NCBI GenBank assembly: GCA_038212275.1
Contig: JBBQUR010000020.1
Span: 1-64,000, forward strand
Origin: Planctomycetota bacterium
Lineage (GTDB): Bacteria > Planctomycetota > B15-G4
Reading direction: 5' to 3'
DNA: 64,000 nt
A program made the translations under genes and the position numbers. This document shows positions 1-64,000 of this stretch, one piece after another. The notes beneath the pieces are model-generated. The model was not told the origin of the DNA and ran no database searches. It saw nothing but the letters and a program-made list of their open reading frames with translations. Every line of letters starts with the position of its first letter. Positions within the stretch are counted from its first letter, which is position 1.

Positions 1-80
1 GGGGGGGGGGGCCCGCGCCCCCGCCCCGCCCCCCCCCCCCCGCGGGGGGCCGCGCCGCCCCCCCCCCCCCCCCCCCCCGC
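1..80. other. Low-complexity G/C homopolymer tract, probably a contig-end or sequencing artefact
   Basis: Runs of poly-G and poly-C with no A/T at the very start of the window. Confidence 0.6.
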
Positions 81-162
81 CACCGGCATTTCAGCCCGGC
101 ATGCCGCGGCGCTGCATGGCGATGCGCGGCACGGCGCGGCGTGACCTGGCCCGGCGCGCCAC

Positions 163-951
163 TTGCCTTGGCACGTGGACCGCGGTCACCATGCCTGCAT
201 GAGCCACGCACACCGTCACGCTTCCCCAGCACGCCTCAACACCTCCTCGGACTGCGGCACATCCGTCGCCGCGCCCCCCTGCGGACACCGCTCGGCCCGT
301 CGGAGCGCCCCGAACGCCGCGCTGCTTGCCGTGCTGCTCGGCCTGCTCGCCCTCGGCAGCGCCTGTTCGTCGATCTACTACGACACGCTCGAGAAGTTCG
401 GCATCGAGAAGCGCGACGTGCTGGCCGACCGCGTCGAAGAGGGCCGCGACGCGCAGCAGGAGGCCGGCGAGCAGTTCAAGACGACGCTCGAGGCCTTCAA
501 GAGCGCCACCGGATTCCAAGGCGGCAAGCTCGAGGACACCTACAGCAGGCTCAACGATGACTACGAGCGCTGCGAGAGCAGCGCGACCGAGGTCTCCGAC
601 CGCATCGAGTCGATCGAGAACGTGGCCACGGACCTCTTCGCCGAATGGAAGACGGAGATCGGCGAGATCTCGAGCCCCGAGCTGCGCAGCAACAGCCAGA
701 GCCTGCTGACGCAGACCAAGGCCAGCTACCAGAACCTGATCGGCGCGATGAAGAAGGCCGAGAGCCGCATGCCGCCGGTGCTCACGGCCTTCAAGGACCA
801 GGTCCTCTTCCTCAAGCACAACCTCAACGCGCAGGCGATCGCGTCGCTGCAGAGCAACGTGGCCGGCATCGAGAAGGACGTCGCCCGGCTGGTCTCGGAC
901 ATGGAGGCCTCCATCGCCGAAGCGGACGCATTCATCAAGACGCTGGGTTGA
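163..951 (+). CDS. DUF2959 family lipoprotein (coiled-coil); true start may be downstream
   Basis: Hydrophobic stretch plus lipobox-like LGSAC, then SSIYYDTLEKFGIEKRDVLADRVEEGRDAQ and DQVLFLKHNLNAQAI, typical of DUF2959. Confidence 0.85.
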   Translation: MPWHVDRGHHACMSHAHRHASPARLNTSSDCGTSVAAPPCGHRSARRSAPNAALLAVLLGLLALGSACSSIYYDTLEKFGIEKRDVLADRVEEGRDAQQEAGEQFKTTLEAFKSATGFQGGKLEDTYSRLNDDYERCESSATEVSDRIESIENVATDLFAEWKTEIGEISSPELRSNSQSLLTQTKASYQNLIGAMKKAESRMPPVLTAFKDQVLFLKHNLNAQAIASLQSNVAGIEKDVARLVSDMEASIAEADAFIKTLG

Positions 952-1027
952 GCGTGGTGCCCCGCCGGCGGCACGCGCCGATCGGGACGGCTGCGACGAC
1001 CGCGCGCCGTCCGCACAGGATCGCCCG

Positions 1028-2320
1028 ATGAGCGCGCCCGGACCGACTGTCACCCCCAAGGCCCCGGCCGAGGAGCCGTTCATCATCACGGCGATGCTGT
1101 CGCTGCTGGGCGGCGCGCTGTGGATCGCGCTGCGGCCGGAGCTGCTGCTGCAGTTCTACTATTCGCCGGAGATGCTGGCGCTGACGCACCTGCTCACGCT
1201 CGGCTTCGCCACCTCGCTGGTCATGGGCGTGCTGCTGCGCCTTGCACCGACGGCGCTCCACTGCCCTGTGCGGTCGCGCGGCGCGGCCATCACGCAGTGC
1301 GTGCTCTACCTCGTCGGCGCCAGCGGCATGGTGATCCACTTCGCCCTGGGCACGTGGGTCGGACTCGCCTGGGCCACGGTGCTCGTGCTTGCGGCGGCCA
1401 TCATCCAGGCCTTCAACCTGTCCTTCGTCTTCCGGCAGGCGCTGCGCGGTGACCCCGTCGCAATGCACGTCGCCGCGGCGCTCGTGAATCTCGTGCTGGC
1501 AGCCACGCTTGGAATGTCCTTCGGCATGCTGCGCGCACACGGCCTCGGGACGAGCTGGCTCACGGCCCCGCTGCTCGACCGCATCGCGGCGCATCTGCAC
1601 CTCGCGCTCGTCGGCTGGATCACCATGATGATCCTCGGACTGCAGCTTCAGCTCCTGCCGCAGACGATCGGCAGCCGCCGCTGGCTTCCGCTCCGCTTTC
1701 TCGCGCTGCAACTGGGACTCCTCGTCAGCGTGACCTGCCTGCTGACCGGCTGGCCCGGCCGTGCCGTCGGCGCCGCGCTGGTGCTCGCCGCGCTCGTCAG
1801 CCATGCGGCAGGAGCGCTGGCCGCGTTCTCGATCCGCCGCGCCGACGTCTGGGAAATGATCGCGCTCGTGCTGCTCCTGCTGCTCGGCTTCACCGGCCTC
1901 GCGCTCGCGCTCGACCTCCCGGATCCGGCGTCGCCCCTGCGCCTGCGCGTCGAGTTCGCCTACGGCGTCGTGGCGCTCTTCGGCTGGGTGTGCCTGACCG
2001 TCGCGTCCACGGCCTTCAAGCTTTTCCCCACCTGGGTCTGGGAGGAGCGCTTCCTCCCGGAGCATCGGAGCACCGGCGTCGCAGTCCCCGCTCCGGTCAC
2101 GCTGTTCAGCCAGAGGCTCCGGCATGCCAGCGGCGCATTGCTCACGCTCGGCTCGCTGGCCACGGCCGCCGGCATGCTGGCCGAGGAGCCGGGCCTCGTG
2201 GCCGTCGCCGCGTGGGTGCTCGTCGCGGGCGTGCTGGCCTTCGTGGCCAACTTCATCCGCACGGCACGCTGGGCCCTGCTGCGCAAAGAGTGGTCGCCGC
2301 CGCAGCCCCCCCCGCCCTGA
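1028..2320 (+). CDS. Polytopic membrane protein (~12 TM) with intramembrane His motifs; NnrS / heme-copper oxidase subunit I-like
   Basis: Many hydrophobic helices; internally repeated motifs THLLTLGF..MG and AHLHLALVGW..MILG. Confidence 0.6.
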   Translation: MSAPGPTVTPKAPAEEPFIITAMLSLLGGALWIALRPELLLQFYYSPEMLALTHLLTLGFATSLVMGVLLRLAPTALHCPVRSRGAAITQCVLYLVGASGMVIHFALGTWVGLAWATVLVLAAAIIQAFNLSFVFRQALRGDPVAMHVAAALVNLVLAATLGMSFGMLRAHGLGTSWLTAPLLDRIAAHLHLALVGWITMMILGLQLQLLPQTIGSRRWLPLRFLALQLGLLVSVTCLLTGWPGRAVGAALVLAALVSHAAGALAAFSIRRADVWEMIALVLLLLLGFTGLALALDLPDPASPLRLRVEFAYGVVALFGWVCLTVASTAFKLFPTWVWEERFLPEHRSTGVAVPAPVTLFSQRLRHASGALLTLGSLATAAGMLAEEPGLVAVAAWVLVAGVLAFVANFIRTARWALLRKEWSPPQPPPP

Positions 2321-2350
2321 GGGGAGCCGCGAGGCACGCGCCGGCTCGAA

Positions 2351-2368
2351 TCTTCATGGATTCTTTAC
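2351..2368 (+). promoter_or_regulatory. Pho-box-like direct repeat (TCTTCAT-ggat-TCTTTAC)
   Basis: 11-bp-period heptamer repeat about 27 bp upstream of the DUF47-pit operon; similar motifs at 47662 and 51279. Confidence 0.5.
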
Positions 2369-2394
2369 GCGGCAGGCTGTTTCAATGCGCCCCC

Positions 2395-3018
2395 ATGATC
2401 TGGTTCATGCCCAAGGAAGAAGACTTCTTCGAGCTCTTCGAGCGCGCGGCGAACAACGCGCACGAAGGCGCGATCCAATTGCTCGAGTTCCTGGAGAAGT
2501 TCGACGACATCGTCGAACGCGCCAAGCGCATCAAGGACATCGAGCATGCCGGCGACCAGATCACCCACGAGGTGATCGACCGCCTTAATCGGACCTTCAT
2601 CACCCCGTTGGACCGCGAGGACATCCACGAGCTGGCCTGCCGTCTCGACGACATCATCGACCTCATCGACACCGGCGTGAACCGCATGGTGGCCTACCGG
2701 ATCACGACGGCCACCCCCGAAGTGCGCGAGATGGCGCGCTGCCTCAAGCACGCGACGCAGCTGATCACCGAGGCCGTCCCCCTGCTGCGGGACATGAAGA
2801 ACGCCAAACTGATCAGCCAGAAGTGCATTGCCATCCAGACGCAGGAGAACGAGGCCGATCGCGTGATGCACGCCGCCCTGGCCTCGCTCTTCGACAATCA
2901 GCACGACGCGATCGAGATCATCAAGTGGAAGGACATCTACGAGGAGATCGAGTCCGCGACCGACCGCTGTGAAGACGTGGCCAACGTCCTCGATTCCATC
3001 GTGCTGAAGAATGCCTGA
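2395..3018 (+). CDS. DUF47 / PhoU-like phosphate transport regulator
   Basis: PKEEDFFELF, IEHAGDQITHE, TFITPLDREDI, IKWKDIYEEIESATDRCEDVA; overlaps the pit start. Confidence 0.93.
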   Translation: MIWFMPKEEDFFELFERAANNAHEGAIQLLEFLEKFDDIVERAKRIKDIEHAGDQITHEVIDRLNRTFITPLDREDIHELACRLDDIIDLIDTGVNRMVAYRITTATPEVREMARCLKHATQLITEAVPLLRDMKNAKLISQKCIAIQTQENEADRVMHAALASLFDNQHDAIEIIKWKDIYEEIESATDRCEDVANVLDSIVLKNA

Positions 3019-4015
3019 CCTGCCGATTGCGGTCTGGGCGATCATCGCGCTGGCCCTCGCGTTCGACTTCGTCAACGGCTTCCACGACGCCGCGAACTCC
3101 ATCGCCACGATCGTCAGCACGCGCGTGCTCAAGCCGCAGTGGGCCGTGCTCTGGGCCGCCTTCTTCAACTTCGTGGCCTTCCTGTTCTTCGGGCTGCATG
3201 TCGCGGGCACCATCGGCACGGGCATCGTCGAACCGTCGGCGATCACGCTTCCGGTGGTCACGGCGGGCCTCGTCGCGGCCGTCGCCTGGAATCTGATCAC
3301 CTGGTATGGCGGCATCCCGTCCAGCAGCAGCCATGCCCTCGTCGGCGGCTTCGCGGGCGCGGCCTATCTGCACGGTGGCGCGGATGCGCTCCTCTCCGCC
3401 GGCCTGATCAAGATCGTGATCTTCATCTTCATCGCGCCGCTCATGGGCTTCGTGATCGGCTTCGCGTTCATGCTGCTCACGTACTGGACTTGCCGGAAGA
3501 GCACGCCGCGACGCGTGTCCGGCGTGTTCAAGAAACTGCAGCTCGTGTCGGCCGCGGCCTACAGCCTCGGACACGGCGGCAACGATGCGCAGAAGACCAT
3601 GGGCATCATTCTCGCGGTGCTCATCGCCTCGGGCAGTGCGACTCCCACGGCCGCGGTCCCGTTCTGGGTGGTCATCTCGTGCCACACGGCGATGGCACTC
3701 GGGACGATGGCGGGCGGCTGGCGCATCGTGAAGACGATGGGCCAGAAGATCGCCGAGCTGCAGCCGGTGCACGGATTCGCGGCCGAGTCGGCCGGCGCCC
3801 TGTGTCTCTACGGTGCGACGTACTTCGGCATCCCGGTCAGCACCACGCACACGATCACGGGCGCGATCCTCGGCGTCGGCGCCACCAACGGCGTCAAGGC
3901 CGTGCGCTGGGGCGTGGCGGGCCGCGTCGTGTGGGCCTGGATCCTGACGATTCCCGCTGCCGCCGTCATTGCCGCCGGCAGCCTGTGGATCTTCAAGCTG
4001 GCGGGCTGGCACTAG
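3011..4015 (+). CDS. pit: Inorganic phosphate transporter, PiT family
   Basis: Signatures NGFHDAANSIAT, GIPSSSSHALVGG, HGGNDAQKTMG, GIPVSTTHTITGAI. Confidence 0.95.
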   Translation: MPDLPIAVWAIIALALAFDFVNGFHDAANSIATIVSTRVLKPQWAVLWAAFFNFVAFLFFGLHVAGTIGTGIVEPSAITLPVVTAGLVAAVAWNLITWYGGIPSSSSHALVGGFAGAAYLHGGADALLSAGLIKIVIFIFIAPLMGFVIGFAFMLLTYWTCRKSTPRRVSGVFKKLQLVSAAAYSLGHGGNDAQKTMGIILAVLIASGSATPTAAVPFWVVISCHTAMALGTMAGGWRIVKTMGQKIAELQPVHGFAAESAGALCLYGATYFGIPVSTTHTITGAILGVGATNGVKAVRWGVAGRVVWAWILTIPAAAVIAAGSLWIFKLAGWH

Positions 4016-4096
4016 CCACGGAATCGAGGCATCGAGCCTGCGCCCGCGCCGCCGTGCCGCCTACAATCGTCACCCGATTCCGGAGGCCGAGAGCGC

Positions 4097-4507
4097 GTGG
4101 GCTGGACCGAGTGGCTGATCATCCTCGTCGTCGCGGCGCTGCTGTTCCGGCCGCGCGGGCTGGGCAAGTCCCTCGGCAACGTCGCCGGATCATTCCGCGA
4201 GGGTGCACGGTCAGGCCCCGCGGACGGCGCTGAGGCGGGCGGCGGTCACTCCGCGAACACGCAGCAGGGTCAGGCGGTCCAGCCCGGAGGCACGTCGCCA
4301 GCGGACGAACGCACGCGCCTGCTGGCCGTGCTCGAGTTGCCGCCGGACGCCGATGACGAACAGATCCGCCGCGCGTGGCGCGAGCTGGCCAAGGTCTGGC
4401 ACCCCGACCGCTTCGGCCAGGACGCCGCGCTCAAGGCGCGCGCCACGCGACGCCTCGCGGAGATCAACGCCGCATACGAGCAGCTCCAGCGCCGCGCGGC
4501 CCCATGA
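4097..4507 (+). CDS. TatA/E-like N-terminal TM plus amphipathic helix fused to a C-terminal DnaJ (J) domain
   Basis: MGWTEWLIILVVAALLF..LGKSLG...FREG resembles TatA; VLELPPDAD..IRRAWRELAKVWHPDRF..INAAYEQL is a J domain with HPD. Confidence 0.8.
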   Translation: MGWTEWLIILVVAALLFRPRGLGKSLGNVAGSFREGARSGPADGAEAGGGHSANTQQGQAVQPGGTSPADERTRLLAVLELPPDADDEQIRRAWRELAKVWHPDRFGQDAALKARATRRLAEINAAYEQLQRRAAP

Positions 4508-4511
4508 AGTG

Positions 4512-4546
4512 AAAAACCGTCCGGGATCCCGAAGAACCCCGGACGG
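4512..4546 (-). terminator. Intrinsic terminator-like hairpin with U-tract on the minus strand
   Basis: ccgtccggg (4517-4525) pairs with cccggacgg (4538-4546); aaaaa at 4512-4516. Confidence 0.7.
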
Positions 4547-4556
4547 CGATCACTTA

Positions 4557-4770
4557 TTCACACCCCCGCCCCGTGGTCCTGGCTCTCGCCAGGCTCTGGT
4601 GCAGGTCCAACTCGAATCGTGTTGCATCACCCATGGCAACGGCGCTTGGGACGCCGGAGCAGCGGCGCGCCGTGGAATGCCGCCCCTGGCACTCCAGCAA
4701 CACGCCATCCACCAGACAAAGCGAGTGAAGTCGGACCTCCGGGACAACAATTCCGGATTCTCCCCGTGAA
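4557..4770 (-). ncRNA. Candidate structured non-coding RNA (unclassified)
   Basis: Nested stems 4603-4612/4729-4738 and 4618-4625/4697-4704; crossing pair 4595-4601/4710-4716; hairpin 4578-4593; lies directly upstream of a minus-strand terminator. Confidence 0.35.
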
Positions 4771-5018
4771 GGCCCCGCCGGCGCCCGCGCCGGGACGACA
4801 GCCCGCAGCCGCCCTCACGCCATCCGGCAAGTTTCGCGAGGCCGCGACAAATTGCCTGTCCCGCGCCGGCACGTTCTCTCGCTTTGCTTGTGGAGCATCC
4901 GACGGCACGACTTCCCGACCGCGGCGGGTGCACCCCACGACCTTCAGCAGCGGGTGTAATCTTTGCCCAACTTCAGCACCACCTCGTCGGAGCCGACGCG
5001 CGCGCGCCGGGCTTGTCC

Positions 5019-5786
5019 ATGCCGGAAGCAGCCACCACGCCCCCGGACGCCGAGTCGCCCGAGCGGCGCGTGCTCGAGTTCGCGCACACGCAGCTGGGCC
5101 CTGCGAGCGAGCGGCTGCTGCGCCAACCGGAGCTGCTCGACGCCGTCGTCGGTGAGGTCCGCGGGGGCCGCCTCCTGGCCGACGCGACGCTCGGCTGCGT
5201 GTATCGCCACCTCCAGGGCCAGCGGCAGCTCGCGGACGAGTTTGCCGGCTACTTCCTTTTCGACCTCATGCGGATCGGAAAGACGTCCATGAGCAACTCG
5301 GCACAATTGCGCCGGTTTCTCGACACCGGCGACCTCGTGCTCTCCGTCTTCGGCGATCTGTGGACGGACTTCTCCGACCTCGAATTCCAGTCCAGCGTCC
5401 AGTTCAAGTCGCTGTTCGCCAAGCGCATCAACTGGAAGGCCATCGACCAGTCGCGCAAGTTCAACGGCATGACCCGCCGCGAGGATCGGCGCCTGGCCCA
5501 GCAACCCGATGAGCTTGACCTCCCGGCCGTGGACGGAGCCGGCTCGCCGCTGCCGCAGGCGATCCGCGCCGAGGAGCGCGACCTCTTCATCCTGATTCTG
5601 CTGCGCCTGGAACCGCGCGATCGGCAACTGCTCACGCTGCGCCTGCGCGGGCTGCCGCTCGAAGACGTCGCCCAGTCGCTCGGCCTCTCGGTGGACGCGG
5701 CGCGCAAGGCCACGGACCGGGCCATCTTCAAGGCACGTCAGCTCGCCTCCGTCGACAACAGCCAGGCAGGCTCCGCCCTGCATTGA
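5019..5786 (+). CDS. ECF-type sigma-70 factor with N-terminal extension
   Basis: sigma2-like LRRFLDTGDLVLSVF...WKAIDQSRK; sigma4-like LEPRDRQLLTLRLRGLPLEDVAQSLGLSVDAARK. Confidence 0.75.
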   Translation: MPEAATTPPDAESPERRVLEFAHTQLGPASERLLRQPELLDAVVGEVRGGRLLADATLGCVYRHLQGQRQLADEFAGYFLFDLMRIGKTSMSNSAQLRRFLDTGDLVLSVFGDLWTDFSDLEFQSSVQFKSLFAKRINWKAIDQSRKFNGMTRREDRRLAQQPDELDLPAVDGAGSPLPQAIRAEERDLFILILLRLEPRDRQLLTLRLRGLPLEDVAQSLGLSVDAARKATDRAIFKARQLASVDNSQAGSALH

Positions 5787-6184
5787 GCCGGCGAGCTGCG
5801 CCTGCGACCCAGGTCCCCGACACACCACACGATTCACAACATGAAAGGAGGACCTGCGCCGCAGAGGCTGCCGGTACGCCCCACGCACGCTGCGATCCCG
5901 AACGATCGGTCCGCGCGTAAGGCGATTCACCTCACCGGCTGGAGCCTCCGCCGGAGCGTACAGGAAGACAAGCTCGCTGCGCGTTGCCACGGCCGGCTGG
6001 CCGCGGACGTGCGCGACATCGACAGGGTGCGACGCGTCGGAGGGGATCCGCAGCGCGTGGCGCGTCCACTTTGCGGCGGACGTCGTGTCCGCCGCACGAG
6101 TGTCCCGAGTCACGTCGCACTGGCCGGGATGCTCGCATCAACCGTGTCCTGAATCCTCACCACCACGAGGAGAAAGGCTCTCGC

Positions 6185-7852
6185 ATGCTGCGTCGTCTGG
6201 AGTCCGTCCGTACCCTGTCGCCCCTCGGCAAGCTGCTGCTGCCGACCTTGCTTGCGGCTTTCGTCGGCTCGCAGCACGCGCTCGCGCAGACCGTCGTCAA
6301 CACGAAGTACGGCGCGGATGCCAATTCCGGATTCGGTGTCGTCGCACCGGCGGGCGACCTCGACCATGACGGCGTGCCCGACCTGCTCGTCGGCGCGCCG
6401 CTTCACGACGAGCCGGGCGTCGGACAGGATGCGGGCCTGGCGCAGGTGCTCGCCGGCTCGGACGGCCACGTGCTGCTCACGCTGCACGGCACGCTCGCCG
6501 GGGAGTTGTTCGGCACGGCCGTCGCGGGACTCGGCGATGTCGACGGCGACGGCACCACCGACCTGCTCGTCGGTGCGCCGGGCCCGCTCGACGCGCTCGG
6601 CCATGCGCGCGTGCACTCCGGCGCGACGGGCGCGCTGCTCTACACGCTCGGCGGCACGCAGCCGGGCGATCGATTTGGCGCCTCCGTCGCCGTCACCGGC
6701 GACGTCGATGGCGACGGCGTCCCTGACCTGCTCATCGGTGCGCCCGCCACCGATGCCGCCGGCAGCCCTGCGGTGAAGGACGCCGGCGCCGCGTTCGCGT
6801 ATTCAGGCAAGACCGGACTGCAGCTCCACGCCTTCGTCGGGACCACGGAGGGTGGTCAACTCGGCGCCTGCGTGGCCGGCCAGCCGGTGGGCACGCTCTT
6901 CGCGGACGATGAGCCCACTGTCATCATCGGCTGCACGGCAGAGGGCGGCGGCAGCCCCGGCCCGGGATCGGTCCAGGTGCACTCCGGCCTGGATTGGCAC
7001 CTGAAGCTGGCCGTCGCGGGCAGCCAGCCGGGCGATCGATTCGGCCGCTCGATCTCGCCGATGGGCGACCTCAACGGGGACGGCGTCGGCGACCTGCTCA
7101 TCGGCAGCCTCGCAGGCTACGCCCGCCTGCTGGACGGCGCGACGGGCGCCACGCTCGCCGAGTTCACCGGCCCGGCGAACACTCTCTATGGTGCGGCCGT
7201 CGGCGGCATCGGCGACGTGAACGGTGACGGCACGCCGGACCTCGCGATCGGCGAACCGGGCGCGGATGCCGCCGGCCTCGATGCCGGCGCCGTCCACGTG
7301 TACTCCGGCAGTGACCACTCCGAACTGCACGTCGTTCACGGCCCGCAGCCGCACGCGGCCGCAGGCACGTCGGTGGCTTTCGCCGGCGACGTGAACGGCG
7401 ACCTGCTCGCCGACGTGGCGGTGGGCACGCCCGGCGCGGGCGCCGACGGCCAGCAGCCCGGCGGCGTCTTCACGCTTTCGCTCACGCGCTGGCAGGATCA
7501 CGGCGGTGGCCTGCCGGGCATCTACGACATCCCGCGGCTCACCGGCCAGGGCGGACTCGTCGCCAACACCGAGGTGGACCTCGTGCTCTCGGGCGCACGC
7601 TCGCTGGCCAGCGTGACGATGGTGCTGGGCACCGCCGTGTGCATCAACGCCTCCAAGGGCACGCTGACTCCGCTGCCGCAGATCGTGACGACGGGCCTGC
7701 TCACGGATTCGGTGGGCGGCCTGCACTACGCGTTCACGTGGCCGACCGGCATGCCGTCCGGCCAGACGGTCTACTACCAGTTCAGCGTGAGCGACCCTGT
7801 GGCCGTGGGCGGCGATGCGCTCTCGAACACCCTGGCCGCCGTCGTGCCGTGA
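6185..7852 (+). CDS. Secreted FG-GAP (integrin-alpha-like beta-propeller) protein with shared C-terminal domain
   Basis: GAGGAG RBS; signal peptide ending ALA-Q; repeats of FG.AV...GDVDGDG.PDLLVGAP; CTD at 7490-7852. Confidence 0.9.
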   Translation: MLRRLESVRTLSPLGKLLLPTLLAAFVGSQHALAQTVVNTKYGADANSGFGVVAPAGDLDHDGVPDLLVGAPLHDEPGVGQDAGLAQVLAGSDGHVLLTLHGTLAGELFGTAVAGLGDVDGDGTTDLLVGAPGPLDALGHARVHSGATGALLYTLGGTQPGDRFGASVAVTGDVDGDGVPDLLIGAPATDAAGSPAVKDAGAAFAYSGKTGLQLHAFVGTTEGGQLGACVAGQPVGTLFADDEPTVIIGCTAEGGGSPGPGSVQVHSGLDWHLKLAVAGSQPGDRFGRSISPMGDLNGDGVGDLLIGSLAGYARLLDGATGATLAEFTGPANTLYGAAVGGIGDVNGDGTPDLAIGEPGADAAGLDAGAVHVYSGSDHSELHVVHGPQPHAAAGTSVAFAGDVNGDLLADVAVGTPGAGADGQQPGGVFTLSLTRWQDHGGGLPGIYDIPRLTGQGGLVANTEVDLVLSGARSLASVTMVLGTAVCINASKGTLTPLPQIVTTGLLTDSVGGLHYAFTWPTGMPSGQTVYYQFSVSDPVAVGGDALSNTLAAVVP

Positions 7853-7879
7853 TCTCGAGGGGGCCGTGATCTCGAGGGG
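7847..7879. repeat. Tandem duplication of ~17 bp (ccgtgatctcgagggg[g]) spanning the stop codon
   Basis: Two adjacent copies are visible. Confidence 0.8.
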
Positions 7880-7912
7880 CCGGACGGCGGACTCGCGCGG
7901 GAGCCGGGCGAC

Positions 7913-10432
7913 TCAGGTTGCTCCGGCGTCGGCTGACGCGTCGCCTTCGGAGCCGAGGCCGTCGAGCAGCAGCCGTGACTCGCGCACCCAGGGATGACCG
8001 GAGCCGAGCGCGGCGAGCAGCGCTGCATGAGCCTCGCGCAGCGTCGCGCGCGCCGCCGACAGGCGACCCTGGAGCAGGTAGCAGCGGCCGAGATTGAAAC
8101 GGAAGCGCGCCGTCGTGCGATGCCCCGGCGGAAACAGCCGGCTGCGGCGCGCGACGCAATCCGTGAGCATCTCTTCGGCCTCCGCGACGCGTCCCTGGTC
8201 CAGGCGCAGGAGCGCGAAGTTGTGTGCGAAGGCCAGCGCATGCTCGTCGTTTGGCCCGAAGCGTTTGCGCTGGATGTCCAGCACCTCGCCGAGCAGCACG
8301 CCGGCCTCGCCCAGTTCGCCGCGCCGATGCAGGAGGTGGCCGAGGTTGTTCATGGCGGTCAGCGCGTGGCTGTGCTCCGGGCCCAGCACGCGGCGCTGCG
8401 CGGGAATCAGCAGGCGGTACAGCGGCTCGGCCTCGTCGGCCTGCCCGTTCTGGGAGAGGGCATTGGCCAGGTCATTGAGCGCGATGAGCGTCATCGGGTG
8501 ACTGTCGCCGTACACCGCGCGCAGTTCTGCGAAGGCGCGGCGGTTCAGCGGAATGGCCTCGGCGCTCTGGCCGGCGTCGCGAAGCAGGTTGCCGAGGTTG
8601 TTCATCGCCGCCAGCGTGTCCGGGTGGGCCTTGCCGAGAGTCGCCTCGCGGCGCTCCCAGACGTGGCGCCACAGTCGCTCGGCCTCGTCCGGCGCCGCGT
8701 GGCTGCGCTGCAGGATGATCGCGAGGATGCTCGCGCTCCGCAGCGTGTCGGGGTGGTCGGCCCCGAGGTGCCGCTCCTGCAGGTCGAGCGTGGCGCGCAT
8801 GAGAATCTCGGCTTCCTCGGGCCGACCGGCGCGGTGCAGCAGAAGGCCCCGCTCCGTCGCCGCCACGAGCGTTTCGGCGTGTTCGTCGCCGAGCAGCTCG
8901 CGATGAAGCTCGTGAGCGCGCTGCAGGTGAGCACCGGCGCGGTCGTAGATGCCGAGCTGCAGGTAGAGCTTGCCGATCGTCAGCCGCAGCGCCGCCTCGT
9001 CCGCCGCCAGCCCCGGGAGGCCGGTCTCGATGCCCGCCGCTGCGCGATCGAGCACCTCGCGCACGGTGACCTCCCGCCCCTGCGCCTCGGCCGGATCGCC
9101 GGAGACCAGCATGTCCGTGAGGAACTCGTTGATGCGCTGGGCCCGCCGCGCCTGGCGCCGCGCCTCTTCGCGCGCCTCGCTGATGTCTTCGAGGTAGTCC
9201 TGCAGCGCGAGCGCCATCTCCGAGGCGGAGGCGTAGCGGTCTTCGATGGCGCGGGCCATCGCCCGATCGCAGATGGCGACAAGCGTCGGCGGCGCGTCGG
9301 GGGCCAGTTCGAGCAGCGGCGTGGGAGCTTCGCGGCGCAGGCGCCACAGCACCTCGATGGGCATGGGCGTCGAACCTGGCTCCACGTAGGGCATGCGCCC
9401 GGTGAGCAGGTGATAGAGCAGCGCGCCCAGCGAGTAGATGTCCGAACGTTCGTCCACATGCGCGATGTCGCCGCAGGCCTGCTCGGGCGACATGTAGATG
9501 GGCGTGCCCTGGAGGGTCGGCTCGGTCTCGAAGAGCCAGTTGTCCGGCCTTTCTTCGGCCACGCCCTCCGCGGCCGACGCCGCGGGCTGGGTGAGCATGC
9601 GCGCCAGTCCCCAGTCCATGAGGTAGGTCTCGCCGTAACGCCCCACCATGATGTTCGGCGGCTTGATGTCGCGATGGATCACGCGCTTGCTGTGCGCGTA
9701 GGCGACGGCCTCGCAGACGCGCTGGATGACGCCCACCACGCGGTTGAGCGTCCAGCCGCCCGTTCCCGTGTGCAGCTGATCGAGGATGGTGCGCAGGGTG
9801 GTGCCCTTCACCAGCTTCATCGTGAAGTAGGCGCACCCGCTCTCGTCCACGCCGAGTTCGTGCACCGGCACGATGCCGGGGTGATCGAGCTGCGACGTGA
9901 CCAGGGCCTCGTCGAGGAAGCGCCGCAGGGCATCCGTCTCCCGCGCGGGGTCCTCCGGCCGGGTGACCGAGGCGCCCATGACCTTCATGGCCAGGTCTCG
10001 GCGCAGGCTGGTGTCCAGGACGCGGCGCACGACGCCCATGCCGCCCCGGCCCAGTTCTCCGCGCTGCTCGTAACGACCCGACGCGGCCGAGCCAAGCCGC
10101 AACTGTTCCAGCAGCGCCGTGAGTTCCTCCGGGCCGGCCGGTCGGCCGCCGCCCACCTGCAGCGACATCGTGGGCTGCGACAGGTCGTCGTACGGATTGG
10201 CGAGAAATTCGTCGAGGGTCAGCTGCCGGCCTGTCGCGAGCACCGTGCGCAGCAGTTGCTCCACGTCGGCAAGGCTGCGTTCGAACTGCCGCAACTCGGC
10301 TTCGTGCTCGGGGTGCTGCGAACAGAACTCGTCGAAGCTGAGCGACGATCCAGACTTCTTAAGCGCCAGATGACGTAAAAATAGAGCCTCGGCTTCAGAG
10401 CGTCCGCCTGGCTGTTCGCTGGCTGTCATCAC
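7913..10432 (-). CDS. Ser/Thr protein kinase with kinesin-light-chain-type TPR repeats, no obvious TM
   Basis: LGRGGMGVV, AMK, HRDIKPPN, DWG, GTPIYMSPEQ, DIYSLG; repeats LG.DHPDTL..MNNLG. Confidence 0.93.
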   Translation of the reverse strand: MMTASEQPGGRSEAEALFLRHLALKKSGSSLSFDEFCSQHPEHEAELRQFERSLADVEQLLRTVLATGRQLTLDEFLANPYDDLSQPTMSLQVGGGRPAGPEELTALLEQLRLGSAASGRYEQRGELGRGGMGVVRRVLDTSLRRDLAMKVMGASVTRPEDPARETDALRRFLDEALVTSQLDHPGIVPVHELGVDESGCAYFTMKLVKGTTLRTILDQLHTGTGGWTLNRVVGVIQRVCEAVAYAHSKRVIHRDIKPPNIMVGRYGETYLMDWGLARMLTQPAASAAEGVAEERPDNWLFETEPTLQGTPIYMSPEQACGDIAHVDERSDIYSLGALLYHLLTGRMPYVEPGSTPMPIEVLWRLRREAPTPLLELAPDAPPTLVAICDRAMARAIEDRYASASEMALALQDYLEDISEAREEARRQARRAQRINEFLTDMLVSGDPAEAQGREVTVREVLDRAAAGIETGLPGLAADEAALRLTIGKLYLQLGIYDRAGAHLQRAHELHRELLGDEHAETLVAATERGLLLHRAGRPEEAEILMRATLDLQERHLGADHPDTLRSASILAIILQRSHAAPDEAERLWRHVWERREATLGKAHPDTLAAMNNLGNLLRDAGQSAEAIPLNRRAFAELRAVYGDSHPMTLIALNDLANALSQNGQADEAEPLYRLLIPAQRRVLGPEHSHALTAMNNLGHLLHRRGELGEAGVLLGEVLDIQRKRFGPNDEHALAFAHNFALLRLDQGRVAEAEEMLTDCVARRSRLFPPGHRTTARFRFNLGRCYLLQGRLSAARATLREAHAALLAALGSGHPWVRESRLLLDGLGSEGDASADAGAT

Positions 10433-10580
10433 CGCCGTTCCGAGGGGGCATCGCAGGTCCCGCCGCAGCCCGCCGGCGGACCCTTCCGGCAGCGCCGAAG
10501 TCTACTCGCGCCGTGTGCCGCCACATCGCCGGGCCGGATTTTCTGTCCCAAGACGCCGGCCACACTCGCTTTGTCTGTGA

Positions 10581-12167
10581 ATGACCGACCAGACCCGGGC
10601 CTCTCCCAGACGGACCGCGCTGCGCCTTGCCGCGACTTATGTCGCGGCCGGCACGCTTTCGATCGTGGGCCTGGAGCTGGCGCGGCCCGATGGCAGGCCT
10701 TCCGCAGCAGCTCATCCCGCGCCCTCGACCTGGCTGGACCGGCTTGCGGAGCCGGCCTTCCTTGGCACGGCGCTCCTCGTCGGCGCCTCGGGACTGCTGC
10801 TGCATGCCGTCACGAAGCGGGGCCTGGCGCGAGCGCAGCTCGCCGAGTCTCTCCTGCGACAGGCGCGTGCAGAGGCCGCCGCGCGCGAGCAGGAACTGAC
10901 CCGTCAGGCCGCGGCCGAGGCCGCCGAGGCCGAACGCGCGCGACAGTCCCTGCAGCGCCTCGAGGAGCAGTTGCAACGCTCACGGAAGCTGGGGGCCATC
11001 GGACTTCTCGCCGGTGGCGTGGCGCACGACGTCAACAACCTGCTGGGCGCCGTGTCCGGCTTCGCCGAGCTGGCACGCCAGCACGTGCCGACCGGGAGCC
11101 CCGCTCATGAGGAGCTCGACGCGATTCGCGACGTGGTCGAGCGCGGCACCGGATTCACGCGGCAGCTGCTCTCGCTGAGCCGGCGCCAGACGCTCGCCCC
11201 CTCGCCGCTCGACCTGCACGCGGTGCTGGTCGATCTGGGTCGCATGCTGCCGCGCGTGCTGGGCAACCACATCGAGCTCTCCATCCGCACCGAGGCGCGC
11301 GAGTCCACGATCCTGGCCGACCTGTCGCAGATCGAGCAGCTCGTGCTCAACCTCTGCATCAATGCGCGCGATGCGATGCCGCAGGGCGGGCGCCTCGTGC
11401 TGCAGACGGAGAGCCCGCGGCCGTCGGGCGCGGACGCCGGTGCGCCAACGGACAGCGAGCGAAGCGTGACGCTCATCGTGAGCGACACCGGCTCCGGCAT
11501 GGACGCCGCGACGCGCCAGCGGATCTTCGAGCCCTTCTTCACCACCAAGCCGGAAGGGCAGGGCACCGGCCTCGGCCTCGCCACCGTGCACGCGATCGTT
11601 CAACAGAACGGCGGCAGCATCGCGTGCCGCAGCGCGCCCGGCCACGGCACCAGCTTCCTCATCGAGTTCCCGCTCTCGGACGCCGAGGTGCCGGTCCCGA
11701 AGCGCGCTCCCGCCGGGCCGCTGCCGCCCGTGCCGCACTCCGGCGCACGGCTCTCCAGCTCACCCGAGCCCACGCCATCCGAGGCACGGACGGCGACGAC
11801 GACGATCCTCATCATCGATGACGACTCGCAGTTCTGCCGCGCCGTGGCCGGCATGCTGCATGCCGCAGGACATGCCACGCTCGTCGCCGGAAATGGCGTC
11901 ACGGGACTCGCCCTGCTGCGCACCCACCACGTGGACGTCGTGCTGTGCGACATGCTCATGCCCGAAAAGGAAGGCATCGAGACCTGCACGGAGATGCGCC
12001 GCTGGCATCCCGGCCTGCCCTTCCTCGCGATGTCCGGCGCACCCGGCGGCAGCAACTACGTACGCATCGCCATGAAGCTCGGCGCAGCCGGCAGCCTCGC
12101 CAAGCCCTTCACCGCGCAGGAACTCAGCGACGCCCTGGACCACGCGCTGGCCGTCGGTCAGGGCTGA
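10581..12167 (+). CDS. Membrane-anchored hybrid histidine kinase / response regulator
   Basis: H-box GGVAHDVNNLL; N-box NLCINARDAM; DTGSGM, FEPFFTTK, GTGLGL; receiver IIDDD...CDMLMP...AKPF. Confidence 0.93.
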   Translation: MTDQTRASPRRTALRLAATYVAAGTLSIVGLELARPDGRPSAAAHPAPSTWLDRLAEPAFLGTALLVGASGLLLHAVTKRGLARAQLAESLLRQARAEAAAREQELTRQAAAEAAEAERARQSLQRLEEQLQRSRKLGAIGLLAGGVAHDVNNLLGAVSGFAELARQHVPTGSPAHEELDAIRDVVERGTGFTRQLLSLSRRQTLAPSPLDLHAVLVDLGRMLPRVLGNHIELSIRTEARESTILADLSQIEQLVLNLCINARDAMPQGGRLVLQTESPRPSGADAGAPTDSERSVTLIVSDTGSGMDAATRQRIFEPFFTTKPEGQGTGLGLATVHAIVQQNGGSIACRSAPGHGTSFLIEFPLSDAEVPVPKRAPAGPLPPVPHSGARLSSSPEPTPSEARTATTTILIIDDDSQFCRAVAGMLHAAGHATLVAGNGVTGLALLRTHHVDVVLCDMLMPEKEGIETCTEMRRWHPGLPFLAMSGAPGGSNYVRIAMKLGAAGSLAKPFTAQELSDALDHALAVGQG

Positions 12168-14029
12168 TACGACTCCAGCGTGACGCCGTTCTCGTCGGCA
12201 GCCACTGCCGAGATCGATCCGCCGCGGATGTATTTCTCCACGACCGCTGCGGGAGGCATCCGCATGTCGGCCAGCGCCTGCAGGAAGCTCACCATCTCTG
12301 CGAAGCCCGGGTCTTGCTGCAGTGCCGAGATGACAGGGGTGACGGCGCCCGCCACGGTCTGCATGCCGGTGATCGCGCTCTTGGCGGCGTCCGCGTAGCT
12401 CATCACGCCCGGCCGCATGCCGAGGCTCGCCAGCGCAGCCTTGTAGGAGTCGCTGTTCGCGAGGCTCGGCAGATCCGTGGAGGCGCGATGCCGCAGCACG
12501 TCCTGCAACATCGTGGACGACAGCGACAGCACCAGCGCATCGGGCAGCACGCAGTACTGGATGGTCACCGGCGGCAACGGCAGGCTGTAGATCTCCTGTC
12601 CCTGGAACTCGAGACGCTGACGCCCGGCGTGCAGCCCGCGGCGGCGGATCAGGTCCTCCAGGATGCCGTTGAAGGCCTTGCCGTCGTTGAGCCCGATGAC
12701 GGCCACGACGTTCATCGGCGCCGCTTCCGACCCCGGGAAGGCCTCGGAGGCCTCGACGTCGTCCGAAACCACCGTGACCTGGCCGTCGAGCAGCGTGAGC
12801 AGATCCTCGCGCACGCTGAAGCCGAGGTCCTGTTCCATCTCCGCCAGCGTGCTCGCGATTTGATCAGGCGGCAGCATGCCGCTCTCGACCGCGATGCTGA
12901 GGGCCTCGTCGAACAGTCCGGGGAAGTCCACGTGCCACGCCGTCATGCTCCGGCTGTCGGCAGCGACCGAGGCGGCATGGCCCGTGGCGACCGGGCTGAG
13001 CAGGGTGCGCAGCAGACCCGGCACCCAGCCCTTGCCAGGCATGACCACGTGCGCCTGCATGCGCATGCCGCGCGCATCGGCCGTGGAATGCAGCGCGAAC
13101 GAGCCGAGCGACAGCAATCCCAGCTTGTCGAAGAAGCCGGTCATCGTGACCCCGTCGATCGGAGAGTCGGCATCCTCGACGAGCTCGCCATCGTCGGCCC
13201 ACCGCCGCGCATTGGCGAGCGACGATGCGAGGCTGAACGTCACCACCTGCGACAGGTCCACCCACACCGACGAGCCGCCGTGCTGGCTTGCCACCGAGTT
13301 GCGGAAGGCGGGGACGTCCGCGAGCACGTCGTCGTCGTCGCCATCGAGCGCGCCCAGCACGGACTCCATCACGTCGTCCTTGGACTCCAGCGCTCCGAGG
13401 ACGCAGACCAGCGTGCTGCCGTGGAAGGCCACGCGCACCGAGAAGCTCTCGGGCTCGTCCTGGCCTTCGGTGTGGAGCAACGTGACTTCCGTGTCGCCGA
13501 CGGTTTCCGTCGTGCGCGCGACGCGCTCTTTCTCGCCCGCACGATCGATGATCTGCTCCACGATCAGCCGGGCCTCATCGACGTCGTCGCCGAAGTCCGC
13601 CAGCAGCGCCGCGCCGAGGCCGTACTCGTCATGCTCCGTATCCAGCGACGGATCCGGAAAGCTGGTGACCGCGACGGCGAACGAACCGTGCACCATGTCC
13701 ACGAGTTCGGTCGGATCGACTCCGAGCTGCTCCTTCAGCATCGCGCCCAGCGCCTTCCACTGCTGCTCCATGCCGGTGCGCATCGAGTCGCTCGCGGGGT
13801 CCTTCCAGAGCCTGCCCCACGAGGACTCCGAGGCGTCGTGCCACATGCCATCGACATCCGCGATGCCCATGAACGCGCAGGTCCGGGCCGGCAGCACGTG
13901 CTCGAAGCCCTGGTGCGAGGACGCCGCGAGCGCAGCCGCAGCACGCGCCCCGCCGACCGGAGCCTCCTGCGCAGGGACTTGCGCCGCAAGCAGCAGCACC
14001 AGCAGAGTCGGGACGATGCGGATGCTCAT
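12158..14029 (-). CDS. Exported hypothetical protein (DUF3352-like)
   Basis: Signal peptide; long ORF with coding-like codon usage; 4-bp overlap with the upstream FG-GAP gene. Confidence 0.65.
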   Translation of the reverse strand: MSIRIVPTLLVLLLAAQVPAQEAPVGGARAAAALAASSHQGFEHVLPARTCAFMGIADVDGMWHDASESSWGRLWKDPASDSMRTGMEQQWKALGAMLKEQLGVDPTELVDMVHGSFAVAVTSFPDPSLDTEHDEYGLGAALLADFGDDVDEARLIVEQIIDRAGEKERVARTTETVGDTEVTLLHTEGQDEPESFSVRVAFHGSTLVCVLGALESKDDVMESVLGALDGDDDDVLADVPAFRNSVASQHGGSSVWVDLSQVVTFSLASSLANARRWADDGELVEDADSPIDGVTMTGFFDKLGLLSLGSFALHSTADARGMRMQAHVVMPGKGWVPGLLRTLLSPVATGHAASVAADSRSMTAWHVDFPGLFDEALSIAVESGMLPPDQIASTLAEMEQDLGFSVREDLLTLLDGQVTVVSDDVEASEAFPGSEAAPMNVVAVIGLNDGKAFNGILEDLIRRRGLHAGRQRLEFQGQEIYSLPLPPVTIQYCVLPDALVLSLSSTMLQDVLRHRASTDLPSLANSDSYKAALASLGMRPGVMSYADAAKSAITGMQTVAGAVTPVISALQQDPGFAEMVSFLQALADMRMPPAAVVEKYIRGGSISAVAADENGVTLESYQP

Positions 14030-16446
14030 GGCTTGCTCTCCTGCGGATAGACGATGAGTCGGTCGTGAACGAGGATCGCGACGTCCGTGAGGCCGTCGCC
14101 GGTGAGCTCCGCGAGCACGATCTCGCGCGGCTCCTGTCCGCCGCGCCCGGACTCGAAGAGGCGTTCCTCATAGACGGGGAAGCGCAGGGCGAACGCGAGC
14201 GCGTCGGGCTGCACGGCTGCGATCACGAGCTGATGCCGCGAGGTCTCGGTCATCACGACGTCGGCCATGCCGTCGTCGTTCACGTCGCCGATGGCGAGGG
14301 CCGTGACCCTTGCGTTCTTGACCGGCACCTCGAAGTCGTGCACCGCGACCAGCGTGGAGGCCGAGCCGCCGCTCTCGATGAGTCCGTAGCGATCCGCCCC
14401 GACGAGCACGAGCCGCTCGGCGCTTCCAGGCGATGCGGTGCCCGACGATGCGCCGTCCACGAGGATCGCGCGCGGCACGTTGCCGCCGAGATCCACGCGC
14501 GCCACCACGCGGTTCTCGCCGCCTGGCTCGCGACGCAGCACGTACAGCAGCTGCTGGCTGCGATCGGCGAGGACGATCTCGCGCCGGCCGTCGCCATCAA
14601 GGTCTGCCGCGGCGACGCACGCGATCTGCGAACCGGGATCGGGCAGGTTGAATTGCTCCACGACGACCGCCTGGCCGGCGGCGTCGAGGCTCAGGGCGCG
14701 CGTGAAGTTGGGGCCCGGCACGAGCAGCTCGGACGTGCCGTCACCATCGATGTCGCCGAAGTAGAGCGACTCGCGCGACACGCCCTTGAGCAAGCCGAGA
14801 CCCGGCCGCTGCTCGACGTTCAGCTCGGTGAACACCGAGCCGGACGTCGGATCGGCGTTGGCCAGCAGGATGCGCGGGAGGTCGCCGGAGAGGAAGACGA
14901 TCGCATCGCTGTCGCCGTCGCGATCGAGGTCGGCGAGCAGCAGGTCCTGCGGGTCGGCTTTCAGTCCGGCGAGCGGCGTGCGCGACTGCACGTTCCCGTC
15001 CGCGTCCAGCCTGCACAGGGCAAAGCTGCGCTTGCTGCCCTTGCCGGCGCCGGTGATCGCCCAGAGCGCGTCGGGCCCGCCCTGCACGGCCGGAGCGACG
15101 TCCAGCGCGAGCAGTTCCGGCTTCGTCGCGTCGCCATCGGTCACCGGCGGCAGCGGCAGCGCCGTCGGAAACGACAGGTCGCCGCCCGCGCCGATCCGCG
15201 CGAGTCCGATGGCGCCCTCGTCGGGCGCCGCGACAACGAGCGCGCGGCCCGTCGGCGAACCGGAGGCGTCGGCCAGCCGCAGAAGATGTGGCGTGCGCGA
15301 ACCGAGCAGCGAGCTGTGCACGACCGCCGTGCCGTCGATCGACGCATCGACGAGCACACGCGCCGCGCTCGGCTCGGTCACGATCAGGTCGTTGCGACCG
15401 TCGCCATCCACGTCCGCCAGCACGAGGTCGCGCCCACCGCCGTCTTTCAGCGGCACGAAGGCCACGCTGCTGATGGACGACAACGGCAGCGCGCCGCTCT
15501 CCTGGCTGTCCGCCTCTCCGTAGCGGAGCAGCGTCACGCGGCCGCTCTGCTGGCGCACGACGGCGATCTCCGGCCGGCCGTCGCCGTCGGCATCGCCGAA
15601 ACCCCAGGCGCGCAAGGCCGCGAGCCGCGCGCTTTCCTCGCGCCCGAAGCTGCCGTCGCCGGACCCGAGCCGCCAGCGCAGCGGCCATTCGGATGGCAGC
15701 TTCACGTAGAGCAGATCGAGCTTGCCGTCGCCGTTGAGGTCGAGCAGCTCGAAGTCGTCGGCCGCCGGCGTGGCCGCCGGAAGTTCCTCCGCCTCGAGGA
15801 GTTCGCCGTGGCTGTCCTGGCGCACCAGCCAGGTGGAGCGCGCGCCGCACACCAGCACGTCGACCCGGCCGTCGCCATCCACGTCGCCGGCGCGCAGGGC
15901 GGTGATGTCGCCGACGTCGGGCAGGCGCACGCGCCGCGGTGGCGGCATCGCTTCCGTCGAGCGCGCATCGTGCCACGCCACCGTGAGCTGGCCGCTGCTG
16001 CCCGTGAAGAGCAGCTCCGCGCGGCCGTCGCCGTCCATGTCGGCCAGCGCGAGCGCGAACAGCTTCTCCTCGGTCGGATACGACACGCGGTGGAAGAAGG
16101 CCTCCTCGGCGAGTTCGTTGATGCGGTCGGCCTCGGTGGTGGTGCCCTCGCCGGGCGCTTCGCCCTCGCGGCGACGCAGCAGCAGCTCGATGCGCGAGCG
16201 CGCGTTGTTGATCACCGCGAGGTCCGTCGCGCCATCACCGTCGAGGTCACCCTTGATCAGGCCGCGCAGGCCGTCATTGAAGCGGCTGACCTCCAGCCCC
16301 GAGAAGCCGTAGTTGCGGCCGAGTTCCGTGGGCAGTCCCGCCGGATCGTCGTCCTGCATCGCGGCGGCGCACGGCGTGGCGAGCGGTGTTCCGAGACCGG
16401 CAGCGAGAACGATCGCGGTGAACACGGCAGATGCAGGACGCGACAT
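14026..16446 (-). CDS. Exported FG-GAP/VCBS repeat protein (lacks the shared CTD)
   Basis: Many D-x-D-G-D-G-x-x-D/E-L Ca-binding repeats; signal-peptide-like N-terminus. Confidence 0.85.
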   Translation of the reverse strand: MSRPASAVFTAIVLAAGLGTPLATPCAAAMQDDDPAGLPTELGRNYGFSGLEVSRFNDGLRGLIKGDLDGDGATDLAVINNARSRIELLLRRREGEAPGEGTTTEADRINELAEEAFFHRVSYPTEEKLFALALADMDGDGRAELLFTGSSGQLTVAWHDARSTEAMPPPRRVRLPDVGDITALRAGDVDGDGRVDVLVCGARSTWLVRQDSHGELLEAEELPAATPAADDFELLDLNGDGKLDLLYVKLPSEWPLRWRLGSGDGSFGREESARLAALRAWGFGDADGDGRPEIAVVRQQSGRVTLLRYGEADSQESGALPLSSISSVAFVPLKDGGGRDLVLADVDGDGRNDLIVTEPSAARVLVDASIDGTAVVHSSLLGSRTPHLLRLADASGSPTGRALVVAAPDEGAIGLARIGAGGDLSFPTALPLPPVTDGDATKPELLALDVAPAVQGGPDALWAITGAGKGSKRSFALCRLDADGNVQSRTPLAGLKADPQDLLLADLDRDGDSDAIVFLSGDLPRILLANADPTSGSVFTELNVEQRPGLGLLKGVSRESLYFGDIDGDGTSELLVPGPNFTRALSLDAAGQAVVVEQFNLPDPGSQIACVAAADLDGDGRREIVLADRSQQLLYVLRREPGGENRVVARVDLGGNVPRAILVDGASSGTASPGSAERLVLVGADRYGLIESGGSASTLVAVHDFEVPVKNARVTALAIGDVNDDGMADVVMTETSRHQLVIAAVQPDALAFALRFPVYEERLFESGRGGQEPREIVLAELTGDGLTDVAILVHDRLIVYPQESKP

Positions 16447-16659
16447 GCGGCAGGCCCCCGGAAGCTGAGATCCGTGGGCGCCCGCAGCACCCGAGCACGC
16501 GGGCGGCTTGGGTCGGGCGACACGATCGGCGCGCAGGTTAGCCGACGATGCGCCGGCCGGGAAAGGGGGACGGCGCGACGCGGACGGCAGCGCCGCACAT
16601 GAGCCACGAGTATGATCCGCCCCGAGCGCGGCAAGCTCGCGCAGCCCGGGGACTCTCAC

Positions 16660-17724
16660 ATGCTCACGCGTCCGACCCGCTCACTGCTCACGACCTGCGC
16701 GTCGCTGCTCGCCGCGGCCACCCTGCTGGCGCCGGCCTCCGCCGCGCAGGTCGCAACACCCGGCGAAGCCGCGGCGCCCGACGCCCCCGTGGCGCCCGGG
16801 TTGCGGCCGCTGCCCTCGGCCGACCTCCCCGGCAGCGTGCTCTCCTCCGGCGCCACCAGCGAGGAGGACGTGCGCCTCTCCGACGGCGCGTCCATCCGCG
16901 GCCGCATCATCAAGGAGACCGAGGAGAACCTCTTCGTGGACGTGGGCTTCACCGTGCTGCAGGTGCCGCGCGCCAATGTGCTCGCGCGCACGCCCGTCAG
17001 CCTGGACGTCGCCGAGCCCGGCGCGGAAATCCGGCGCGGCCTCTACAGCCAGTCCTCGCTGCCGGAGGTCACGGTGAAGGAAGCGGTGGCCAGGTTCGGC
17101 GCGGGCGTCGTGCAGGTCAAGGTGCCTGGCGCGCTCGGCAGCGGCTTCATCGTCAGCGACGACGGCTACATCATCACCAACGCGCACGTCGTGCAGGGCG
17201 AGGCCGAGGTGTCGGTGGTCATCTACCCGAACAACGGCGACGAGTCGCAGAAGGAGACGCTCAAAAAGGTGCGCCTCGTGGCGGTCAACCAGTTCGCGGA
17301 CCTCGCGCTGCTCAAGGTCGACGACTCCGAGCTGGCCGGCCGCAAGCTCACCAAGGTCTTCCTCGGCGACAGCTCCGACGTGCGCGTGGGCGAGTCCATC
17401 TTCGCGATCGGTTCGCCGCTCGGCCTCGAGCGCACCGTGAGCGAGGGCGTCATCTCGACGACCACGCGCGCCATCGAGGGCCGCATCTACCTGCAGACCA
17501 CCGCCCCCATCAATCCGGGCAACAGCGGCGGGCCGATGTTCAACCGCAAGGGCCAGGTCATCGGCGTGAACTCGCTGAAGATCATGTACACCGACGGCCT
17601 CGGCTTCGCGATTCCCGTGGACGCGGTGCGCCAGTTCATCGAGAACCGCGAGGCCTTCGCCTACGACCGCGAGAGCCCGAACAGCGGCTACAACTACGTG
17701 ACCCCGCCGCGGCGTCAGCGCTGA
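16660..17724 (+). CDS. Trypsin-like (S1C/HtrA-type) serine protease without PDZ domain
   Basis: Catalytic triad motifs ITNAHVV, DLALLKV, INPGNSGGP; signal peptide. Confidence 0.9.
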   Translation: MLTRPTRSLLTTCASLLAAATLLAPASAAQVATPGEAAAPDAPVAPGLRPLPSADLPGSVLSSGATSEEDVRLSDGASIRGRIIKETEENLFVDVGFTVLQVPRANVLARTPVSLDVAEPGAEIRRGLYSQSSLPEVTVKEAVARFGAGVVQVKVPGALGSGFIVSDDGYIITNAHVVQGEAEVSVVIYPNNGDESQKETLKKVRLVAVNQFADLALLKVDDSELAGRKLTKVFLGDSSDVRVGESIFAIGSPLGLERTVSEGVISTTTRAIEGRIYLQTTAPINPGNSGGPMFNRKGQVIGVNSLKIMYTDGLGFAIPVDAVRQFIENREAFAYDRESPNSGYNYVTPPRRQR

Positions 17725-18476
17725 GCGGAGCGCGCGCGGGACAGCAGCCGCGCCGCGTCCGCGTCGAGCATCACGCGGACATCCGCGTGGCCGCGCAGCA
17801 GGCTGGCCGGCACGTCGCGGGTGACGGGGCCCTGCAGCGCGCGGGCCACGATGGCGGCCTTCCCCGCGCCGGTGACCAGCAGCCGGATGCGGCGCGCGCG
17901 GCGGATCGTGTGCAGGCCGATGCTCAGTGCGTGGCCGGGCAGGCCGCGCCCCGCATCACGGCGCGAGCCGGGCGAGAGCAGCACCAGTCGCGTGCGGCTG
18001 TCGGGCGCGCTGCCCGGCTCGTTGAAGGCGACGTGACCGTTGCGGCCGAGTCCCAGCAGCACCAGGTCGGGGCCACCGCCGGCCGTGACGGCATCTTCGC
18101 AGGCCCCGGCCGTCGCCACGACTTCCTCGCGGCTGACGCTGCCGTCGGGCAGATGCGCGGCGCCGGGCGTCAGATCCACGGCGCCGAGAAGCTGCGACTG
18201 CATGAAGGAGGCGAAGCTGCGCGCATCGTCGCGCGACATCGGCCAGTACTCGTCGAGGTTGAAGCTGCGCACACCGCGGAACGAGAGTTCACCGGCGCGA
18301 TGGCGCGCAACGAGTTCCGCATAGACGGGCTTCGGCGTGGAGCCCGTCGGCAGACCGAGCAGCAGACCCGCCCCGCGGGCCGCGTGGCAGCGGATGAGTT
18401 GCGAGATCTCGTCGGCAACGGCGCGGCACGCCGCCGCCGCCGTGGGACGGATCTCGATGCGCAGCGGCCGGTTCAT
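17715..18476 (-). CDS. nagB: Glucosamine-6-phosphate deaminase
   Basis: GLPTGSTP, FNLDEY, LLGLGRNGHVAFNEPGS, VPASLL. Confidence 0.88.
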   Translation of the reverse strand: MNRPLRIEIRPTAAAACRAVADEISQLIRCHAARGAGLLLGLPTGSTPKPVYAELVARHRAGELSFRGVRSFNLDEYWPMSRDDARSFASFMQSQLLGAVDLTPGAAHLPDGSVSREEVVATAGACEDAVTAGGGPDLVLLGLGRNGHVAFNEPGSAPDSRTRLVLLSPGSRRDAGRGLPGHALSIGLHTIRRARRIRLLVTGAGKAAIVARALQGPVTRDVPASLLRGHADVRVMLDADAARLLSRARSAQR

Positions 18477-18585
18477 GCTGCGGAACGCTAGCACGCCGGC
18501 TCGCGCGCCATGCACCCGCACGCCCCGCACTCACGAGTCGAGTGCTCACGCCTCGCGCACTGGTGCCGTCGTGCAGCGTCCACGG

Positions 18586-19731
18586 TCACGCGCTGCAGGC
18601 CGTCACCTCGTTACCGTTCGCGCCGAGCTGCCGCAGCAGAAAGTCGCCACCGTGGGCGGCCAGCAGCGCCTTGCACTCCTCCAGCCGCGCGTAGTCCTCC
18701 GTGCCGCGGAATTTCAGGGTCACGACGAAGCGGTGGCAGGCCCGGCCCGGTAGCCAGCGCGCCAGCAGCTCCAGCGTGCGCTCCGGGAAGGCGATGACGT
18801 CGCAGAGCAGCCAGTCCACCGGCGCGGCGGGGTCGGGCGCGTGCTTGAAGGCGTCGCCCTGCACGAAGGAGAGCAGCGGGTGCGCCATGAGGTCCTCGCG
18901 CAGCGGCGCGCGATCCACGGCCAGCACGGACGCACCGCGCGCCAGGGCCACCGCGCTCCAGCCGCCCGGCGACGCGCCGAGATCCAGCACGTGCTGGCCC
19001 GCTTCGATGCGCTGCCCGAGGTGCAACTCCGCTTCGAGCAGCTTGCGATAGGCGCGCGACGGCGGGCTGCGGTCCACGGGCACCTCGACCACGCCCGCAG
19101 GATGACGCGACAGGACGTGGCGCCACGTGTGCCGCAGCGCGGGCGGCGCCACCGAGATCCAGCCCTGCTCGAGGTCGGTGAGGAGCACCTGCACGAGCGC
19201 CTCCTGCGAGGACGAGGCGCTGCGCACGTCGTCGGAGACGAGGGCGCGATGCAGCACACGGCGACGCTCCTTGAGCCGCGCGAGCAACTGCTCGCGCACG
19301 AGCTGCGCACGGCCACCTCCCAGCTTGCTGCCGGGCACCGGCGCGGCCAGGACGTGCAGGCGCCACGGGCCGACGTGCGCGGCCAGCGCGTCCGCGACGA
19401 GCGTGACGCAAAGGTCGGCCCAGCGCGCGACGGACGGCGCCGTCACCGGCCGGGCGTCCGGCAGCACCTGCGTGGCGAAGGCCAGCGACGGGTCGGCCGA
19501 GGCCTGCGCGCCCGCCACGCGCAGCAGGCCGGGCGCGAGCACGTCGACGCCACAGCCGGGCAGCGCGCGACGGAGCTCGTCCCTCAGATGCTCGTCGCGA
19601 CCGGGTGCGGCCAGCAGCAGCGAGGCCCCGGTCGATGCGTCGCCGCGTGCATCGGCCCGCGTGTCGGCCCGCGTGTCGGGCGGCGAGACGTCGGGCGGCA
19701 GGACGTCGGGCGGCGGATCGCGAGGTGGCAT
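18586..19731 (-). CDS. RlmM-like 23S rRNA 2'-O-methyltransferase (FtsJ fold)
   Basis: PPSRAYRKLLEA, LDLGASPGGWS, VLAVDRAPL, GDAF, DWLLCD. Confidence 0.8.
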   Translation of the reverse strand: MPPRDPPPDVLPPDVSPPDTRADTRADARGDASTGASLLLAAPGRDEHLRDELRRALPGCGVDVLAPGLLRVAGAQASADPSLAFATQVLPDARPVTAPSVARWADLCVTLVADALAAHVGPWRLHVLAAPVPGSKLGGGRAQLVREQLLARLKERRRVLHRALVSDDVRSASSSQEALVQVLLTDLEQGWISVAPPALRHTWRHVLSRHPAGVVEVPVDRSPPSRAYRKLLEAELHLGQRIEAGQHVLDLGASPGGWSAVALARGASVLAVDRAPLREDLMAHPLLSFVQGDAFKHAPDPAAPVDWLLCDVIAFPERTLELLARWLPGRACHRFVVTLKFRGTEDYARLEECKALLAAHGGDFLLRQLGANGNEVTACSA

Positions 19732-19866
19732 GGGGACATCTTCACGATGCGCGTCGTCCGCGCATAGAATGCGCGTGCCGAGCAGGACATGGCTCGACGT
19801 GGACGCGATCGCACGATCCGTCCGGCGTGGTCCGCTGCCACGCGCCGACTCCCGGAACCGCTGCCG

Positions 19867-20007
19867 ATGAATGCCGTGCTGGCCTATCTGAAGACGCACA
19901 AGCTGGCCTGGATGCTGCCCATCCTGCTGTTCCTCGTGCTGCTGCTGGTCATCGCGTGGAAGATCGCGCAGACGCCTGACGATCCCTTCGCGTATCGGAG
20001 CTACTGA
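19867..20007 (+). CDS. Small single-TM protein, DUF5989-like (46 aa)
   Basis: MNAVLAYLKTHKLAWMLPILLFLVLLLVIAW..DDPFAYRSY resembles the DUF5989 pattern (K.WWL.P....PF.Y); 4 bp before the SGNH gene. Confidence 0.65.
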   Translation: MNAVLAYLKTHKLAWMLPILLFLVLLLVIAWKIAQTPDDPFAYRSY

Positions 20008-20011
20008 CGGC

Positions 20012-21646
20012 GTGACCGCGCCAGCCGGCGAGCGCAAGCCTTCGCGCGGGCGCCTGGCCGGCCTGCTGCTGGGGCTGCTGCCGCTGCTCGCGCTGCTGCT
20101 CGTGTCGGAGGCTGCGCTGTGGCTGGCAGGCGCGGGCGATCCGGGCGAGCGTCGCGCGTTGCGCGCAGGCTTCGACGATCAGGCCAGCTACTTCGTGCCG
20201 GACCCCGACGTCCCCGGCGGCTGGCGCACGCAGATGTACGTCGGCGACAACGAGCAGCACCCCGAGGTGATCATCCCGCCGAAGAGCGCTCGGCTGCGCG
20301 TGCTGCTGTTCGGCGGGAGCAACACCGAGGGATTTCCCACGGAATTCATCCGGCAGCAGCTTCAGGCGGCGCTCGCCACCGGCGACGTGGAGGGTTCGGC
20401 CGACGTCTCGCGAACCCCGGGGGCACCGCTGGCCTCCGTCGAGGTCATCAACCTCGGGCGGCACGGCTATGGCAGCGAGCGCATCGCCATCCTGTTCCGG
20501 CAGGCTTTCGTGCTGCAACCCGACGTCGTCTTCCTCTACATGGGCCACAACGAGTTCGTCGAGCGCGGCTTCGCGATGGAACTCGCGCAGCAGTGGAGCG
20601 CGCCATGGCAGTCGCGCCTCGCGGACGGACTGGCGCACCTGCGCACGCTCAACGTCGCCGTCGAGGCGCTGCGGCAGATGTCCGCGCCGGGGACAGGCGC
20701 CGGCCGGACGCCCGAGGCTCGCGCCGATCGCGGCCCCGAGTTCGACGCCTTGCAGCACGATCAGACGGAGATTTTCTTCGACGTGTACCGCCAGCGCTAC
20801 GAGGGCATGCTCGCCCTTGCGGCCGAGGCCGGCGTGCCCGTGCTGATCTCCACGGTCATCGGCAACGACTTCGACCCGCCCTGCCGCATGAATTTCGCGC
20901 CGAAGTACACGCAGGCACAGATCGACGCCTGCCTCGCCGCGCGCGGCCTTGCGCTGGAGTGCATTCCTCCGCGCTACCTCCCCGGCCTGATCCAGACGCG
21001 CGCCGACGATCCGGTGATTCACCTGCGCCCCACGAACTGGGGCGAGTCGCTGTCCGCGCAGAAGCAGGCCGCGCGCCGCAAGCTCAACGCGGGCACCGTC
21101 CCTCCCACGCTGCGCACGCTGCTGCCGCCGCTGGATCACGGGCCGTTCTGGACCGACCCGGCACTGTGGGACGCGGAGACGTCGACGCTGCTCGGCACCT
21201 TCGCCGCCGTCGTCGCCCGCGCACCGACGGAGCTGGAACGCCTCGCTCTGGTCACGGCCGCAGAGCGCTTCGAGGAGGCCAGGAAGCTCGCGCCGGAGCA
21301 CGCCTTCACGCTCTTCGAGCAGGGCCTGTGCGTCTACCTCCTCGGCGGGACGTCACCTCGCGCCGAGAAGCTGCTGCGCGAGGCCGCGCGCGCCGACTGC
21401 TCACCCACGCGCGGCAACGACCTCAGCAACGACATCGTGCGGCAGCTTGCCGACGCGCACCCCGAGTGCGCCTTCGTCGACGCCGAAGCATGGATGCGGA
21501 GCTGCTTCCCGGACCGGCTCATCGGCTACGAGGTCATGATGGACAACTGCCACATGCACGCGCGCGTGCTGCCCTTCGTCATGGACCGCTTCGTGCCGCC
21601 GCTCGCGGCGCTTGCGCGCGGCGTGCTCGCGGAGCGCCAGCGCTGA
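20012..21646 (+). CDS. Membrane-anchored SGNH/GDSL-like hydrolase with TPR-like insert
   Basis: N-terminal TM; blocks LLFGGSNT, VINLGRHGYGS, YMGHNEF, MDNCH. Confidence 0.75.
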   Translation: MTAPAGERKPSRGRLAGLLLGLLPLLALLLVSEAALWLAGAGDPGERRALRAGFDDQASYFVPDPDVPGGWRTQMYVGDNEQHPEVIIPPKSARLRVLLFGGSNTEGFPTEFIRQQLQAALATGDVEGSADVSRTPGAPLASVEVINLGRHGYGSERIAILFRQAFVLQPDVVFLYMGHNEFVERGFAMELAQQWSAPWQSRLADGLAHLRTLNVAVEALRQMSAPGTGAGRTPEARADRGPEFDALQHDQTEIFFDVYRQRYEGMLALAAEAGVPVLISTVIGNDFDPPCRMNFAPKYTQAQIDACLAARGLALECIPPRYLPGLIQTRADDPVIHLRPTNWGESLSAQKQAARRKLNAGTVPPTLRTLLPPLDHGPFWTDPALWDAETSTLLGTFAAVVARAPTELERLALVTAAERFEEARKLAPEHAFTLFEQGLCVYLLGGTSPRAEKLLREAARADCSPTRGNDLSNDIVRQLADAHPECAFVDAEAWMRSCFPDRLIGYEVMMDNCHMHARVLPFVMDRFVPPLAALARGVLAERQR

Positions 21647-21682
21647 TGTGCGCGAAGCGCACGGCGCTGATGTGCGCGAAGC
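21641..21682. repeat. 18-bp direct repeat (cgctgatgtgcgcgaagc) including the stop codon
   Basis: Copies at 21641-21658 and 21665-21682. Confidence 0.8.
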
Positions 21683-21719
21683 ATGGAGGCGCTGAACGGT
21701 GCGCCGCGCGGCGGCCGCT

Positions 21720-24700
21720 TCAGGGCACCGAGCAGACCACGCACTTGAGTCCATTGCTGAAGCGCACCGGCCAGGGCGCCGGCTGATTCTGCGCGAAGGC
21801 CTGAAAGTGGAGGCTCACGCCCAGAAGTGCGGGCTCTTCGGGCAGCATGCCGCTGAGCACCGAATCCCCCGCCGCGCCGAACGGGATGGGGAGTTGCACG
21901 AGATTGGCTCCGCCCACCAGGAACTTGCCGCCGAGCAGCGGCACATTGCCGGGAAGAAAGGCCAGCATGAGCATGCCGGGACTCGGCCCCTGCGCGCCGG
22001 AGACGCGCAGCGTGAAGGGCAGACCCACGAAGGCCGGGTCCGGCGCCTCGAGCACCAGCGTGTGCGGACCACCGAGATCCGTGCCGTACGCCTCGGGCTC
22101 GCAGCCTGCCGGCGCCGCCGGCGCCAGCACGCGCAGCTCGCCCGCACTCGTGTAGTGGCGCGAGCCGGCCGGCACGCCCGAGATGCGCACCGCATCGGCG
22201 AGCGTCGGCGTAATCGACAGCAGGTGCGACTCGTAGGACACGCCGTCGAGCCCGCCGTACTCCGGTGAGCTGACGAGCCCGGGCGCCTCCACCCAGGGCC
22301 CCTGCTCTCCGTTCCGCACCTCGACCTTCAGCGTGCCGGCGACGAAGGCGCCGCCGAGGACGGAATCCCGCCCCTCCTTGTAGAACAGTCCCGTGATCAG
22401 GCGCTTCAAGGGAAAGGCGTAGCCAAGCCAGTCCTCGGCGCCCTGGTCGCCGCCGTGCGCCGTGTCGAACTGTCCGATCAGGCTGCTGCTGCCTTCGGGC
22501 GGATAACTGCCGTCGCGCATCACCTCGGGATCGTGATTGCCGGCGCCGGTCGGATGCGGCGGCGACAGCGTGAAGACCTTGGCGAGGATCGTCGTCGCCT
22601 GGTCGGTGATGTCGCGCACGGCGAGGACGGGCTTGATGCGCACGAGCTGCGCGCGCAGTTCCGCGCAGGTGACGTAGTGCGCGCTGCCGCCGGGCGCGCC
22701 GCGCAGACGGATCGCGTCTCCGAAGATCGGATCGAAGTGCAGCGTGTAGGTGTCGAAGCCGTGCCCGTCGAAGCCCGGTTGTCCGGCGAGCTCGAACGGA
22801 TACGCGGGCTGGCTGGAGACATTCCCGACCGCCGTCCACACGCCTTCGTCGCGGACCTCCACGTGGAAGGAGCTGAACCAGCCGCCGCCCTGCGTGTGCA
22901 GGCCCTCCTGGAAGACGAGGCCGATGAAGCGCTGCTCCGGGGCGGGTGGCGCGTCCAGTTCGTAGCCCAGCCAGACGTCATTCGGGTCGCCGGCGGGATT
23001 CAGCGTGTCGAACTGCTGCAGCGGATCGGTGGTGCCGGGAGGAGGAAAGTTTCCGTCGCGCAAGATCTCGAGATCGTGCTGGCCGGGACCCTGCGAGCCC
23101 GGCGGAGTCAGCAGATCCGTCGACGCCATCGGCAGCATGGAGCCGGTGAGATCCTGGACATCAGACTCTGCGTAGACGAAGACGTGCGTGCGGCCGACCG
23201 CTCCCAGCGGATCGGAGGCGGCCAGTTCGATGCGGTGATAGATGAGCGAACCCTCGCTCCCGTGCAGGTCCAGCACGATCTCGGCGGTTGGCTCCGTGGC
23301 GTGGAAGCTGCCCGGATGCACGTGCGTGTTGTGATAGAGATCCGCGGTCCACTCCCACGCGGAGATCGGCTCGTCGTCGGGATCGGTGGCGTCGCCGACG
23401 AGCGGCAGCGTCGCGGGCGCCACGAAGGTGGTGCCCGGCACAGGCGCCAGGATGCGCGGGATGGGCGGCGCATCGCCCGCCGTGACGAGCACCGGAGAGG
23501 CGGTGGCCGAGAGGCCCAGCGAATCCGTCACCGTCAGGCGCACCTCGAAGACTCCGACACGGTCCCAGCTGTGAGAGGGCTGAAGTTCCGTCGAGGGCGG
23601 GCTGCCGTCGCCCCAGTCCCAGGACACGGTGATCGCATCGCCGTCAGGGTCGGCGCTGCCCGCAGCGCTCCACGAGACGTCGAGCGGCAGCGGCCCCGCC
23701 GTCGGCGTCAGCGCAACGGGCACGGGCACCGGCGTGAGATTGTCGACGCCGTAGCGCAGGCGATGGATGCGCTGCCCGAAAATGTCGGTGTAGTACAGCT
23801 CGCCGGTGACCGGGTGCATCGCGAGGTGCGTGGGCGAGTGGATCCCCTCGGCGAAATCGCGCACGCCCAGCAGGCTGCCGTCGGGCGCGAGGTCCACCTG
23901 GCGGATCCACTCCTGGCCGTAGTCGTAGATGAAGAGCCGGCCCTGGTACTCGGCCGGATAGGCCGTGCCGGTGTACACCGGGCCTGCCAGCGCGCAGCTT
24001 CCCGTGAAGCCGCCGAGCGGAACTCCCGCCGCGTCGACGTGCAGGCCGACCGGCACGAGCAACTCCTTGTTGTAGTGATGCCACGAGAGCGCGGGCGCGG
24101 TGAGCACGCCGGGACCCGCCGTCCCGCAGCCCGGAACTCCGGGCTGGGTGGGCGTCACCCCTTGATACATCGTGTTGACATCCGTGCCTTCGAAGCACGG
24201 CCAGCCGAAGTTCTCGCCGCCACGGCAGATGTTGAGGTCTTCGCGGGTGTTCCAGCCGACATCGCCCACGTAGAGCAGACCGGGTCGCCCCTGCGCAGGG
24301 TCCGCGAAGCCCGTGCCCGGCTTGAGCGTCATGCGGTACGGGTTGCGGAGGCCCAGCGCCCACACGCGGCTGCGGAGGCTGCCGACATTGCCGTCGTAGA
24401 AGGGATTGCTGGGCAGGCCGCGGCCCGTTTCCGGATCCAGGCGCAGCACCTTGCCCGCGAGGCTGTTCAGCTGCTGGGAGCGGAAGGCGCCGACATCCTG
24501 CGCCTTGGGGATCGGGCCGTGCAGGCCCGTGACGGGATGCACGAAGTCGTCGAAGCCGGCATCGTCCGCGCCGCCCGCATCCACGAAATCATAATGCGCG
24601 CCGTCCCCCGCGGAGACGAGCAGCGTGCCGTCGGCGCCGAAGACGAGCGTGCCGTTGGAGTGGCTGTGGTGCAGCGACGCGATGCCGTCTGGCACCGTGC

Positions 24701-25220
24701 CGTCGGGGAGCTGATGTCCCAGCAGCACCTGGCGGCTGCTCTCGACGGCGACGATGTCGCCCTCCTCGTCCACCTGCGTCCGGTAGCGGGTCAGGCGCGA
24801 GAAGCTGTACTGGTCGTTCTCGTTGTAGGTGAAGTCCTTGCCGGACTCGGGCGAGACCAGGTAGAGCAGGTAGACCCAGCTCGTGCTGCCGGAGTCGGGC
24901 TTCCAGCCGGGGTGCAGCGCGAAGCCGAGCAGGCCGCGATCGAGGTCGTTGTTCACCTCGTCCGCGAGGTAAATCAGCGGCTTGACGCGCAGGGTTCCGG
25001 ACGCGTCGTACACCCGCACGACGCCCTGCTTCTGCACCACGAAAAGCGTGCCGTCGGGCGCGAAGGTGAGATTCACGAGGATGATGAAATCGTCGGGCAG
25101 CTCGAGGTCTTCGAAGTGAGGAGGCAGCACCTCGTCATGGGCGCGAACAGCCGGCGCCGCGAGGGACAGCGCGACCGCGCAGAGGACAAGCAGGCCCGCG
25201 GTGCGCGCCGCCAACGCCAT
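21720..25220 (-). CDS. Secreted PQQ-dependent sugar dehydrogenase-like (GSDH) protein with PKD domain, two CBM-like repeats and shared CTD
   Basis: DRGLLGFALHP, H.NG.LVFGADG.L, GKVLRLD, ALGLRNPYR, GDVGWN.RE, GGENFGWP; PKD DPDGD...WDWGDG...LTVTDSLG. Confidence 0.85.
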   Translation of the reverse strand: MALAARTAGLLVLCAVALSLAAPAVRAHDEVLPPHFEDLELPDDFIILVNLTFAPDGTLFVVQKQGVVRVYDASGTLRVKPLIYLADEVNNDLDRGLLGFALHPGWKPDSGSTSWVYLLYLVSPESGKDFTYNENDQYSFSRLTRYRTQVDEEGDIVAVESSRQVLLGHQLPDGTVPDGIASLHHSHSNGTLVFGADGTLLVSAGDGAHYDFVDAGGADDAGFDDFVHPVTGLHGPIPKAQDVGAFRSQQLNSLAGKVLRLDPETGRGLPSNPFYDGNVGSLRSRVWALGLRNPYRMTLKPGTGFADPAQGRPGLLYVGDVGWNTREDLNICRGGENFGWPCFEGTDVNTMYQGVTPTQPGVPGCGTAGPGVLTAPALSWHHYNKELLVPVGLHVDAAGVPLGGFTGSCALAGPVYTGTAYPAEYQGRLFIYDYGQEWIRQVDLAPDGSLLGVRDFAEGIHSPTHLAMHPVTGELYYTDIFGQRIHRLRYGVDNLTPVPVPVALTPTAGPLPLDVSWSAAGSADPDGDAITVSWDWGDGSPPSTELQPSHSWDRVGVFEVRLTVTDSLGLSATASPVLVTAGDAPPIPRILAPVPGTTFVAPATLPLVGDATDPDDEPISAWEWTADLYHNTHVHPGSFHATEPTAEIVLDLHGSEGSLIYHRIELAASDPLGAVGRTHVFVYAESDVQDLTGSMLPMASTDLLTPPGSQGPGQHDLEILRDGNFPPPGTTDPLQQFDTLNPAGDPNDVWLGYELDAPPAPEQRFIGLVFQEGLHTQGGGWFSSFHVEVRDEGVWTAVGNVSSQPAYPFELAGQPGFDGHGFDTYTLHFDPIFGDAIRLRGAPGGSAHYVTCAELRAQLVRIKPVLAVRDITDQATTILAKVFTLSPPHPTGAGNHDPEVMRDGSYPPEGSSSLIGQFDTAHGGDQGAEDWLGYAFPLKRLITGLFYKEGRDSVLGGAFVAGTLKVEVRNGEQGPWVEAPGLVSSPEYGGLDGVSYESHLLSITPTLADAVRISGVPAGSRHYTSAGELRVLAPAAPAGCEPEAYGTDLGGPHTLVLEAPDPAFVGLPFTLRVSGAQGPSPGMLMLAFLPGNVPLLGGKFLVGGANLVQLPIPFGAAGDSVLSGMLPEEPALLGVSLHFQAFAQNQPAPWPVRFSNGLKCVVCSVP

Positions 25221-25590
25221 GAGCCGCTCAGGAAGGGAGACCGCGGCGCCCCATCGAGCGGGACGGGGGAATGGGCGGCGGGCGGCCATGTTTCTGCATC
25301 TCGGGTGGGAATTGCGTCGGAGCGGGTATCGGCACTTTCGCGGCGGCATGCGCAGCTCTTGCGGCGGTTCACGAGCCTGACCGTGAGCTCGGCAGGACAT
25401 GCTCGCGGACACGTGGCGCGTGTCCGATCGCGTGCTGCCGAAGGGCTTCGGTGTCGTCGAGTTCCGTGAACATCGTGGTGGTGGGCGACGGCGGCGCGGC
25501 ATTCTACGGGCGGTCGCCGAAACGCGCAGCCGGCGGATTCCGGCGCCGGCGACGGTGCGTCGCGCCACCTCGGCCGCTACCGTAGCGCCC

Positions 25591-27231
25591 ATGGCGACAC
25601 CGGCCCCCATCCCCGCGCGCATGCCGCGGCAGATCCCGTTCATCATCGCGAACGAGGGCTGCGAGCGCTTCAGCTTCTACGGGATGCGCAACATCCTGAC
25701 CACGTTCCTGGCCGGCGCCTTCTTCGCCGGCCTGACGACGGCGGAGGCCGAGAGCGAAGCCAAGGACATCTTTCACGTCTTCGTGCTGGGCGTGTACTTC
25801 TTCCCGTTGCTGGGCGGCTGGCTGTCGGACCGCTTCTTCGGCAAGTACCGCACCATCCTGTGGGTCTCGCTCATCTACTGCCTGGGGCATGCATGCCTCG
25901 CGGCGTACGAGGACGTGCCCGGCGGCTTCTACTTCGGGCTGTTCCTCATCGCGCTGGGGTCGGGCGGCATCAAGCCGCTGGTGTCCACGTTCATGGGCGA
26001 CCAGTTCGACCAGCGCAACAAGCACCTGGCCAAGGTCGCCTTCGACGGCTTCTACTGGATCATCAATTTCGGGTCCTTCTTCGCGTCGCTCGTGATGCCC
26101 AAGCTGCTGCAGGGCTGGGGCCCCGCCGCGTGGTGGGGACTCTCGCCGGCGTCGGTGGCCTTCGGGATCCCCGGCATCCTCATGGCCATCGCCACGCTGT
26201 TCTTCTGGATCGGGCGCAGGCGCTACGTGATGGTGCCGCAGACGCCGCCGGATCCGCACTCGTTCGCGTGCGTGGTGCGCACCGCGCTCACGGCCCGCGG
26301 CGGCAGCCCGGGCGTCGCGGGCAGTCGAGGCGGCGTCGCGGGCGGCGACGGGGGCAGCCGCCCGGGCCTCGTGGTCGCCTGCCTCGGCGGGTTGTTCGCG
26401 CTCGGCTCGATCGCGCTCATTCCCCTGCTGCACTGGACCAGCGGCAAGGACATCGTCATCGCGCTCTGCCTCGCCCTGGTGTTCGTGCTCATCGGCGTGG
26501 GCACCGGCGCGTGGATGCAGCTCGAGCGCGCGCGCGGCAGCCATCCCGACGAGGCCGTGGACGGCGTGCGCTCCGTGCTCCGCGTGCTGGTGATCTTCGC
26601 GCTGGTCACGCCCTTCTGGTCACTCTTCGACCAGAAGGCCTCCACCTGGGTCTTCCAGGCCGGCGAGATGACCAAGCCCGACTGGTTCAGTCCGGCGCAG
26701 ATGCAGGCCGTCAACCCGGCGCTGGTGCTGCTGCTCATCCCCTTCAACAATCTCGTCGTCTATCCCTTCATGCGGCGCCGCGGCCGCGAGCCGAGCCAGC
26801 TGGGTCGCATGGGACTGGGCATCGCGCTCTCCGGCGCGTCGTGGATTGCCGCCGGCTCGCTGCAGCTCGTGCTCGACGCCGGGCAGCCCGTTTCCATCGC
26901 GTGGCAGCTCCTGCCGTATCTGCTGCTCACGGCGGGCGAGGTGCTGGTGTCGGCGACGGGCCTCGAGTTCGCCTACAGCCAGGCGCCGCCCGCGATGAAG
27001 GGCGTCATCATGAGCTTCTGGAGCCTGGCGGTGACCGTCGGCAATCTGTGGGTGCTCATTGTGAATGCCGCCGTGAAGAACGATGCCGTCAACGAGGCCA
27101 TCCTCGGCACGGGCCTGTCCCTCATCGCCTTCCAGATGTTCTTCTTCGCGGCCTTCGCCTTCGCCGCGGCGCTGGCCTTCCACGCCGTCGCGCGCCGCTA
27201 CCGCATGGTGGACAACTACCGGCGAGCCTGA
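25591..27231 (+). CDS. POT/PTR family proton-coupled oligopeptide transporter
   Basis: NEGCERFSFYGMR (ExxERFxxYG), GGWLSDRFFG, GSGGIKP, FYWIINFGS, LEFAYSQAP. Confidence 0.95.
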   Translation: MATPAPIPARMPRQIPFIIANEGCERFSFYGMRNILTTFLAGAFFAGLTTAEAESEAKDIFHVFVLGVYFFPLLGGWLSDRFFGKYRTILWVSLIYCLGHACLAAYEDVPGGFYFGLFLIALGSGGIKPLVSTFMGDQFDQRNKHLAKVAFDGFYWIINFGSFFASLVMPKLLQGWGPAAWWGLSPASVAFGIPGILMAIATLFFWIGRRRYVMVPQTPPDPHSFACVVRTALTARGGSPGVAGSRGGVAGGDGGSRPGLVVACLGGLFALGSIALIPLLHWTSGKDIVIALCLALVFVLIGVGTGAWMQLERARGSHPDEAVDGVRSVLRVLVIFALVTPFWSLFDQKASTWVFQAGEMTKPDWFSPAQMQAVNPALVLLLIPFNNLVVYPFMRRRGREPSQLGRMGLGIALSGASWIAAGSLQLVLDAGQPVSIAWQLLPYLLLTAGEVLVSATGLEFAYSQAPPAMKGVIMSFWSLAVTVGNLWVLIVNAAVKNDAVNEAILGTGLSLIAFQMFFFAAFAFAAALAFHAVARRYRMVDNYRRA

Positions 27232-27378
27232 GCGCCCGATTCGACAGCGACACGCACGCGCGTCCCGAGCTGCGCGCTTCAGCCGCTGATCGCACAACGG
27301 ATCCGGCAGCAGATCGCAGGGCCGTCGGGTGCCGCCCATCCATCTCATGCTCGGCCACGGGAAGGATGCCGCGCCGGC

Positions 27379-29109
27379 TCACTGCCAGTGCACGTCCTGC
27401 CCTACCGGACACTCCACCTGGAAGACGTAGGCGATCGTGGTGGGGCTGCCGGCGGCCGCGTCGAGCGTCCAGCGCAGCATGCCGGACTTGGGATCGAGCG
27501 TGTGCGGGCGGCTGGACTCGAGGAACGTGACCTGAATCTCCGCGGTGGTCGAGACGGGAATCTGGTCCGTCACCTCGACCTCGACGGCGCGCTGGTTGAA
27601 ACTCTCGACCACGATCTCGTAGCGATACGTGATGACCTGCGACAGGCGGAAGGCCTCGGGCCCCTTGACGGTGCGCGAGACGAGATGCCTGTCCACGATG
27701 AGGCCGTCGTCCGGGCCGAAGCCGAAGGCGAGGCCCTCGTTCTGTGCGGCGCCGGACTGCTGCGATGTGCCGATGTAGGACTCGTCGCCGAAGATGGCCA
27801 CGCTGCCCTCGAGGATCGGGTGGCCCGTCGTGTTCACGATCTCGCCCTGCAGCAGCACCGAGTTGCCCAGCGCGGGTGTCGCCACGTACTTCAGCTTCGC
27901 GGGCACGGTTGCGCTGAAGGCCACGACCTTGTGTGGCGCCGAGTTGAACGGGATCGACTCGCGCTGCGCAACTTCGTAGCGCACCGCGGCGAAGCGGTCC
28001 ACGAGCCTGGACATCGCGTTGCGGATCACGTCCGCGTTGAGGCCGTACTGGACCAGCGCCTGCTCGCTGTAGCGCGACAGCAGCTCAAGGTTCCGGCGGA
28101 AGGTCTCGCGATCCTGGCGCCGCTGGAAGCGCCCCGTCATCCACTTCTGCAGCGAGCCCTGCGCCACGGCGTTGAGCACTCCCACCTCCTGCGCGATCTT
28201 GATCATCTGCGTCGCATCGAGGCTGGCCTGCATCGGCGTGAGTTCGGGCAGCGCGAGTTCCAGGTCCGGCCGGGTCATCGCCAGCGACAGCTCCACGTCG
28301 TCCCAGGCCTCGCCCGTCCACTGCATGACCTGGCCGTAGCCGGTGATTTCGATCTGCTCCGTCGCGCGGTCGAGGTGCACGTCGTAGCTGGGCTTCCACA
28401 CGGCCCCCTCGACCATGTAGTGGATCTCGACGCGCGTCGGACCGCCGGTCTCGGAGTGGAACGAGACAAGCGCCTCCTTGACCTCCAACGGCTGGCGGCC
28501 GGCGAATTCCTTGCGCTCGTCGCTGCGCGCGGAGAGCTCCTTGCCCAGGCTGCGCTCGTGCGCCTCGATGGCGCGACGCTGATCGTCGCAGCGCTGGAGG
28601 CCGGCATCCACGAAGGCGAGCACGTTCTCCCACTCCGCGACGGTGGGCCGGCTGTCGGTCAGCTCGCGCGTCATGTCGCCGCCCAGCCGGCCCTTTACCG
28701 ACGCGTAGAACGCGGCCTGCTCCGCCAGCCGCGCCTTGCCATCCGACTCCGCCGACAGCTCATCCGTCAGCTCCTGGATGCGCGCATCCAGCACGTTGAT
28801 TTCCTCCGAGACCGACTCGTTGAGGAACACCTTCTGGATCTCGGTGCCGGCGATCCGCGCCCCCGCGGAGACGCTGGCTCGCAGCGTGTTCGGATTGAGA
28901 AGCGGAATGAGATTGAGAAAGCGCACGGCATTGAGGCCAGGCACCGCTTCCACGCTGATCTCCCGCGTGACCTCCGCGTGCTCCGGGTACACGACGACAT
29001 GCGTGATGCGCGAGGCGCCGGGGGCCGGCGGCTGCGGGGTGGCGGGCGGCTGCTGCACGAAGCTTGCGGCCAGCATCAGCGGCACGACGAAGAGGTCATT
29101 CCCGAACAT
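27379..29109 (-). CDS. DUF4140/DUF4139 (MuiA-like) exported protein
   Basis: ITHVVVYPEHAEVTR, WKPSYDVHL, QWTGEAWDDVELSL, VTDQIPVS. Confidence 0.85.
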   Translation of the reverse strand: MFGNDLFVVPLMLAASFVQQPPATPQPPAPGASRITHVVVYPEHAEVTREISVEAVPGLNAVRFLNLIPLLNPNTLRASVSAGARIAGTEIQKVFLNESVSEEINVLDARIQELTDELSAESDGKARLAEQAAFYASVKGRLGGDMTRELTDSRPTVAEWENVLAFVDAGLQRCDDQRRAIEAHERSLGKELSARSDERKEFAGRQPLEVKEALVSFHSETGGPTRVEIHYMVEGAVWKPSYDVHLDRATEQIEITGYGQVMQWTGEAWDDVELSLAMTRPDLELALPELTPMQASLDATQMIKIAQEVGVLNAVAQGSLQKWMTGRFQRRQDRETFRRNLELLSRYSEQALVQYGLNADVIRNAMSRLVDRFAAVRYEVAQRESIPFNSAPHKVVAFSATVPAKLKYVATPALGNSVLLQGEIVNTTGHPILEGSVAIFGDESYIGTSQQSGAAQNEGLAFGFGPDDGLIVDRHLVSRTVKGPEAFRLSQVITYRYEIVVESFNQRAVEVEVTDQIPVSTTAEIQVTFLESSRPHTLDPKSGMLRWTLDAAAGSPTTIAYVFQVECPVGQDVHWQ

Positions 29110-29292
29110 CGCTGCGTCTCTCCAGCCTCGGTGCGCACGGCGCCCGTCCGGAGGCGGAGCCGCAGCCGCGTCTTGAAGAGACACAGCGGACGGCACGCGC
29201 TCCGGATCTGCCGACGATGAAGTAGCGGCACGCGACGCGTGGTTACACGTCGCGTCGCTCAGCCGGCCGTCGCGCTCAGCTGGCACGCGCGC

Positions 29293-29850
29293 TCAGTCGG
29301 TTGTCGCACTCAGCCGGCCCGCGCGCAGTTCCTGATCGAGGCGCATCAGCGCGCAGAGCGTCTTGCCGTCGGTGATCTCCCCGCGTGCGACGAGCTCCAG
29401 CGCCTCGGCGAACGGAAGGCGCACCAGCTCGATGAGTTCATCCTGCTCCAGCGCCTGCGGCACCGCTGAGAGCGCCGTCGCGGCGTAGAGCCAGATGCGC
29501 TCGTCGGTGAAGCCCGGCGTCGTGTGGATCACGCCCAACGGGGTCAGCACGCCGGGCAGCAGCCCCGCCTCTTCCTGCACCTCGCGCAGCGCGCACTGCT
29601 CGGGCGACTCGCCCGGATCGAGCTTTCCCGCCGGCGCCTCGAGGATGGTGCCACCCGCCGCGTAGCGATACTGCCGGATGAGCGTGAGGCTTCCATCTTC
29701 GTGCAGCGGCAGCACCGCGGCCGCGCCTGGATGCTCGATGAATTCCAGATCCACCTCCTGGCCGTCGGGAAGCCGCACGCGATCCACGTTCACCGTGAGG
29801 ATGCGTCCCCGGTACGCAACGCGGCGCGAGATGCGTTCGCTCATGCTCAT
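29293..29850 (-). CDS. nudF: NUDIX hydrolase, ADP-ribose pyrophosphatase type
   Basis: Nudix box AGKLDPGESPEQCALREVQEEAG; HPGAAAVLP, RQYRY, TPGFTDE, ITDGKT. Confidence 0.88.
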   Translation of the reverse strand: MSMSERISRRVAYRGRILTVNVDRVRLPDGQEVDLEFIEHPGAAAVLPLHEDGSLTLIRQYRYAAGGTILEAPAGKLDPGESPEQCALREVQEEAGLLPGVLTPLGVIHTTPGFTDERIWLYAATALSAVPQALEQDELIELVRLPFAEALELVARGEITDGKTLCALMRLDQELRAGRLSATTD

Positions 29851-29865
29851 CGTCGCCTCATCGCC

Positions 29866-29920
29866 GCCTCGTGGTCGCCTCGTGGTCGCCTCGTGGTCGC
29901 CTTGTGGTTGCCTTGTGGCC
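29866..29920. repeat. 11-bp tandem repeat gcct(c/t)gtggtc x5
   Basis: Three perfect and two degenerate copies between the TPR gene and nudF. Confidence 0.85.
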
Positions 29921-29940
29921 GCGCGCATGTCGCGGCTGTG

Positions 29941-31002
29941 TCAGCGGCCGGCCGGCGCCGGCGCTTCCGCAGAGACCGCCGGATCGGGCTCATGCGCCTT
30001 GGCGGCCCGCGCGAGTTCGGCCTCCGCGGCGATGCGACCGAAGGCGGCCCACATCTCCGCGCCGGCCACCTGCTTCAGGAGTTCCGTGCCGCGCTCGAGG
30101 TGGCCCTGCGCGAGCTGCCACTGCGCGATGCCGTAGCCCAGCGTCGCAAAGTCGACCGACGTTTCGCCCGTGGGTGCGAGGCCAGCGAGCACCTCGTCCG
30201 GGTCCTTCAGGCCGCGATAGACGAGCACCGCGTCGTGGTAGGCGTGGTAGTCCACGATGTCCATCTCGGGCGTGATGGACGCGATGGCCGCGGCTGCCTC
30301 GTCGGGGCGCCCGAGCTTCTGCAGCGTCAGCCAGGTCCAGTGCGCGACCATCGCGCGGCCGTCGCCGTTCTTCACGCAACGGCCCGTGGCCTCCCATTCG
30401 GCCAGCGCGGCTTCCCACTCGCCGCGCATGTAGTGCGCCAGGCCGAGGTGGTAATGGATGTTCTCGTGGAAGGTGTCGAGCACCACGCCCAGGCTGTTCG
30501 GGTTCGTCGGCGGCTCGTCCTCGTCCGGCTGGCCCTGCACGAGTTCGGCGGCGCGCGCGAGGTCCTCGACGGCCTTGTCGAACTGCCGCAGCGTGATGTA
30601 GCGGTGGCCGCGGAAGCGCAGCAGGTGCGCGTCCTCGGGATGCAGCTGCAGGCCCACGCTGAAGAGCGCGACGGCCTCCTTGTACTTGCCCATGGCGGCG
30701 AAGCGGCGCCCGAGCCAGGTGATGGACTCGGGGTCGTTCGGGCGCTCGCCGTAACGCTGCTGCGCCTTCTCGAGCGCCTGCTTGGCGCGCGCGAGCTCCG
30801 CGGCCGGCAGGGGCGGAATGTCCAGCGGCTCCCCGAGGAGCGACGTGGTCTGCGGCGTGGCGGCCGGTGCGGCCACCCTGGCGCCGGCCTGCGGATGCAC
30901 CTTGGCGGCGGCGTCCTGGGGTGCGGCCGGAGGCGCCATCAGGGCAAGACCCAGGCACACGCTCGCGCACCGAACTGCCGCCATCGCCGATCGTGCTGAC
31001 AT
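29941..31002 (-). CDS. Exported TPR-repeat protein
   Basis: TPR helices WLGRR..GKYKEAV, RFRGHRYITLRQFDKAVEDL, YHLGLAHY; TLGYGIA and WAAFGRIAAE. Confidence 0.8.
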   Translation of the reverse strand: MSARSAMAAVRCASVCLGLALMAPPAAPQDAAAKVHPQAGARVAAPAATPQTTSLLGEPLDIPPLPAAELARAKQALEKAQQRYGERPNDPESITWLGRRFAAMGKYKEAVALFSVGLQLHPEDAHLLRFRGHRYITLRQFDKAVEDLARAAELVQGQPDEDEPPTNPNSLGVVLDTFHENIHYHLGLAHYMRGEWEAALAEWEATGRCVKNGDGRAMVAHWTWLTLQKLGRPDEAAAAIASITPEMDIVDYHAYHDAVLVYRGLKDPDEVLAGLAPTGETSVDFATLGYGIAQWQLAQGHLERGTELLKQVAGAEMWAAFGRIAAEAELARAAKAHEPDPAVSAEAPAPAGR

Positions 31003-31210
31003 GGGACCTCTCCGACACCCGGTTCGCGGCCGTCGCCGCAGCACGCGCTGCGGGACCGGCGGATCGCCCGTGATGGTACAGCGCGAGCGCCGGGCACCGA
31101 TGGCAAAGTCACTCGCATCTGGACGAGCCCGCTGCGGTTCGGAGAATGAGCCGGGCATTCTGCGTGCCATGCGCGAGTCTGCCCCGCCGCCCGCCGGCCT
31201 GCCCGGCGGG

Positions 31211-31250
31211 CCACGCATCCACGCATCCACGCATCCACGCATCCACGCAT
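31211..31250. repeat. 8-bp simple sequence repeat ccacgcat x5
   Basis: Five perfect copies ending about 35 bp upstream of the sodC ATG. Confidence 0.92.
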
Positions 31251-31285
31251 CAAGGCTCCGCTTCCCATCCCGATCCGAGGTCGAC

Positions 31286-31909
31286 ATGAAGACGAGTTCA
31301 CTGTCCTGGTGCTGTCTGCTCCTGCTCGCGGCGTGCGCGTCGCACGATGACGGCTCGAAGGCGAAGGACGCGCAGTCCAAGGCCGCGATGAAAGCGCCCG
31401 TCGCGGCGACGACGACCGGCAGCACGGCCACTGCCCCGGACGGCACGATGCCGGCCAGTGCCCCGCGACGCGCGGTCGCCAAGCTCGTGGCGGCGTCCGA
31501 CTCGAACGTCACCGGGACGGTCACCTTCACGCAACAGGCCGGCGGCGTCGAGGTGCGCGCGCACGTCGAGCACCTCACGGCCGGCAAGCACGGCTTCCAC
31601 GTCCACGAGATGGGCGATTGCAGCGCGCACGACGGCGCCTCGGCGGGCGGCCACTTCAACCCTGACACCAAGCCGCACGGCGACCGCCTCGCCGCCGAGC
31701 GCCACGTCGGCGATCTCGGCAATCTCGTCGCCGACGGCTCCGGCGTCGCGGACGTCGTGTTCGTCGACACGGAGCTCGCGCTCTCCGGCCCGCATTCGAT
31801 CGTGAACCGCTCGATCATGGTGCACGCCGACCCCGACGATGGCACCACGCAGCCCACCGGCAACTCCGGCAAGCGCATCGCCTGCGGCGTCATCAATGCC
31901 GAGCCGTAG
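31286..31909 (+). CDS. sodC: Cu/Zn superoxide dismutase, lipoprotein
   Basis: Lipobox LAAC; HGFHVHE.GDC, SAGGHFNP, RHVGDLGN, MVHADPDD, GNSGKRIACGVI. Confidence 0.95.
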   Translation: MKTSSLSWCCLLLLAACASHDDGSKAKDAQSKAAMKAPVAATTTGSTATAPDGTMPASAPRRAVAKLVAASDSNVTGTVTFTQQAGGVEVRAHVEHLTAGKHGFHVHEMGDCSAHDGASAGGHFNPDTKPHGDRLAAERHVGDLGNLVADGSGVADVVFVDTELALSGPHSIVNRSIMVHADPDDGTTQPTGNSGKRIACGVINAEP

Positions 31910-31944
31910 ACGCAGGGGCTGAGGCGCCTTGCGCCGAGCCAGCC

Positions 31945-33867
31945 TCAGCCCAGCCCCTCGCCGGGTTTCCAGCCGCGCGTCCGTAGCGACTCCAGCAGCG
32001 CGAGGCACTCGTCGCGCTGGCTGTGCAGGAAGAGGCCGAGCAGGTCGCCGGGGCGGGCCCAGGCCAGCGCGTCGCGCACGGCGTCCAGTTCCGACGGCGC
32101 GCGACTCACGCTCTCGGCGGGCGCGCCGAGGCGCGCGAGTTCCGCCTCGATGACGGCGGGTACTTCGCCCAGGGCGCGGCCGCGCAGATCCTGCACCTGC
32201 TCCTTGACGATGACGCGGTCGGGACGCGCGCGCCACGCGATGCCGACCAGCGCGCGGATCGCGTCGTCGCTGCGGTCGCCGGCCTGACCGAGGATGAGCA
32301 GGCGGCGCTGCGCCGGCAACGCGCCGAAGGTCTGCACGAGCGCGGTCATCGCGTGCACGTTGTGCGCGAAGTCCGCCAGCACCGTGACGCCGTTCAGTTC
32401 GAAGCGATTGCCTCGTCCGGGGTTTGCCTCGCTGTCCGGCACGAAGCCGCGCAGGCCGCGCGCCATCGCGTCGACCGGCAGGTCGAGCGCGTCGGCCGCG
32501 AGGATCGCGGCCAGCGCATTGGCGAGGTTGTGCCGCGCCGCCCCGCCGAAGGCGACGGGCAGCTCCGCCGCGGCGACGATCTCGTCGCGCCGCGCGCCCC
32601 GTCGCAGGACGAGCATCCCGCCCTCCAGCAACGCGGCGCTGCCGCCGCGCGCGATGTGCGCCGCGACCTCCGGCTGATCGGCGCGCAGCGTGAACCACGC
32701 CAGCGCACCGTCGTGCTGCGCGGCGCGGGCGACGAGGCCCGCGTCGTCGGCATTGAGAATGAGCGGCGCGTGTCCCGTGCGGCCGCCGCGCTCCACGAGC
32801 CGGCCGACCACGGCCTTCGTGTCGATCATGCCGGCCAGGTCCAGCACGCCCCACTGCCCGAGGTGATCCTCCGCGACATTGGTGATGATGGCGGCGTCGG
32901 CGCGCGTGAGCGGCAGGCCGCGACGCAGGATGCCGCCGCGCGCGGTCTCGCAGATCGCGAGCTGCACGCGCGTGTCGCGCAGCAGCGTGCGCGCGCCGTC
33001 GGGGCCGGCACAGTCGCCGCGCTCCACGATGTCGGAGCCCACGCGGATCCAGTCGGTGGACGTGAGGCCGGTGACCTTGCCGGCAGCGAGACCGATCGCG
33101 TGCAGCAGGCGCACCGTCGTAGACTTGCCGTTCGTGCCGGTGACGAAGACCACGGGGATGTCGTGCAGTGCGTCCCACGTCACGTCGGCGGGCGCGGGCA
33201 GCTCGGTCGTGTCGAAGACGCGGCTGCCGGTGCCGGTGCCGATCGATGTGCGCCGGTCGTCGCAGAGCAGCGCAATGCCGCGGCGGTGCGCCTCGCGCTG
33301 CAGCTCATCGAGGTGTGCGCGGCGACGCAACTCCTTGCGGTGCGAGGCGCGCAGCGCGTCGATCGAGGCGCCCATGTCGAAGGGCGCTCCGCGAACATCG
33401 GCCATCGCGGCGCGCACGGCGTGCTCGCACACCTCGGTCGCGGTCCACAGGCCGCTCTGCGGCGCTGAGACGGCCAGCGTCGCGCCGCGCAGCGGCCCCC
33501 CGCTCTGGTTGCGGCCGGCGAAGCGGCGCACGAAGACGCCCTCGCCCTCCCACGACAGCGCGTCGAGCAAGGTTCGGGCACAGGCCCTCCACGACGCGAT
33601 GACCTGCCCGAGCATCATGTCGAGCGCTGCAAGCGAGGCGGCGTCGGGCACGCTGATCGAGGGTGGTGCCACCGGGTCGCGCCAGCCGGGCGGCGCGGGG
33701 AGGACGTGGTCGCCGCCGGGCTGCGCGGAACGGTCTTCGCCCCAGACCAGTTCGAGCGCGCCGCCGGGGCCGTCGTGCAGCAGATTGGGGCCGATCTGTC
33801 GACGGCTGTCGAAGACGTGCAGCGTGATCGTGCGCGTGTCGCCGTCCATCGGGGAGTCTTCGGTCAT
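31945..33867 (-). CDS. Cyanophycin synthetase-like Mur-ligase protein lacking the ATP-grasp domain
   Basis: CphA-like N-terminus (DSRRQIGPNL); M domain VTGTNGKSTT, ETARGGILRRGL, TNVAEDHLG, NPGRGN, DFAHN, AGDRSD; no VVKP/G-domain block. Confidence 0.8.
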   Translation of the reverse strand: MTEDSPMDGDTRTITLHVFDSRRQIGPNLLHDGPGGALELVWGEDRSAQPGGDHVLPAPPGWRDPVAPPSISVPDAASLAALDMMLGQVIASWRACARTLLDALSWEGEGVFVRRFAGRNQSGGPLRGATLAVSAPQSGLWTATEVCEHAVRAAMADVRGAPFDMGASIDALRASHRKELRRRAHLDELQREAHRRGIALLCDDRRTSIGTGTGSRVFDTTELPAPADVTWDALHDIPVVFVTGTNGKSTTVRLLHAIGLAAGKVTGLTSTDWIRVGSDIVERGDCAGPDGARTLLRDTRVQLAICETARGGILRRGLPLTRADAAIITNVAEDHLGQWGVLDLAGMIDTKAVVGRLVERGGRTGHAPLILNADDAGLVARAAQHDGALAWFTLRADQPEVAAHIARGGSAALLEGGMLVLRRGARRDEIVAAAELPVAFGGAARHNLANALAAILAADALDLPVDAMARGLRGFVPDSEANPGRGNRFELNGVTVLADFAHNVHAMTALVQTFGALPAQRRLLILGQAGDRSDDAIRALVGIAWRARPDRVIVKEQVQDLRGRALGEVPAVIEAELARLGAPAESVSRAPSELDAVRDALAWARPGDLLGLFLHSQRDECLALLESLRTRGWKPGEGLG

Positions 33868-33896
33868 GGCGTGCGCGTCATCACGGTCTTGGGGCG

Positions 33897-33924
33897 TCGG
33901 GCTTCGGGCTTCGGGCTTCGGGCT
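33897..33924. repeat. 7-bp tandem repeat tcgggct x4
   Basis: Located in the cphA / cphA-like intergenic gap. Confidence 0.85.
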
Positions 33925-33948
33925 GCTGGCTCCGGGGCCGCGCGCCGC

Positions 33949-36750
33949 TCAGTCGTCGGCTTCGCGGGCGAGGCGCACGCCGCGTTCGTCGCGCACCAGC
34001 GTCTCGGTGCCCAGCGAGTGCGCGAGCGACGGCTGGTCTTCCAGCACGACGTGCGGCGGCGCGGCGCGTTCCTCGGCGGCTTCCGCGGCAGGCACGCTGT
34101 CAGCCTGGAAGCCGCTGATCTGGCGCCAGCAGCGCGCGGGCTTGTCGCCGAAAATCAGCAGCAGGTCGTCCTTGCGGCCCATGGCCAGCGCGGCGGTGAT
34201 GGCCTCCTGCTCGTCGGGAATCACGGCGATGCGCGCGGCCGGCACGCCCTGCGCGAGCAGCGTGTCGCGCAACATCTTCGGCACCTCTTCGGCGCCTCGC
34301 CCGCGCAGGTTGTCGTCGCGGCGCAGGATGTAGTGGTCGAACTTTCCCGCGCAGAGCGAGGCGATGGCGCGGATGTCCTCGTCACGCCGGTCGCCGGGCG
34401 CCGCGAGCACCAGCAGCTTGCGGCCCTTGGGCTCCATGCGCTGCACGAGGCTCACCATCGCCTGCACCGCCGCGGCGTTGTGGCCGTAGTCGAGGATCAC
34501 CTTGAAGGGGTGGCCGTCGAAGATGTTCATGCGGCCCGGCGCCTGGAAGTACGTCGTGTCGAAGGTGCGCAGGCCGTGGCGGATGTCCTCCAGCTTGCGG
34601 TTCATGGAGAAGGCCATCGCCGCCGCAAACATCGCGTTCTGCACGTTGTGCAGCGCCTTGCCCTCCACCGTCGCCGGGATGAGGTGCGTCCACAGCAGCG
34701 GGATGTGCGCGCCCTTGTCGTAGAGCGTGATCATGTGGCCGTTCATGCCGGCCTCCAGCACCACCGCGCGGCCACCGCTGCGGATGTGCTCCTTCACCAG
34801 CGCGTGGGCCGGGTTCATCGTGACGTAGCAGACGTGCTTCGCCTCGGTGTAGTCGGCCATCTTGAGGCACAGGTCGTCGTCGGCGTTGAGCACCGCGGTG
34901 TCCGTCGCGACCTCGACGATGATGCGCTTGACCTCGGCAAGGTCCTCCAGCGTGTGGATGCCCTTGAGCCCAAGGTGATCGGACTGCACGTTGAGCACGG
35001 CGCCGACGTCGTGCCTGGTGTAGCCGAGGCCCGAGCGCAGCAGCCCGCCGCGCGCCGCCTCCAGCACGGCCGCATCCACCGACGGATCGCGCAGCACCAT
35101 CCGCGCGGCCATCGGGCCCGTCATGTCGCCCTCCACCGTGAGGTGGCCGTCGATGTAGACGCCATCCGTGGTGGCGAGGCCGACGTGAAAGCCGGCCAGC
35201 TTGAAGATGTGCGCCAGCATGCGCGACGTGGTGGTCTTGCCGTTGGTGCCCGTGATGGCGGCGATGGGAATGCGGCTCGGGCTGCCGGGCGGAAAGAGCA
35301 TGTCCATCACCGGGCCTGCCGCGTCGCGCGGCGTGCCTTCGGACGGCGCCACGTGCATGCGGAAGCCCGGCGCGGCATTCACTTCGCAGATCCCGCCGCG
35401 CGTCACCTTGTAGGACTGCGCGATGTCGGAGCAGAGGAAGTCGATGCCCGCGACGTCGAGGCCGATGGCCTTCGCGGCGCGCACGGCCATCTCGCGGTTG
35501 TCGGGGTGCACCTGGTCCGTGACATCCACCGCCGTGCCGCCCGTGCTCAGGTTCCCGGTGCTGCGCAGGTACACGACCTCGCCGGCCGGCGGCACGGTGT
35601 CGTGGCCGAAGCCTTTCTTGGCCAGCAGGCGCTCGGCCTGGTGGTCGAACTCCAGGCGCGTGAGCACCTTCTCGTGGCCGATGCCGCGGCGCGGATCCGC
35701 GTTGGTGATGTCCACGAGCTGCGCGATCGTGTGCTCGCCGTCACCCACGACGTGCCCGGGCACGCGCTTGGCCACCGCGATGAGCTCGCCGTTCACGACG
35801 AGCATGCGGTGATCGAAGCCGGTGATGAAGCTCTCCACGATGACGGTGCGGCTGTGTTCCTGCGCCTGTGCGAAGGCCGTGGCGATCGCGTCGTCCTCGG
35901 AGAGGTGGATGGAAACGCCGCGGCCGTGGTTCGCATCGAGCGGCTTGACCACCACCGGGTGCCCGATGCGCCGCGCCGCGCGCACCGCCTCGCCCGCACT
36001 GCGCACCGGAATCTGCCGCGGCACGGGCAGCCCGAGGTCCGAGAGAATGCGGTTGGTCTCCTCCTTGTCGGAAGCGATCGCGACGGCGATGTGCCGCGTC
36101 TCGCTGGTGACCGTCGCCTGGATGCGCTTCTGCAGCTTGCCGTGCCCGAACTGCACGAGGCTGTAGTTGTTGAGGCGCAGGTACGGGATGCCGCGATCCC
36201 CGGCCGCCTTCACGAGCGACGCCGTGCTGGGCCCCAGCGCGCGCTTCTGCGCGAAACGGATGAAACCGTCGCGCGCCTCCGCGAAGTCGAAGGGCTCGCG
36301 TTCGGCGGCGACCTCCTTCGGCTGCAGTGCTGCCGGCAGCAGGTGATGCAGCACGGACAATGCCAGCTCGCCCGCAGCGACGCCGATGTCCTCCTGCTCG
36401 TACTCGTAGACGACGTCGTAGACACCGTGGTCGCCGGAGCCGCGCGTCTTGCCGAAGGTCACGTGCGCGCCGGCCTCGTTCTGCAGCTCGATGGCGACGT
36501 GCTCGAGCACATGTCCCAGCCACGTGCCCTCGTTCTCGTGCAGCCGGCGCACGAAGCCGCCGGCCTCGCCGAAGCTGCAGCCGTGCTCGGCAAGTCCGGG
36601 CAGCAACGCGAGCAGCGACTCGGTGAACGGCCGCCCGAGCCGCGACGTGGGCCACGCTTCCAGCTCGCCGAGATCGACGCGCAGGCGCATCACCGGGAAG
36701 TGCGCATAGAGACTCGGGCCGATGTACACCGACGATTCGACGATCTTCAC
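33949..36750 (-). CDS. cphA: Cyanophycin synthetase (CphA1)
   Basis: N domain HGCS...GHVLEHVAIELQ; LGPSTASLV; ATP-grasp PVVVKPLDANHGRGV and EVNAAPGFRMH; Mur ITGTNGKTTT, APGRMN, DYGHN. Confidence 0.96.
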   Translation of the reverse strand: MKIVESSVYIGPSLYAHFPVMRLRVDLGELEAWPTSRLGRPFTESLLALLPGLAEHGCSFGEAGGFVRRLHENEGTWLGHVLEHVAIELQNEAGAHVTFGKTRGSGDHGVYDVVYEYEQEDIGVAAGELALSVLHHLLPAALQPKEVAAEREPFDFAEARDGFIRFAQKRALGPSTASLVKAAGDRGIPYLRLNNYSLVQFGHGKLQKRIQATVTSETRHIAVAIASDKEETNRILSDLGLPVPRQIPVRSAGEAVRAARRIGHPVVVKPLDANHGRGVSIHLSEDDAIATAFAQAQEHSRTVIVESFITGFDHRMLVVNGELIAVAKRVPGHVVGDGEHTIAQLVDITNADPRRGIGHEKVLTRLEFDHQAERLLAKKGFGHDTVPPAGEVVYLRSTGNLSTGGTAVDVTDQVHPDNREMAVRAAKAIGLDVAGIDFLCSDIAQSYKVTRGGICEVNAAPGFRMHVAPSEGTPRDAAGPVMDMLFPPGSPSRIPIAAITGTNGKTTTSRMLAHIFKLAGFHVGLATTDGVYIDGHLTVEGDMTGPMAARMVLRDPSVDAAVLEAARGGLLRSGLGYTRHDVGAVLNVQSDHLGLKGIHTLEDLAEVKRIIVEVATDTAVLNADDDLCLKMADYTEAKHVCYVTMNPAHALVKEHIRSGGRAVVLEAGMNGHMITLYDKGAHIPLLWTHLIPATVEGKALHNVQNAMFAAAMAFSMNRKLEDIRHGLRTFDTTYFQAPGRMNIFDGHPFKVILDYGHNAAAVQAMVSLVQRMEPKGRKLLVLAAPGDRRDEDIRAIASLCAGKFDHYILRRDDNLRGRGAEEVPKMLRDTLLAQGVPAARIAVIPDEQEAITAALAMGRKDDLLLIFGDKPARCWRQISGFQADSVPAAEAAEERAAPPHVVLEDQPSLAHSLGTETLVRDERGVRLAREADD

Positions 36751-36858
36751 GGGAGCGCGCACCTCGCACGGGGGCCGCGGGCCATGCCGGCCCGCCCGAA
36801 GGGGAGGCACAGAATCCGGCCGGCGGGCCGCGCCGTCAAATCCGCTGCCGCCCCGCGC

Positions 36859-38172
36859 TCACCCGCCGAGCCAGGTTTCGATGGCGCCGCGTTCGGCGGG
36901 CAGCAGGTAGGTGGCGGACTGCGTGTCGGCGAGGAGCTGCCTGCCCCAGCGCTTGCTGAACTCGTCGGGCGGCCCGGCCTCCATGCAGGCCTTGACCGCG
37001 ACCGCCAGGCCGCGCGCGCCGAGCGATTCGCGCAGGTGCGCGACGACGGCGCCGGTCGCGCTGCTGTCGCGACCGAGCAGCGCCACGCGCACGCAGCACC
37101 GGCCGACCTCCTCGCGCACGTCCGCCGTCGCGCCGACCTCCGCAAGCGACTCCAGCCGATCTTTCAGATAGGCCGGGAGTTTCGGGCCGATGAGCAGGCG
37201 CGCCGCGCCGAAATTTCCGTCGCCGCAGAGCAGGTCGAAACCGCCGTCGCGCGCGAGCGCGAAGGCCAACCTGCCGGCCGGGTCGAATTCCATGTGGCGT
37301 CGCACCTGCAGCGCGAAGGTGCCGGGCTGCCCCAACAACGCGCACAGCAACTGGATGTCCTTGAAGATGAACATGTCCTTGGAGTGCTGGTCGCCGTCGG
37401 AAATGGAGCGCTCCAACTCGGCCTGCAGAGCGGCGCGCGTGCCGTCGGGATCGACGGCAAGCAGGTCCGACCACATGTGCCCGAGATAGACGCTCCGTAC
37501 ACCGAGGAACACGTGCGAACCGCGCGTGGCGTCCCAGACCTGGCGCGCACCGACCAATGCACGCTCGTGCTCGCGCAACGACGAGAACAGCGAGACCACG
37601 GCAAGGCATCGGGCGATGGCCTCGGCATCGTGTTTCCCCTGGGCGGAGAACGAGTCGAGGTTTCCGTCGCCCAGTTCCGCCATGGCCACGAACCCCGCCG
37701 CCTTGCCCAGCATCCCACCCACGCTGCCGCGCGGCAGCTCCGCCGGATCAAACAGCTCCACGCCATCCAGCTCGCCGCTCACGACGCCAGCCACCCAGAG
37801 GAAGACGCTGCCGTCCCATGCCTCGTTCCAGTAGAGCGCGAGCGGCTTGCGGCCTCTCCACGCGATGAGCGCCGGCGTGAAGGCGTCCGGCGCAAGGCCC
37901 GCGGGCGACGGTATCGCCACGCAGAGCGCGTTGCCGTCGATGAGCCGGCGCACGTCGGGCGCACACAGCGCCGCTTCCAGCTCCGCGTGGCGCGAGAGAA
38001 TCGCGATGACCAGCGGCCCCTCCTCCGACGGTGCGCCCGGACCGAAGGCCGGGGCGACGGCGTGGTCCGCAGGCAGGTCGAGGACAAGATCACAGGCGTG
38101 CTGGGCGCGGGCAGCGGGGACCGCGCCGACGATCGCCCCCACGAGCAGGATCGCGAGACAACGTGCACGCAT
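36859..38172 (-). CDS. Exported hypothetical protein
   Basis: Signal peptide ending ARA-Q; long ORF filling the gap; no recognisable motif. Confidence 0.55.
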   Translation of the reverse strand: MRARCLAILLVGAIVGAVPAARAQHACDLVLDLPADHAVAPAFGPGAPSEEGPLVIAILSRHAELEAALCAPDVRRLIDGNALCVAIPSPAGLAPDAFTPALIAWRGRKPLALYWNEAWDGSVFLWVAGVVSGELDGVELFDPAELPRGSVGGMLGKAAGFVAMAELGDGNLDSFSAQGKHDAEAIARCLAVVSLFSSLREHERALVGARQVWDATRGSHVFLGVRSVYLGHMWSDLLAVDPDGTRAALQAELERSISDGDQHSKDMFIFKDIQLLCALLGQPGTFALQVRRHMEFDPAGRLAFALARDGGFDLLCGDGNFGAARLLIGPKLPAYLKDRLESLAEVGATADVREEVGRCCVRVALLGRDSSATGAVVAHLRESLGARGLAVAVKACMEAGPPDEFSKRWGRQLLADTQSATYLLPAERGAIETWLGG

Positions 38173-38208
38173 GGGCAGCCCCCCGGTGAGTGCGGGCATC
38201 CTATCCTG

Positions 38209-38748
38209 CTACCCGAGGGGGTGCCGCAGCACTTCGCCGGTGAGCGTGTCGTCACCTATGGTGAGGTAGAGGTGGCCGCCGGTGACGGAAAGCGTGAAGG
38301 CCATGCGGCGCTTGAGGCGCGCCACGACGCCCGCGATGAGCGTGCGGTCGAGGCTGAGCAGCTCCACGGCCTCCGCGCGGTGGATCTTCTCGCCCTGCCA
38401 CTGACGCACGAGCACGGCCGGGTCCTTGTGCGTGTAGATGACGACGCGCGGCGCGGCCTTGCTGGCCTTGTGCACGCGGCGCGCGTCCGGCGCGCCCACT
38501 TCGATCCACGCACGCAGCTGCCCGGTCAGGTCGCGCACGGTCAGCGCGGGGTCGTCGGGCTCGGAGAGTCCCTTGCCGAAGGCCAGTCCTTCCGTGAATT
38601 CCAGGCAATACGCCAGCACACGCGCGACGAGGAACTCCTCGGACTCCGACGGATGGCACGCGACGCGCAGCGCCAGCGCCTCGTAGACGCCGCGATCGGC
38701 ATCCGCGAGCTCGATGTCGAAGTTGAAGATGGTGGACGGATTGGCCAC
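38209..38748 (-). CDS. yaeQ: YaeQ family protein
   Basis: DRGVYE.L.LRVACHPSESEE, F.KGLSEPDDP, WIEVGAPD.RR.HKASK. Confidence 0.92.
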   Translation of the reverse strand: MANPSTIFNFDIELADADRGVYEALALRVACHPSESEEFLVARVLAYCLEFTEGLAFGKGLSEPDDPALTVRDLTGQLRAWIEVGAPDARRVHKASKAAPRVVIYTHKDPAVLVRQWQGEKIHRAEAVELLSLDRTLIAGVVARLKRRMAFTLSVTGGHLYLTIGDDTLTGEVLRHPLG

Positions 38749-38863
38749 GTACAGGACCGGAGAGTGCGGAGCGCGCCGCGATGCGCCGCGTCGCGGCGCC
38801 GACGGTTGTAACACCGCACCGGCCGGTTCGCGGCTGGTTCGCGGCCGTCGCGCGGGCCGCGCG

Positions 38864-39325
38864 TCAGCGCGGGCCGGCTTCGCGGTTGTCCTGCTCCAGC
38901 CGCTCGACATCCGCCAGATCCTGGAGTCGGCCCGCGGCGCGCTTGTTCGTGATGAGGTGCCGGCGGGAGAGCACGGCGACCGGCACGCTCCCGAAGCTGG
39001 TCATGACTCTTTCCGGCCATGCTGTCGCGAAGTCGATGCCATCGATGTCGGTGATGACATCGATGCGCAGAGGCGGCACGCCGATCTGGAAGATCAGACC
39101 GGGACGCGAGAGATCGCTCTGCGAGAGTCCCTGGATCGGGGCGCCGAAGTCGGCGAGTGCCCGCAACACGCGACCGGCATTCTCCTGATCCGGTCGAACC
39201 CAGACATCGAGGTCCTTCGTCGCACGGACATGGCCGTGCGCTGCGAGCGCATGTGCGCCGACAATCAGGTAGTCAACGCGCTGCGCGTTGAACGCTGACA
39301 ACAGATCGCTGAAGTCGCGGTTCAT
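38864..39325 (-). CDS. Minimal nucleotidyltransferase (DUF6036-like)
   Basis: YLIVGAHALAAHGHVRATKDLDVWV (G..A...DxD); LITNKRAAGRLQDLADV. Confidence 0.85.
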   Translation of the reverse strand: MNRDFSDLLSAFNAQRVDYLIVGAHALAAHGHVRATKDLDVWVRPDQENAGRVLRALADFGAPIQGLSQSDLSRPGLIFQIGVPPLRIDVITDIDGIDFATAWPERVMTSFGSVPVAVLSRRHLITNKRAAGRLQDLADVERLEQDNREAGPR

Positions 39326-39488
39326 CGCAGGATTCGAGCCCCCAGGAATTGCACAGCTGCGTCAGCATCCAGACAGCCTCGATCCGTTCTTCCATGGAAG
39401 CGTCCGCCCAGCTGTCGTCGGCCGGCCGGAGATCTCCGCGGCGCAGGACGCGGACGGTCACCGTGCGGCGTGAATCGCGATCCGTCAT
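39273..39488 (-). CDS. Small partner protein of the nucleotidyltransferase (putative antitoxin-like)
   Basis: 71 aa; W...S.EERI.AVW.L...PRLQRSV; overlaps the NTase start by 53 bp. Confidence 0.7.
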   Translation of the reverse strand: MTDRDSRRTVTVRVLRRGDLRPADDSWADASMEERIEAVWMLTQLCNSWGLESCDEPRLQRSVVSVQRAAR

Positions 39489-39584
39489 GGCGCAAGTCTA
39501 ACATGGCCAGGTCTGCATGCGCGCAGCGCCACCGGCGCACCGGCGCCTCTCCCGGCCTCCGCGCTTCCCGCGGAAGCGTCTCCG

Positions 39585-40994
39585 TCAGCGCCGGGCCTTC
39601 GCGATGCGCTCCACCTGCTCGAGGTAGCGTGCGACGTCCTCGTTGGGCTTCAGTTCCTGCGCGCGGCGCAGCAGCGGGACCGCGTCGGCATAACGGCCGA
39701 GACCGACGAGCACCCGCGCGTGGTAGATCCGCGCCTTGACCTCGAATTTCTCCAGGCTCTCGGCGCGCTCGTAGTAGAACATCGAGCGGTCGGGCTCGTT
39801 CGCGCTCGAGTAGTGCTGGCCGAGCAGCATGAGCACCTCGCCATCGAGCGGATCGAGCGCCAGGATCTCCTCGAGCACGTGGGCGGTCTCCGCGCTGCCG
39901 GGGCCGTCGGCCATGCTGATGCGCGCCTCGAGCTTGAGCAGCCGGCTCTTTTCGGCGTCGTCCAGACGCGCCTGCCAGGACGAGCGCATGCGGGCGGCCA
40001 CGAGCCAGGCCTGGGACAGCGCGCCGCGGGTCGCCAGCGCCTCCGCCGAGCTCATCGAGCGCGCGACCGGCTGTTCGGGATCCAGGTCGATGGCCCGCAG
40101 GTAGGCATTCACCGCGAGGTCCATGAGGTTCTCGCTGATGTAGATGTCGCCGAGCATGTAGAGGCTGTCCACCGTCGACTTGCCGAGGATGTCCATCGAC
40201 TCGAGATTCTCGGCGGCGCGGATCGGCTGCTTCATGCCCAGGAAGGTGTTCGCCTGCAGCAGCCAGAACTTGGCGTTGTCCGGGTAGCGCACAATGAGCA
40301 CGTCGAGCAGCGTGGCCGCGTCCTCGTACTTCTTCTGCTTGAAGGCGCAGGTCGTGAGGCCCAGGCGCCAGTCGGTGCTCTCCGGCTGCAGCAGCAGCGC
40401 GTTGCGGAAGGCCGCTTCGGCCGCCTGGTAATCCTGCTTGGCGGAGTAGACGGACCCGAGCAGGCCGTAGGAATAACCGTCGCCGCCGCCCAGCTCGATC
40501 ATGCGCGTGAAGGCGGTGATCGCCTCGTCGTTGCGCCCGTCACGGGCATGGATGAGGCCGAGGTTGCGCCACGCGCGCCGGAAGCTCGGGAACTTCTCCA
40601 CGGCCCGCGTGTAGTTGGCCAGCGCGTCGGCCATGCGGTCCTGCTGGAACTGGATGCTGCCCAGCGTGAAGTCCAGCATCGCGGAGCCGTCGGGCTTCAT
40701 CTTCTTGATGAGCAGGGCCTCGGCGCCGGGCAGGTCGTCCGCCATGAGCGGCCGCACCGCCTCGAGGAGCTTGACCTCGTCGGGCGTGACGCGCGGCTCG
40801 ATCTCCGCGTTGATACCGTACGTGCCGATGAACTGCTTCTGGAAGGTCGGGTCCTTCCAGATCGCCGCGATGTCGTCCTTGTCGTCCGCGCGGCAGGTGC
40901 CGGCCAGGGAGGCCAGGGCGAGCAGGGTTGCGGAGGCCGCGAGCGAAGCGCGGGTCGCGAAGCTGGAACGGTGCATGAGCGTCGGCATGTGCAT
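39585..40994 (-). CDS. Exported TPR protein of the TonB cluster
   Basis: Signal peptide; multiple TPR repeats; directly downstream of tonB. Confidence 0.85.
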   Translation of the reverse strand: MHMPTLMHRSSFATRASLAASATLLALASLAGTCRADDKDDIAAIWKDPTFQKQFIGTYGINAEIEPRVTPDEVKLLEAVRPLMADDLPGAEALLIKKMKPDGSAMLDFTLGSIQFQQDRMADALANYTRAVEKFPSFRRAWRNLGLIHARDGRNDEAITAFTRMIELGGGDGYSYGLLGSVYSAKQDYQAAEAAFRNALLLQPESTDWRLGLTTCAFKQKKYEDAATLLDVLIVRYPDNAKFWLLQANTFLGMKQPIRAAENLESMDILGKSTVDSLYMLGDIYISENLMDLAVNAYLRAIDLDPEQPVARSMSSAEALATRGALSQAWLVAARMRSSWQARLDDAEKSRLLKLEARISMADGPGSAETAHVLEEILALDPLDGEVLMLLGQHYSSANEPDRSMFYYERAESLEKFEVKARIYHARVLVGLGRYADAVPLLRRAQELKPNEDVARYLEQVERIAKARR

Positions 40995-40999
40995 GGGTT

Positions 41000-41731
41000 T
41001 CAACTCGGTGGAAAGCGGACCGACACGCGCATCTTGCAGGGGACGCGCTGGCCGGCCTTGATGGCTGGTTCGAACTTCCAATTCTTCACGGCGTCGAGCG
41101 CCGGTTTCTCGAAGGCAACGCCGTTGGACTTGTCGATGCGCGGGTTCTCGACCTTGCCGTTGCTGTCGACGACGAAGAGCACGGACACGACGCCCTCGAT
41201 CTTCTTGCCGCGCATCGACGAGGGAAACGTGGCCGCGGCCTGGTAGACGACGCGCGGCTGCTGATCGATTTCCGTGAGGCTGAAGGCGCTCTCCACGGCC
41301 TCGCCGACGACGCCGGCCTTGCCGGTGCCGCCGATGCGCCCGCCCGACGCGAAGTCGAGCGAGTCGGCGCCGAAGCCGGCATTGCCGCCGGCCGACTGGC
41401 CGGAGAGCGCCGCCTCGATCGCGCTGAGGCTCGCCGCTTCCAGCTCCGGCATGCTGGCGGCCGCGGAGACCTCCATGTTGCGGATCATCTCGGCCGAGTC
41501 GGGAGCCTCCTCGGCGTCGGCCTTCAGTTCGTCTTCGTCCAGGGCCCGGTCCGCGGTCTGCTCGTCGGGCTTCTTCTCGTCGGTCGCCGCGTCGTCATCG
41601 CTCATCAGCTCCACCACGGTGTGCGTGGCGGGTCCCTTGTCGTCGTGCATGAAGAAGATCCCGCCGAAGAGCAGGACCGCGACGTGCAGCACGACGGCGC
41701 AGAGAATGCCGAGCGCGAGTCCGAACTTCAT
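41000..41731 (-). CDS. tonB: TonB family energy transducer
   Basis: N-terminal TM with VVLHV; C-terminal IEGVVSVLFVVDSNGKV...FEKPALDAVKNWKFEPA. Confidence 0.9.
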   Translation of the reverse strand: MKFGLALGILCAVVLHVAVLLFGGIFFMHDDKGPATHTVVELMSDDDAATDEKKPDEQTADRALDEDELKADAEEAPDSAEMIRNMEVSAAASMPELEAASLSAIEAALSGQSAGGNAGFGADSLDFASGGRIGGTGKAGVVGEAVESAFSLTEIDQQPRVVYQAAATFPSSMRGKKIEGVVSVLFVVDSNGKVENPRIDKSNGVAFEKPALDAVKNWKFEPAIKAGQRVPCKMRVSVRFPPS

Positions 41732-42156
41732 TTCTTGTCCGTGTTGATGCCGACCTTGGCGATGCCGCTCTTGCGCGCCTCATCGAGGACGGCGACCACG
41801 TGCTTGAAGTCGGCGCCGGCATCGCCGTTGATCAGCACCTTTGGGTCCTTGTTCGTGGACTTCAGCGTCGCCAGCTTGATGGGAAGCTGCGCGAGCGTGA
41901 TCTTCTCCTTGTTGTAGAAGACCTCGCCCTTCGCGTTGATGCTGAGCGTGACGGCCTTGTCCATCTCGGCCTGGGTTCCCAGGGACGCCGCCGTGCTCGC
42001 ACCCGGAAGCGGCACCTGGATGCCCTGATTCTTCGTCATCGACAGCGACACCATCACGAAGGTCGCGAGCAGGAAGAAGATGATGTCGATGAGCGGGATG
42101 ATCTCGAGCCGCGCCTTCTTGACGCCTCCCGCGCTGCCGCCTCCTCCGCCGTGCAT
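41728..42156 (-). CDS. exbD: ExbD/TolR biopolymer transporter
   Basis: IIPLIDIIFFLLATFVMVS with the conserved TM Asp; INGD...V.VLD. Confidence 0.93.
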   Translation of the reverse strand: MHGGGGGSAGGVKKARLEIIPLIDIIFFLLATFVMVSLSMTKNQGIQVPLPGASTAASLGTQAEMDKAVTLSINAKGEVFYNKEKITLAQLPIKLATLKSTNKDPKVLINGDAGADFKHVVAVLDEARKSGIAKVGINTDKK

Positions 42157-42157
42157 C

Positions 42158-43609
42158 TCAGTGACTCCCAGCCAGCTGCGGGCGTGGCGCGGGAGGCGCC
42201 GGCGGCGTGGCCCGGGGAAGCGCCTCGCTCCCGGGCTGCAGCAGCAGTTCGAGCTGGGTGGCGGCCGACTCGATCTCGGCGCGCGCCTCCTCGAGCTTGG
42301 TGTTGAGGATGTTGAACGGGATGAGCGACGTGATCGCGATGCCGAGACCGAAGGCCGTCGCGATGAGCGCTTCCGCGATGCCGCCCGTGATCGCGCCCGG
42401 CGCGCTGAGGTCGCCGCCGATGAGCGCGAAGGACGCCATCATGCCGGTCACCGTGCCGAGCAGGCCGAGCAGCGGCGCGAGCGTGATGACGGTGTCGAGG
42501 ATCGGGATGCCGCGCCGGAAGCGCTTGAGCTCCGCGGCCTGGGCGTAGAGCACGGCGTTGGCCAGCGAGCCCTCCTTGTGGGACAGCGCGTAGGCCAGCG
42601 TGCGCACCACGTAGAACTTCGACTCGTTGCCGATGCGGATCGCCGCGTCCATGTCACCCCGTCCGGCGGCGGCGAAGAAGCTCTCCATCGCCTTCGGGTC
42701 GCGCTTGCGGCGCGTGCCGAGCAGGAAGATGACGCGCTCGATGACCACGCCCAGCGCGATGATCGAGCAGATGAGCAGCGGCCACATGATGGGACCGCCC
42801 TTCTCGAAGATGTGGATGAGGTTGGTCTTCTGGACCAGCTCCTTCAGCGCGCCGCCGCGCGACGGGTCGAGCGGCAGCGAGCCCGTGCCGCTCTCCACGA
42901 GGCCGGCAAGTCCCGCCTGCATCTGTCCCTCGAGCGGCCGGATGAGCGGCTTGGTCGACCCGGACTGCGGGATGACGAGGCCGGCCATGCCCGTCGTCGC
43001 ACGGAAGAGCGCGACCGGGCCGATGAGCGCGAACTGTCCGTCCACCACCGCGCCGGTCAGGTCCACGCCGACGCCCGGAAAGCGCATGCCGCCGATGGCG
43101 TCGAAGAGCCGCTTCAGCGAGACGTCCACGAAGCTCGCCTGACGCGAGAAGCGCTCCGGCGGGGTGAGCGTCGTGTTCTCGGTGGCCTGCTTCGCGGTCT
43201 CGATCGCCTCGCCGCAGTACTGCAGTTCGCTGATGTTCACCTTGGACTCGAAGGTCCGCGCGTACTCGTCGAGCAGGTTGGCGATGTAGGACTGCTCGTC
43301 CTCGCGCGCCTTCATCTCGGCCTTGATCGTGGGAAGCTCGAGATTGCTCGAGTCGATGAGGCGCGAAACCTTGTCGTAGTCCTTGCGCAGCTGGCCGAGC
43401 TGCTCCTCGAGCCGGGTCAGCTCCTGCGCGAGCGGGAGCTTCTCGTTGGCGATGGTGTCACGCAGCGCGTTGAGCGCCGCCGTGCTCGTCGCAAGCTCCT
43501 GCGTCGCGGAACGCGAGACCTGCCCGAGCGTGTCGGAGGAAGCCGCGTCCTGGGCGCGGCTACCCGCCGCAAGGACGAGGATGACGAAGAGGCTGCTGAG
43601 AGTCTTCAT
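42158..43609 (-). CDS. exbB: ExbB/MotA/TolQ proton channel with long periplasmic N-terminal extension
   Basis: KGGPIMWPL, TLAPLLGLLGTVTGMM, GGIAEALIATAFGL; N-terminal signal peptide and coiled coil. Confidence 0.9.
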   Translation of the reverse strand: MKTLSSLFVILVLAAGSRAQDAASSDTLGQVSRSATQELATSTAALNALRDTIANEKLPLAQELTRLEEQLGQLRKDYDKVSRLIDSSNLELPTIKAEMKAREDEQSYIANLLDEYARTFESKVNISELQYCGEAIETAKQATENTTLTPPERFSRQASFVDVSLKRLFDAIGGMRFPGVGVDLTGAVVDGQFALIGPVALFRATTGMAGLVIPQSGSTKPLIRPLEGQMQAGLAGLVESGTGSLPLDPSRGGALKELVQKTNLIHIFEKGGPIMWPLLICSIIALGVVIERVIFLLGTRRKRDPKAMESFFAAAGRGDMDAAIRIGNESKFYVVRTLAYALSHKEGSLANAVLYAQAAELKRFRRGIPILDTVITLAPLLGLLGTVTGMMASFALIGGDLSAPGAITGGIAEALIATAFGLGIAITSLIPFNILNTKLEEARAEIESAATQLELLLQPGSEALPRATPPAPPAPRPQLAGSH

Positions 43610-44487
43610 TGGATGGTCACCGGAAGCGGCACGAAGGCCGGGGAGTGCTTGCCCTGGAGGATGTCGAATGCCATGAGGACGTCGCCGGCAATGGAGTTGG
43701 AGGATTCCCAGACCCAGCCGTCGGGCGTCGGCTTTCCGATGCCGGCCTCGCCGCCCGCGCTCACGTAGTAGGCCTGCGCGAGTCCGACGTACATGACCTG
43801 CACCTCGGCCGGCCTGCCGTCGGAGAGGTTGCGCACCTCGAAGGCCACGGTGATTTCACTGTTGGCCTTGTTGACCTCGTTGAGGATGCCGAGCACGTTC
43901 TGGAAGCGCTCGGCGGCGGAGACGTTCGTCTTCGTCGGGTCCTCGGGGACGCGCTGGTACAGCGGCTGCAGCCGCGTGGCGATCGGCTCGGGCAGCGTCT
44001 TGAACAGCTTGCGCACCTCGGCTTCCATGCCGGCCACGGCTTCGTTGAGCTGTGCATTCGCCGCCTTGAGCCTGTCGTTCTCCGCGACGAGCTCGCCGCG
44101 CTTGCGGTCGGCCTCGACGACGCCGGCCTGCGCCTCGCCGATCTTCGACTGCAGGCTGGCGATCTCGTTCTTCACGAGCTCGAGGCGGCCGAGCAGGATC
44201 TCCTTGCCCTGCTGCCAGTCCTTGCTCTCGCGCGAGATGATCTGCTGCGTCTCGATCCACTTGTCCATCGTGAGGCGCGTCTCGTCGAGCGTCTGCGAAC
44301 CGCCGGCATCCTGCGCGACGGTCTCGTCGGGGCCGGGGCGCGCACCGGCCGACAGCAGGCCGATGGCGCCTGCCAGCACGAGCGAGCCGACCGTCCGCCG
44401 GCGGCGCACGAGCCCTGACGAACGCTCGCCGCATCGCGCTCGCTGCGCTGCGGGGCTCTGCTGTCTGGGTGCTTTCACTGGATTCAT
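43606..44487 (-). CDS. DUF3450 family coiled-coil protein
   Basis: Coiled coil followed by S.AERF..L, G....V...YVGLAQAYYVS, W.W, P.FV.LP; context of TonB clusters. Confidence 0.8.
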   Translation of the reverse strand: MNPVKAPRQQSPAAQRARCGERSSGLVRRRRTVGSLVLAGAIGLLSAGARPGPDETVAQDAGGSQTLDETRLTMDKWIETQQIISRESKDWQQGKEILLGRLELVKNEIASLQSKIGEAQAGVVEADRKRGELVAENDRLKAANAQLNEAVAGMEAEVRKLFKTLPEPIATRLQPLYQRVPEDPTKTNVSAAERFQNVLGILNEVNKANSEITVAFEVRNLSDGRPAEVQVMYVGLAQAYYVSAGGEAGIGKPTPDGWVWESSNSIAGDVLMAFDILQGKHSPAFVPLPVTIQ

Positions 44488-44525
44488 CTCCCGTTTGCCT
44501 TTCTGGATCTCATGGCCGCGCGCTC

Positions 44526-47500
44526 CTAGAACCTCACGCTCAGGCCGATCGAAAACTCCCGGCCGAGCGTGTAACTGGACCTCAGGGTCTCGCCGTCGGT
44601 GCCCTGTCCGCCGTAGACCGTCTCGATCGCCTCGTTGGTGAGATTCTTCGCCTGGAAGGTCACCTTCGTCTGCTCGGTGACTTCCTGCGACACGCTCAGG
44701 TTGAGCGTCCCGTACTCCTTGGCGTACACGCTCGGCACGAAGTTGCCGTTCGACTGCCCCGCGCCGGCGATGAGCGTGTCGCCCTTGATCGTGTAGAAGA
44801 GCGCGAACTGCGTGCCCGTGCTCTCCACGTCGTAGGTGACATAGAGGTTGTAGAGGTGATCGGGGGCGTTGGTCGCGTCGCGCGACGTGATCGGCACGTC
44901 GATCGCCGGCGCAGCGAAGGCCGCAGCCTCGGAGGCCGGCAGCGTCACCTCGGAGTTGATGAACGTCGCGTTCGCGCCGACCGAGAGGCCGTCGAGGTCC
45001 TCCGTGTAGTTTCCCAGCGCCTGCCGCACCTCGAACTCGAAGCCGTTCAGGTTGCCATCCGGGTAGTTCTCGGGCGTCGTGTAGTCGAAGCCGACGATCT
45101 TCTGCACGTTCTCGATCGGGCCCTTGATGTCCTTGTTGAACCAGGACGCGGAGTAGAGCTCGCCGTTGCGGGGCACATAGTCGAGACGCAGGTCGTCGTT
45201 CGTGAGCTCGGCCGTCTGCAGGTCCGGGTTGCCGATGAACACCGGTCCGCCGAGGAACTCCTGCTGCACGATCGGCGTGAGCTCCTTGAAGGTCTGGCGC
45301 GCGATGGTCTGGCTGTACGAGGCGCGCAGCGTCCACTCCTCGGTGAACCTGTAGACCAGGCCGAGCGACGGCAGCAGGTCGTCCTGGCTGAAGTCCACGT
45401 CGGCGTCGCCGGGGTTCAGCTTCACCGGTGCGGTGGCGCCCGGCGGGAACCAGACCGCATCCGCCTCGGGCTGGTTGATGATGCTGATCTGCGTCGACTC
45501 GTAGCGCGCGCCGCCGATGATGTTCAGCTTCGACGTGACCGGCAGGTCGACCATGCCGTACTCGGCCGTGATGTCCTGCTTGCCCTTGTAGTCCACGTCG
45601 GTATTCGACGCGTTGATGGGGTGATCCTCGCTCGGGAACACCACGCTCCACGGGTCGTCCCACCCGCCGAGATAGAAGGACCCCGAGTCGCCGAAGTTGC
45701 TGAAGGTCTCCTGGTCGAACGTGCGCTTCACGCGGTCGGCGAAGTAGCCGAACTTGAAGTAGCCCTCGTGGCCGTCCCATTGCTGGAAGGGCAGCTTGAG
45801 GTTCAGCGCGCCCTGCTTGCTGTGCTCGTCGATGGTCTTGTAGATGCGCTGGAGGTTGCCGAGGTTGAAGTTGGCGCCGGGCTTGTAGGGCAGCCACGTC
45901 TCCGGCGTGGTGAAGGGCGGCACGAAGGGCGGGAAGCCCGGGTTCTGGGATTCGGGCAGCCAGATCGCGCCGAACTGCCGCTTGTCGGGCTCGTCCAGGC
46001 TGGAGTCGCTGTCCGACAGGGTCCAGTCCACTTCGGGCGCGCTGAAGTCGAACAGCGTGCCGAGCGAGAAGTCCTCCATCGGCAGCACGTGCGTGCCGTT
46101 GAGCTGCAGCGTGCCGGTCTCGCGTTCGGCGTAGTCGAGCGTGTCGGTGCGGATGTAGGGCGCCGCGTTCAGGTTGCCGGGCTGGTTGCCCTCGCTGCTC
46201 GGATCGTCCGGGTTGTAGCCCGGGAAGAAGTATTTCTTGCCGTTCGTGTCCTCGGCGAGCGTGGCCGTGGAGACCGTCTCGCGCGTGTAGAGGTACGTCA
46301 GGCCGAGCGAGTTGTTCTCGTTCTCGATGCCCAGCGTGCCGAGCCCGCCCCAGTTGATGGACTCCGTGCTCTCGGTCACGTCGAAGAGCGCCGTCTTGAA
46401 GTCGCCGTCCGACGGCGTGCCCTGGTTGGTCTTGGGTGTCAGCGGATTGCCGGGCGCGGTGCGCCAGTAGGAGTTGTCCTTACCGTCGTCGAAGAAGGAG
46501 CTGTCCTGCTCGTAGAAGCCGGTCACGAGTCCGCCGACGGTCCAGCCGTTCTCGAGGTCGTGCTTGCCGCCCGCGGTCGCGGACCACTTGTAGTCGATGG
46601 GCGCATTGCCCTTCGTCACGCCGGTGGCGCCCGTCCAGCTCTTGCCGATGTTGTCGTACTGGATGCCCTTGCCGTCGGTGTCGCCGGGAAAGTGGACGCC
46701 GCCGCCGTCGTAGGAAATGAAGTCGTCGTTGCCGGTCACCTGCGAGTTGCCGCTGACCTGCGTGTTGATCTGGAAGATGGTCTCGTCGGGGATCGACTTC
46801 AGGCGCACGTCCACGGCCCCGCCCGAGGCGTCTCCCTGCTGGTCCGGCGTGAAGGTCTTGGTGACCTGGATGCTCTCGATCACCGCCGCGGGGAAGAGGT
46901 CCAGCTCGACGGCGCGCGTGTTCTCGTCCGCCGACGGCAGCCGCACGCCGTTCACCTGCGAGCTCACGTAGCGATCGGGCAGGCCGCGGATCACCGCGAA
47001 CTTGCCGTCCTGGATGGAGGCGCCCGAGACGAGCTTCAGCGCGCTGGCCGCATCACCCGCGCCGGCGCGGCTGATGAAGTCCGAGCTGATCGAATCCAGC
47101 ACGGAAGAGCTCTCGAAGCGCAGGCCGAGCAGTGCCGCTTCCGTCCCCGTGCCTCCCTGCAGGATGTCCTGCACCACGAACTCGTCCATGTCCGTGAACT
47201 CGCCGGGCAGTTCCGCCTCCACGTCGGTGAGCTGGCCGGCCAGCACGATCACGTCGGGTCGCACGACCCTCACGTAGCCTTCCTTGAAGAAGACGACCGT
47301 GTACTTGCCCGCCGGCACTCCGCTCAGGACGAAGCTGCCCTCGGCCGTGGTGTTGGTCCGCTGGCTGGTCTCCACGATGAGCACCTGCGCGGCGGCGAGT
47401 GGCGTGCCGAAGTCCTTGTCGCGCACGGCTCCGCGGATCGAACCCGCAGGCTGCTGCTGCGCTATCGCTCCCATGCCGATGATCAGCATGGCGGCGGCCA

Positions 47501-47531
47501 CCAACATGAAGCGCAGACCGAAGGCGACCAC
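44526..47531 (-). CDS. TonB-dependent outer-membrane receptor with N-terminal carboxypeptidase-regulatory-like domain
   Basis: Plug motifs AGAGDAASALK, VIRGLPDRY, LDLFP, V.KTFTPD..GDASGG; GNPDL; AKNLTN; C-terminal Phe. Confidence 0.95.
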   Translation of the reverse strand: MVAFGLRFMLVAAAMLIIGMGAIAQQQPAGSIRGAVRDKDFGTPLAAAQVLIVETSQRTNTTAEGSFVLSGVPAGKYTVVFFKEGYVRVVRPDVIVLAGQLTDVEAELPGEFTDMDEFVVQDILQGGTGTEAALLGLRFESSSVLDSISSDFISRAGAGDAASALKLVSGASIQDGKFAVIRGLPDRYVSSQVNGVRLPSADENTRAVELDLFPAAVIESIQVTKTFTPDQQGDASGGAVDVRLKSIPDETIFQINTQVSGNSQVTGNDDFISYDGGGVHFPGDTDGKGIQYDNIGKSWTGATGVTKGNAPIDYKWSATAGGKHDLENGWTVGGLVTGFYEQDSSFFDDGKDNSYWRTAPGNPLTPKTNQGTPSDGDFKTALFDVTESTESINWGGLGTLGIENENNSLGLTYLYTRETVSTATLAEDTNGKKYFFPGYNPDDPSSEGNQPGNLNAAPYIRTDTLDYAERETGTLQLNGTHVLPMEDFSLGTLFDFSAPEVDWTLSDSDSSLDEPDKRQFGAIWLPESQNPGFPPFVPPFTTPETWLPYKPGANFNLGNLQRIYKTIDEHSKQGALNLKLPFQQWDGHEGYFKFGYFADRVKRTFDQETFSNFGDSGSFYLGGWDDPWSVVFPSEDHPINASNTDVDYKGKQDITAEYGMVDLPVTSKLNIIGGARYESTQISIINQPEADAVWFPPGATAPVKLNPGDADVDFSQDDLLPSLGLVYRFTEEWTLRASYSQTIARQTFKELTPIVQQEFLGGPVFIGNPDLQTAELTNDDLRLDYVPRNGELYSASWFNKDIKGPIENVQKIVGFDYTTPENYPDGNLNGFEFEVRQALGNYTEDLDGLSVGANATFINSEVTLPASEAAAFAAPAIDVPITSRDATNAPDHLYNLYVTYDVESTGTQFALFYTIKGDTLIAGAGQSNGNFVPSVYAKEYGTLNLSVSQEVTEQTKVTFQAKNLTNEAIETVYGGQGTDGETLRSSYTLGREFSIGLSVRF

Positions 47532-47661
47532 GAGCGGACCGTTTTCTCCTTGGGGTGTCGAATCCGCGGGAGCGTAGGAATCGCTTTGCAGGACGAAGTG
47601 AACGCTGCGTGGGGATCGCGTGAAGGCGATTCTCGCGCGATCACACAGGAGACCGGGGCCT

Positions 47662-47679
47662 GTGAAGATTCAGGGAAGA
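47662..47679 (-). promoter_or_regulatory. Pho-box-like direct repeat (TCTTCCC-tgaa-TCTTCAC)
   Basis: 11-bp period, about 130 bp upstream of the TBDR start. Confidence 0.45.
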
Positions 47680-47710
47680 TCCGACAGGCACGCGCGATGC
47701 CCGGCGGTCT

Positions 47711-49018
47711 TCACCACGGAGCGCGCAAGGCTTCCCGGAGTTGCGCGAGCCTGGCGAGCAGCTCCGGCCCGGGCTCCACCGCATGCACGGCCATCGAGCA
47801 GCACGTGGCCGAGAGGTCCTCCGCGCGTGGCCGTGCATTGGGATTCACGGCGCCCGCTTCGACCGCCCGGACGTAGATGGCTCGCGCGGTGTCCGTGTCC
47901 CCCATCGACTGGTACGCCTCGGCGATCGGGCGAAGCGCACCGGCGCGCGAGATGTCCGGGATGCGCACGAGCTCCGCATCGAAGAGCGCCAGCGCGGCGG
48001 CAAGGCTGGCGCGGGCCGGTTCGGCCTCGCCGGCGCGGGCGCGCGACTCGGCGACCGTTGCCACCAGCCGGATGCGGTCCTCGGGCAGCCAGGTCTGGCC
48101 GTCGACGATCTGCTGCACCTCGTCCAGAAGGGCGCGCGCGCCGTCGGTGTCACCGTGCTCCACCGCGACATCCGCCAGGTCCAGCATGAGCTGCAGGCCG
48201 ATGGCGACCGGCAGCTTCTTCGCCGAGGCGACGATGCGCTGCTTGAGCTGCGCACGCCGGCCTTCCTGCGCGTAGTCGCGGTCGAAGAGCCGCGAGCAGG
48301 TGACGAGTGCGTTGCGCACGCCGTCGAAGCCGCCCGTGGCCAGCTCGGCGTCCAGCTCGGCGAGCTGCTCGTCGAAGCGGTCGCCGTCCACGAGCAAGGC
48401 CTGCGCCGCCTCCCATTCGCAGGACTCGGCAGCGGCGATGTCCGTCGCGAACGACGCGGCGCGATCCGACTGGCCAAGGACGAGGCACGTCCGGGCGATC
48501 TTCGCCCTGATGCGGTCACGCCGCCAGGCCTGTCCGGTGCCGCCGTCCTCGCTGCCGCTCTCCTCGCTCTCCGAGCATTCGCGGGCGCGGCTCAGCGCCT
48601 GCTCGGCCCCCGCGGCGTCACCCTGCTGCGCGAGATGCAGCGCGAGGTCGGCCCAGCAGGTGCCGCGCCTCCAGTTGTCGATCTTCTCGATGCAGGCGAT
48701 GGCGAGCTGCGGCCGGTCCAGCTGCAGGCATGCGGCCACGACGGCTTCCTGGGCCCGCGAGCGATCCTTGAGGTGCGGCTCGACGGGGATGGCGGACGAC
48801 GCGCCGATCGCCATGTCGAGCAGCGAAGCGGTCAGGTCCGGCTGCGCTGCACTCGATGACGAGAGGGACGCGGAGTCCGCAGCCGGCACGGTCTCGCCGT
48901 CGGCGGGGCTCGGGCCGGCGGCGCGCGAGTCCGAGCATGCGCTGCCCGTCGCGAGAATCACGCAGGCCGTCGCGAACAGTGCGGCCGTGCGGAGGAAGTT
49001 GCCGGTTGCCGGAATCAT
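47711..49018 (-). CDS. Alpha-helical (TPR-like) lipoprotein
   Basis: Lipobox-like GSAC; helical repeats; lies inside the TonB cluster. Confidence 0.7.
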   Translation of the reverse strand: MIPATGNFLRTAALFATACVILATGSACSDSRAAGPSPADGETVPAADSASLSSSSAAQPDLTASLLDMAIGASSAIPVEPHLKDRSRAQEAVVAACLQLDRPQLAIACIEKIDNWRRGTCWADLALHLAQQGDAAGAEQALSRARECSESEESGSEDGGTGQAWRRDRIRAKIARTCLVLGQSDRAASFATDIAAAESCEWEAAQALLVDGDRFDEQLAELDAELATGGFDGVRNALVTCSRLFDRDYAQEGRRAQLKQRIVASAKKLPVAIGLQLMLDLADVAVEHGDTDGARALLDEVQQIVDGQTWLPEDRIRLVATVAESRARAGEAEPARASLAAALALFDAELVRIPDISRAGALRPIAEAYQSMGDTDTARAIYVRAVEAGAVNPNARPRAEDLSATCCSMAVHAVEPGPELLARLAQLREALRAPW

Positions 49019-49187
49019 CTGTCAGCCCCGTGGGGAGGAATCATCGCGTGGAGGTTCGAAGTGGTCAGTCTTGTCGAGGGCCGGCCCGTGCAGGCGCCGG
49101 CGCGATGCATCGCATCGGAGCACCCCGGGCGGCCTCCGCCCGGCCGAAGCCGGACGAAGACCGCCTGGAGCGAACGCGTGGCACTGC

Positions 49188-51065
49188 TTACGGCTGGCCC
49201 GTGGCCTTCATGCAGTTGGACAGCGAGACGCCCTTCACGGCGGCCGCGTCCTGGATGCCGTACTGGAAGTAGAGCGAGACACCCGTCAGGTTCGGAACCG
49301 TGGGCCACACGATCGGCAGCGCGAGCGCGCCCACCGAGTTGGTGCCCAGGTCCAGCTGGAGGATGATCGGAATCGTCTTCAGCGTGCCGCCCTTGAACGG
49401 AACCGGCGTGGAGGAGACCGACACCAGCAGCACCGCGAGGGCGTTGGCCTTGGCGTTGGTCAGCTCGAGCGAGTTCACGCTGTTCGGCGTGAGCGGGCCC
49501 GTGCCGGTGAGCGTCGGATACGCCCGGTCGGCCGGAAGCGCGCAACCTTCATCGGTCCACGGATTGTCCGTCGTGGTGAAGCCGAACGCCGCGGAGGCCG
49601 TCCAGTCGGAGAGCCAGCTCTGGCCGGGAGCGAACGCGCCACGGTACTTGGCTGCCGAGAAGAAGCCGTCGGCCGGAGCCGTCGCCACGCTCGTGAGCGC
49701 CGAGGCCGCCGGACGCGGATCGAGCGAGATCACGGGAAGCATGTTCTTGCCGCCCTTGACGACGAGCGGGCCGCGGGTGATCGCCGCGATCGGCTGATCA
49801 ACCAGGGCAGAGCCGGCGTTCACGTTGTTGTTGGCCGGGTTGAAGACGCCGACAGTGGTCGCCTCCGTGTAGGCCGACGCGAACAGGTTGCGGAAGAAGA
49901 CGCTGTCCTTGATCTCCGCGAGGTTGCCGTTGACCTGGGACTGGTTGAGGGCGGAGAACACCGCCGGGGTGGTCCACGTGTTCAGCCACGAGAGCGTGCC
50001 GTTGAAGCCGTAGCCGGCGCCGCCGTCGCCATCGACGTTGTCGAGCTGGACGAGACGCTCGCCCAGGTCCATCCAGATGCAGTTCCGGTACTGCACGCGG
50101 GCGTTGTCGCGCCACGCCGTGCCATGGTCACCGTCGATCGGCTGGCCGATGCAGGTGAAGTTGTAGATCGAGGCCGTGGTGACGGGGAGCCAGTCGGAGT
50201 TCTCCGCGCCGTCGGTCTCGAAGAGGTTGTCGCCGACACCCGAGCCCTGCGACGCGTTGGCCGCATAGCCCTGCACGAGCAGGCCGAACTGCGCCTTGCC
50301 GCGCCAGCCCTGGTCGATGTCGAAGCTGTCGTCACCGATGTTCCAGATGTTGACGTACTTCAGGTTGACGGTGCCGCCCCAGATCTCGATGCCGTCATCG
50401 ACGTTGTTCATGATGTCGATGTGGTGGATGTCCGTCTCGCGACCGACGCCGCCCAGCGAAAGGCCGTTGAGCTCGTTGTTCAGCGCGACGACCTTGCCGC
50501 CGTAGCGCAGCGACAGGTACTCGATCGTGCCGCTGTTGTCGTCGTCGTCACCGCCGCCGTAGAGCACGTTCGGGTCGCCGGGGAAGGCAGCCACGAGCCC
50601 CTCCATCGCGCCGATGTTGTTCGCATTGGGCGTCGGCACGTTGCCGAGGATGGCGTCCTCCGAGATGTAGCCCTTGCCCATGATGGTGAGGTTGCCCCAC
50701 TCGTTGACCGCCTCGCGCCATGTGCCGGTCTTCGGGTTGCCGCCGACCCACGTCGCGACGTCGGCCTTGGAGGTCATGATCACCGGATTGTCCTGCGTGC
50801 CGAGCACGAAGATCTTCGCGCCGCGCGCCACGGCCAGGCTGCCGCCGATGTTGGTCGTGCTGGCGACGATCGTGCCGGCCTCGATCGTCAGGGTCGCACC
50901 CGGGAGCACGTAGATCTGGGTCTGCAGGTTGTAGGTGTTGTTCGCTGTCCACGTGGTGGACACGGCGATGTTGCTCGACACGAGAATATCAGCGGCCTGC
51001 GCCGAGCCGGTCAGGCCGACTCCCAGCGCGACGGCTGCTGCTGCTGCTTTGATGGAACTGCTCAC
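49188..51065 (-). CDS. Secreted beta-helix-like protein of the TBDR-associated (ElpS-like) family with shared CTD
   Basis: GAGGAG RBS, GTG start, signal ending AQA-A; ATLTIEAGT, DDNSGTIEYLSLRYGG, NELNGLSLGGVG, DDGIEIWGGTVN, GDDSFDIDQG, YRGAF..SW..DWT. Confidence 0.85.
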   Translation of the reverse strand: MSSSIKAAAAAVALGVGLTGSAQAADILVSSNIAVSTTWTANNTYNLQTQIYVLPGATLTIEAGTIVASTTNIGGSLAVARGAKIFVLGTQDNPVIMTSKADVATWVGGNPKTGTWREAVNEWGNLTIMGKGYISEDAILGNVPTPNANNIGAMEGLVAAFPGDPNVLYGGGDDDDNSGTIEYLSLRYGGKVVALNNELNGLSLGGVGRETDIHHIDIMNNVDDGIEIWGGTVNLKYVNIWNIGDDSFDIDQGWRGKAQFGLLVQGYAANASQGSGVGDNLFETDGAENSDWLPVTTASIYNFTCIGQPIDGDHGTAWRDNARVQYRNCIWMDLGERLVQLDNVDGDGGAGYGFNGTLSWLNTWTTPAVFSALNQSQVNGNLAEIKDSVFFRNLFASAYTEATTVGVFNPANNNVNAGSALVDQPIAAITRGPLVVKGGKNMLPVISLDPRPAASALTSVATAPADGFFSAAKYRGAFAPGQSWLSDWTASAAFGFTTTDNPWTDEGCALPADRAYPTLTGTGPLTPNSVNSLELTNAKANALAVLLVSVSSTPVPFKGGTLKTIPIILQLDLGTNSVGALALPIVWPTVPNLTGVSLYFQYGIQDAAAVKGVSLSNCMKATGQP

Positions 51066-51278
51066 GGGGTTGGACTCCTCAACAGGTTCGCTCCACGGAT
51101 CGCGGAGGAGACACTCTCCTTCGCCTGATGGCTCCGTGTTCCGGCAAGCTAGAGACGCGATGTGGGCCGGACGTGAAGAGCCGGTGCGATTTCGCCCAAT
51201 TCCGGCGGGCTGATCGCGAACAGGTCGGCCACGCACGACGCGACATCTGCAGCCTGGAGTGAATGCCGTCAGCCTGCG

Positions 51279-51307
51279 GCGAAGACGGCGTGAAGATCGC
51301 CACAAGA
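51279..51307 (-). promoter_or_regulatory. Pho-box-like triple repeat (TCTTGTG / TCTTCAC / TCTTCGC)
   Basis: Three TCTT-headed heptamers at exact 11-bp spacing, upstream of the first gene of the TonB cluster. Confidence 0.45.
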
Positions 51308-51455
51308 CTGCAGAGGCCGCGTCACGCTTCGCCGCGAGAGCCGCCGCCGCCCTGCGTCACCGCCGGCGAGTCACGGAAGGCGCCCGGACGACCTCAGCGG
51401 CCTGTCGCCGTGCGGATCCTTCGGCAGGTGGCGTGCCGCGAGGGGCGCGCGGGGT

Positions 51456-52283
51456 TCAGTGCGCCTCGCTCGTCGTCGCGCCGGCTGCCGTCGCCTTGCG
51501 TGCGTGCAGGTCGTAGCGGTCGCCGCGCGTGAGGATGTGGAGGCGGATGTTGATCAGCGAGATGGGCTCATTGGCCTTCAGCGCATCCACCGACGAGAAC
51601 TCGAGGTCGTGGGCATCCACGATCGTGACGCCGCCGCTGCCCACCACTTCCAGGCTGTCGTCCGGGCCGATGAACACCGAGGTGTCCTCGTCGAGGCCGA
51701 CGCCGATGGCGAAGGGGTTGTAAGCCAGCGCCGTGAGCAGGCGCCCGAGGCGGTCGCGCTGCCGGAAGTGCTGGTCCACGATGATGCGATTGGTGAGGCC
51801 GAGCCCCGGCGACAGGGCGACCATGCGGCGGTGCGGCGTGGCGCCCTCGTCGCCGTACGCGATCATGTGCTCGCAGACGAAGGCCGCGCCGGCCGACGTG
51901 CCGGCGATGTGCATGCCGTCGGCGTTGCGCTCGCGCAGCAGCGTGGAGGCGCGCGTGCCGCCGAGCGTCGTCGCCAGCCGCAGCTGGTTGCCGCCGGTGA
52001 TGAACACGCCGTCGGCTTCCTCGATGAGTTCCAGCCAGTCTTCGCGATGACAGTCCACGCGCGTGTCGAAGGGCACCACGACGGCGCGCCGCACGCCCAA
52101 TTCCAGCAGCGTCTCCTCGTAACCCGGGCCGGTGCTCTTGTCCCCCGACGCCGTCGGGATGACCACGATGCGCGCGCGGCGCCCGCCGCACAGCTGCACG
52201 AACTGTTTGAGGATGGTCGGGTCCTTGACCTTGTCGATGCCGCCGCCGATGGGAACGATGAAGCCGCGCGTCAAGGTGGGCAC
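51456..52283 (-). CDS. cphB: Cyanophycinase (peptidase S51)
   Basis: IGGG, VIPTAS, FITGGNQLRL, AGTSAGA (nucleophile), VDQHFRQRDRLGRL, GLDEDT. Confidence 0.95.
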   Translation of the reverse strand: MPTLTRGFIVPIGGGIDKVKDPTILKQFVQLCGGRRARIVVIPTASGDKSTGPGYEETLLELGVRRAVVVPFDTRVDCHREDWLELIEEADGVFITGGNQLRLATTLGGTRASTLLRERNADGMHIAGTSAGAAFVCEHMIAYGDEGATPHRRMVALSPGLGLTNRIIVDQHFRQRDRLGRLLTALAYNPFAIGVGLDEDTSVFIGPDDSLEVVGSGGVTIVDAHDLEFSSVDALKANEPISLINIRLHILTRGDRYDLHARKATAAGATTSEAH

Positions 52284-52500
52284 TCCGGGGAGAGACGGGC
52301 CGGGGGCCGGCGGACCGGGAGCGCCCGGCCAGCCGTCGCAGGCCTGCCGGTCTCGGGGCGCCGGCAGCTCGTGATGGCGGCCAAACATCGCCCACGAATG
52401 GCCTTCGGTCAACCGCGGAATGCGCGGCCAGCGGCGCGTTGCCGATGCGCGCCGAGTCGTCGCGTCGGCAGCGCGCCGTGACGGAGCACGCTGCGAGCCG

Positions 52501-53196
52501 TCAGCGCCCGTGCAGTGGCTCGGGATCCGAAGCGGGAGGCACCTCGGGAAGTGCGGGAAAACGAGCACGCTCCTGCCAGCGCTGGCTGCCCTTGTTCTCC
52601 CCACGATCCAGGAGGACGAGCGGCCCGAGCGTACGGGGCACGACGAAGAACGCGAAGGGCGTGACGCGGTCGCCACCGTCATCAGCATCGGCCGACCAGA
52701 AGAAGGCCCCCGCTGACGGCGGCTCTCCGCCACTGCCGGGCGGCCCGTTGTTCAACGTCTGATAGCCGAGTTCCTTGATGATCAGCCGGGCCGCACCATC
52801 GCCGGAAGGAATGCCGGCACCGCCCGCAGGCACAGTCCCCGCCGCGTAACCCGCCGAATTGACCGAGGCGCCGCCGAAGATCGCGACGACCATGCAGCGC
52901 TCGAAGTCCACCACCGGCAGGCCGGCCTTGTTGTGGTAGAGGCTGTCGTCGGCCTTCGACGCCTCGCCCAGATGTTCGAGCCACAGCGCCGCCCACTCGG
53001 CCTGCGTGGTGATGCGCAGGCAGCGCGCGTCGGCGATGTGACTGTGCGCGCCCGTCAGCGTCACGAGCGCGGGCAGCGTCGAAGGCGGCGCCTCCTGACG
53101 CTCACGAGGCTGCATCTCCGCGGCGCAGCCCAGCACGAGAAACAGTCCGCCGACAGCGACAAGCTTGTTCTTCCGCACACCCTGCATGCTGCGCAT
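52501..53196 (-). CDS. Lipoprotein with PrcB C-terminal-like domain
   Basis: AGGAGGAG RBS; lipobox VLGC; EWAALW..H, P.VDFE..MVVAIF.G..NSAGY, VTPF. Confidence 0.65.
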   Translation of the reverse strand: MRSMQGVRKNKLVAVGGLFLVLGCAAEMQPRERQEAPPSTLPALVTLTGAHSHIADARCLRITTQAEWAALWLEHLGEASKADDSLYHNKAGLPVVDFERCMVVAIFGGASVNSAGYAAGTVPAGGAGIPSGDGAARLIIKELGYQTLNNGPPGSGGEPPSAGAFFWSADADDGGDRVTPFAFFVVPRTLGPLVLLDRGENKGSQRWQERARFPALPEVPPASDPEPLHGR

Positions 53197-53371
53197 GACG
53201 AGCTCCTCCTGCGTCCGGGCCCCGCGGTTTTCGCGCACGGGCCCATGAGTGCGCCGGTCCAGCGAGGCAACGGAACACGCCCTTTGAAGACGGGCAGCGT
53301 CGCACACCCCCCACGACACGTCCAACCGAGCGCCGCGCTCGGGTGCCGCAGCGATGCCGCGCGAAAGGCGC

Positions 53372-53424
53372 GCCCCGTCGCGTCGTCGGGCGCGACGCGA
53401 CGGGGCCTGACGCGACGGGGCGCG
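53372..53424 (-). terminator. GC-rich hairpin downstream of the FG-GAP gene, one arm duplicated
   Basis: gccccgtcgcgtcg (53372-53385) pairs with cgacgcgacggggc (53393-53406); second arm copy at 53409-53424. Confidence 0.55.
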
Positions 53425-53429
53425 TCCAC

Positions 53430-55070
53430 TCACGGCATGAAGTGCGCCGACACCACGTTGGAGATGCCGACGCCCTTGGGCTGCGCCGGATCCTGCACAA
53501 TGACCTGCAGCAGCACATCGAAGGCGCCGAGACCTCCCGGCACGCCGGGGATCAGGACCTTTCCCTGCGCGTTGGTCGTGAGCGTGAACGCCGCGCCGAG
53601 GCCGAGATCCGGCACCAGCGTGCCGCCCTTGAAAGGGAGACTCGCTGCCTGCAGCGAGACGGCCAGCAACGCGGGCCGGTTCGCCGGCGCGTTCTTCAGC
53701 AGCAGGTCGGCCTTGCCGCCCGGACCCAGCGTCGTGCCGCACAGGCTCAGCTTGCTGACGCCCGGGCCGCCGAAGCCGAGGTCCGCCTGGCAGACCAGCG
53801 GCGAGATCACCGACACGGTGCCTTGCTTGCCGTTCGCTTGGGTGGCGTAAGGCGCGCCGATGAGCATCTCCGGCCAGCCGTCACCGGTCACGTCGCCGAG
53901 GTGCGAGAGCGCGGTGCCGAAGGAATCGCCGAGTTGCCCGGTCATGTCCGGCAGCAGCGCAGCGCCGGTCGCGAGCGACAGCACCCGCGCAAAGCTCGGC
54001 TTGCCGGGCGTGAGCGGCGCGCTGCCGACGAGGAGGTCCGGCGTGCCGTCCTTGTCCACGTCGCCCGCCACATCGAGGACCACGCCGAACTGGTCGCTCA
54101 TCGCGTCGCCGGTGAAGACCCACGAGGCCGCGCCCGCCGGGCCACGGAAGACGCGCACCGACCCGCGTCCGCCGTTCTCGCTGTAGGCCCCGACGGCGAT
54201 GTCGGCAAAGCCGTCGTGGTCGAAGTCGCCGAGGCCCGCGATCGCCGTGCCGAAGAGCGTGAGTTCCCCGGCGCCGTAGCGCGAGTAGAGCACCGAGCCG
54301 TCGACGCCCGAGCGCACTTCGACGCGCCCCGTCAGGTCACCCAGGCTCTGGTCCCCCGGTACGCCGACGACGAAGTCCGGCTTGCCGTCGCCGTTCACGT
54401 CGCCCGCGGCTGCGACGCACCAGCCCATGCGCTGGTTGGCCGAGCCGTAGAAGGTGTTGAGCACGACACCGGTGGCGCCGTCGATCAGCCGCGCGCGGCC
54501 CGCGAGCGGCACGAGCGCGCTGCTCTCGTAGTCGGGCGCACCGACGACGAAGTCCGGCCGGCCGTCGCCGGTCACGTCGCCCACACCGGCGATGGAGAAG
54601 CCGAAGCTCTCCTTCGACTTGGTGCCGTTCACCGTGTAGAGCTTGCTGCCGGTCAGTCCGGAGAAGACCTGCACCGAGCCCGTGTCCGTGCCGTTGACGT
54701 CCGTGCCGAGTGCGCTGATGGCGACGTCGCCGTGACCGTCGCCGTTCACGTCGCCAAGGCCGGCCACCGCGTAGCCGAACTGTTCGTTGACCGCCGCACC
54801 GTGCAGCGAGAGCAGCAGCGACCAGTCCTTGCCGGAGTAGACGTAGGCGCTGCCGCTGTTGGCGCCGAAGTCCGTGTCGCCGGCCTCGCCGACGAGGATG
54901 TCCGGCACGCCGTCGTGGTCGACGTCGCCAGCCGACGCGACGGCGCGTCCGAAGTGGCCCTGCGGCGCGGTGCCGCTGAAGACGTGCTGACTGAGCTGTG
55001 CGCGAGTCTCGGCGCAGAGCAGGGCGCTGCCGGCGAGCGCGAGGAGACCGGCGATGCGAAGCTGAATCAT
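53430..55070 (-). CDS. Secreted FG-GAP protein with shared CTD (tandem paralog 2)
   Basis: Signal ending TRA-Q; seven FG...GDV.GDG..D...GA repeats; CTD at 53430-53792. Confidence 0.92.
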   Translation of the reverse strand: MIQLRIAGLLALAGSALLCAETRAQLSQHVFSGTAPQGHFGRAVASAGDVDHDGVPDILVGEAGDTDFGANSGSAYVYSGKDWSLLLSLHGAAVNEQFGYAVAGLGDVNGDGHGDVAISALGTDVNGTDTGSVQVFSGLTGSKLYTVNGTKSKESFGFSIAGVGDVTGDGRPDFVVGAPDYESSALVPLAGRARLIDGATGVVLNTFYGSANQRMGWCVAAAGDVNGDGKPDFVVGVPGDQSLGDLTGRVEVRSGVDGSVLYSRYGAGELTLFGTAIAGLGDFDHDGFADIAVGAYSENGGRGSVRVFRGPAGAASWVFTGDAMSDQFGVVLDVAGDVDKDGTPDLLVGSAPLTPGKPSFARVLSLATGAALLPDMTGQLGDSFGTALSHLGDVTGDGWPEMLIGAPYATQANGKQGTVSVISPLVCQADLGFGGPGVSKLSLCGTTLGPGGKADLLLKNAPANRPALLAVSLQAASLPFKGGTLVPDLGLGAAFTLTTNAQGKVLIPGVPGGLGAFDVLLQVIVQDPAQPKGVGISNVVSAHFMP

Positions 55071-55151
55071 GGAAGTGTTCCGTGTGAAGTGGAGGGTCCT
55101 GTCGCCGCGCCGCGCGCGGCCTGCAGCACGCGCCTGCGCACTGAGGTCCTT

Positions 55152-55192
55152 CAGATCCGGATCGCGCGCGAAAAGGTCTCAGCCGAGCGCGC
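55152..55192 (-). promoter_or_regulatory. 41-bp conserved upstream element, copy 1 (candidate ECF promoter)
   Basis: cagatccggatcgcgcgcgaaaaggtctcagccgagcgcgc; 40/41 identical to 56980-57020. Confidence 0.6.
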
Positions 55193-55208
55193 GCTGTGCC
55201 CATGAAAG

Positions 55209-55239
55209 CGCCCGCCCGGGAATCGATCCCGGGCGGGCG
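55209..55239 (-). terminator. Intrinsic terminator-like hairpin between the FG-GAP paralogs
   Basis: 13-bp stem cgcccgcccggga/tcccgggcgggcg followed by a short U tract on the minus strand. Confidence 0.7.
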
Positions 55240-55254
55240 TCACGTCGGCTGCCC

Positions 55255-56898
55255 TCAGTTCAGGAAGTGCGCGAGCACCACGTTGGAGAGCGCGAAGCCC
55301 TTGGCCTGCGCCGGATCCTGGATCACCACCTGCAGGAAGACGTCGAAGAGTCCGAGCCCGCCGGGAATGCCGACCAGGTGCATCGCACCGTGCGTGTCGG
55401 TCGCGAGCACGAACGTCACGCCGCTGGCAAGGTTCGGCACGATCACTCCGCCCTTGAAGGCCTTGGCGGACGCCTGCAGCGACGCCGCCAGCAGCGCGGG
55501 CCTGCTCACCGCCGCGCCCTGCAGCACGATGTCCGCCTGGCCCGCCGCGCCGAGCGGCGCGCCGCACATCGAGAGGTGCGCGAGACCCGGGCCGCCGGAG
55601 CCGAGGTCGGCCTGGCACCAGAGCGGCGAGTAAACCGTGACCTGGCCCTGCGTGGCGCCGACGATGGCGTACGGCGCGCCGACGAGCACGTCCGGCCAGC
55701 CGTCGCCGGTGACGTCGCCCGCGGCGGCGAGGGCGCTGCCGAAGCCGGAGATGTTCGGGCCTGTCGGACTGCCGTATAGCGGCAGGCCCGTCGCGCCGGA
55801 GAGCACGCGCACGTAAGGGAGCTTGCCGCCGTTCGGCGGGAAGGTGCCGACGAGCAGGTCGGCGTGACCGTCCTTGTCCACGTCACCGGCTGCGGAGACG
55901 GCCGTGCCGAAGCGGTCGTCAGGCGCGTCGCCGACAAAGATCCACGAGGCCGCGCCGCTCGGGCCGCGGTACACGTGCGCCGCGCCGGCAGCGCCGGACT
56001 CGCCCGAGGCGCCGACCAGCAGGTCCGCGAAGCCGTCGCCATCCACGTCGCCGACACCGTCCAGCGCCGTGCCGAAGAAGGACGCGGCGTGCGGGCCGAA
56101 GCGCTGGTAGAGCAGCGCGCCGCCGTTGCCGGAGCGCACGTCGATGCGGCCGGTTGCGGCGCCGAGAATGGCCTCGCCGGGCGCCCCCATCGCGACGTCG
56201 TCGCGGCCGTCGCCGTCCACGTCGCCGGCGCCTGCCACCACGCTGCCCAGCCGGTCGCCTTTCTTGCCGACGAAGGTGAGCAGCGTCGCGCCCGTGTTGC
56301 CCGAGACGACGATCACGCGCCCCGCATCCGGCGTGAGCCCGAGCACGCCGTCGTAACCGGGCGCGCCGATGACCATGTCCGGGATGCCGTCGAGGTTCAC
56401 GTCGCCGGCCGCGGCGATGGAGAGGCCGAAGTTCAAGCCGGCTGCGCTGCCGGTCAGCGCATAGATCAACACGCCGGTCTTGCCGGAGTAGACGCGCACC
56501 GCGCCGGCCTGGGCGGCGACGCTGCTGTCGTAGGGCGCGGCCACGGCGAGGTCCGCGAAGCCGTCGCCGTTCACGTCACCCGGGCCTGCCACGGAGCGGC
56601 CGAACTGCTCGAGCGTCGTGCCGCCGTGCAGCACGCGCAGCAGCGACCAGTCCTTGCCGGAGTAGACGAAGGCGCTGCCGGAGGCGTAGCCGTTGACGCT
56701 GTCCGCGGGCGCGCCGAGCAGGATGTCGTCGATGCCGTCGGCATTCACGTCGTGCGCGGCCGCCACGGCCTGGCCGATCTGCGCCGATTGCGTGATCGAC
56801 GTGAAGACGTGCTGGGAGATCTGCGCGTGAACCGGCGCGCAGACCAGCGCGCTGCCGGCGAGCGCGAGGAAACCGGCCGTGATGTGAGATTGATGCAT
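55255..56898 (-). CDS. Secreted FG-GAP protein with shared CTD (tandem paralog 1)
   Basis: Signal ending VHA-Q; seven FG-GAP repeats colinear with 53430-55070; CTD at 55255-55620. Confidence 0.92.
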   Translation of the reverse strand: MHQSHITAGFLALAGSALVCAPVHAQISQHVFTSITQSAQIGQAVAAAHDVNADGIDDILLGAPADSVNGYASGSAFVYSGKDWSLLRVLHGGTTLEQFGRSVAGPGDVNGDGFADLAVAAPYDSSVAAQAGAVRVYSGKTGVLIYALTGSAAGLNFGLSIAAAGDVNLDGIPDMVIGAPGYDGVLGLTPDAGRVIVVSGNTGATLLTFVGKKGDRLGSVVAGAGDVDGDGRDDVAMGAPGEAILGAATGRIDVRSGNGGALLYQRFGPHAASFFGTALDGVGDVDGDGFADLLVGASGESGAAGAAHVYRGPSGAASWIFVGDAPDDRFGTAVSAAGDVDKDGHADLLVGTFPPNGGKLPYVRVLSGATGLPLYGSPTGPNISGFGSALAAAGDVTGDGWPDVLVGAPYAIVGATQGQVTVYSPLWCQADLGSGGPGLAHLSMCGAPLGAAGQADIVLQGAAVSRPALLAASLQASAKAFKGGVIVPNLASGVTFVLATDTHGAMHLVGIPGGLGLFDVFLQVVIQDPAQAKGFALSNVVLAHFLN

Positions 56899-56979
56899 GA
56901 CGATGTTCCTTGCGTGGAGGGACCGACGGAAGCCGCACGATGTGCGACGGGGAGCACGCTGCTGCGCGCCGTGGCCCTA

Positions 56980-57020
56980 CAGATCCGGATCGCGCGCGAA
57001 AAGGTCTCAGCCGGGCGCGC
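56980..57020 (-). promoter_or_regulatory. 41-bp conserved upstream element, copy 2 (overlaps the kinase stop codon)
   Basis: Near-identical to 55152-55192 and the same distance (~82 bp) from the downstream ATG. Confidence 0.6.
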
Positions 57021-60000
57021 AGGCCGCCAGAAGCTCCTCGAATTCCGGCAGCTCCCGCAGCGAGGCCAGGTCGTCCGAGGTGGCGAGGTTCGTCCGGTCG
57101 TCGTAGCCCGCGGCGATCGCCTGGCGCAGAAGGTCGAGCGCTCGCGCACGGATGACATCGGCCAGCCCCGCGGCCTGTTCCGGCCCCACGGCACCCGCGG
57201 CGGAAGCATCGCCCGCGGCGGATGCGCCGGGTGAGGGGCCCGCAGCGGTGGCCGTCAGCGCGGCGGCCGTCAGCGCGGCGGCCGTCAGCGCGGCGGCCAG
57301 CTCGGCGTAGAGGCCCGCCCCCAGGCGCACCTGCAGCGCGGTGCCCGGCGGGTCGGCGAGATAGTCGTCGGCGGCGGCGCGCGCGGCGTCCCAGTCCTGC
57401 AGTTCGCGGCACATCGCGGAGAGCCGGCGATGCTGCCCGCGCAGCGTGGTCCTCCAGGTCGTGTTCGTCGGCGCGCGCTCCGCCGCGAGGCGCTGTTCCT
57501 GCGCGGCGCGCTCGAGAATCGGCCGCGCCTCGGCCAGCGCCCCCTGCTGCGAAAGCAGCTCCGAACGGTTGGTGAGCATGAGCGCGAAACGCGCGCGCAT
57601 GTCGGGCGAATCGGGCGCCGCGTCCAGCACGCGCTCCTGCGCGGAGATTGCTTCGGCCAGCAGCGCACCGGCTTCCTCGAAGCGTTGCTGCTGCAGGCAC
57701 GCCACGCCCAGCCCGTTGGCGGACATCGCGAGGAGCGTCAGGTTGTCCATCGAGTCGGGGAATTGCTCGACCAGCTCGCGCTGACCCTGCAGCGCCTGCC
57801 GGTAGCGGACCTCCGCCTCGTCGACGCGTCCGAGTTCGCGCAGCAGCAGCCCGAGGTTCTGACGCAGGCTGGCCAGTTCCTGGCGGCAGACCCGGTCGGT
57901 CGGGAGGATCTCCAGCGCCGCCAGATAGTGCTGCTCGGACGCGTTGTAGAAGGCCTCGGCCTCGGGCGTGCGATCGAGCGAGCGCATCAGCCCGCCCAGA
58001 TTGTTCTGCAGGTAGGCCACGCGGCGCTCGTTTTCCGGATCGCCGGGCTGCTCGTCCGCAATCCGCAGGAGCAGCTCCAGCGCTTCGCGCAGCGGCACCT
58101 CGGCTTCCTGCAGCTGGCCCGCGCGCAGCAGTCTCACGCCCACGGAGTTGGTCAGGCTCGCGATGCTGCTGGCCGTGTGGAGGTCTCCGGGTGCGATCTC
58201 CTCGCGGCGCCGGAACAGCTCGCGCGCGCGCGCGTCGGCCTCGTCGGAGGCCGGATAGTCGCCCGCGGTCTGCTCCGCCAGCCCGATGTCCATCCACACG
58301 TCCCCGAGGTCCGTGAGAAGCTCGGGCGTGTCCGGATGCGAGGCGTTCAGCTCCTCGAACAGCGCGCGCGCCTCCTCGAAGGCCGAGCGCGCGATCTCCA
58401 CGTCCTGCGACACCATCGCCAGCTCGCCGATGCGTCGCGCGGTCCGTCCCGCCGCCTGGCGCAGCTCGGGCACGTCCCGGTGGCTGCTCAGCAGCTCGCG
58501 GTAGAAGCCGAGCGCGTCCTGCAGCAGTTGCCGGCGCACGGGTCCGACCTGCGGCACGTTGGCCAGCGACTTGTCGCCGACACGCGCGAGCATCGTGTCG
58601 ACGGCCCCCATCGCGCGCTGCAGGTCCATGCGCGCCGCATCGCGCTGTGCAGCCGCCTCCTCGCCTTGCAGGCGCGCCTGCTCTCCCTGAAAGGTCGCCT
58701 CGTCCAGCGCGGCCCGGATCGCGATGTTGGCGCGCCGCTCCCACAGGCCCCAGGCCAGCGGTCCGCCCACCACGAGCAGGACGCTCATGACCAGCGCGGT
58801 GCTGGCCGCCGGATGGCGCTGCACGAAGCGGCGCGCGCGCAGCAGCATGCCGGGGCGCCGCGCCTCGACGGGCCGGCGCTGGAGCACGTTGTCCAGGTCG
58901 CGCGCGAATTCGCCGGGGCCTGCGTAGCGGCGCGCGCAGTCGGCCTCCATCGCCACGAGGCACACCGTTTCGGCGTCCCGCGGCACGGCGGGATTGCGCA
59001 CGCGCAGCGGCGCCGCCGCACCCGCAAGGATCGCTGCGCGCAGGCGCTGCTCGTCCTCCGCCGCAAAAGGCGTGGACAGAGCGAGCAGCTCGTACAGCGT
59101 CACGCCCAGCGAGTAGACGTCGCTGCGCGCATCGAGGCTCGTCACCTCGCCACGCACCTGCTCCGGCGACATGTAGGCCAGCGAGCCGAGCTGGCTGCCG
59201 CTGCGCGTGATGCGGCTGCTGCCCTCGGCGGCGGCCAGGCCGAAATCGAAGAGCAGCACGCGGCCGTCGGGCGTGAGCATCAGATTGCTGGGCTTCACGT
59301 CGCGGTGCAGCACGCCGCGATCGTGCGCATGCTGCAGCGCCTGGGCCGCCTGCCCCACCAGTCGCAGGCAGGCCTCGACCCAGCTGCCCGCAAAGCTGCG
59401 CGCGCCAGTATCGCTGCCGCTGCCGCGGCTGCCGCGCGAGTCACGCCCATCGCGCGCACCTTGCGCCGCCGGCTCCGGAGCCGGCGCCCCCTCGCGCCGC
59501 GCGACGACGGCCACGACCGCGCGCTGCAGGTCGCGTCCCGTCAACGCGGCGGGATCGCGGCTGTGCAACTCCGCAAGCACCTCGGCAAGCGTCGCGCCGC
59601 GCACCCATTCCATCGCGAAATAGGGCACGCCGGACTCTTCACCGACGGTGTAGATCGGCACGATGCCCGGATGCGCGAGGCGCGCGACGGACTCGGCCTC
59701 GCGGCGGAAGCGCTCGCGCGCTCCGGGGAAAAACAAGTGCTCGGGTCGCACGAGCTTGAGCGCCACGCGACGCTGCAGCGAGGTCTGCTCGGCGAGGTAG
59801 ACCACGCCCATGCCGCCGCCGCCGAGCCGCTGCAGCAGGCGGAACTCGCCGAGGCGTTCGGGGATGGCTTCGGGCGCGGCGCCGTTGGCGTCGCCACCGA
59901 GTTCGAGCAGGCCCGCGGCGTGAAGCATCTGCAGGCGTTCGCGGATCGCAGGCGCGAGGTCCGGTCGCCGCGCGCAGACGTCCTCGAAAACCGCCGAGCC

Positions 60001-60084
60001 CTCCTCCTCGACGCGCTGCAGGCATTCCTCGACGAGTGCCCGGATCTCGAGCGCGCGCTGGCTCTGTCCGTCGCCCTGGGTCAT
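57007..60084 (-). CDS. Ser/Thr protein kinase with TM segment and C-terminal TPR repeats
   Basis: LGGGGMGVVY, VALK, HRDVKPSN, DFG, GSLAYMSPEQ, DVYSLG; TM ASTALVMSVLLVVGGPLAWGLW; TPRs. Confidence 0.94.
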   Translation of the reverse strand: MTQGDGQSQRALEIRALVEECLQRVEEEGSAVFEDVCARRPDLAPAIRERLQMLHAAGLLELGGDANGAAPEAIPERLGEFRLLQRLGGGGMGVVYLAEQTSLQRRVALKLVRPEHLFFPGARERFRREAESVARLAHPGIVPIYTVGEESGVPYFAMEWVRGATLAEVLAELHSRDPAALTGRDLQRAVVAVVARREGAPAPEPAAQGARDGRDSRGSRGSGSDTGARSFAGSWVEACLRLVGQAAQALQHAHDRGVLHRDVKPSNLMLTPDGRVLLFDFGLAAAEGSSRITRSGSQLGSLAYMSPEQVRGEVTSLDARSDVYSLGVTLYELLALSTPFAAEDEQRLRAAILAGAAAPLRVRNPAVPRDAETVCLVAMEADCARRYAGPGEFARDLDNVLQRRPVEARRPGMLLRARRFVQRHPAASTALVMSVLLVVGGPLAWGLWERRANIAIRAALDEATFQGEQARLQGEEAAAQRDAARMDLQRAMGAVDTMLARVGDKSLANVPQVGPVRRQLLQDALGFYRELLSSHRDVPELRQAAGRTARRIGELAMVSQDVEIARSAFEEARALFEELNASHPDTPELLTDLGDVWMDIGLAEQTAGDYPASDEADARARELFRRREEIAPGDLHTASSIASLTNSVGVRLLRAGQLQEAEVPLREALELLLRIADEQPGDPENERRVAYLQNNLGGLMRSLDRTPEAEAFYNASEQHYLAALEILPTDRVCRQELASLRQNLGLLLRELGRVDEAEVRYRQALQGQRELVEQFPDSMDNLTLLAMSANGLGVACLQQQRFEEAGALLAEAISAQERVLDAAPDSPDMRARFALMLTNRSELLSQQGALAEARPILERAAQEQRLAAERAPTNTTWRTTLRGQHRRLSAMCRELQDWDAARAAADDYLADPPGTALQVRLGAGLYAELAAALTAAALTAAALTATAAGPSPGASAAGDASAAGAVGPEQAAGLADVIRARALDLLRQAIAAGYDDRTNLATSDDLASLRELPEFEELLAACAPG

Positions 60085-60262
60085 CGCGCTCCGGTCTGCC
60101 TCAGAGGCCCCTGCGCAACCCGCCTGGCCGCCACGGCCGCGCAGTCTATCCGGCCGCCGACCGGCCCGTGCACGCGGCGCTCCGTCGCGTGGCGTACGGC
60201 GGCCCTCACGGCTTCCGGAAGCATCGAGTCCCGACACGTCGACGGCGGGTTAGGATTCCGCC

Positions 60263-60889
60263 GTGAGCGATGACAGCCGCATCCTCGTCGAGCAGGCGGC
60301 GCGCGGTGATGGCGCGGCGATCGAGCAGTTGCTGCAGCGGCACATGCCCGGACTGCGCGCCTATGTGCGCCTGCGCTCCGGCGCCATGCTGCGCGCGAAG
60401 GAATCCTCCAGCGATCTCGTGCAGTCCGTCTGCCGCGACGTCCTGCAGAACATCGACACCTTCCGCTTCCCCGGCGAGGCGGCGTTCCGCGGCTGGCTGT
60501 ACACGACGGCCATGCGCAAGATCGCCGATCGCGCGGAGTACTGGAGCGCCGGCAAGCGCGACGCGGCGCGCGAGGCGCTGCCCGTCAGCCAGCGGCTGGG
60601 AGCCGGCAGCCTGTCGGCACCGAGCGCCGCGGACGACGAGCTGCTTTTCGACTGCTATCGCAGCGTCTGCAGCCCGAGCGGCGAGGCCGCCGGGCGCGAG
60701 GCGCTGGAGCACATGGAGCGCGCCTTCGAGAAGCTGCCCGACGACCATCGCGAGGTCATCGTGCTCTCGCGACTCGTGGGCCTGACGCGCGTGGAGATCG
60801 CCGAGCGCATGGGCCGCACCGAGGCGTCCATCCGCAACCTGCTGCCGCGCGCGCTGGCCGAGCTGGCCGACCACCTCGCAGGAAGCTGA
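60263..60889 (+). CDS. ECF sigma-70 factor, kinase-associated type
   Basis: LVEQAARGD..AIEQLL, LRAKESSSDLVQSV, FRGWLY...KIADR, LPDDHREVIVL...GL...EIAERMGRT. Confidence 0.93.
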   Translation: MSDDSRILVEQAARGDGAAIEQLLQRHMPGLRAYVRLRSGAMLRAKESSSDLVQSVCRDVLQNIDTFRFPGEAAFRGWLYTTAMRKIADRAEYWSAGKRDAAREALPVSQRLGAGSLSAPSAADDELLFDCYRSVCSPSGEAAGREALEHMERAFEKLPDDHREVIVLSRLVGLTRVEIAERMGRTEASIRNLLPRALAELADHLAGS

Positions 60890-60895
60890 GCCGCG

Positions 60896-62494
60896 TCAGC
60901 GCGCGGCGCGACGCGTCCCCAGCTCGAGCAGGCCCGGCACGAACAGGTCCATGAGCAGCACGCGCACGGGCTTGTAGAAATGGCAGTTGTCCATCAGCAG
61001 CTCGTAGGTCATCAGGCCGCCGGGACACGACGCGCGCACGAGGTTCTCGGCGTCCACGAACATCGCGTCCGGGTGCTGCTCGGCGAGATCGCGCACGATC
61101 CCGTTGGTGACGTCGTTGCCGCGCGTGGGTGCATGGTCGTAGCGCGCCGCGTCCCGCAGCAACTGGCACGCGCGCGCATCGTCGCCGCCCAGCAGCCAGG
61201 TGCACAGGCCCAGGTCGAAGAGCGTCACCGCGTCCGCTGGCGAGATCGCGAGCGCTTTTTCGAACGTCGCCATGGCGGCCGTCACGTCGGCGCGCTCTGA
61301 CTCCGACAGCGTGCGCGCCAGCACCGCGGCGACGGTGGGCAGCAGCTCGCGCACCTCGCCGTCCCAGAGCGCGGGTTCGGGCCAGTACGGGCCCTGCGCG
61401 AAGGGCGCAGGCAGCGCGCGCAGCTCCGGAGGCACGAAGCCCGTGTCTGGCAGCGAGCGGCGGCGCTCGCGTTCCTCGGCAGTGACCGTATCGCCCCAGT
61501 CGCGCGGGTCGACGCGGAGGGGCGTGCTGGTCTTGCCCACCTGCGCGAGGCCCGATCGCAGGCGCAGCGGGATGCTGTTCACGCCCTCGGCCTGCAGTTT
61601 GCGCAGGCGCGCGACCGTCGCCGCCGAAAGCTCCGGCGGATCGGTCACCACCATCGGCGGGACGAGCATGTTGCCGACGACCGTGGACATCATCACCTGC
61701 GCCCCGTGCCGCTGGGCCGTGGAGATCATGCGCTCCAGGTTGTGACGGTATTCCTCGTAGAACTGCAGCGTCTTGTCGTAGCTGAGTCCGCGGAAGTCGG
61801 CGCCGCGCTCCACGCGGCGTTCGGGCGGCGGACCGGTGGTCGCCGCCGCGTCGGGCCGGTGTTCCAGCGCCGACACGAGGACATTGAGCGTGCGCAGCCG
61901 CGAGAGCCTGTCCACGAGGCGCACGATCCATGGCTGCTGCCACTCCGCGACCAGCTCCATCGCGAAGCCGCGCTCCACGAATTCGTTGTGCCCCGAGTAG
62001 AGGAACACGATGTCGGGCTGCAGCACCATGGCCTGATCGAGCAGGATGGCCACGCGTTCGCTGCCATAACCCTGCCGTCCCAGGTTGATGACCTCGAAGC
62101 CCGGGTCGGGCGCGCGGCTGCACAGCGCAGCCTGCAGGTCGTCGGCGGGAAAGCCCTGCGTGTTCGAGCCGCCGAAGAGCAGCACGCGCAGCCGGCCGTC
62201 CTTGGGCGGGATGTGAACCTCGGGCACCACGCCCTCGTACATCTGCGTGACCCAGCCACCCGGCACGGCGGGGTCCGCGACGAGATAGCGCGCGCGCTCG
62301 TCGAAGCCGCGGGTGAGCGAGAGGCGCTCGCGCGGATCGCCGAGCCCCAGCGCCCGGAGGAGCAACTCGGACAGCAGCAGCAGCAGCGCCAGCGGGATCA
62401 ACCCGAACAGCACGCCCTTCAGCGCACGGCTGCCGCGGCCGGCGCCCGCCTCGCGATCGCCCGACCGCGGGCTTCCTGTCGAGGTGTCACCCAT
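60896..62494 (-). CDS. Membrane-anchored SGNH/GDSL-like hydrolase, paralog of 20012-21646
   Basis: LLFGGSNT, VINLGRQGYGSER, YSGHNEFVERGFAMEL, PTRGND, LMDNCH. Confidence 0.78.
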   Translation of the reverse strand: MGDTSTGSPRSGDREAGAGRGSRALKGVLFGLIPLALLLLLSELLLRALGLGDPRERLSLTRGFDERARYLVADPAVPGGWVTQMYEGVVPEVHIPPKDGRLRVLLFGGSNTQGFPADDLQAALCSRAPDPGFEVINLGRQGYGSERVAILLDQAMVLQPDIVFLYSGHNEFVERGFAMELVAEWQQPWIVRLVDRLSRLRTLNVLVSALEHRPDAAATTGPPPERRVERGADFRGLSYDKTLQFYEEYRHNLERMISTAQRHGAQVMMSTVVGNMLVPPMVVTDPPELSAATVARLRKLQAEGVNSIPLRLRSGLAQVGKTSTPLRVDPRDWGDTVTAEERERRRSLPDTGFVPPELRALPAPFAQGPYWPEPALWDGEVRELLPTVAAVLARTLSESERADVTAAMATFEKALAISPADAVTLFDLGLCTWLLGGDDARACQLLRDAARYDHAPTRGNDVTNGIVRDLAEQHPDAMFVDAENLVRASCPGGLMTYELLMDNCHFYKPVRVLLMDLFVPGLLELGTRRAAR

Positions 62495-62684
62495 CGCCGC
62501 AGGATGAAGGCGGCAGCGCGCTCTGGCAAGTCCGGCCTCTGCGGAGGAGTTCGTGCCTTCCTCCGCGCGGGTGGGAGAACTTCCGGGCAGCCCCCCGGAA
62601 AGCATGACGCGACGTTCACGGCCCCGCGGCAGGGCGACTTCTATCCTCCGGGCGTCCTCCAAGACTCCTCTCCGGATCAATCCC

Positions 62685-63704
62685 ATGAACACGATGGTCA
62701 TGTCCCTGGACACGTTCAACCGAGGCCGCTTGCGCACCGCCGCGTGCGCGTTGCTGCTGCTCGCCGCCTTCGGGCCGCGCGTCCACGCCCAGGTGGTCTT
62801 CGCCAAGGCGCCGAGCCCGGCCGGCGGCGTGAATGCCTCCTCGTGGGTGCCTCCGGACGGCAGCGACTCCGACATGTACTCGTGGGACGACTTCACGCTG
62901 GCCACGACGCAGACCATCACGGAGGTGCGCTGGCGCGGCGGCTACGCGCTCGGCGCGACCTACGGCAAGGCCACGGACTTCCGCGTGTCCTTCTTCGCGT
63001 CCAACGTGACCGGCTTCGAGCCGAAGATCGTCGCCATCCCCGAGAACGAATCCCAGGAGCAGGCGCTGATCAACGTCCACACGAACAACAATGCGGGCGA
63101 GAGCTTCGCGGGCGTCTTCGGCGGCGTGGCGATGTACGACTACCACTTCACGCTGCCCGTCCCGTTCGTCGCGCAGGCCGGCGTGAAGTACTGGTTCCGC
63201 GTCGTGTGCGGGCAGCCCGTCTACCCGGACTGGGGCATGGCCACGAGCGATCCCGCGGGCAGCCACTTCCGCTACAGCACCGGCAGCACCATGTTCCACA
63301 ACTACTCGCACGACCTGGCGTTCTCGCTGCATGCGCGCTGGGCCGACCTCGGGGGCGCCATCGCCGGCACGTCCGGCGTGCCGGCACTTGGCGGCGCCGG
63401 AAGCCTGACGAGCGGCTCGGCCGACACGCTCACGTTGACCTCGGCGAGGCCCTCGTCCGCCGTGACGCTGCTCTTCGGCGTGTCGAAACTCGGCGCGCCC
63501 TTCAAGGGCGGCACGCTGGTGCCTGATCCGTTCCTGCTGCTCGCCTTGACCAGCGACGCGCAAGGCCACGTGTCGCTGCCCTTCACGCTGCCGGCGGGCC
63601 TGCCCCCCGGAACGTCGCTCTACTTCCAGGCCTGGCTGCCCGACCCGGCCGCGGTGAAGGGGCTTGCCGCGAGCAATGGCCTCGCCGGCACGACGCCCGG
63701 ATGA
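62685..63704 (+). CDS. Secreted beta-sandwich protein with shared CTD
   Basis: Signal ending VHA-Q; DDFTL....TITEVRWRGGY...L..PF...AG..YW...; CTD at 63339-63704. Confidence 0.8.
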   Translation: MNTMVMSLDTFNRGRLRTAACALLLLAAFGPRVHAQVVFAKAPSPAGGVNASSWVPPDGSDSDMYSWDDFTLATTQTITEVRWRGGYALGATYGKATDFRVSFFASNVTGFEPKIVAIPENESQEQALINVHTNNNAGESFAGVFGGVAMYDYHFTLPVPFVAQAGVKYWFRVVCGQPVYPDWGMATSDPAGSHFRYSTGSTMFHNYSHDLAFSLHARWADLGGAIAGTSGVPALGGAGSLTSGSADTLTLTSARPSSAVTLLFGVSKLGAPFKGGTLVPDPFLLLALTSDAQGHVSLPFTLPAGLPPGTSLYFQAWLPDPAAVKGLAASNGLAGTTPG

Positions 63705-63707
63705 CAG

Positions 63708-63782
63708 CCGTCGCGGCCATCCGTCGCGGCCATCCGTCGCGGCCATCCGTCGCGGTCACCGTCGCGGCCATCCGTCGCGGTA
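63708..63782. repeat. 13-bp tandem repeat ccgtcgcggccat x~6
   Basis: Four perfect and two degenerate copies just after the stop codon. Confidence 0.9.
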
Positions 63783-63836
63783 GCTGACTTCGACGGACCC
63801 GGTGCGGCAGCCTCGCGCTCCGCGCCGGGTCTGCTG

Positions 63837-64000
63837 CTACCTGGCGAGGCGCGGCGCGCGCAGGCCCGTGACGATGTCCGCCTCGAGCGGCGCGTAGTGC
63901 TCGATGAGGTCGGCGGCGTGCACGCGCAGCTGCCAGTCGTCGTCGAAGGCGACGGGCGGCTGCATCGCCGCGGCCACCGCGGCTGCCGACGGCGGCGCGA
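63837..64000 (-). CDS. 3' end of a CDS truncated by the window edge
   Basis: Open frame ...PPVAFDDDWQLRVHAADLIEHYAPLEADIVTGLRAPRLAR* with coding-like codon usage. Confidence 0.55.
   Translation of the reverse strand, partial: APPSAAAVAAAMQPPVAFDDDWQLRVHAADLIEHYAPLEADIVTGLRAPRLAR

Follow-up and report, generated by a model that had tools for sequence, protein, structure and literature searches.

The domain that closes six exported proteins of the window (the 64,000-nucleotide stretch of DNA analysed here) appears to be an uncatalogued, all-beta, Ig-like sandwich of roughly 124 residues, and we tentatively read it as a modular localisation tag that acts as a retained docking module. In Planctomycetota of the source class it would be attached to Sec-exported proteins, nearly always at their extreme C-terminus. 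After Sec export the folded domain would remain on the mature protein and dock it non-covalently to a common cell-envelope component, which we would guess to be a glycan of the envelope or some other abundant structure at the surface. Docked in this way, enzymes, propellers and binding proteins would stay with the cell instead of diffusing away, with the domain acting like a dockerin or SLH-type anchor and not like a cleaved export signal.

All six open reading frames named in a preliminary description of this DNA are present in the translations. Their tails are listed here with the E-values of a profile HMM (leave-out HMM) trained on 67 tails from outside the window, calculated for Z = 44,411 ORFs.

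7490..7852, plus strand: tag domain 1, C-terminus of an FG-GAP protein; gene probably 6185-7852; E 8.9e-29
21720..22103, minus strand: tag domain 2, C-terminus of a GSDH + PKD protein; gene probably 21720-25220; E 1.7e-13
49188..49559, minus strand: tag domain 3, C-terminus of a protein without a library family; gene probably 49188-51065, with a GTG start; E 4.3e-38
53430..53792, minus strand: tag domain 4, C-terminus of the FG-GAP protein 53430-55070; E 1.3e-24
55255..55620, minus strand: tag domain 5, C-terminus of the FG-GAP protein 55255-56898; E 9.1e-21
63339..63704, plus strand: tag domain 6, C-terminus of a DUF7901 protein (P0162, 339 aa); gene 62685-63704; E 3.3e-43

Signal-peptide-like N-termini, judged by eye, follow plausible starts in all six proteins, as had been proposed; in tag protein 1 this start is at 6185. 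The passengers were only partly as first described. Pfam supports three FG-GAP proteins and one GSDH + PKD protein and assigns the small protein to DUF7901, but the "CBM" segment assigned to the GSDH protein is supported by neither library searched (Pfam, NCBIfam), and the "beta-helix/ElpS-like" call on ORF 49188-51305 likewise fell away, with no Pfam and no NCBIfam family matched. Calling the passengers unrelated was also an overstatement, as three of the six are FG-GAP propellers.

The six tails can be aligned over 141 columns, 10 of them invariant, with 22–37% identity to the first tail, and every one was matched by the leave-out HMM over essentially its full length (E 3.3e-43 to 1.7e-13). 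The best of 1,200 shuffled control tails reached 14.7 bits (E 0.063). Tag domain 2 is the most divergent, and tag domains 4 and 5 belong to a common sub-type with a Cys at the opening and F-M-P at the end. Most of the motifs first noticed by eye were recovered: the Q-x14-SN spacing and the opening D[LHE]G occur in 6/6 tails (the latter shifted in position in the GSDH protein), and FKGG occurs in four, with SKGT and LLGG in the remaining two. T[DN]xxG strictly matches four tails and not the five claimed, the tail at 63339 having SDxxG. Near-invariant polar positions include Q97, which is invariant, and D102 and N113 (≥90%). Judged by alignment and profile, the tails form one homologous family.

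These are folded domains of about 124 aa which mostly end in T-P or V-P, the last residue being Pro in 80/110. They have a median pI of 5.4 and no membrane-anchor feature; each of the six window tails lacks a transmembrane helix and a basic end. With no short motif, hydrophobic helix or basic end, they are not of the PEP-CTERM/LPXTG type, as originally stated. Neither a flexible linker nor a conserved cleavage-type motif was seen at the passenger-domain junctions examined, which speaks for docking rather than a signal.

Searches of Pfam and NCBIfam with the six proteins and with 73 tails returned no family for the domain, so its presumed absence from both libraries holds for all 73 tails. The best match in a PDB sequence search had an E-value of 0.18, matches in the ESM Atlas were to unnamed Planctomycetota clusters only, and literature searches, covering titles and the beginnings of abstracts, found no paper on the domain, only a preprint that describes the cultured carrier named below. 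An AlphaFold model of tail 6 (63339..63704) is a confident 11-strand beta-sandwich (pLDDT 97.8). It had no Foldseek match in the PDB at E≤1e-3, and VIA gave Z scores of 8.6–8.0 over 87–102 residues to the macroglobulin domains of CD109, A2M, TEP1 and C3/C4 and to Ig receptors, with weak structural neighbours that include domains for glucan recognition and carbohydrate binding and GH66 N-domains. The predicted fold is a generic Ig-like/macroglobulin-like beta-sandwich, a fold class and not a functional family. A homodimer prediction of the domain scored 0.14 against a mark of 0.42, which is evidence neither way.

In the 4.65-Mb source genome (91% complete) the domain is found on 134 ORFs, 128 of which end it within six residues of the stop codon, and a crude signal-peptide rule was positive in 95/122 tagged ORFs compared with 842/1,852 other likely genes. 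BLAST clustering sorts the 122 passengers into 56 groups, of which 41 have a single member. FG-GAP, beta-helix, PD40, Kelch, Laminin_G, CHRD, M10 and M14 peptidase, GSDH and esterase families are among those represented. All 42 genomes of the same class carry the domain, many with at least 105 matches each, as does the cultured Engelhardtia mirabilis Pla133 in its protein P0346. A further 28 positive genomes lie outside the class and have sister lineages that are negative. Furthermore, 6,224 representatives of metagenomic protein clusters were matched at E≤1e-3, and in 146 of the best 150 the match ends within seven residues of the C-terminus. The genome-wide scan proposed at the outset supports a tag that is modular, terminal and restricted to a lineage, borne by exported proteins from many different families.

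The type A T9SS CTD (Por_Secre_tail, PF18962 / TIGR04183), known from Bacteroidota and allies, resembles the domain in its beta-sandwich fold, its place at the very C-terminus of proteins that have signal peptides and come from many unrelated families, and its many copies per genome. Tag swapping among homologous passengers lends real support to this analogy, which was drawn in the preliminary description. For the DUF7948-propeller passenger, 19 of the 120 best homologues carry our domain, and Por_Secre_tail lies 2–5 aa from the C-terminus in 12 of the 13 homologues checked (nine above the Pfam cut-off). Sixteen homologues of this passenger carry a sister tail, a separate sub-family missed at E≤1e-3 by the profile of the source genome's tails; hhalign matched it to the domain with 97.4% probability (E 9.9e-12, 97 columns), the two have a Q...SASN-type end in common, and on this profile comparison they belong to the same superfamily. 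One more homologue (P0249) is labelled as a dockerin protein by Pfam and two further ones end in dockerin-like repeats by eye. The window's DUF7901 passenger carries the domain in 51 of 80 homologues, the others including two with dockerin (PF00404) and two with FlgD_ig labels, so that FlgD_ig tails hold the same slot on DUF7901 passengers as the T9SS CTD does on DUF7948 propellers. On these passengers the domain fills the slot held in other lineages by T9SS sorting domains or dockerins.

There is, however, no sequence relation between the two. None of the 73 tails matches PF18962 or TIGR04183 at E≤10, the six window proteins have no match to Por_Secre_tail models at E≤0.1, and hhalign gave a probability of 1.1% between the 73-tail profile and 13 genuine T9SS-type tails. 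T9SS tails are roughly 70–100 aa long with 7 strands, shorter than our domain with its approximately 124 aa and 11 strands, and no T9SS CTD is among the Foldseek and VIA matches listed for the model. As far as sequence methods detect, the domain is not homologous to T9SS CTDs.

The swapping is nonetheless what would be expected if the domain were the cargo signal of an undescribed Planctomycetota outer-membrane export route, T9SS-like in function and built from unrelated parts, whose translocon would recognise the domain in the periplasm, with its removal possibly following later. We regard this as less likely than docking, though several features favour it. The domain stands in for Por_Secre_tail on homologous passengers, is strictly C-terminal on signal-peptide proteins of extracellular-looking types, has a conserved end with its frequent final Pro, and reaches a high copy number per genome, as T9SS cargo sets also do. 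It is also less conserved than its passenger: in four orthologue pairs the tag has 40–49% identity and the passenger 64–74%, and on these identities the tag evolves faster.

Parts of this pattern count against docking. The extreme C-terminal bias (128/134) and the terminal Pro (80/110) are more like a recognised terminal signal, a tag diverging faster than its passenger is what signals usually show and would be unusual in a binder of one conserved ligand, and swapping with the T9SS CTD fits an export signal equally well.

Copies away from a free C-terminus point in the other direction, and set the domain apart from the T9SS CTD, since it occurs also N-terminally, internally and alone. An N-terminal copy follows a signal peptide and precedes a metallo-beta-lactamase fold, and this architecture is kept at full length in 14 other genomes from two families (49–67% identity), a conserved placement that counts against an export signal. 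There are also one internal copy and stand-alone proteins consisting of a signal peptide and the domain only (P0082, P0102), which likewise count against export. One further copy, on a Gly-Ala tether, closes a polytopic PMT_2-type GT-C membrane protein, with its tail presumably on the periplasmic side, as is known for the family; a polytopic inner-membrane protein is not exportable. The GT-C fusion is also found in genome G206 (43% identity). It was considered as core machinery and rejected, the full-length fusion being present in just 1/20 relatives. Because N-terminal, internal, stand-alone and GT-C-tethered copies exist, a signal needing a free C-terminus is disfavoured and docking is favoured. 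Of the two functions first suggested for the tag, outer-membrane translocation or surface docking, its nature as a tag is upheld and the evidence leans to docking. We therefore prefer a docking module over an outer-membrane export signal.

The anchors to which we liken the domain differ from it in other respects. Dockerin type I (PF00404) is likewise a mostly C-terminal, sometimes N-terminal or internal, tag on diverse exported proteins and occupies the same slot. Dockerins are small calcium-binding helical modules, whereas the domain is all-beta in the model, and no tail matches PF00404. Among 201 sampled genomes, the 18 that are dockerin-rich do not overlap with the domain-bearing ones (0/18 carry the domain); the source genome has no PF00404 match and the four other sampled genomes of its family are also dockerin-free, a pattern that we count in favour of docking. 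Dockerins have cohesin scaffolds; for the domain, the searches turned up no scaffold partner, whether cohesin-like or repeated. SLH and similar anchors are terminal modules, at either end, which hold many exported proteins non-covalently on an envelope polymer. This is the behaviour proposed for the domain, with no relation in sequence or fold. The PPC domain and similar C-terminal extensions are small beta-sandwiches on secreted enzymes, where they are presumed to assist in secretion or binding and are in some cases cleaved off; no tail matched such a family in Pfam, and the domain has far more copies and a much wider range of passengers.

The genomic context offers one conserved neighbourhood, a cluster downstream of tag protein 3 on the same strand (Pfam):

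39585..49018, minus strand: whole cluster
47711-49018, minus strand: TPR gene
44526-47531, minus strand: TonB-dependent receptor
42158-43609, minus strand: ExbB
41000-41731, minus strand: TonB
39585-41081, minus strand: TPR gene

In ten fetched relatives the TPR gene adjoins in all ten, receptor, ExbB and TonB come next in the same order in five, and the receptor lies on the opposite side in two. A tagged gene at the head of a conserved TonB-dependent uptake cluster speaks for the export-signal reading.

Cognate machinery had been described as not visible in the window, and none was found there. In the 91%-complete source genome there was no match to Por_Secre_tail or to the models for SprA/Sov, PorV, PorP/SprF and GldM/PorM (TIGR04189, NF033710, TIGR03519 and TIGR03517); this apparent absence of any T9SS component weighs weakly against an export signal, as the control genomes were almost silent, with controls positive for only one of the four models. 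A tag-bearing C25 peptidase (P0050) suggested a PorU-like sortase. This candidate was rejected for lack of co-occurrence with the domain, a further point against export: PF01364 (C25) is present in 111/201 genomes, yet has no match in the tag-rich genomes G000, G105, G127, G022 and G165. In a neighbour-enrichment analysis of 70 paralogue families only Ser/Thr-kinase-TPR proteins stood out, with 9/33 members within 1.5 kb of tagged genes (p 0.009, uncorrected), and these were set aside as regulators. A search for outer-membrane-barrel-like ORFs by C-terminal pattern found 52, none tied to the tag, and a fragment-based search for repeat scaffolds in the source genome returned only NRPSs, a tandem UvrA and a sortilin/BNR protein. 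No receptor, scaffold, ligand or candidate translocon emerged from the neighbour, repeat and barrel searches, the missing translocon again disfavouring export and the missing receptor, scaffold and ligand counting against docking, and no link to an S-layer was seen. With the domain universal in the class, co-occurrence is to be expected of every gene specific to that class, which limits phylogenetic profiling.

The same fold and placements could also suit a substrate-binding module, a CBM-like or adhesive Ig-like domain for an external ligand (a polysaccharide, a particle or another cell) that takes no part in positioning proteins on the producer cell. The weak glucan-recognition, carbohydrate-binding and GH66 N-domain neighbours of the beta-sandwich are in keeping with this, as are the different positions the domain tolerates, its acidic pI and lack of a membrane-anchor feature, and the GT-C enzyme, which could hold a glycan acceptor through it. 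We nevertheless find it improbable. A single specificity would need to serve 56 or more unrelated passenger types, redox proteins and peptidases included, CBMs are not normally restricted to a protein's last residues, and the slot is one common to sorting and docking modules and not to CBMs. The structural matches are generic, with a best Z of 8.6 and none at E≤1e-3 in Foldseek.

The generic fold, together with the failure to find a partner, machinery or ligand, would also fit a neutral structural cap or folding aid spread through the lineage by domain shuffling, with no common role. This is very hard to credit for a domain that is universal in its class (42/42) and massively expanded, has a strong positional bias, an invariant Q97 and conserved D102 and N113, and is systematically swapped with known localisation modules. 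Indeed, orthologues of tag protein 3 retain it at the extreme C-terminus in 9/10 fetched.

The placement of the many large exported proteins of Planctomycetota is largely unexplained, and about 130 proteins per genome bear this tag. If the export-signal reading were true, about 3% of the proteome in the class would pass through the pathway. With a name for the domain, a large set of C-termini now called "hypothetical" could be annotated, and sequence alone would be enough to delineate which proteins of these bacteria are exported or surface-exposed. The domain also provides a handle for finding the receptor or translocon, and with Engelhardtia mirabilis as a cultured carrier the question is directly testable.

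The six C-terminal tails in the window (7490-7852 and 63339-63704 on the plus strand; 21720-22103, 49188-49559, 53430-53792 and 55255-55620 on the minus strand) are copies of a beta-sandwich domain of approximately 124 residues, hereafter the tag, which is real, very large as a family and uncatalogued. Translation of the window's open reading frames (ORFs) recovered the six ORFs and tails as first described, and the tails aligned over 141 columns, ten of them invariant. To avoid circularity, the window tails were left out of the test profile, which was built from 67 tails outside the window (60 taken from other parts of the genome, G000, and seven from short metagenomic proteins). This profile matched all six over almost their full length (E = 3.3e-43 to 1.7e-13), establishing the proposed homology, and the top score among 1,200 shuffled tails was 14.7 bits. 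The preliminary description was accurate on the Q-x14-SN spacing, the D[LHE]G opening, FKGG in four of six tails and the absence of a basic end or TM helix, but T[DN]xxG, counted there in five tails, matches strictly in four. All six N-termini are, as it held, signal-peptide-like when judged by eye. The passengers, i.e. the protein parts in front of the tag, comprise three FG-GAP proteins, one GSDH and PKD protein, one DUF7901 protein and one with no Pfam or NCBIfam family; no low-complexity linker was found ahead of the tails, the 30 upstream residues having passenger-like composition. An 877-aa FG-GAP protein at 14026-16659 on the minus strand has no tag, hence FG-GAP passengers are not invariably tagged.

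Pfam and NCBIfam gave no family on the tails of the six window proteins at E ≤ 0.1, and nothing but single chance matches on 73 tails at E ≤ 10. A PDB sequence search with the tail returned nothing below E = 0.18, and a literature search of titles and abstract beginnings found no description of the domain. The AlphaFold2 model from the 73-tail alignment is all-beta with 11 strands (pLDDT 97.8, pTM 0.90). Foldseek matched it to zero PDB chains at E ≤ 1e-3, while an independent structure search gave Z of 8.6-8.0 to macroglobulin domains (CD109, A2M, TEP1, C3/C4) and Ig-like receptors, a range typical of a common arrangement according to the search tool's note. These generic matches point to an Ig-like or MG-like sandwich as the modelled fold, with no specific solved relative found.

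When the profile was run against all stop-to-stop ORFs of G000 (4.65 Mb, 40 contigs, roughly 70% G+C; the window is C20:1-64000), the tag was detected on 134 ORFs, ending within six residues of the stop codon in 128; the initial six-tail profile had found 127, of which 124 end within four residues. A search of 1.84 billion representative proteins with the six-tail profile yielded 6,224 matching clusters at E ≤ 1e-3, of which 3,722 also passed E ≤ 1e-10. In 146 of the best 150 representatives, the match stopped no more than seven residues from the C-terminus. Passengers were diverse: 122 tagged ORFs reach 250 aa or more, and their passengers form 56 BLAST clusters with 41 singletons. A deliberately crude signal-peptide rule was positive for 95 of these 122 against 842 of 1,852 other likely genes, which shows enrichment, short of proof.

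In an even, phylum-wide sample, 38 of 201 genomes were positive at E ≤ 1e-5. All 42 genomes of G000's own class carried the tag, many with at least 105 matches, though one family within it (f89) had merely 6-12; among 191 genomes sampled beyond the class, 28 were positive. Sources label the carriers as Planctomycetota MAGs only, with the sole exception of the cultured Engelhardtia mirabilis, whose hypothetical protein P0346 has the tag at residues 211-333 of 333 (E = 4.9e-33). The preprint describing this bacterium gives it 70.3% G+C and groups it with the uncultured UBA1135, UBA8108 and GCA-002687715 (10.1101/817700).

SprA, PorV, PorP/SprF, GldM and Por_Secre_tail had no match in G000, control genomes being nearly silent too, and the C25 peptidase was ruled out as a partner by its lack of co-occurrence with the tag. 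Since every class genome examined carries the tag, a partner cannot be told from other class-specific genes by simple profiling. The sole family enriched beside tagged genes in G000 was a Ser/Thr-kinase-TPR family, with 9 of 33 members lying no more than 1.5 kb from a tagged gene (genome-wide; background 11%, p = 0.009, uncorrected). Ser/Thr kinase-TPR and ECF-type sigma factor genes adjoin tagged FG-GAP genes in the window (57007-60237 and 7913-10432, minus strand; 60263-60889 and 4884-5786, plus strand). A repeat scan of G000 found no repeat scaffold; it also gave two large NRPS genes on the plus strand of C6 (156321-163022, 2,233 aa, and 171215-181423, 3,402 aa), together with a UvrA-like gene of double length (C14:108239-114505, minus strand; 2,088 aa).

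The third tagged gene (49188-51065, minus strand) leads a putative uptake cluster:

39585-51065, minus strand: tagged protein, TPR gene, TonB-dependent receptor, ExbB, TonB, second TPR gene

The receptor has a CarboxypepD_reg N-domain. Of the 41 other class genomes, 14 have an orthologue of the passenger, and among ten fetched loci the TPR gene adjoins in all ten and the tag is kept in nine. The receptor is nearby in seven, five with receptor-ExbB-TonB in identical order and two with the receptor on the opposite side. This arrangement is consistent with a protein that acts ahead of uptake, either at the outer membrane or beyond it, though it is no proof of location. Elsewhere in the window (31945-36810, minus strand), a cyanophycin-synthetase-like gene with Cyanophycin_syn, ATP-grasp and Mur-ligase domains adjoins a second Mur-ligase-domain gene.

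Unusual placements of the tag in G000 include:

C7:48432-49715 (L063:2433-3716), plus strand: N-terminal copy; signal peptide, tag, then metallo-beta-lactamase fold
C4:144058-147963 and 149834-155149 (L062), minus strand: a neighbouring pair of giant exported proteins (roughly 1,300 and 1,670 aa), each with a divergent tag at the start
C20:72814-75138 (L061:8814-11138), plus strand, 8.8 kb past the window end: GT-C fusion; polytopic PMT_2-type glycosyltransferase with a terminal tag

An export signal would fit the extreme bias of the tag to the C-terminus, proline as the last residue in 80 of 110 tails, and the faster evolution of the tag (40-49% identity against 64-74% for the passenger in four orthologue pairs). 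We nevertheless consider it rather unlikely, as several copies argue against a signal needing a free C-terminus. The C7 protein is conserved at full length in 14 other class genomes of two families (49-67% identity), with untagged paralogues existing too, and a C28 protein has an internal tag followed by approximately 170 residues. Both C4 giants open with the tag, one continuing with TIG, GSDH-like and Kelch domains and the other also with a malectin domain. Among the representatives, P0010, P0140 and P0143 carry the tag directly after the signal peptide, and P0082 and P0102 consist of signal peptide and tag alone. In the GT-C fusion, the tag is attached through a roughly 40-residue Gly-Ala tether; the complete fusion recurred in only one of 20 relatives searched (G206, 43% identity), suggesting that it is old yet rare, and ruling it out as core machinery. 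On balance we prefer to an export signal, tentatively and at somewhat short of an even chance, a docking module that is retained.

The main new evidence on the tag is its swapping on two passengers, each used alone as a query before the C-terminal modules of its homologues were identified. With the DUF7948 and propeller part of the protein P0159 (residues 30-700), 19 of the 120 best homologues had the tag, terminal every time. Thirteen homologues of the same length were tested with Pfam: twelve ended in Por_Secre_tail, the T9SS sorting domain (nine above gathering score), 2-5 residues from the C-terminus, and the thirteenth had FlgD_ig only. A third tail type, on 16 homologues, aligned with the tag domain in hhalign (probability 97.4%, E = 9.9e-12, 97 columns), whereas the tag profile showed no relation to T9SS tails (probability 1.1%). 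One homologue, P0249, has the Pfam label dockerin, and two further ones end in dockerin-like repeats by eye. P0290 and P0316, also DUF7948 passenger homologues, bear the source name 'TIGR03437 family'. TIGR03437 is likewise a C-terminal domain specific to one lineage, the Acidobacteria, and possibly one more partner in the swapping.

With the DUF7901 passenger (residues 35-215 of P0162), the tag was present in 51 of 80 homologues; the other 29 included two each labelled dockerin (PF00404), FlgD_ig and PKD, and further ones with dockerin-like or T9SS-like ends by eye. Between genomes, the tag was found in none of the 18 dockerin-rich members of the 201-genome sample, and dockerin had no match in G000 and the four other sampled genomes of its family. 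Since related genomes do not count as independent, this non-overlap is no more than suggestive. In both sets of homologues, then, one terminal slot holds either the tag or a known localisation module, depending on the lineage. The comparative evidence that the domain is a localisation tag is good.
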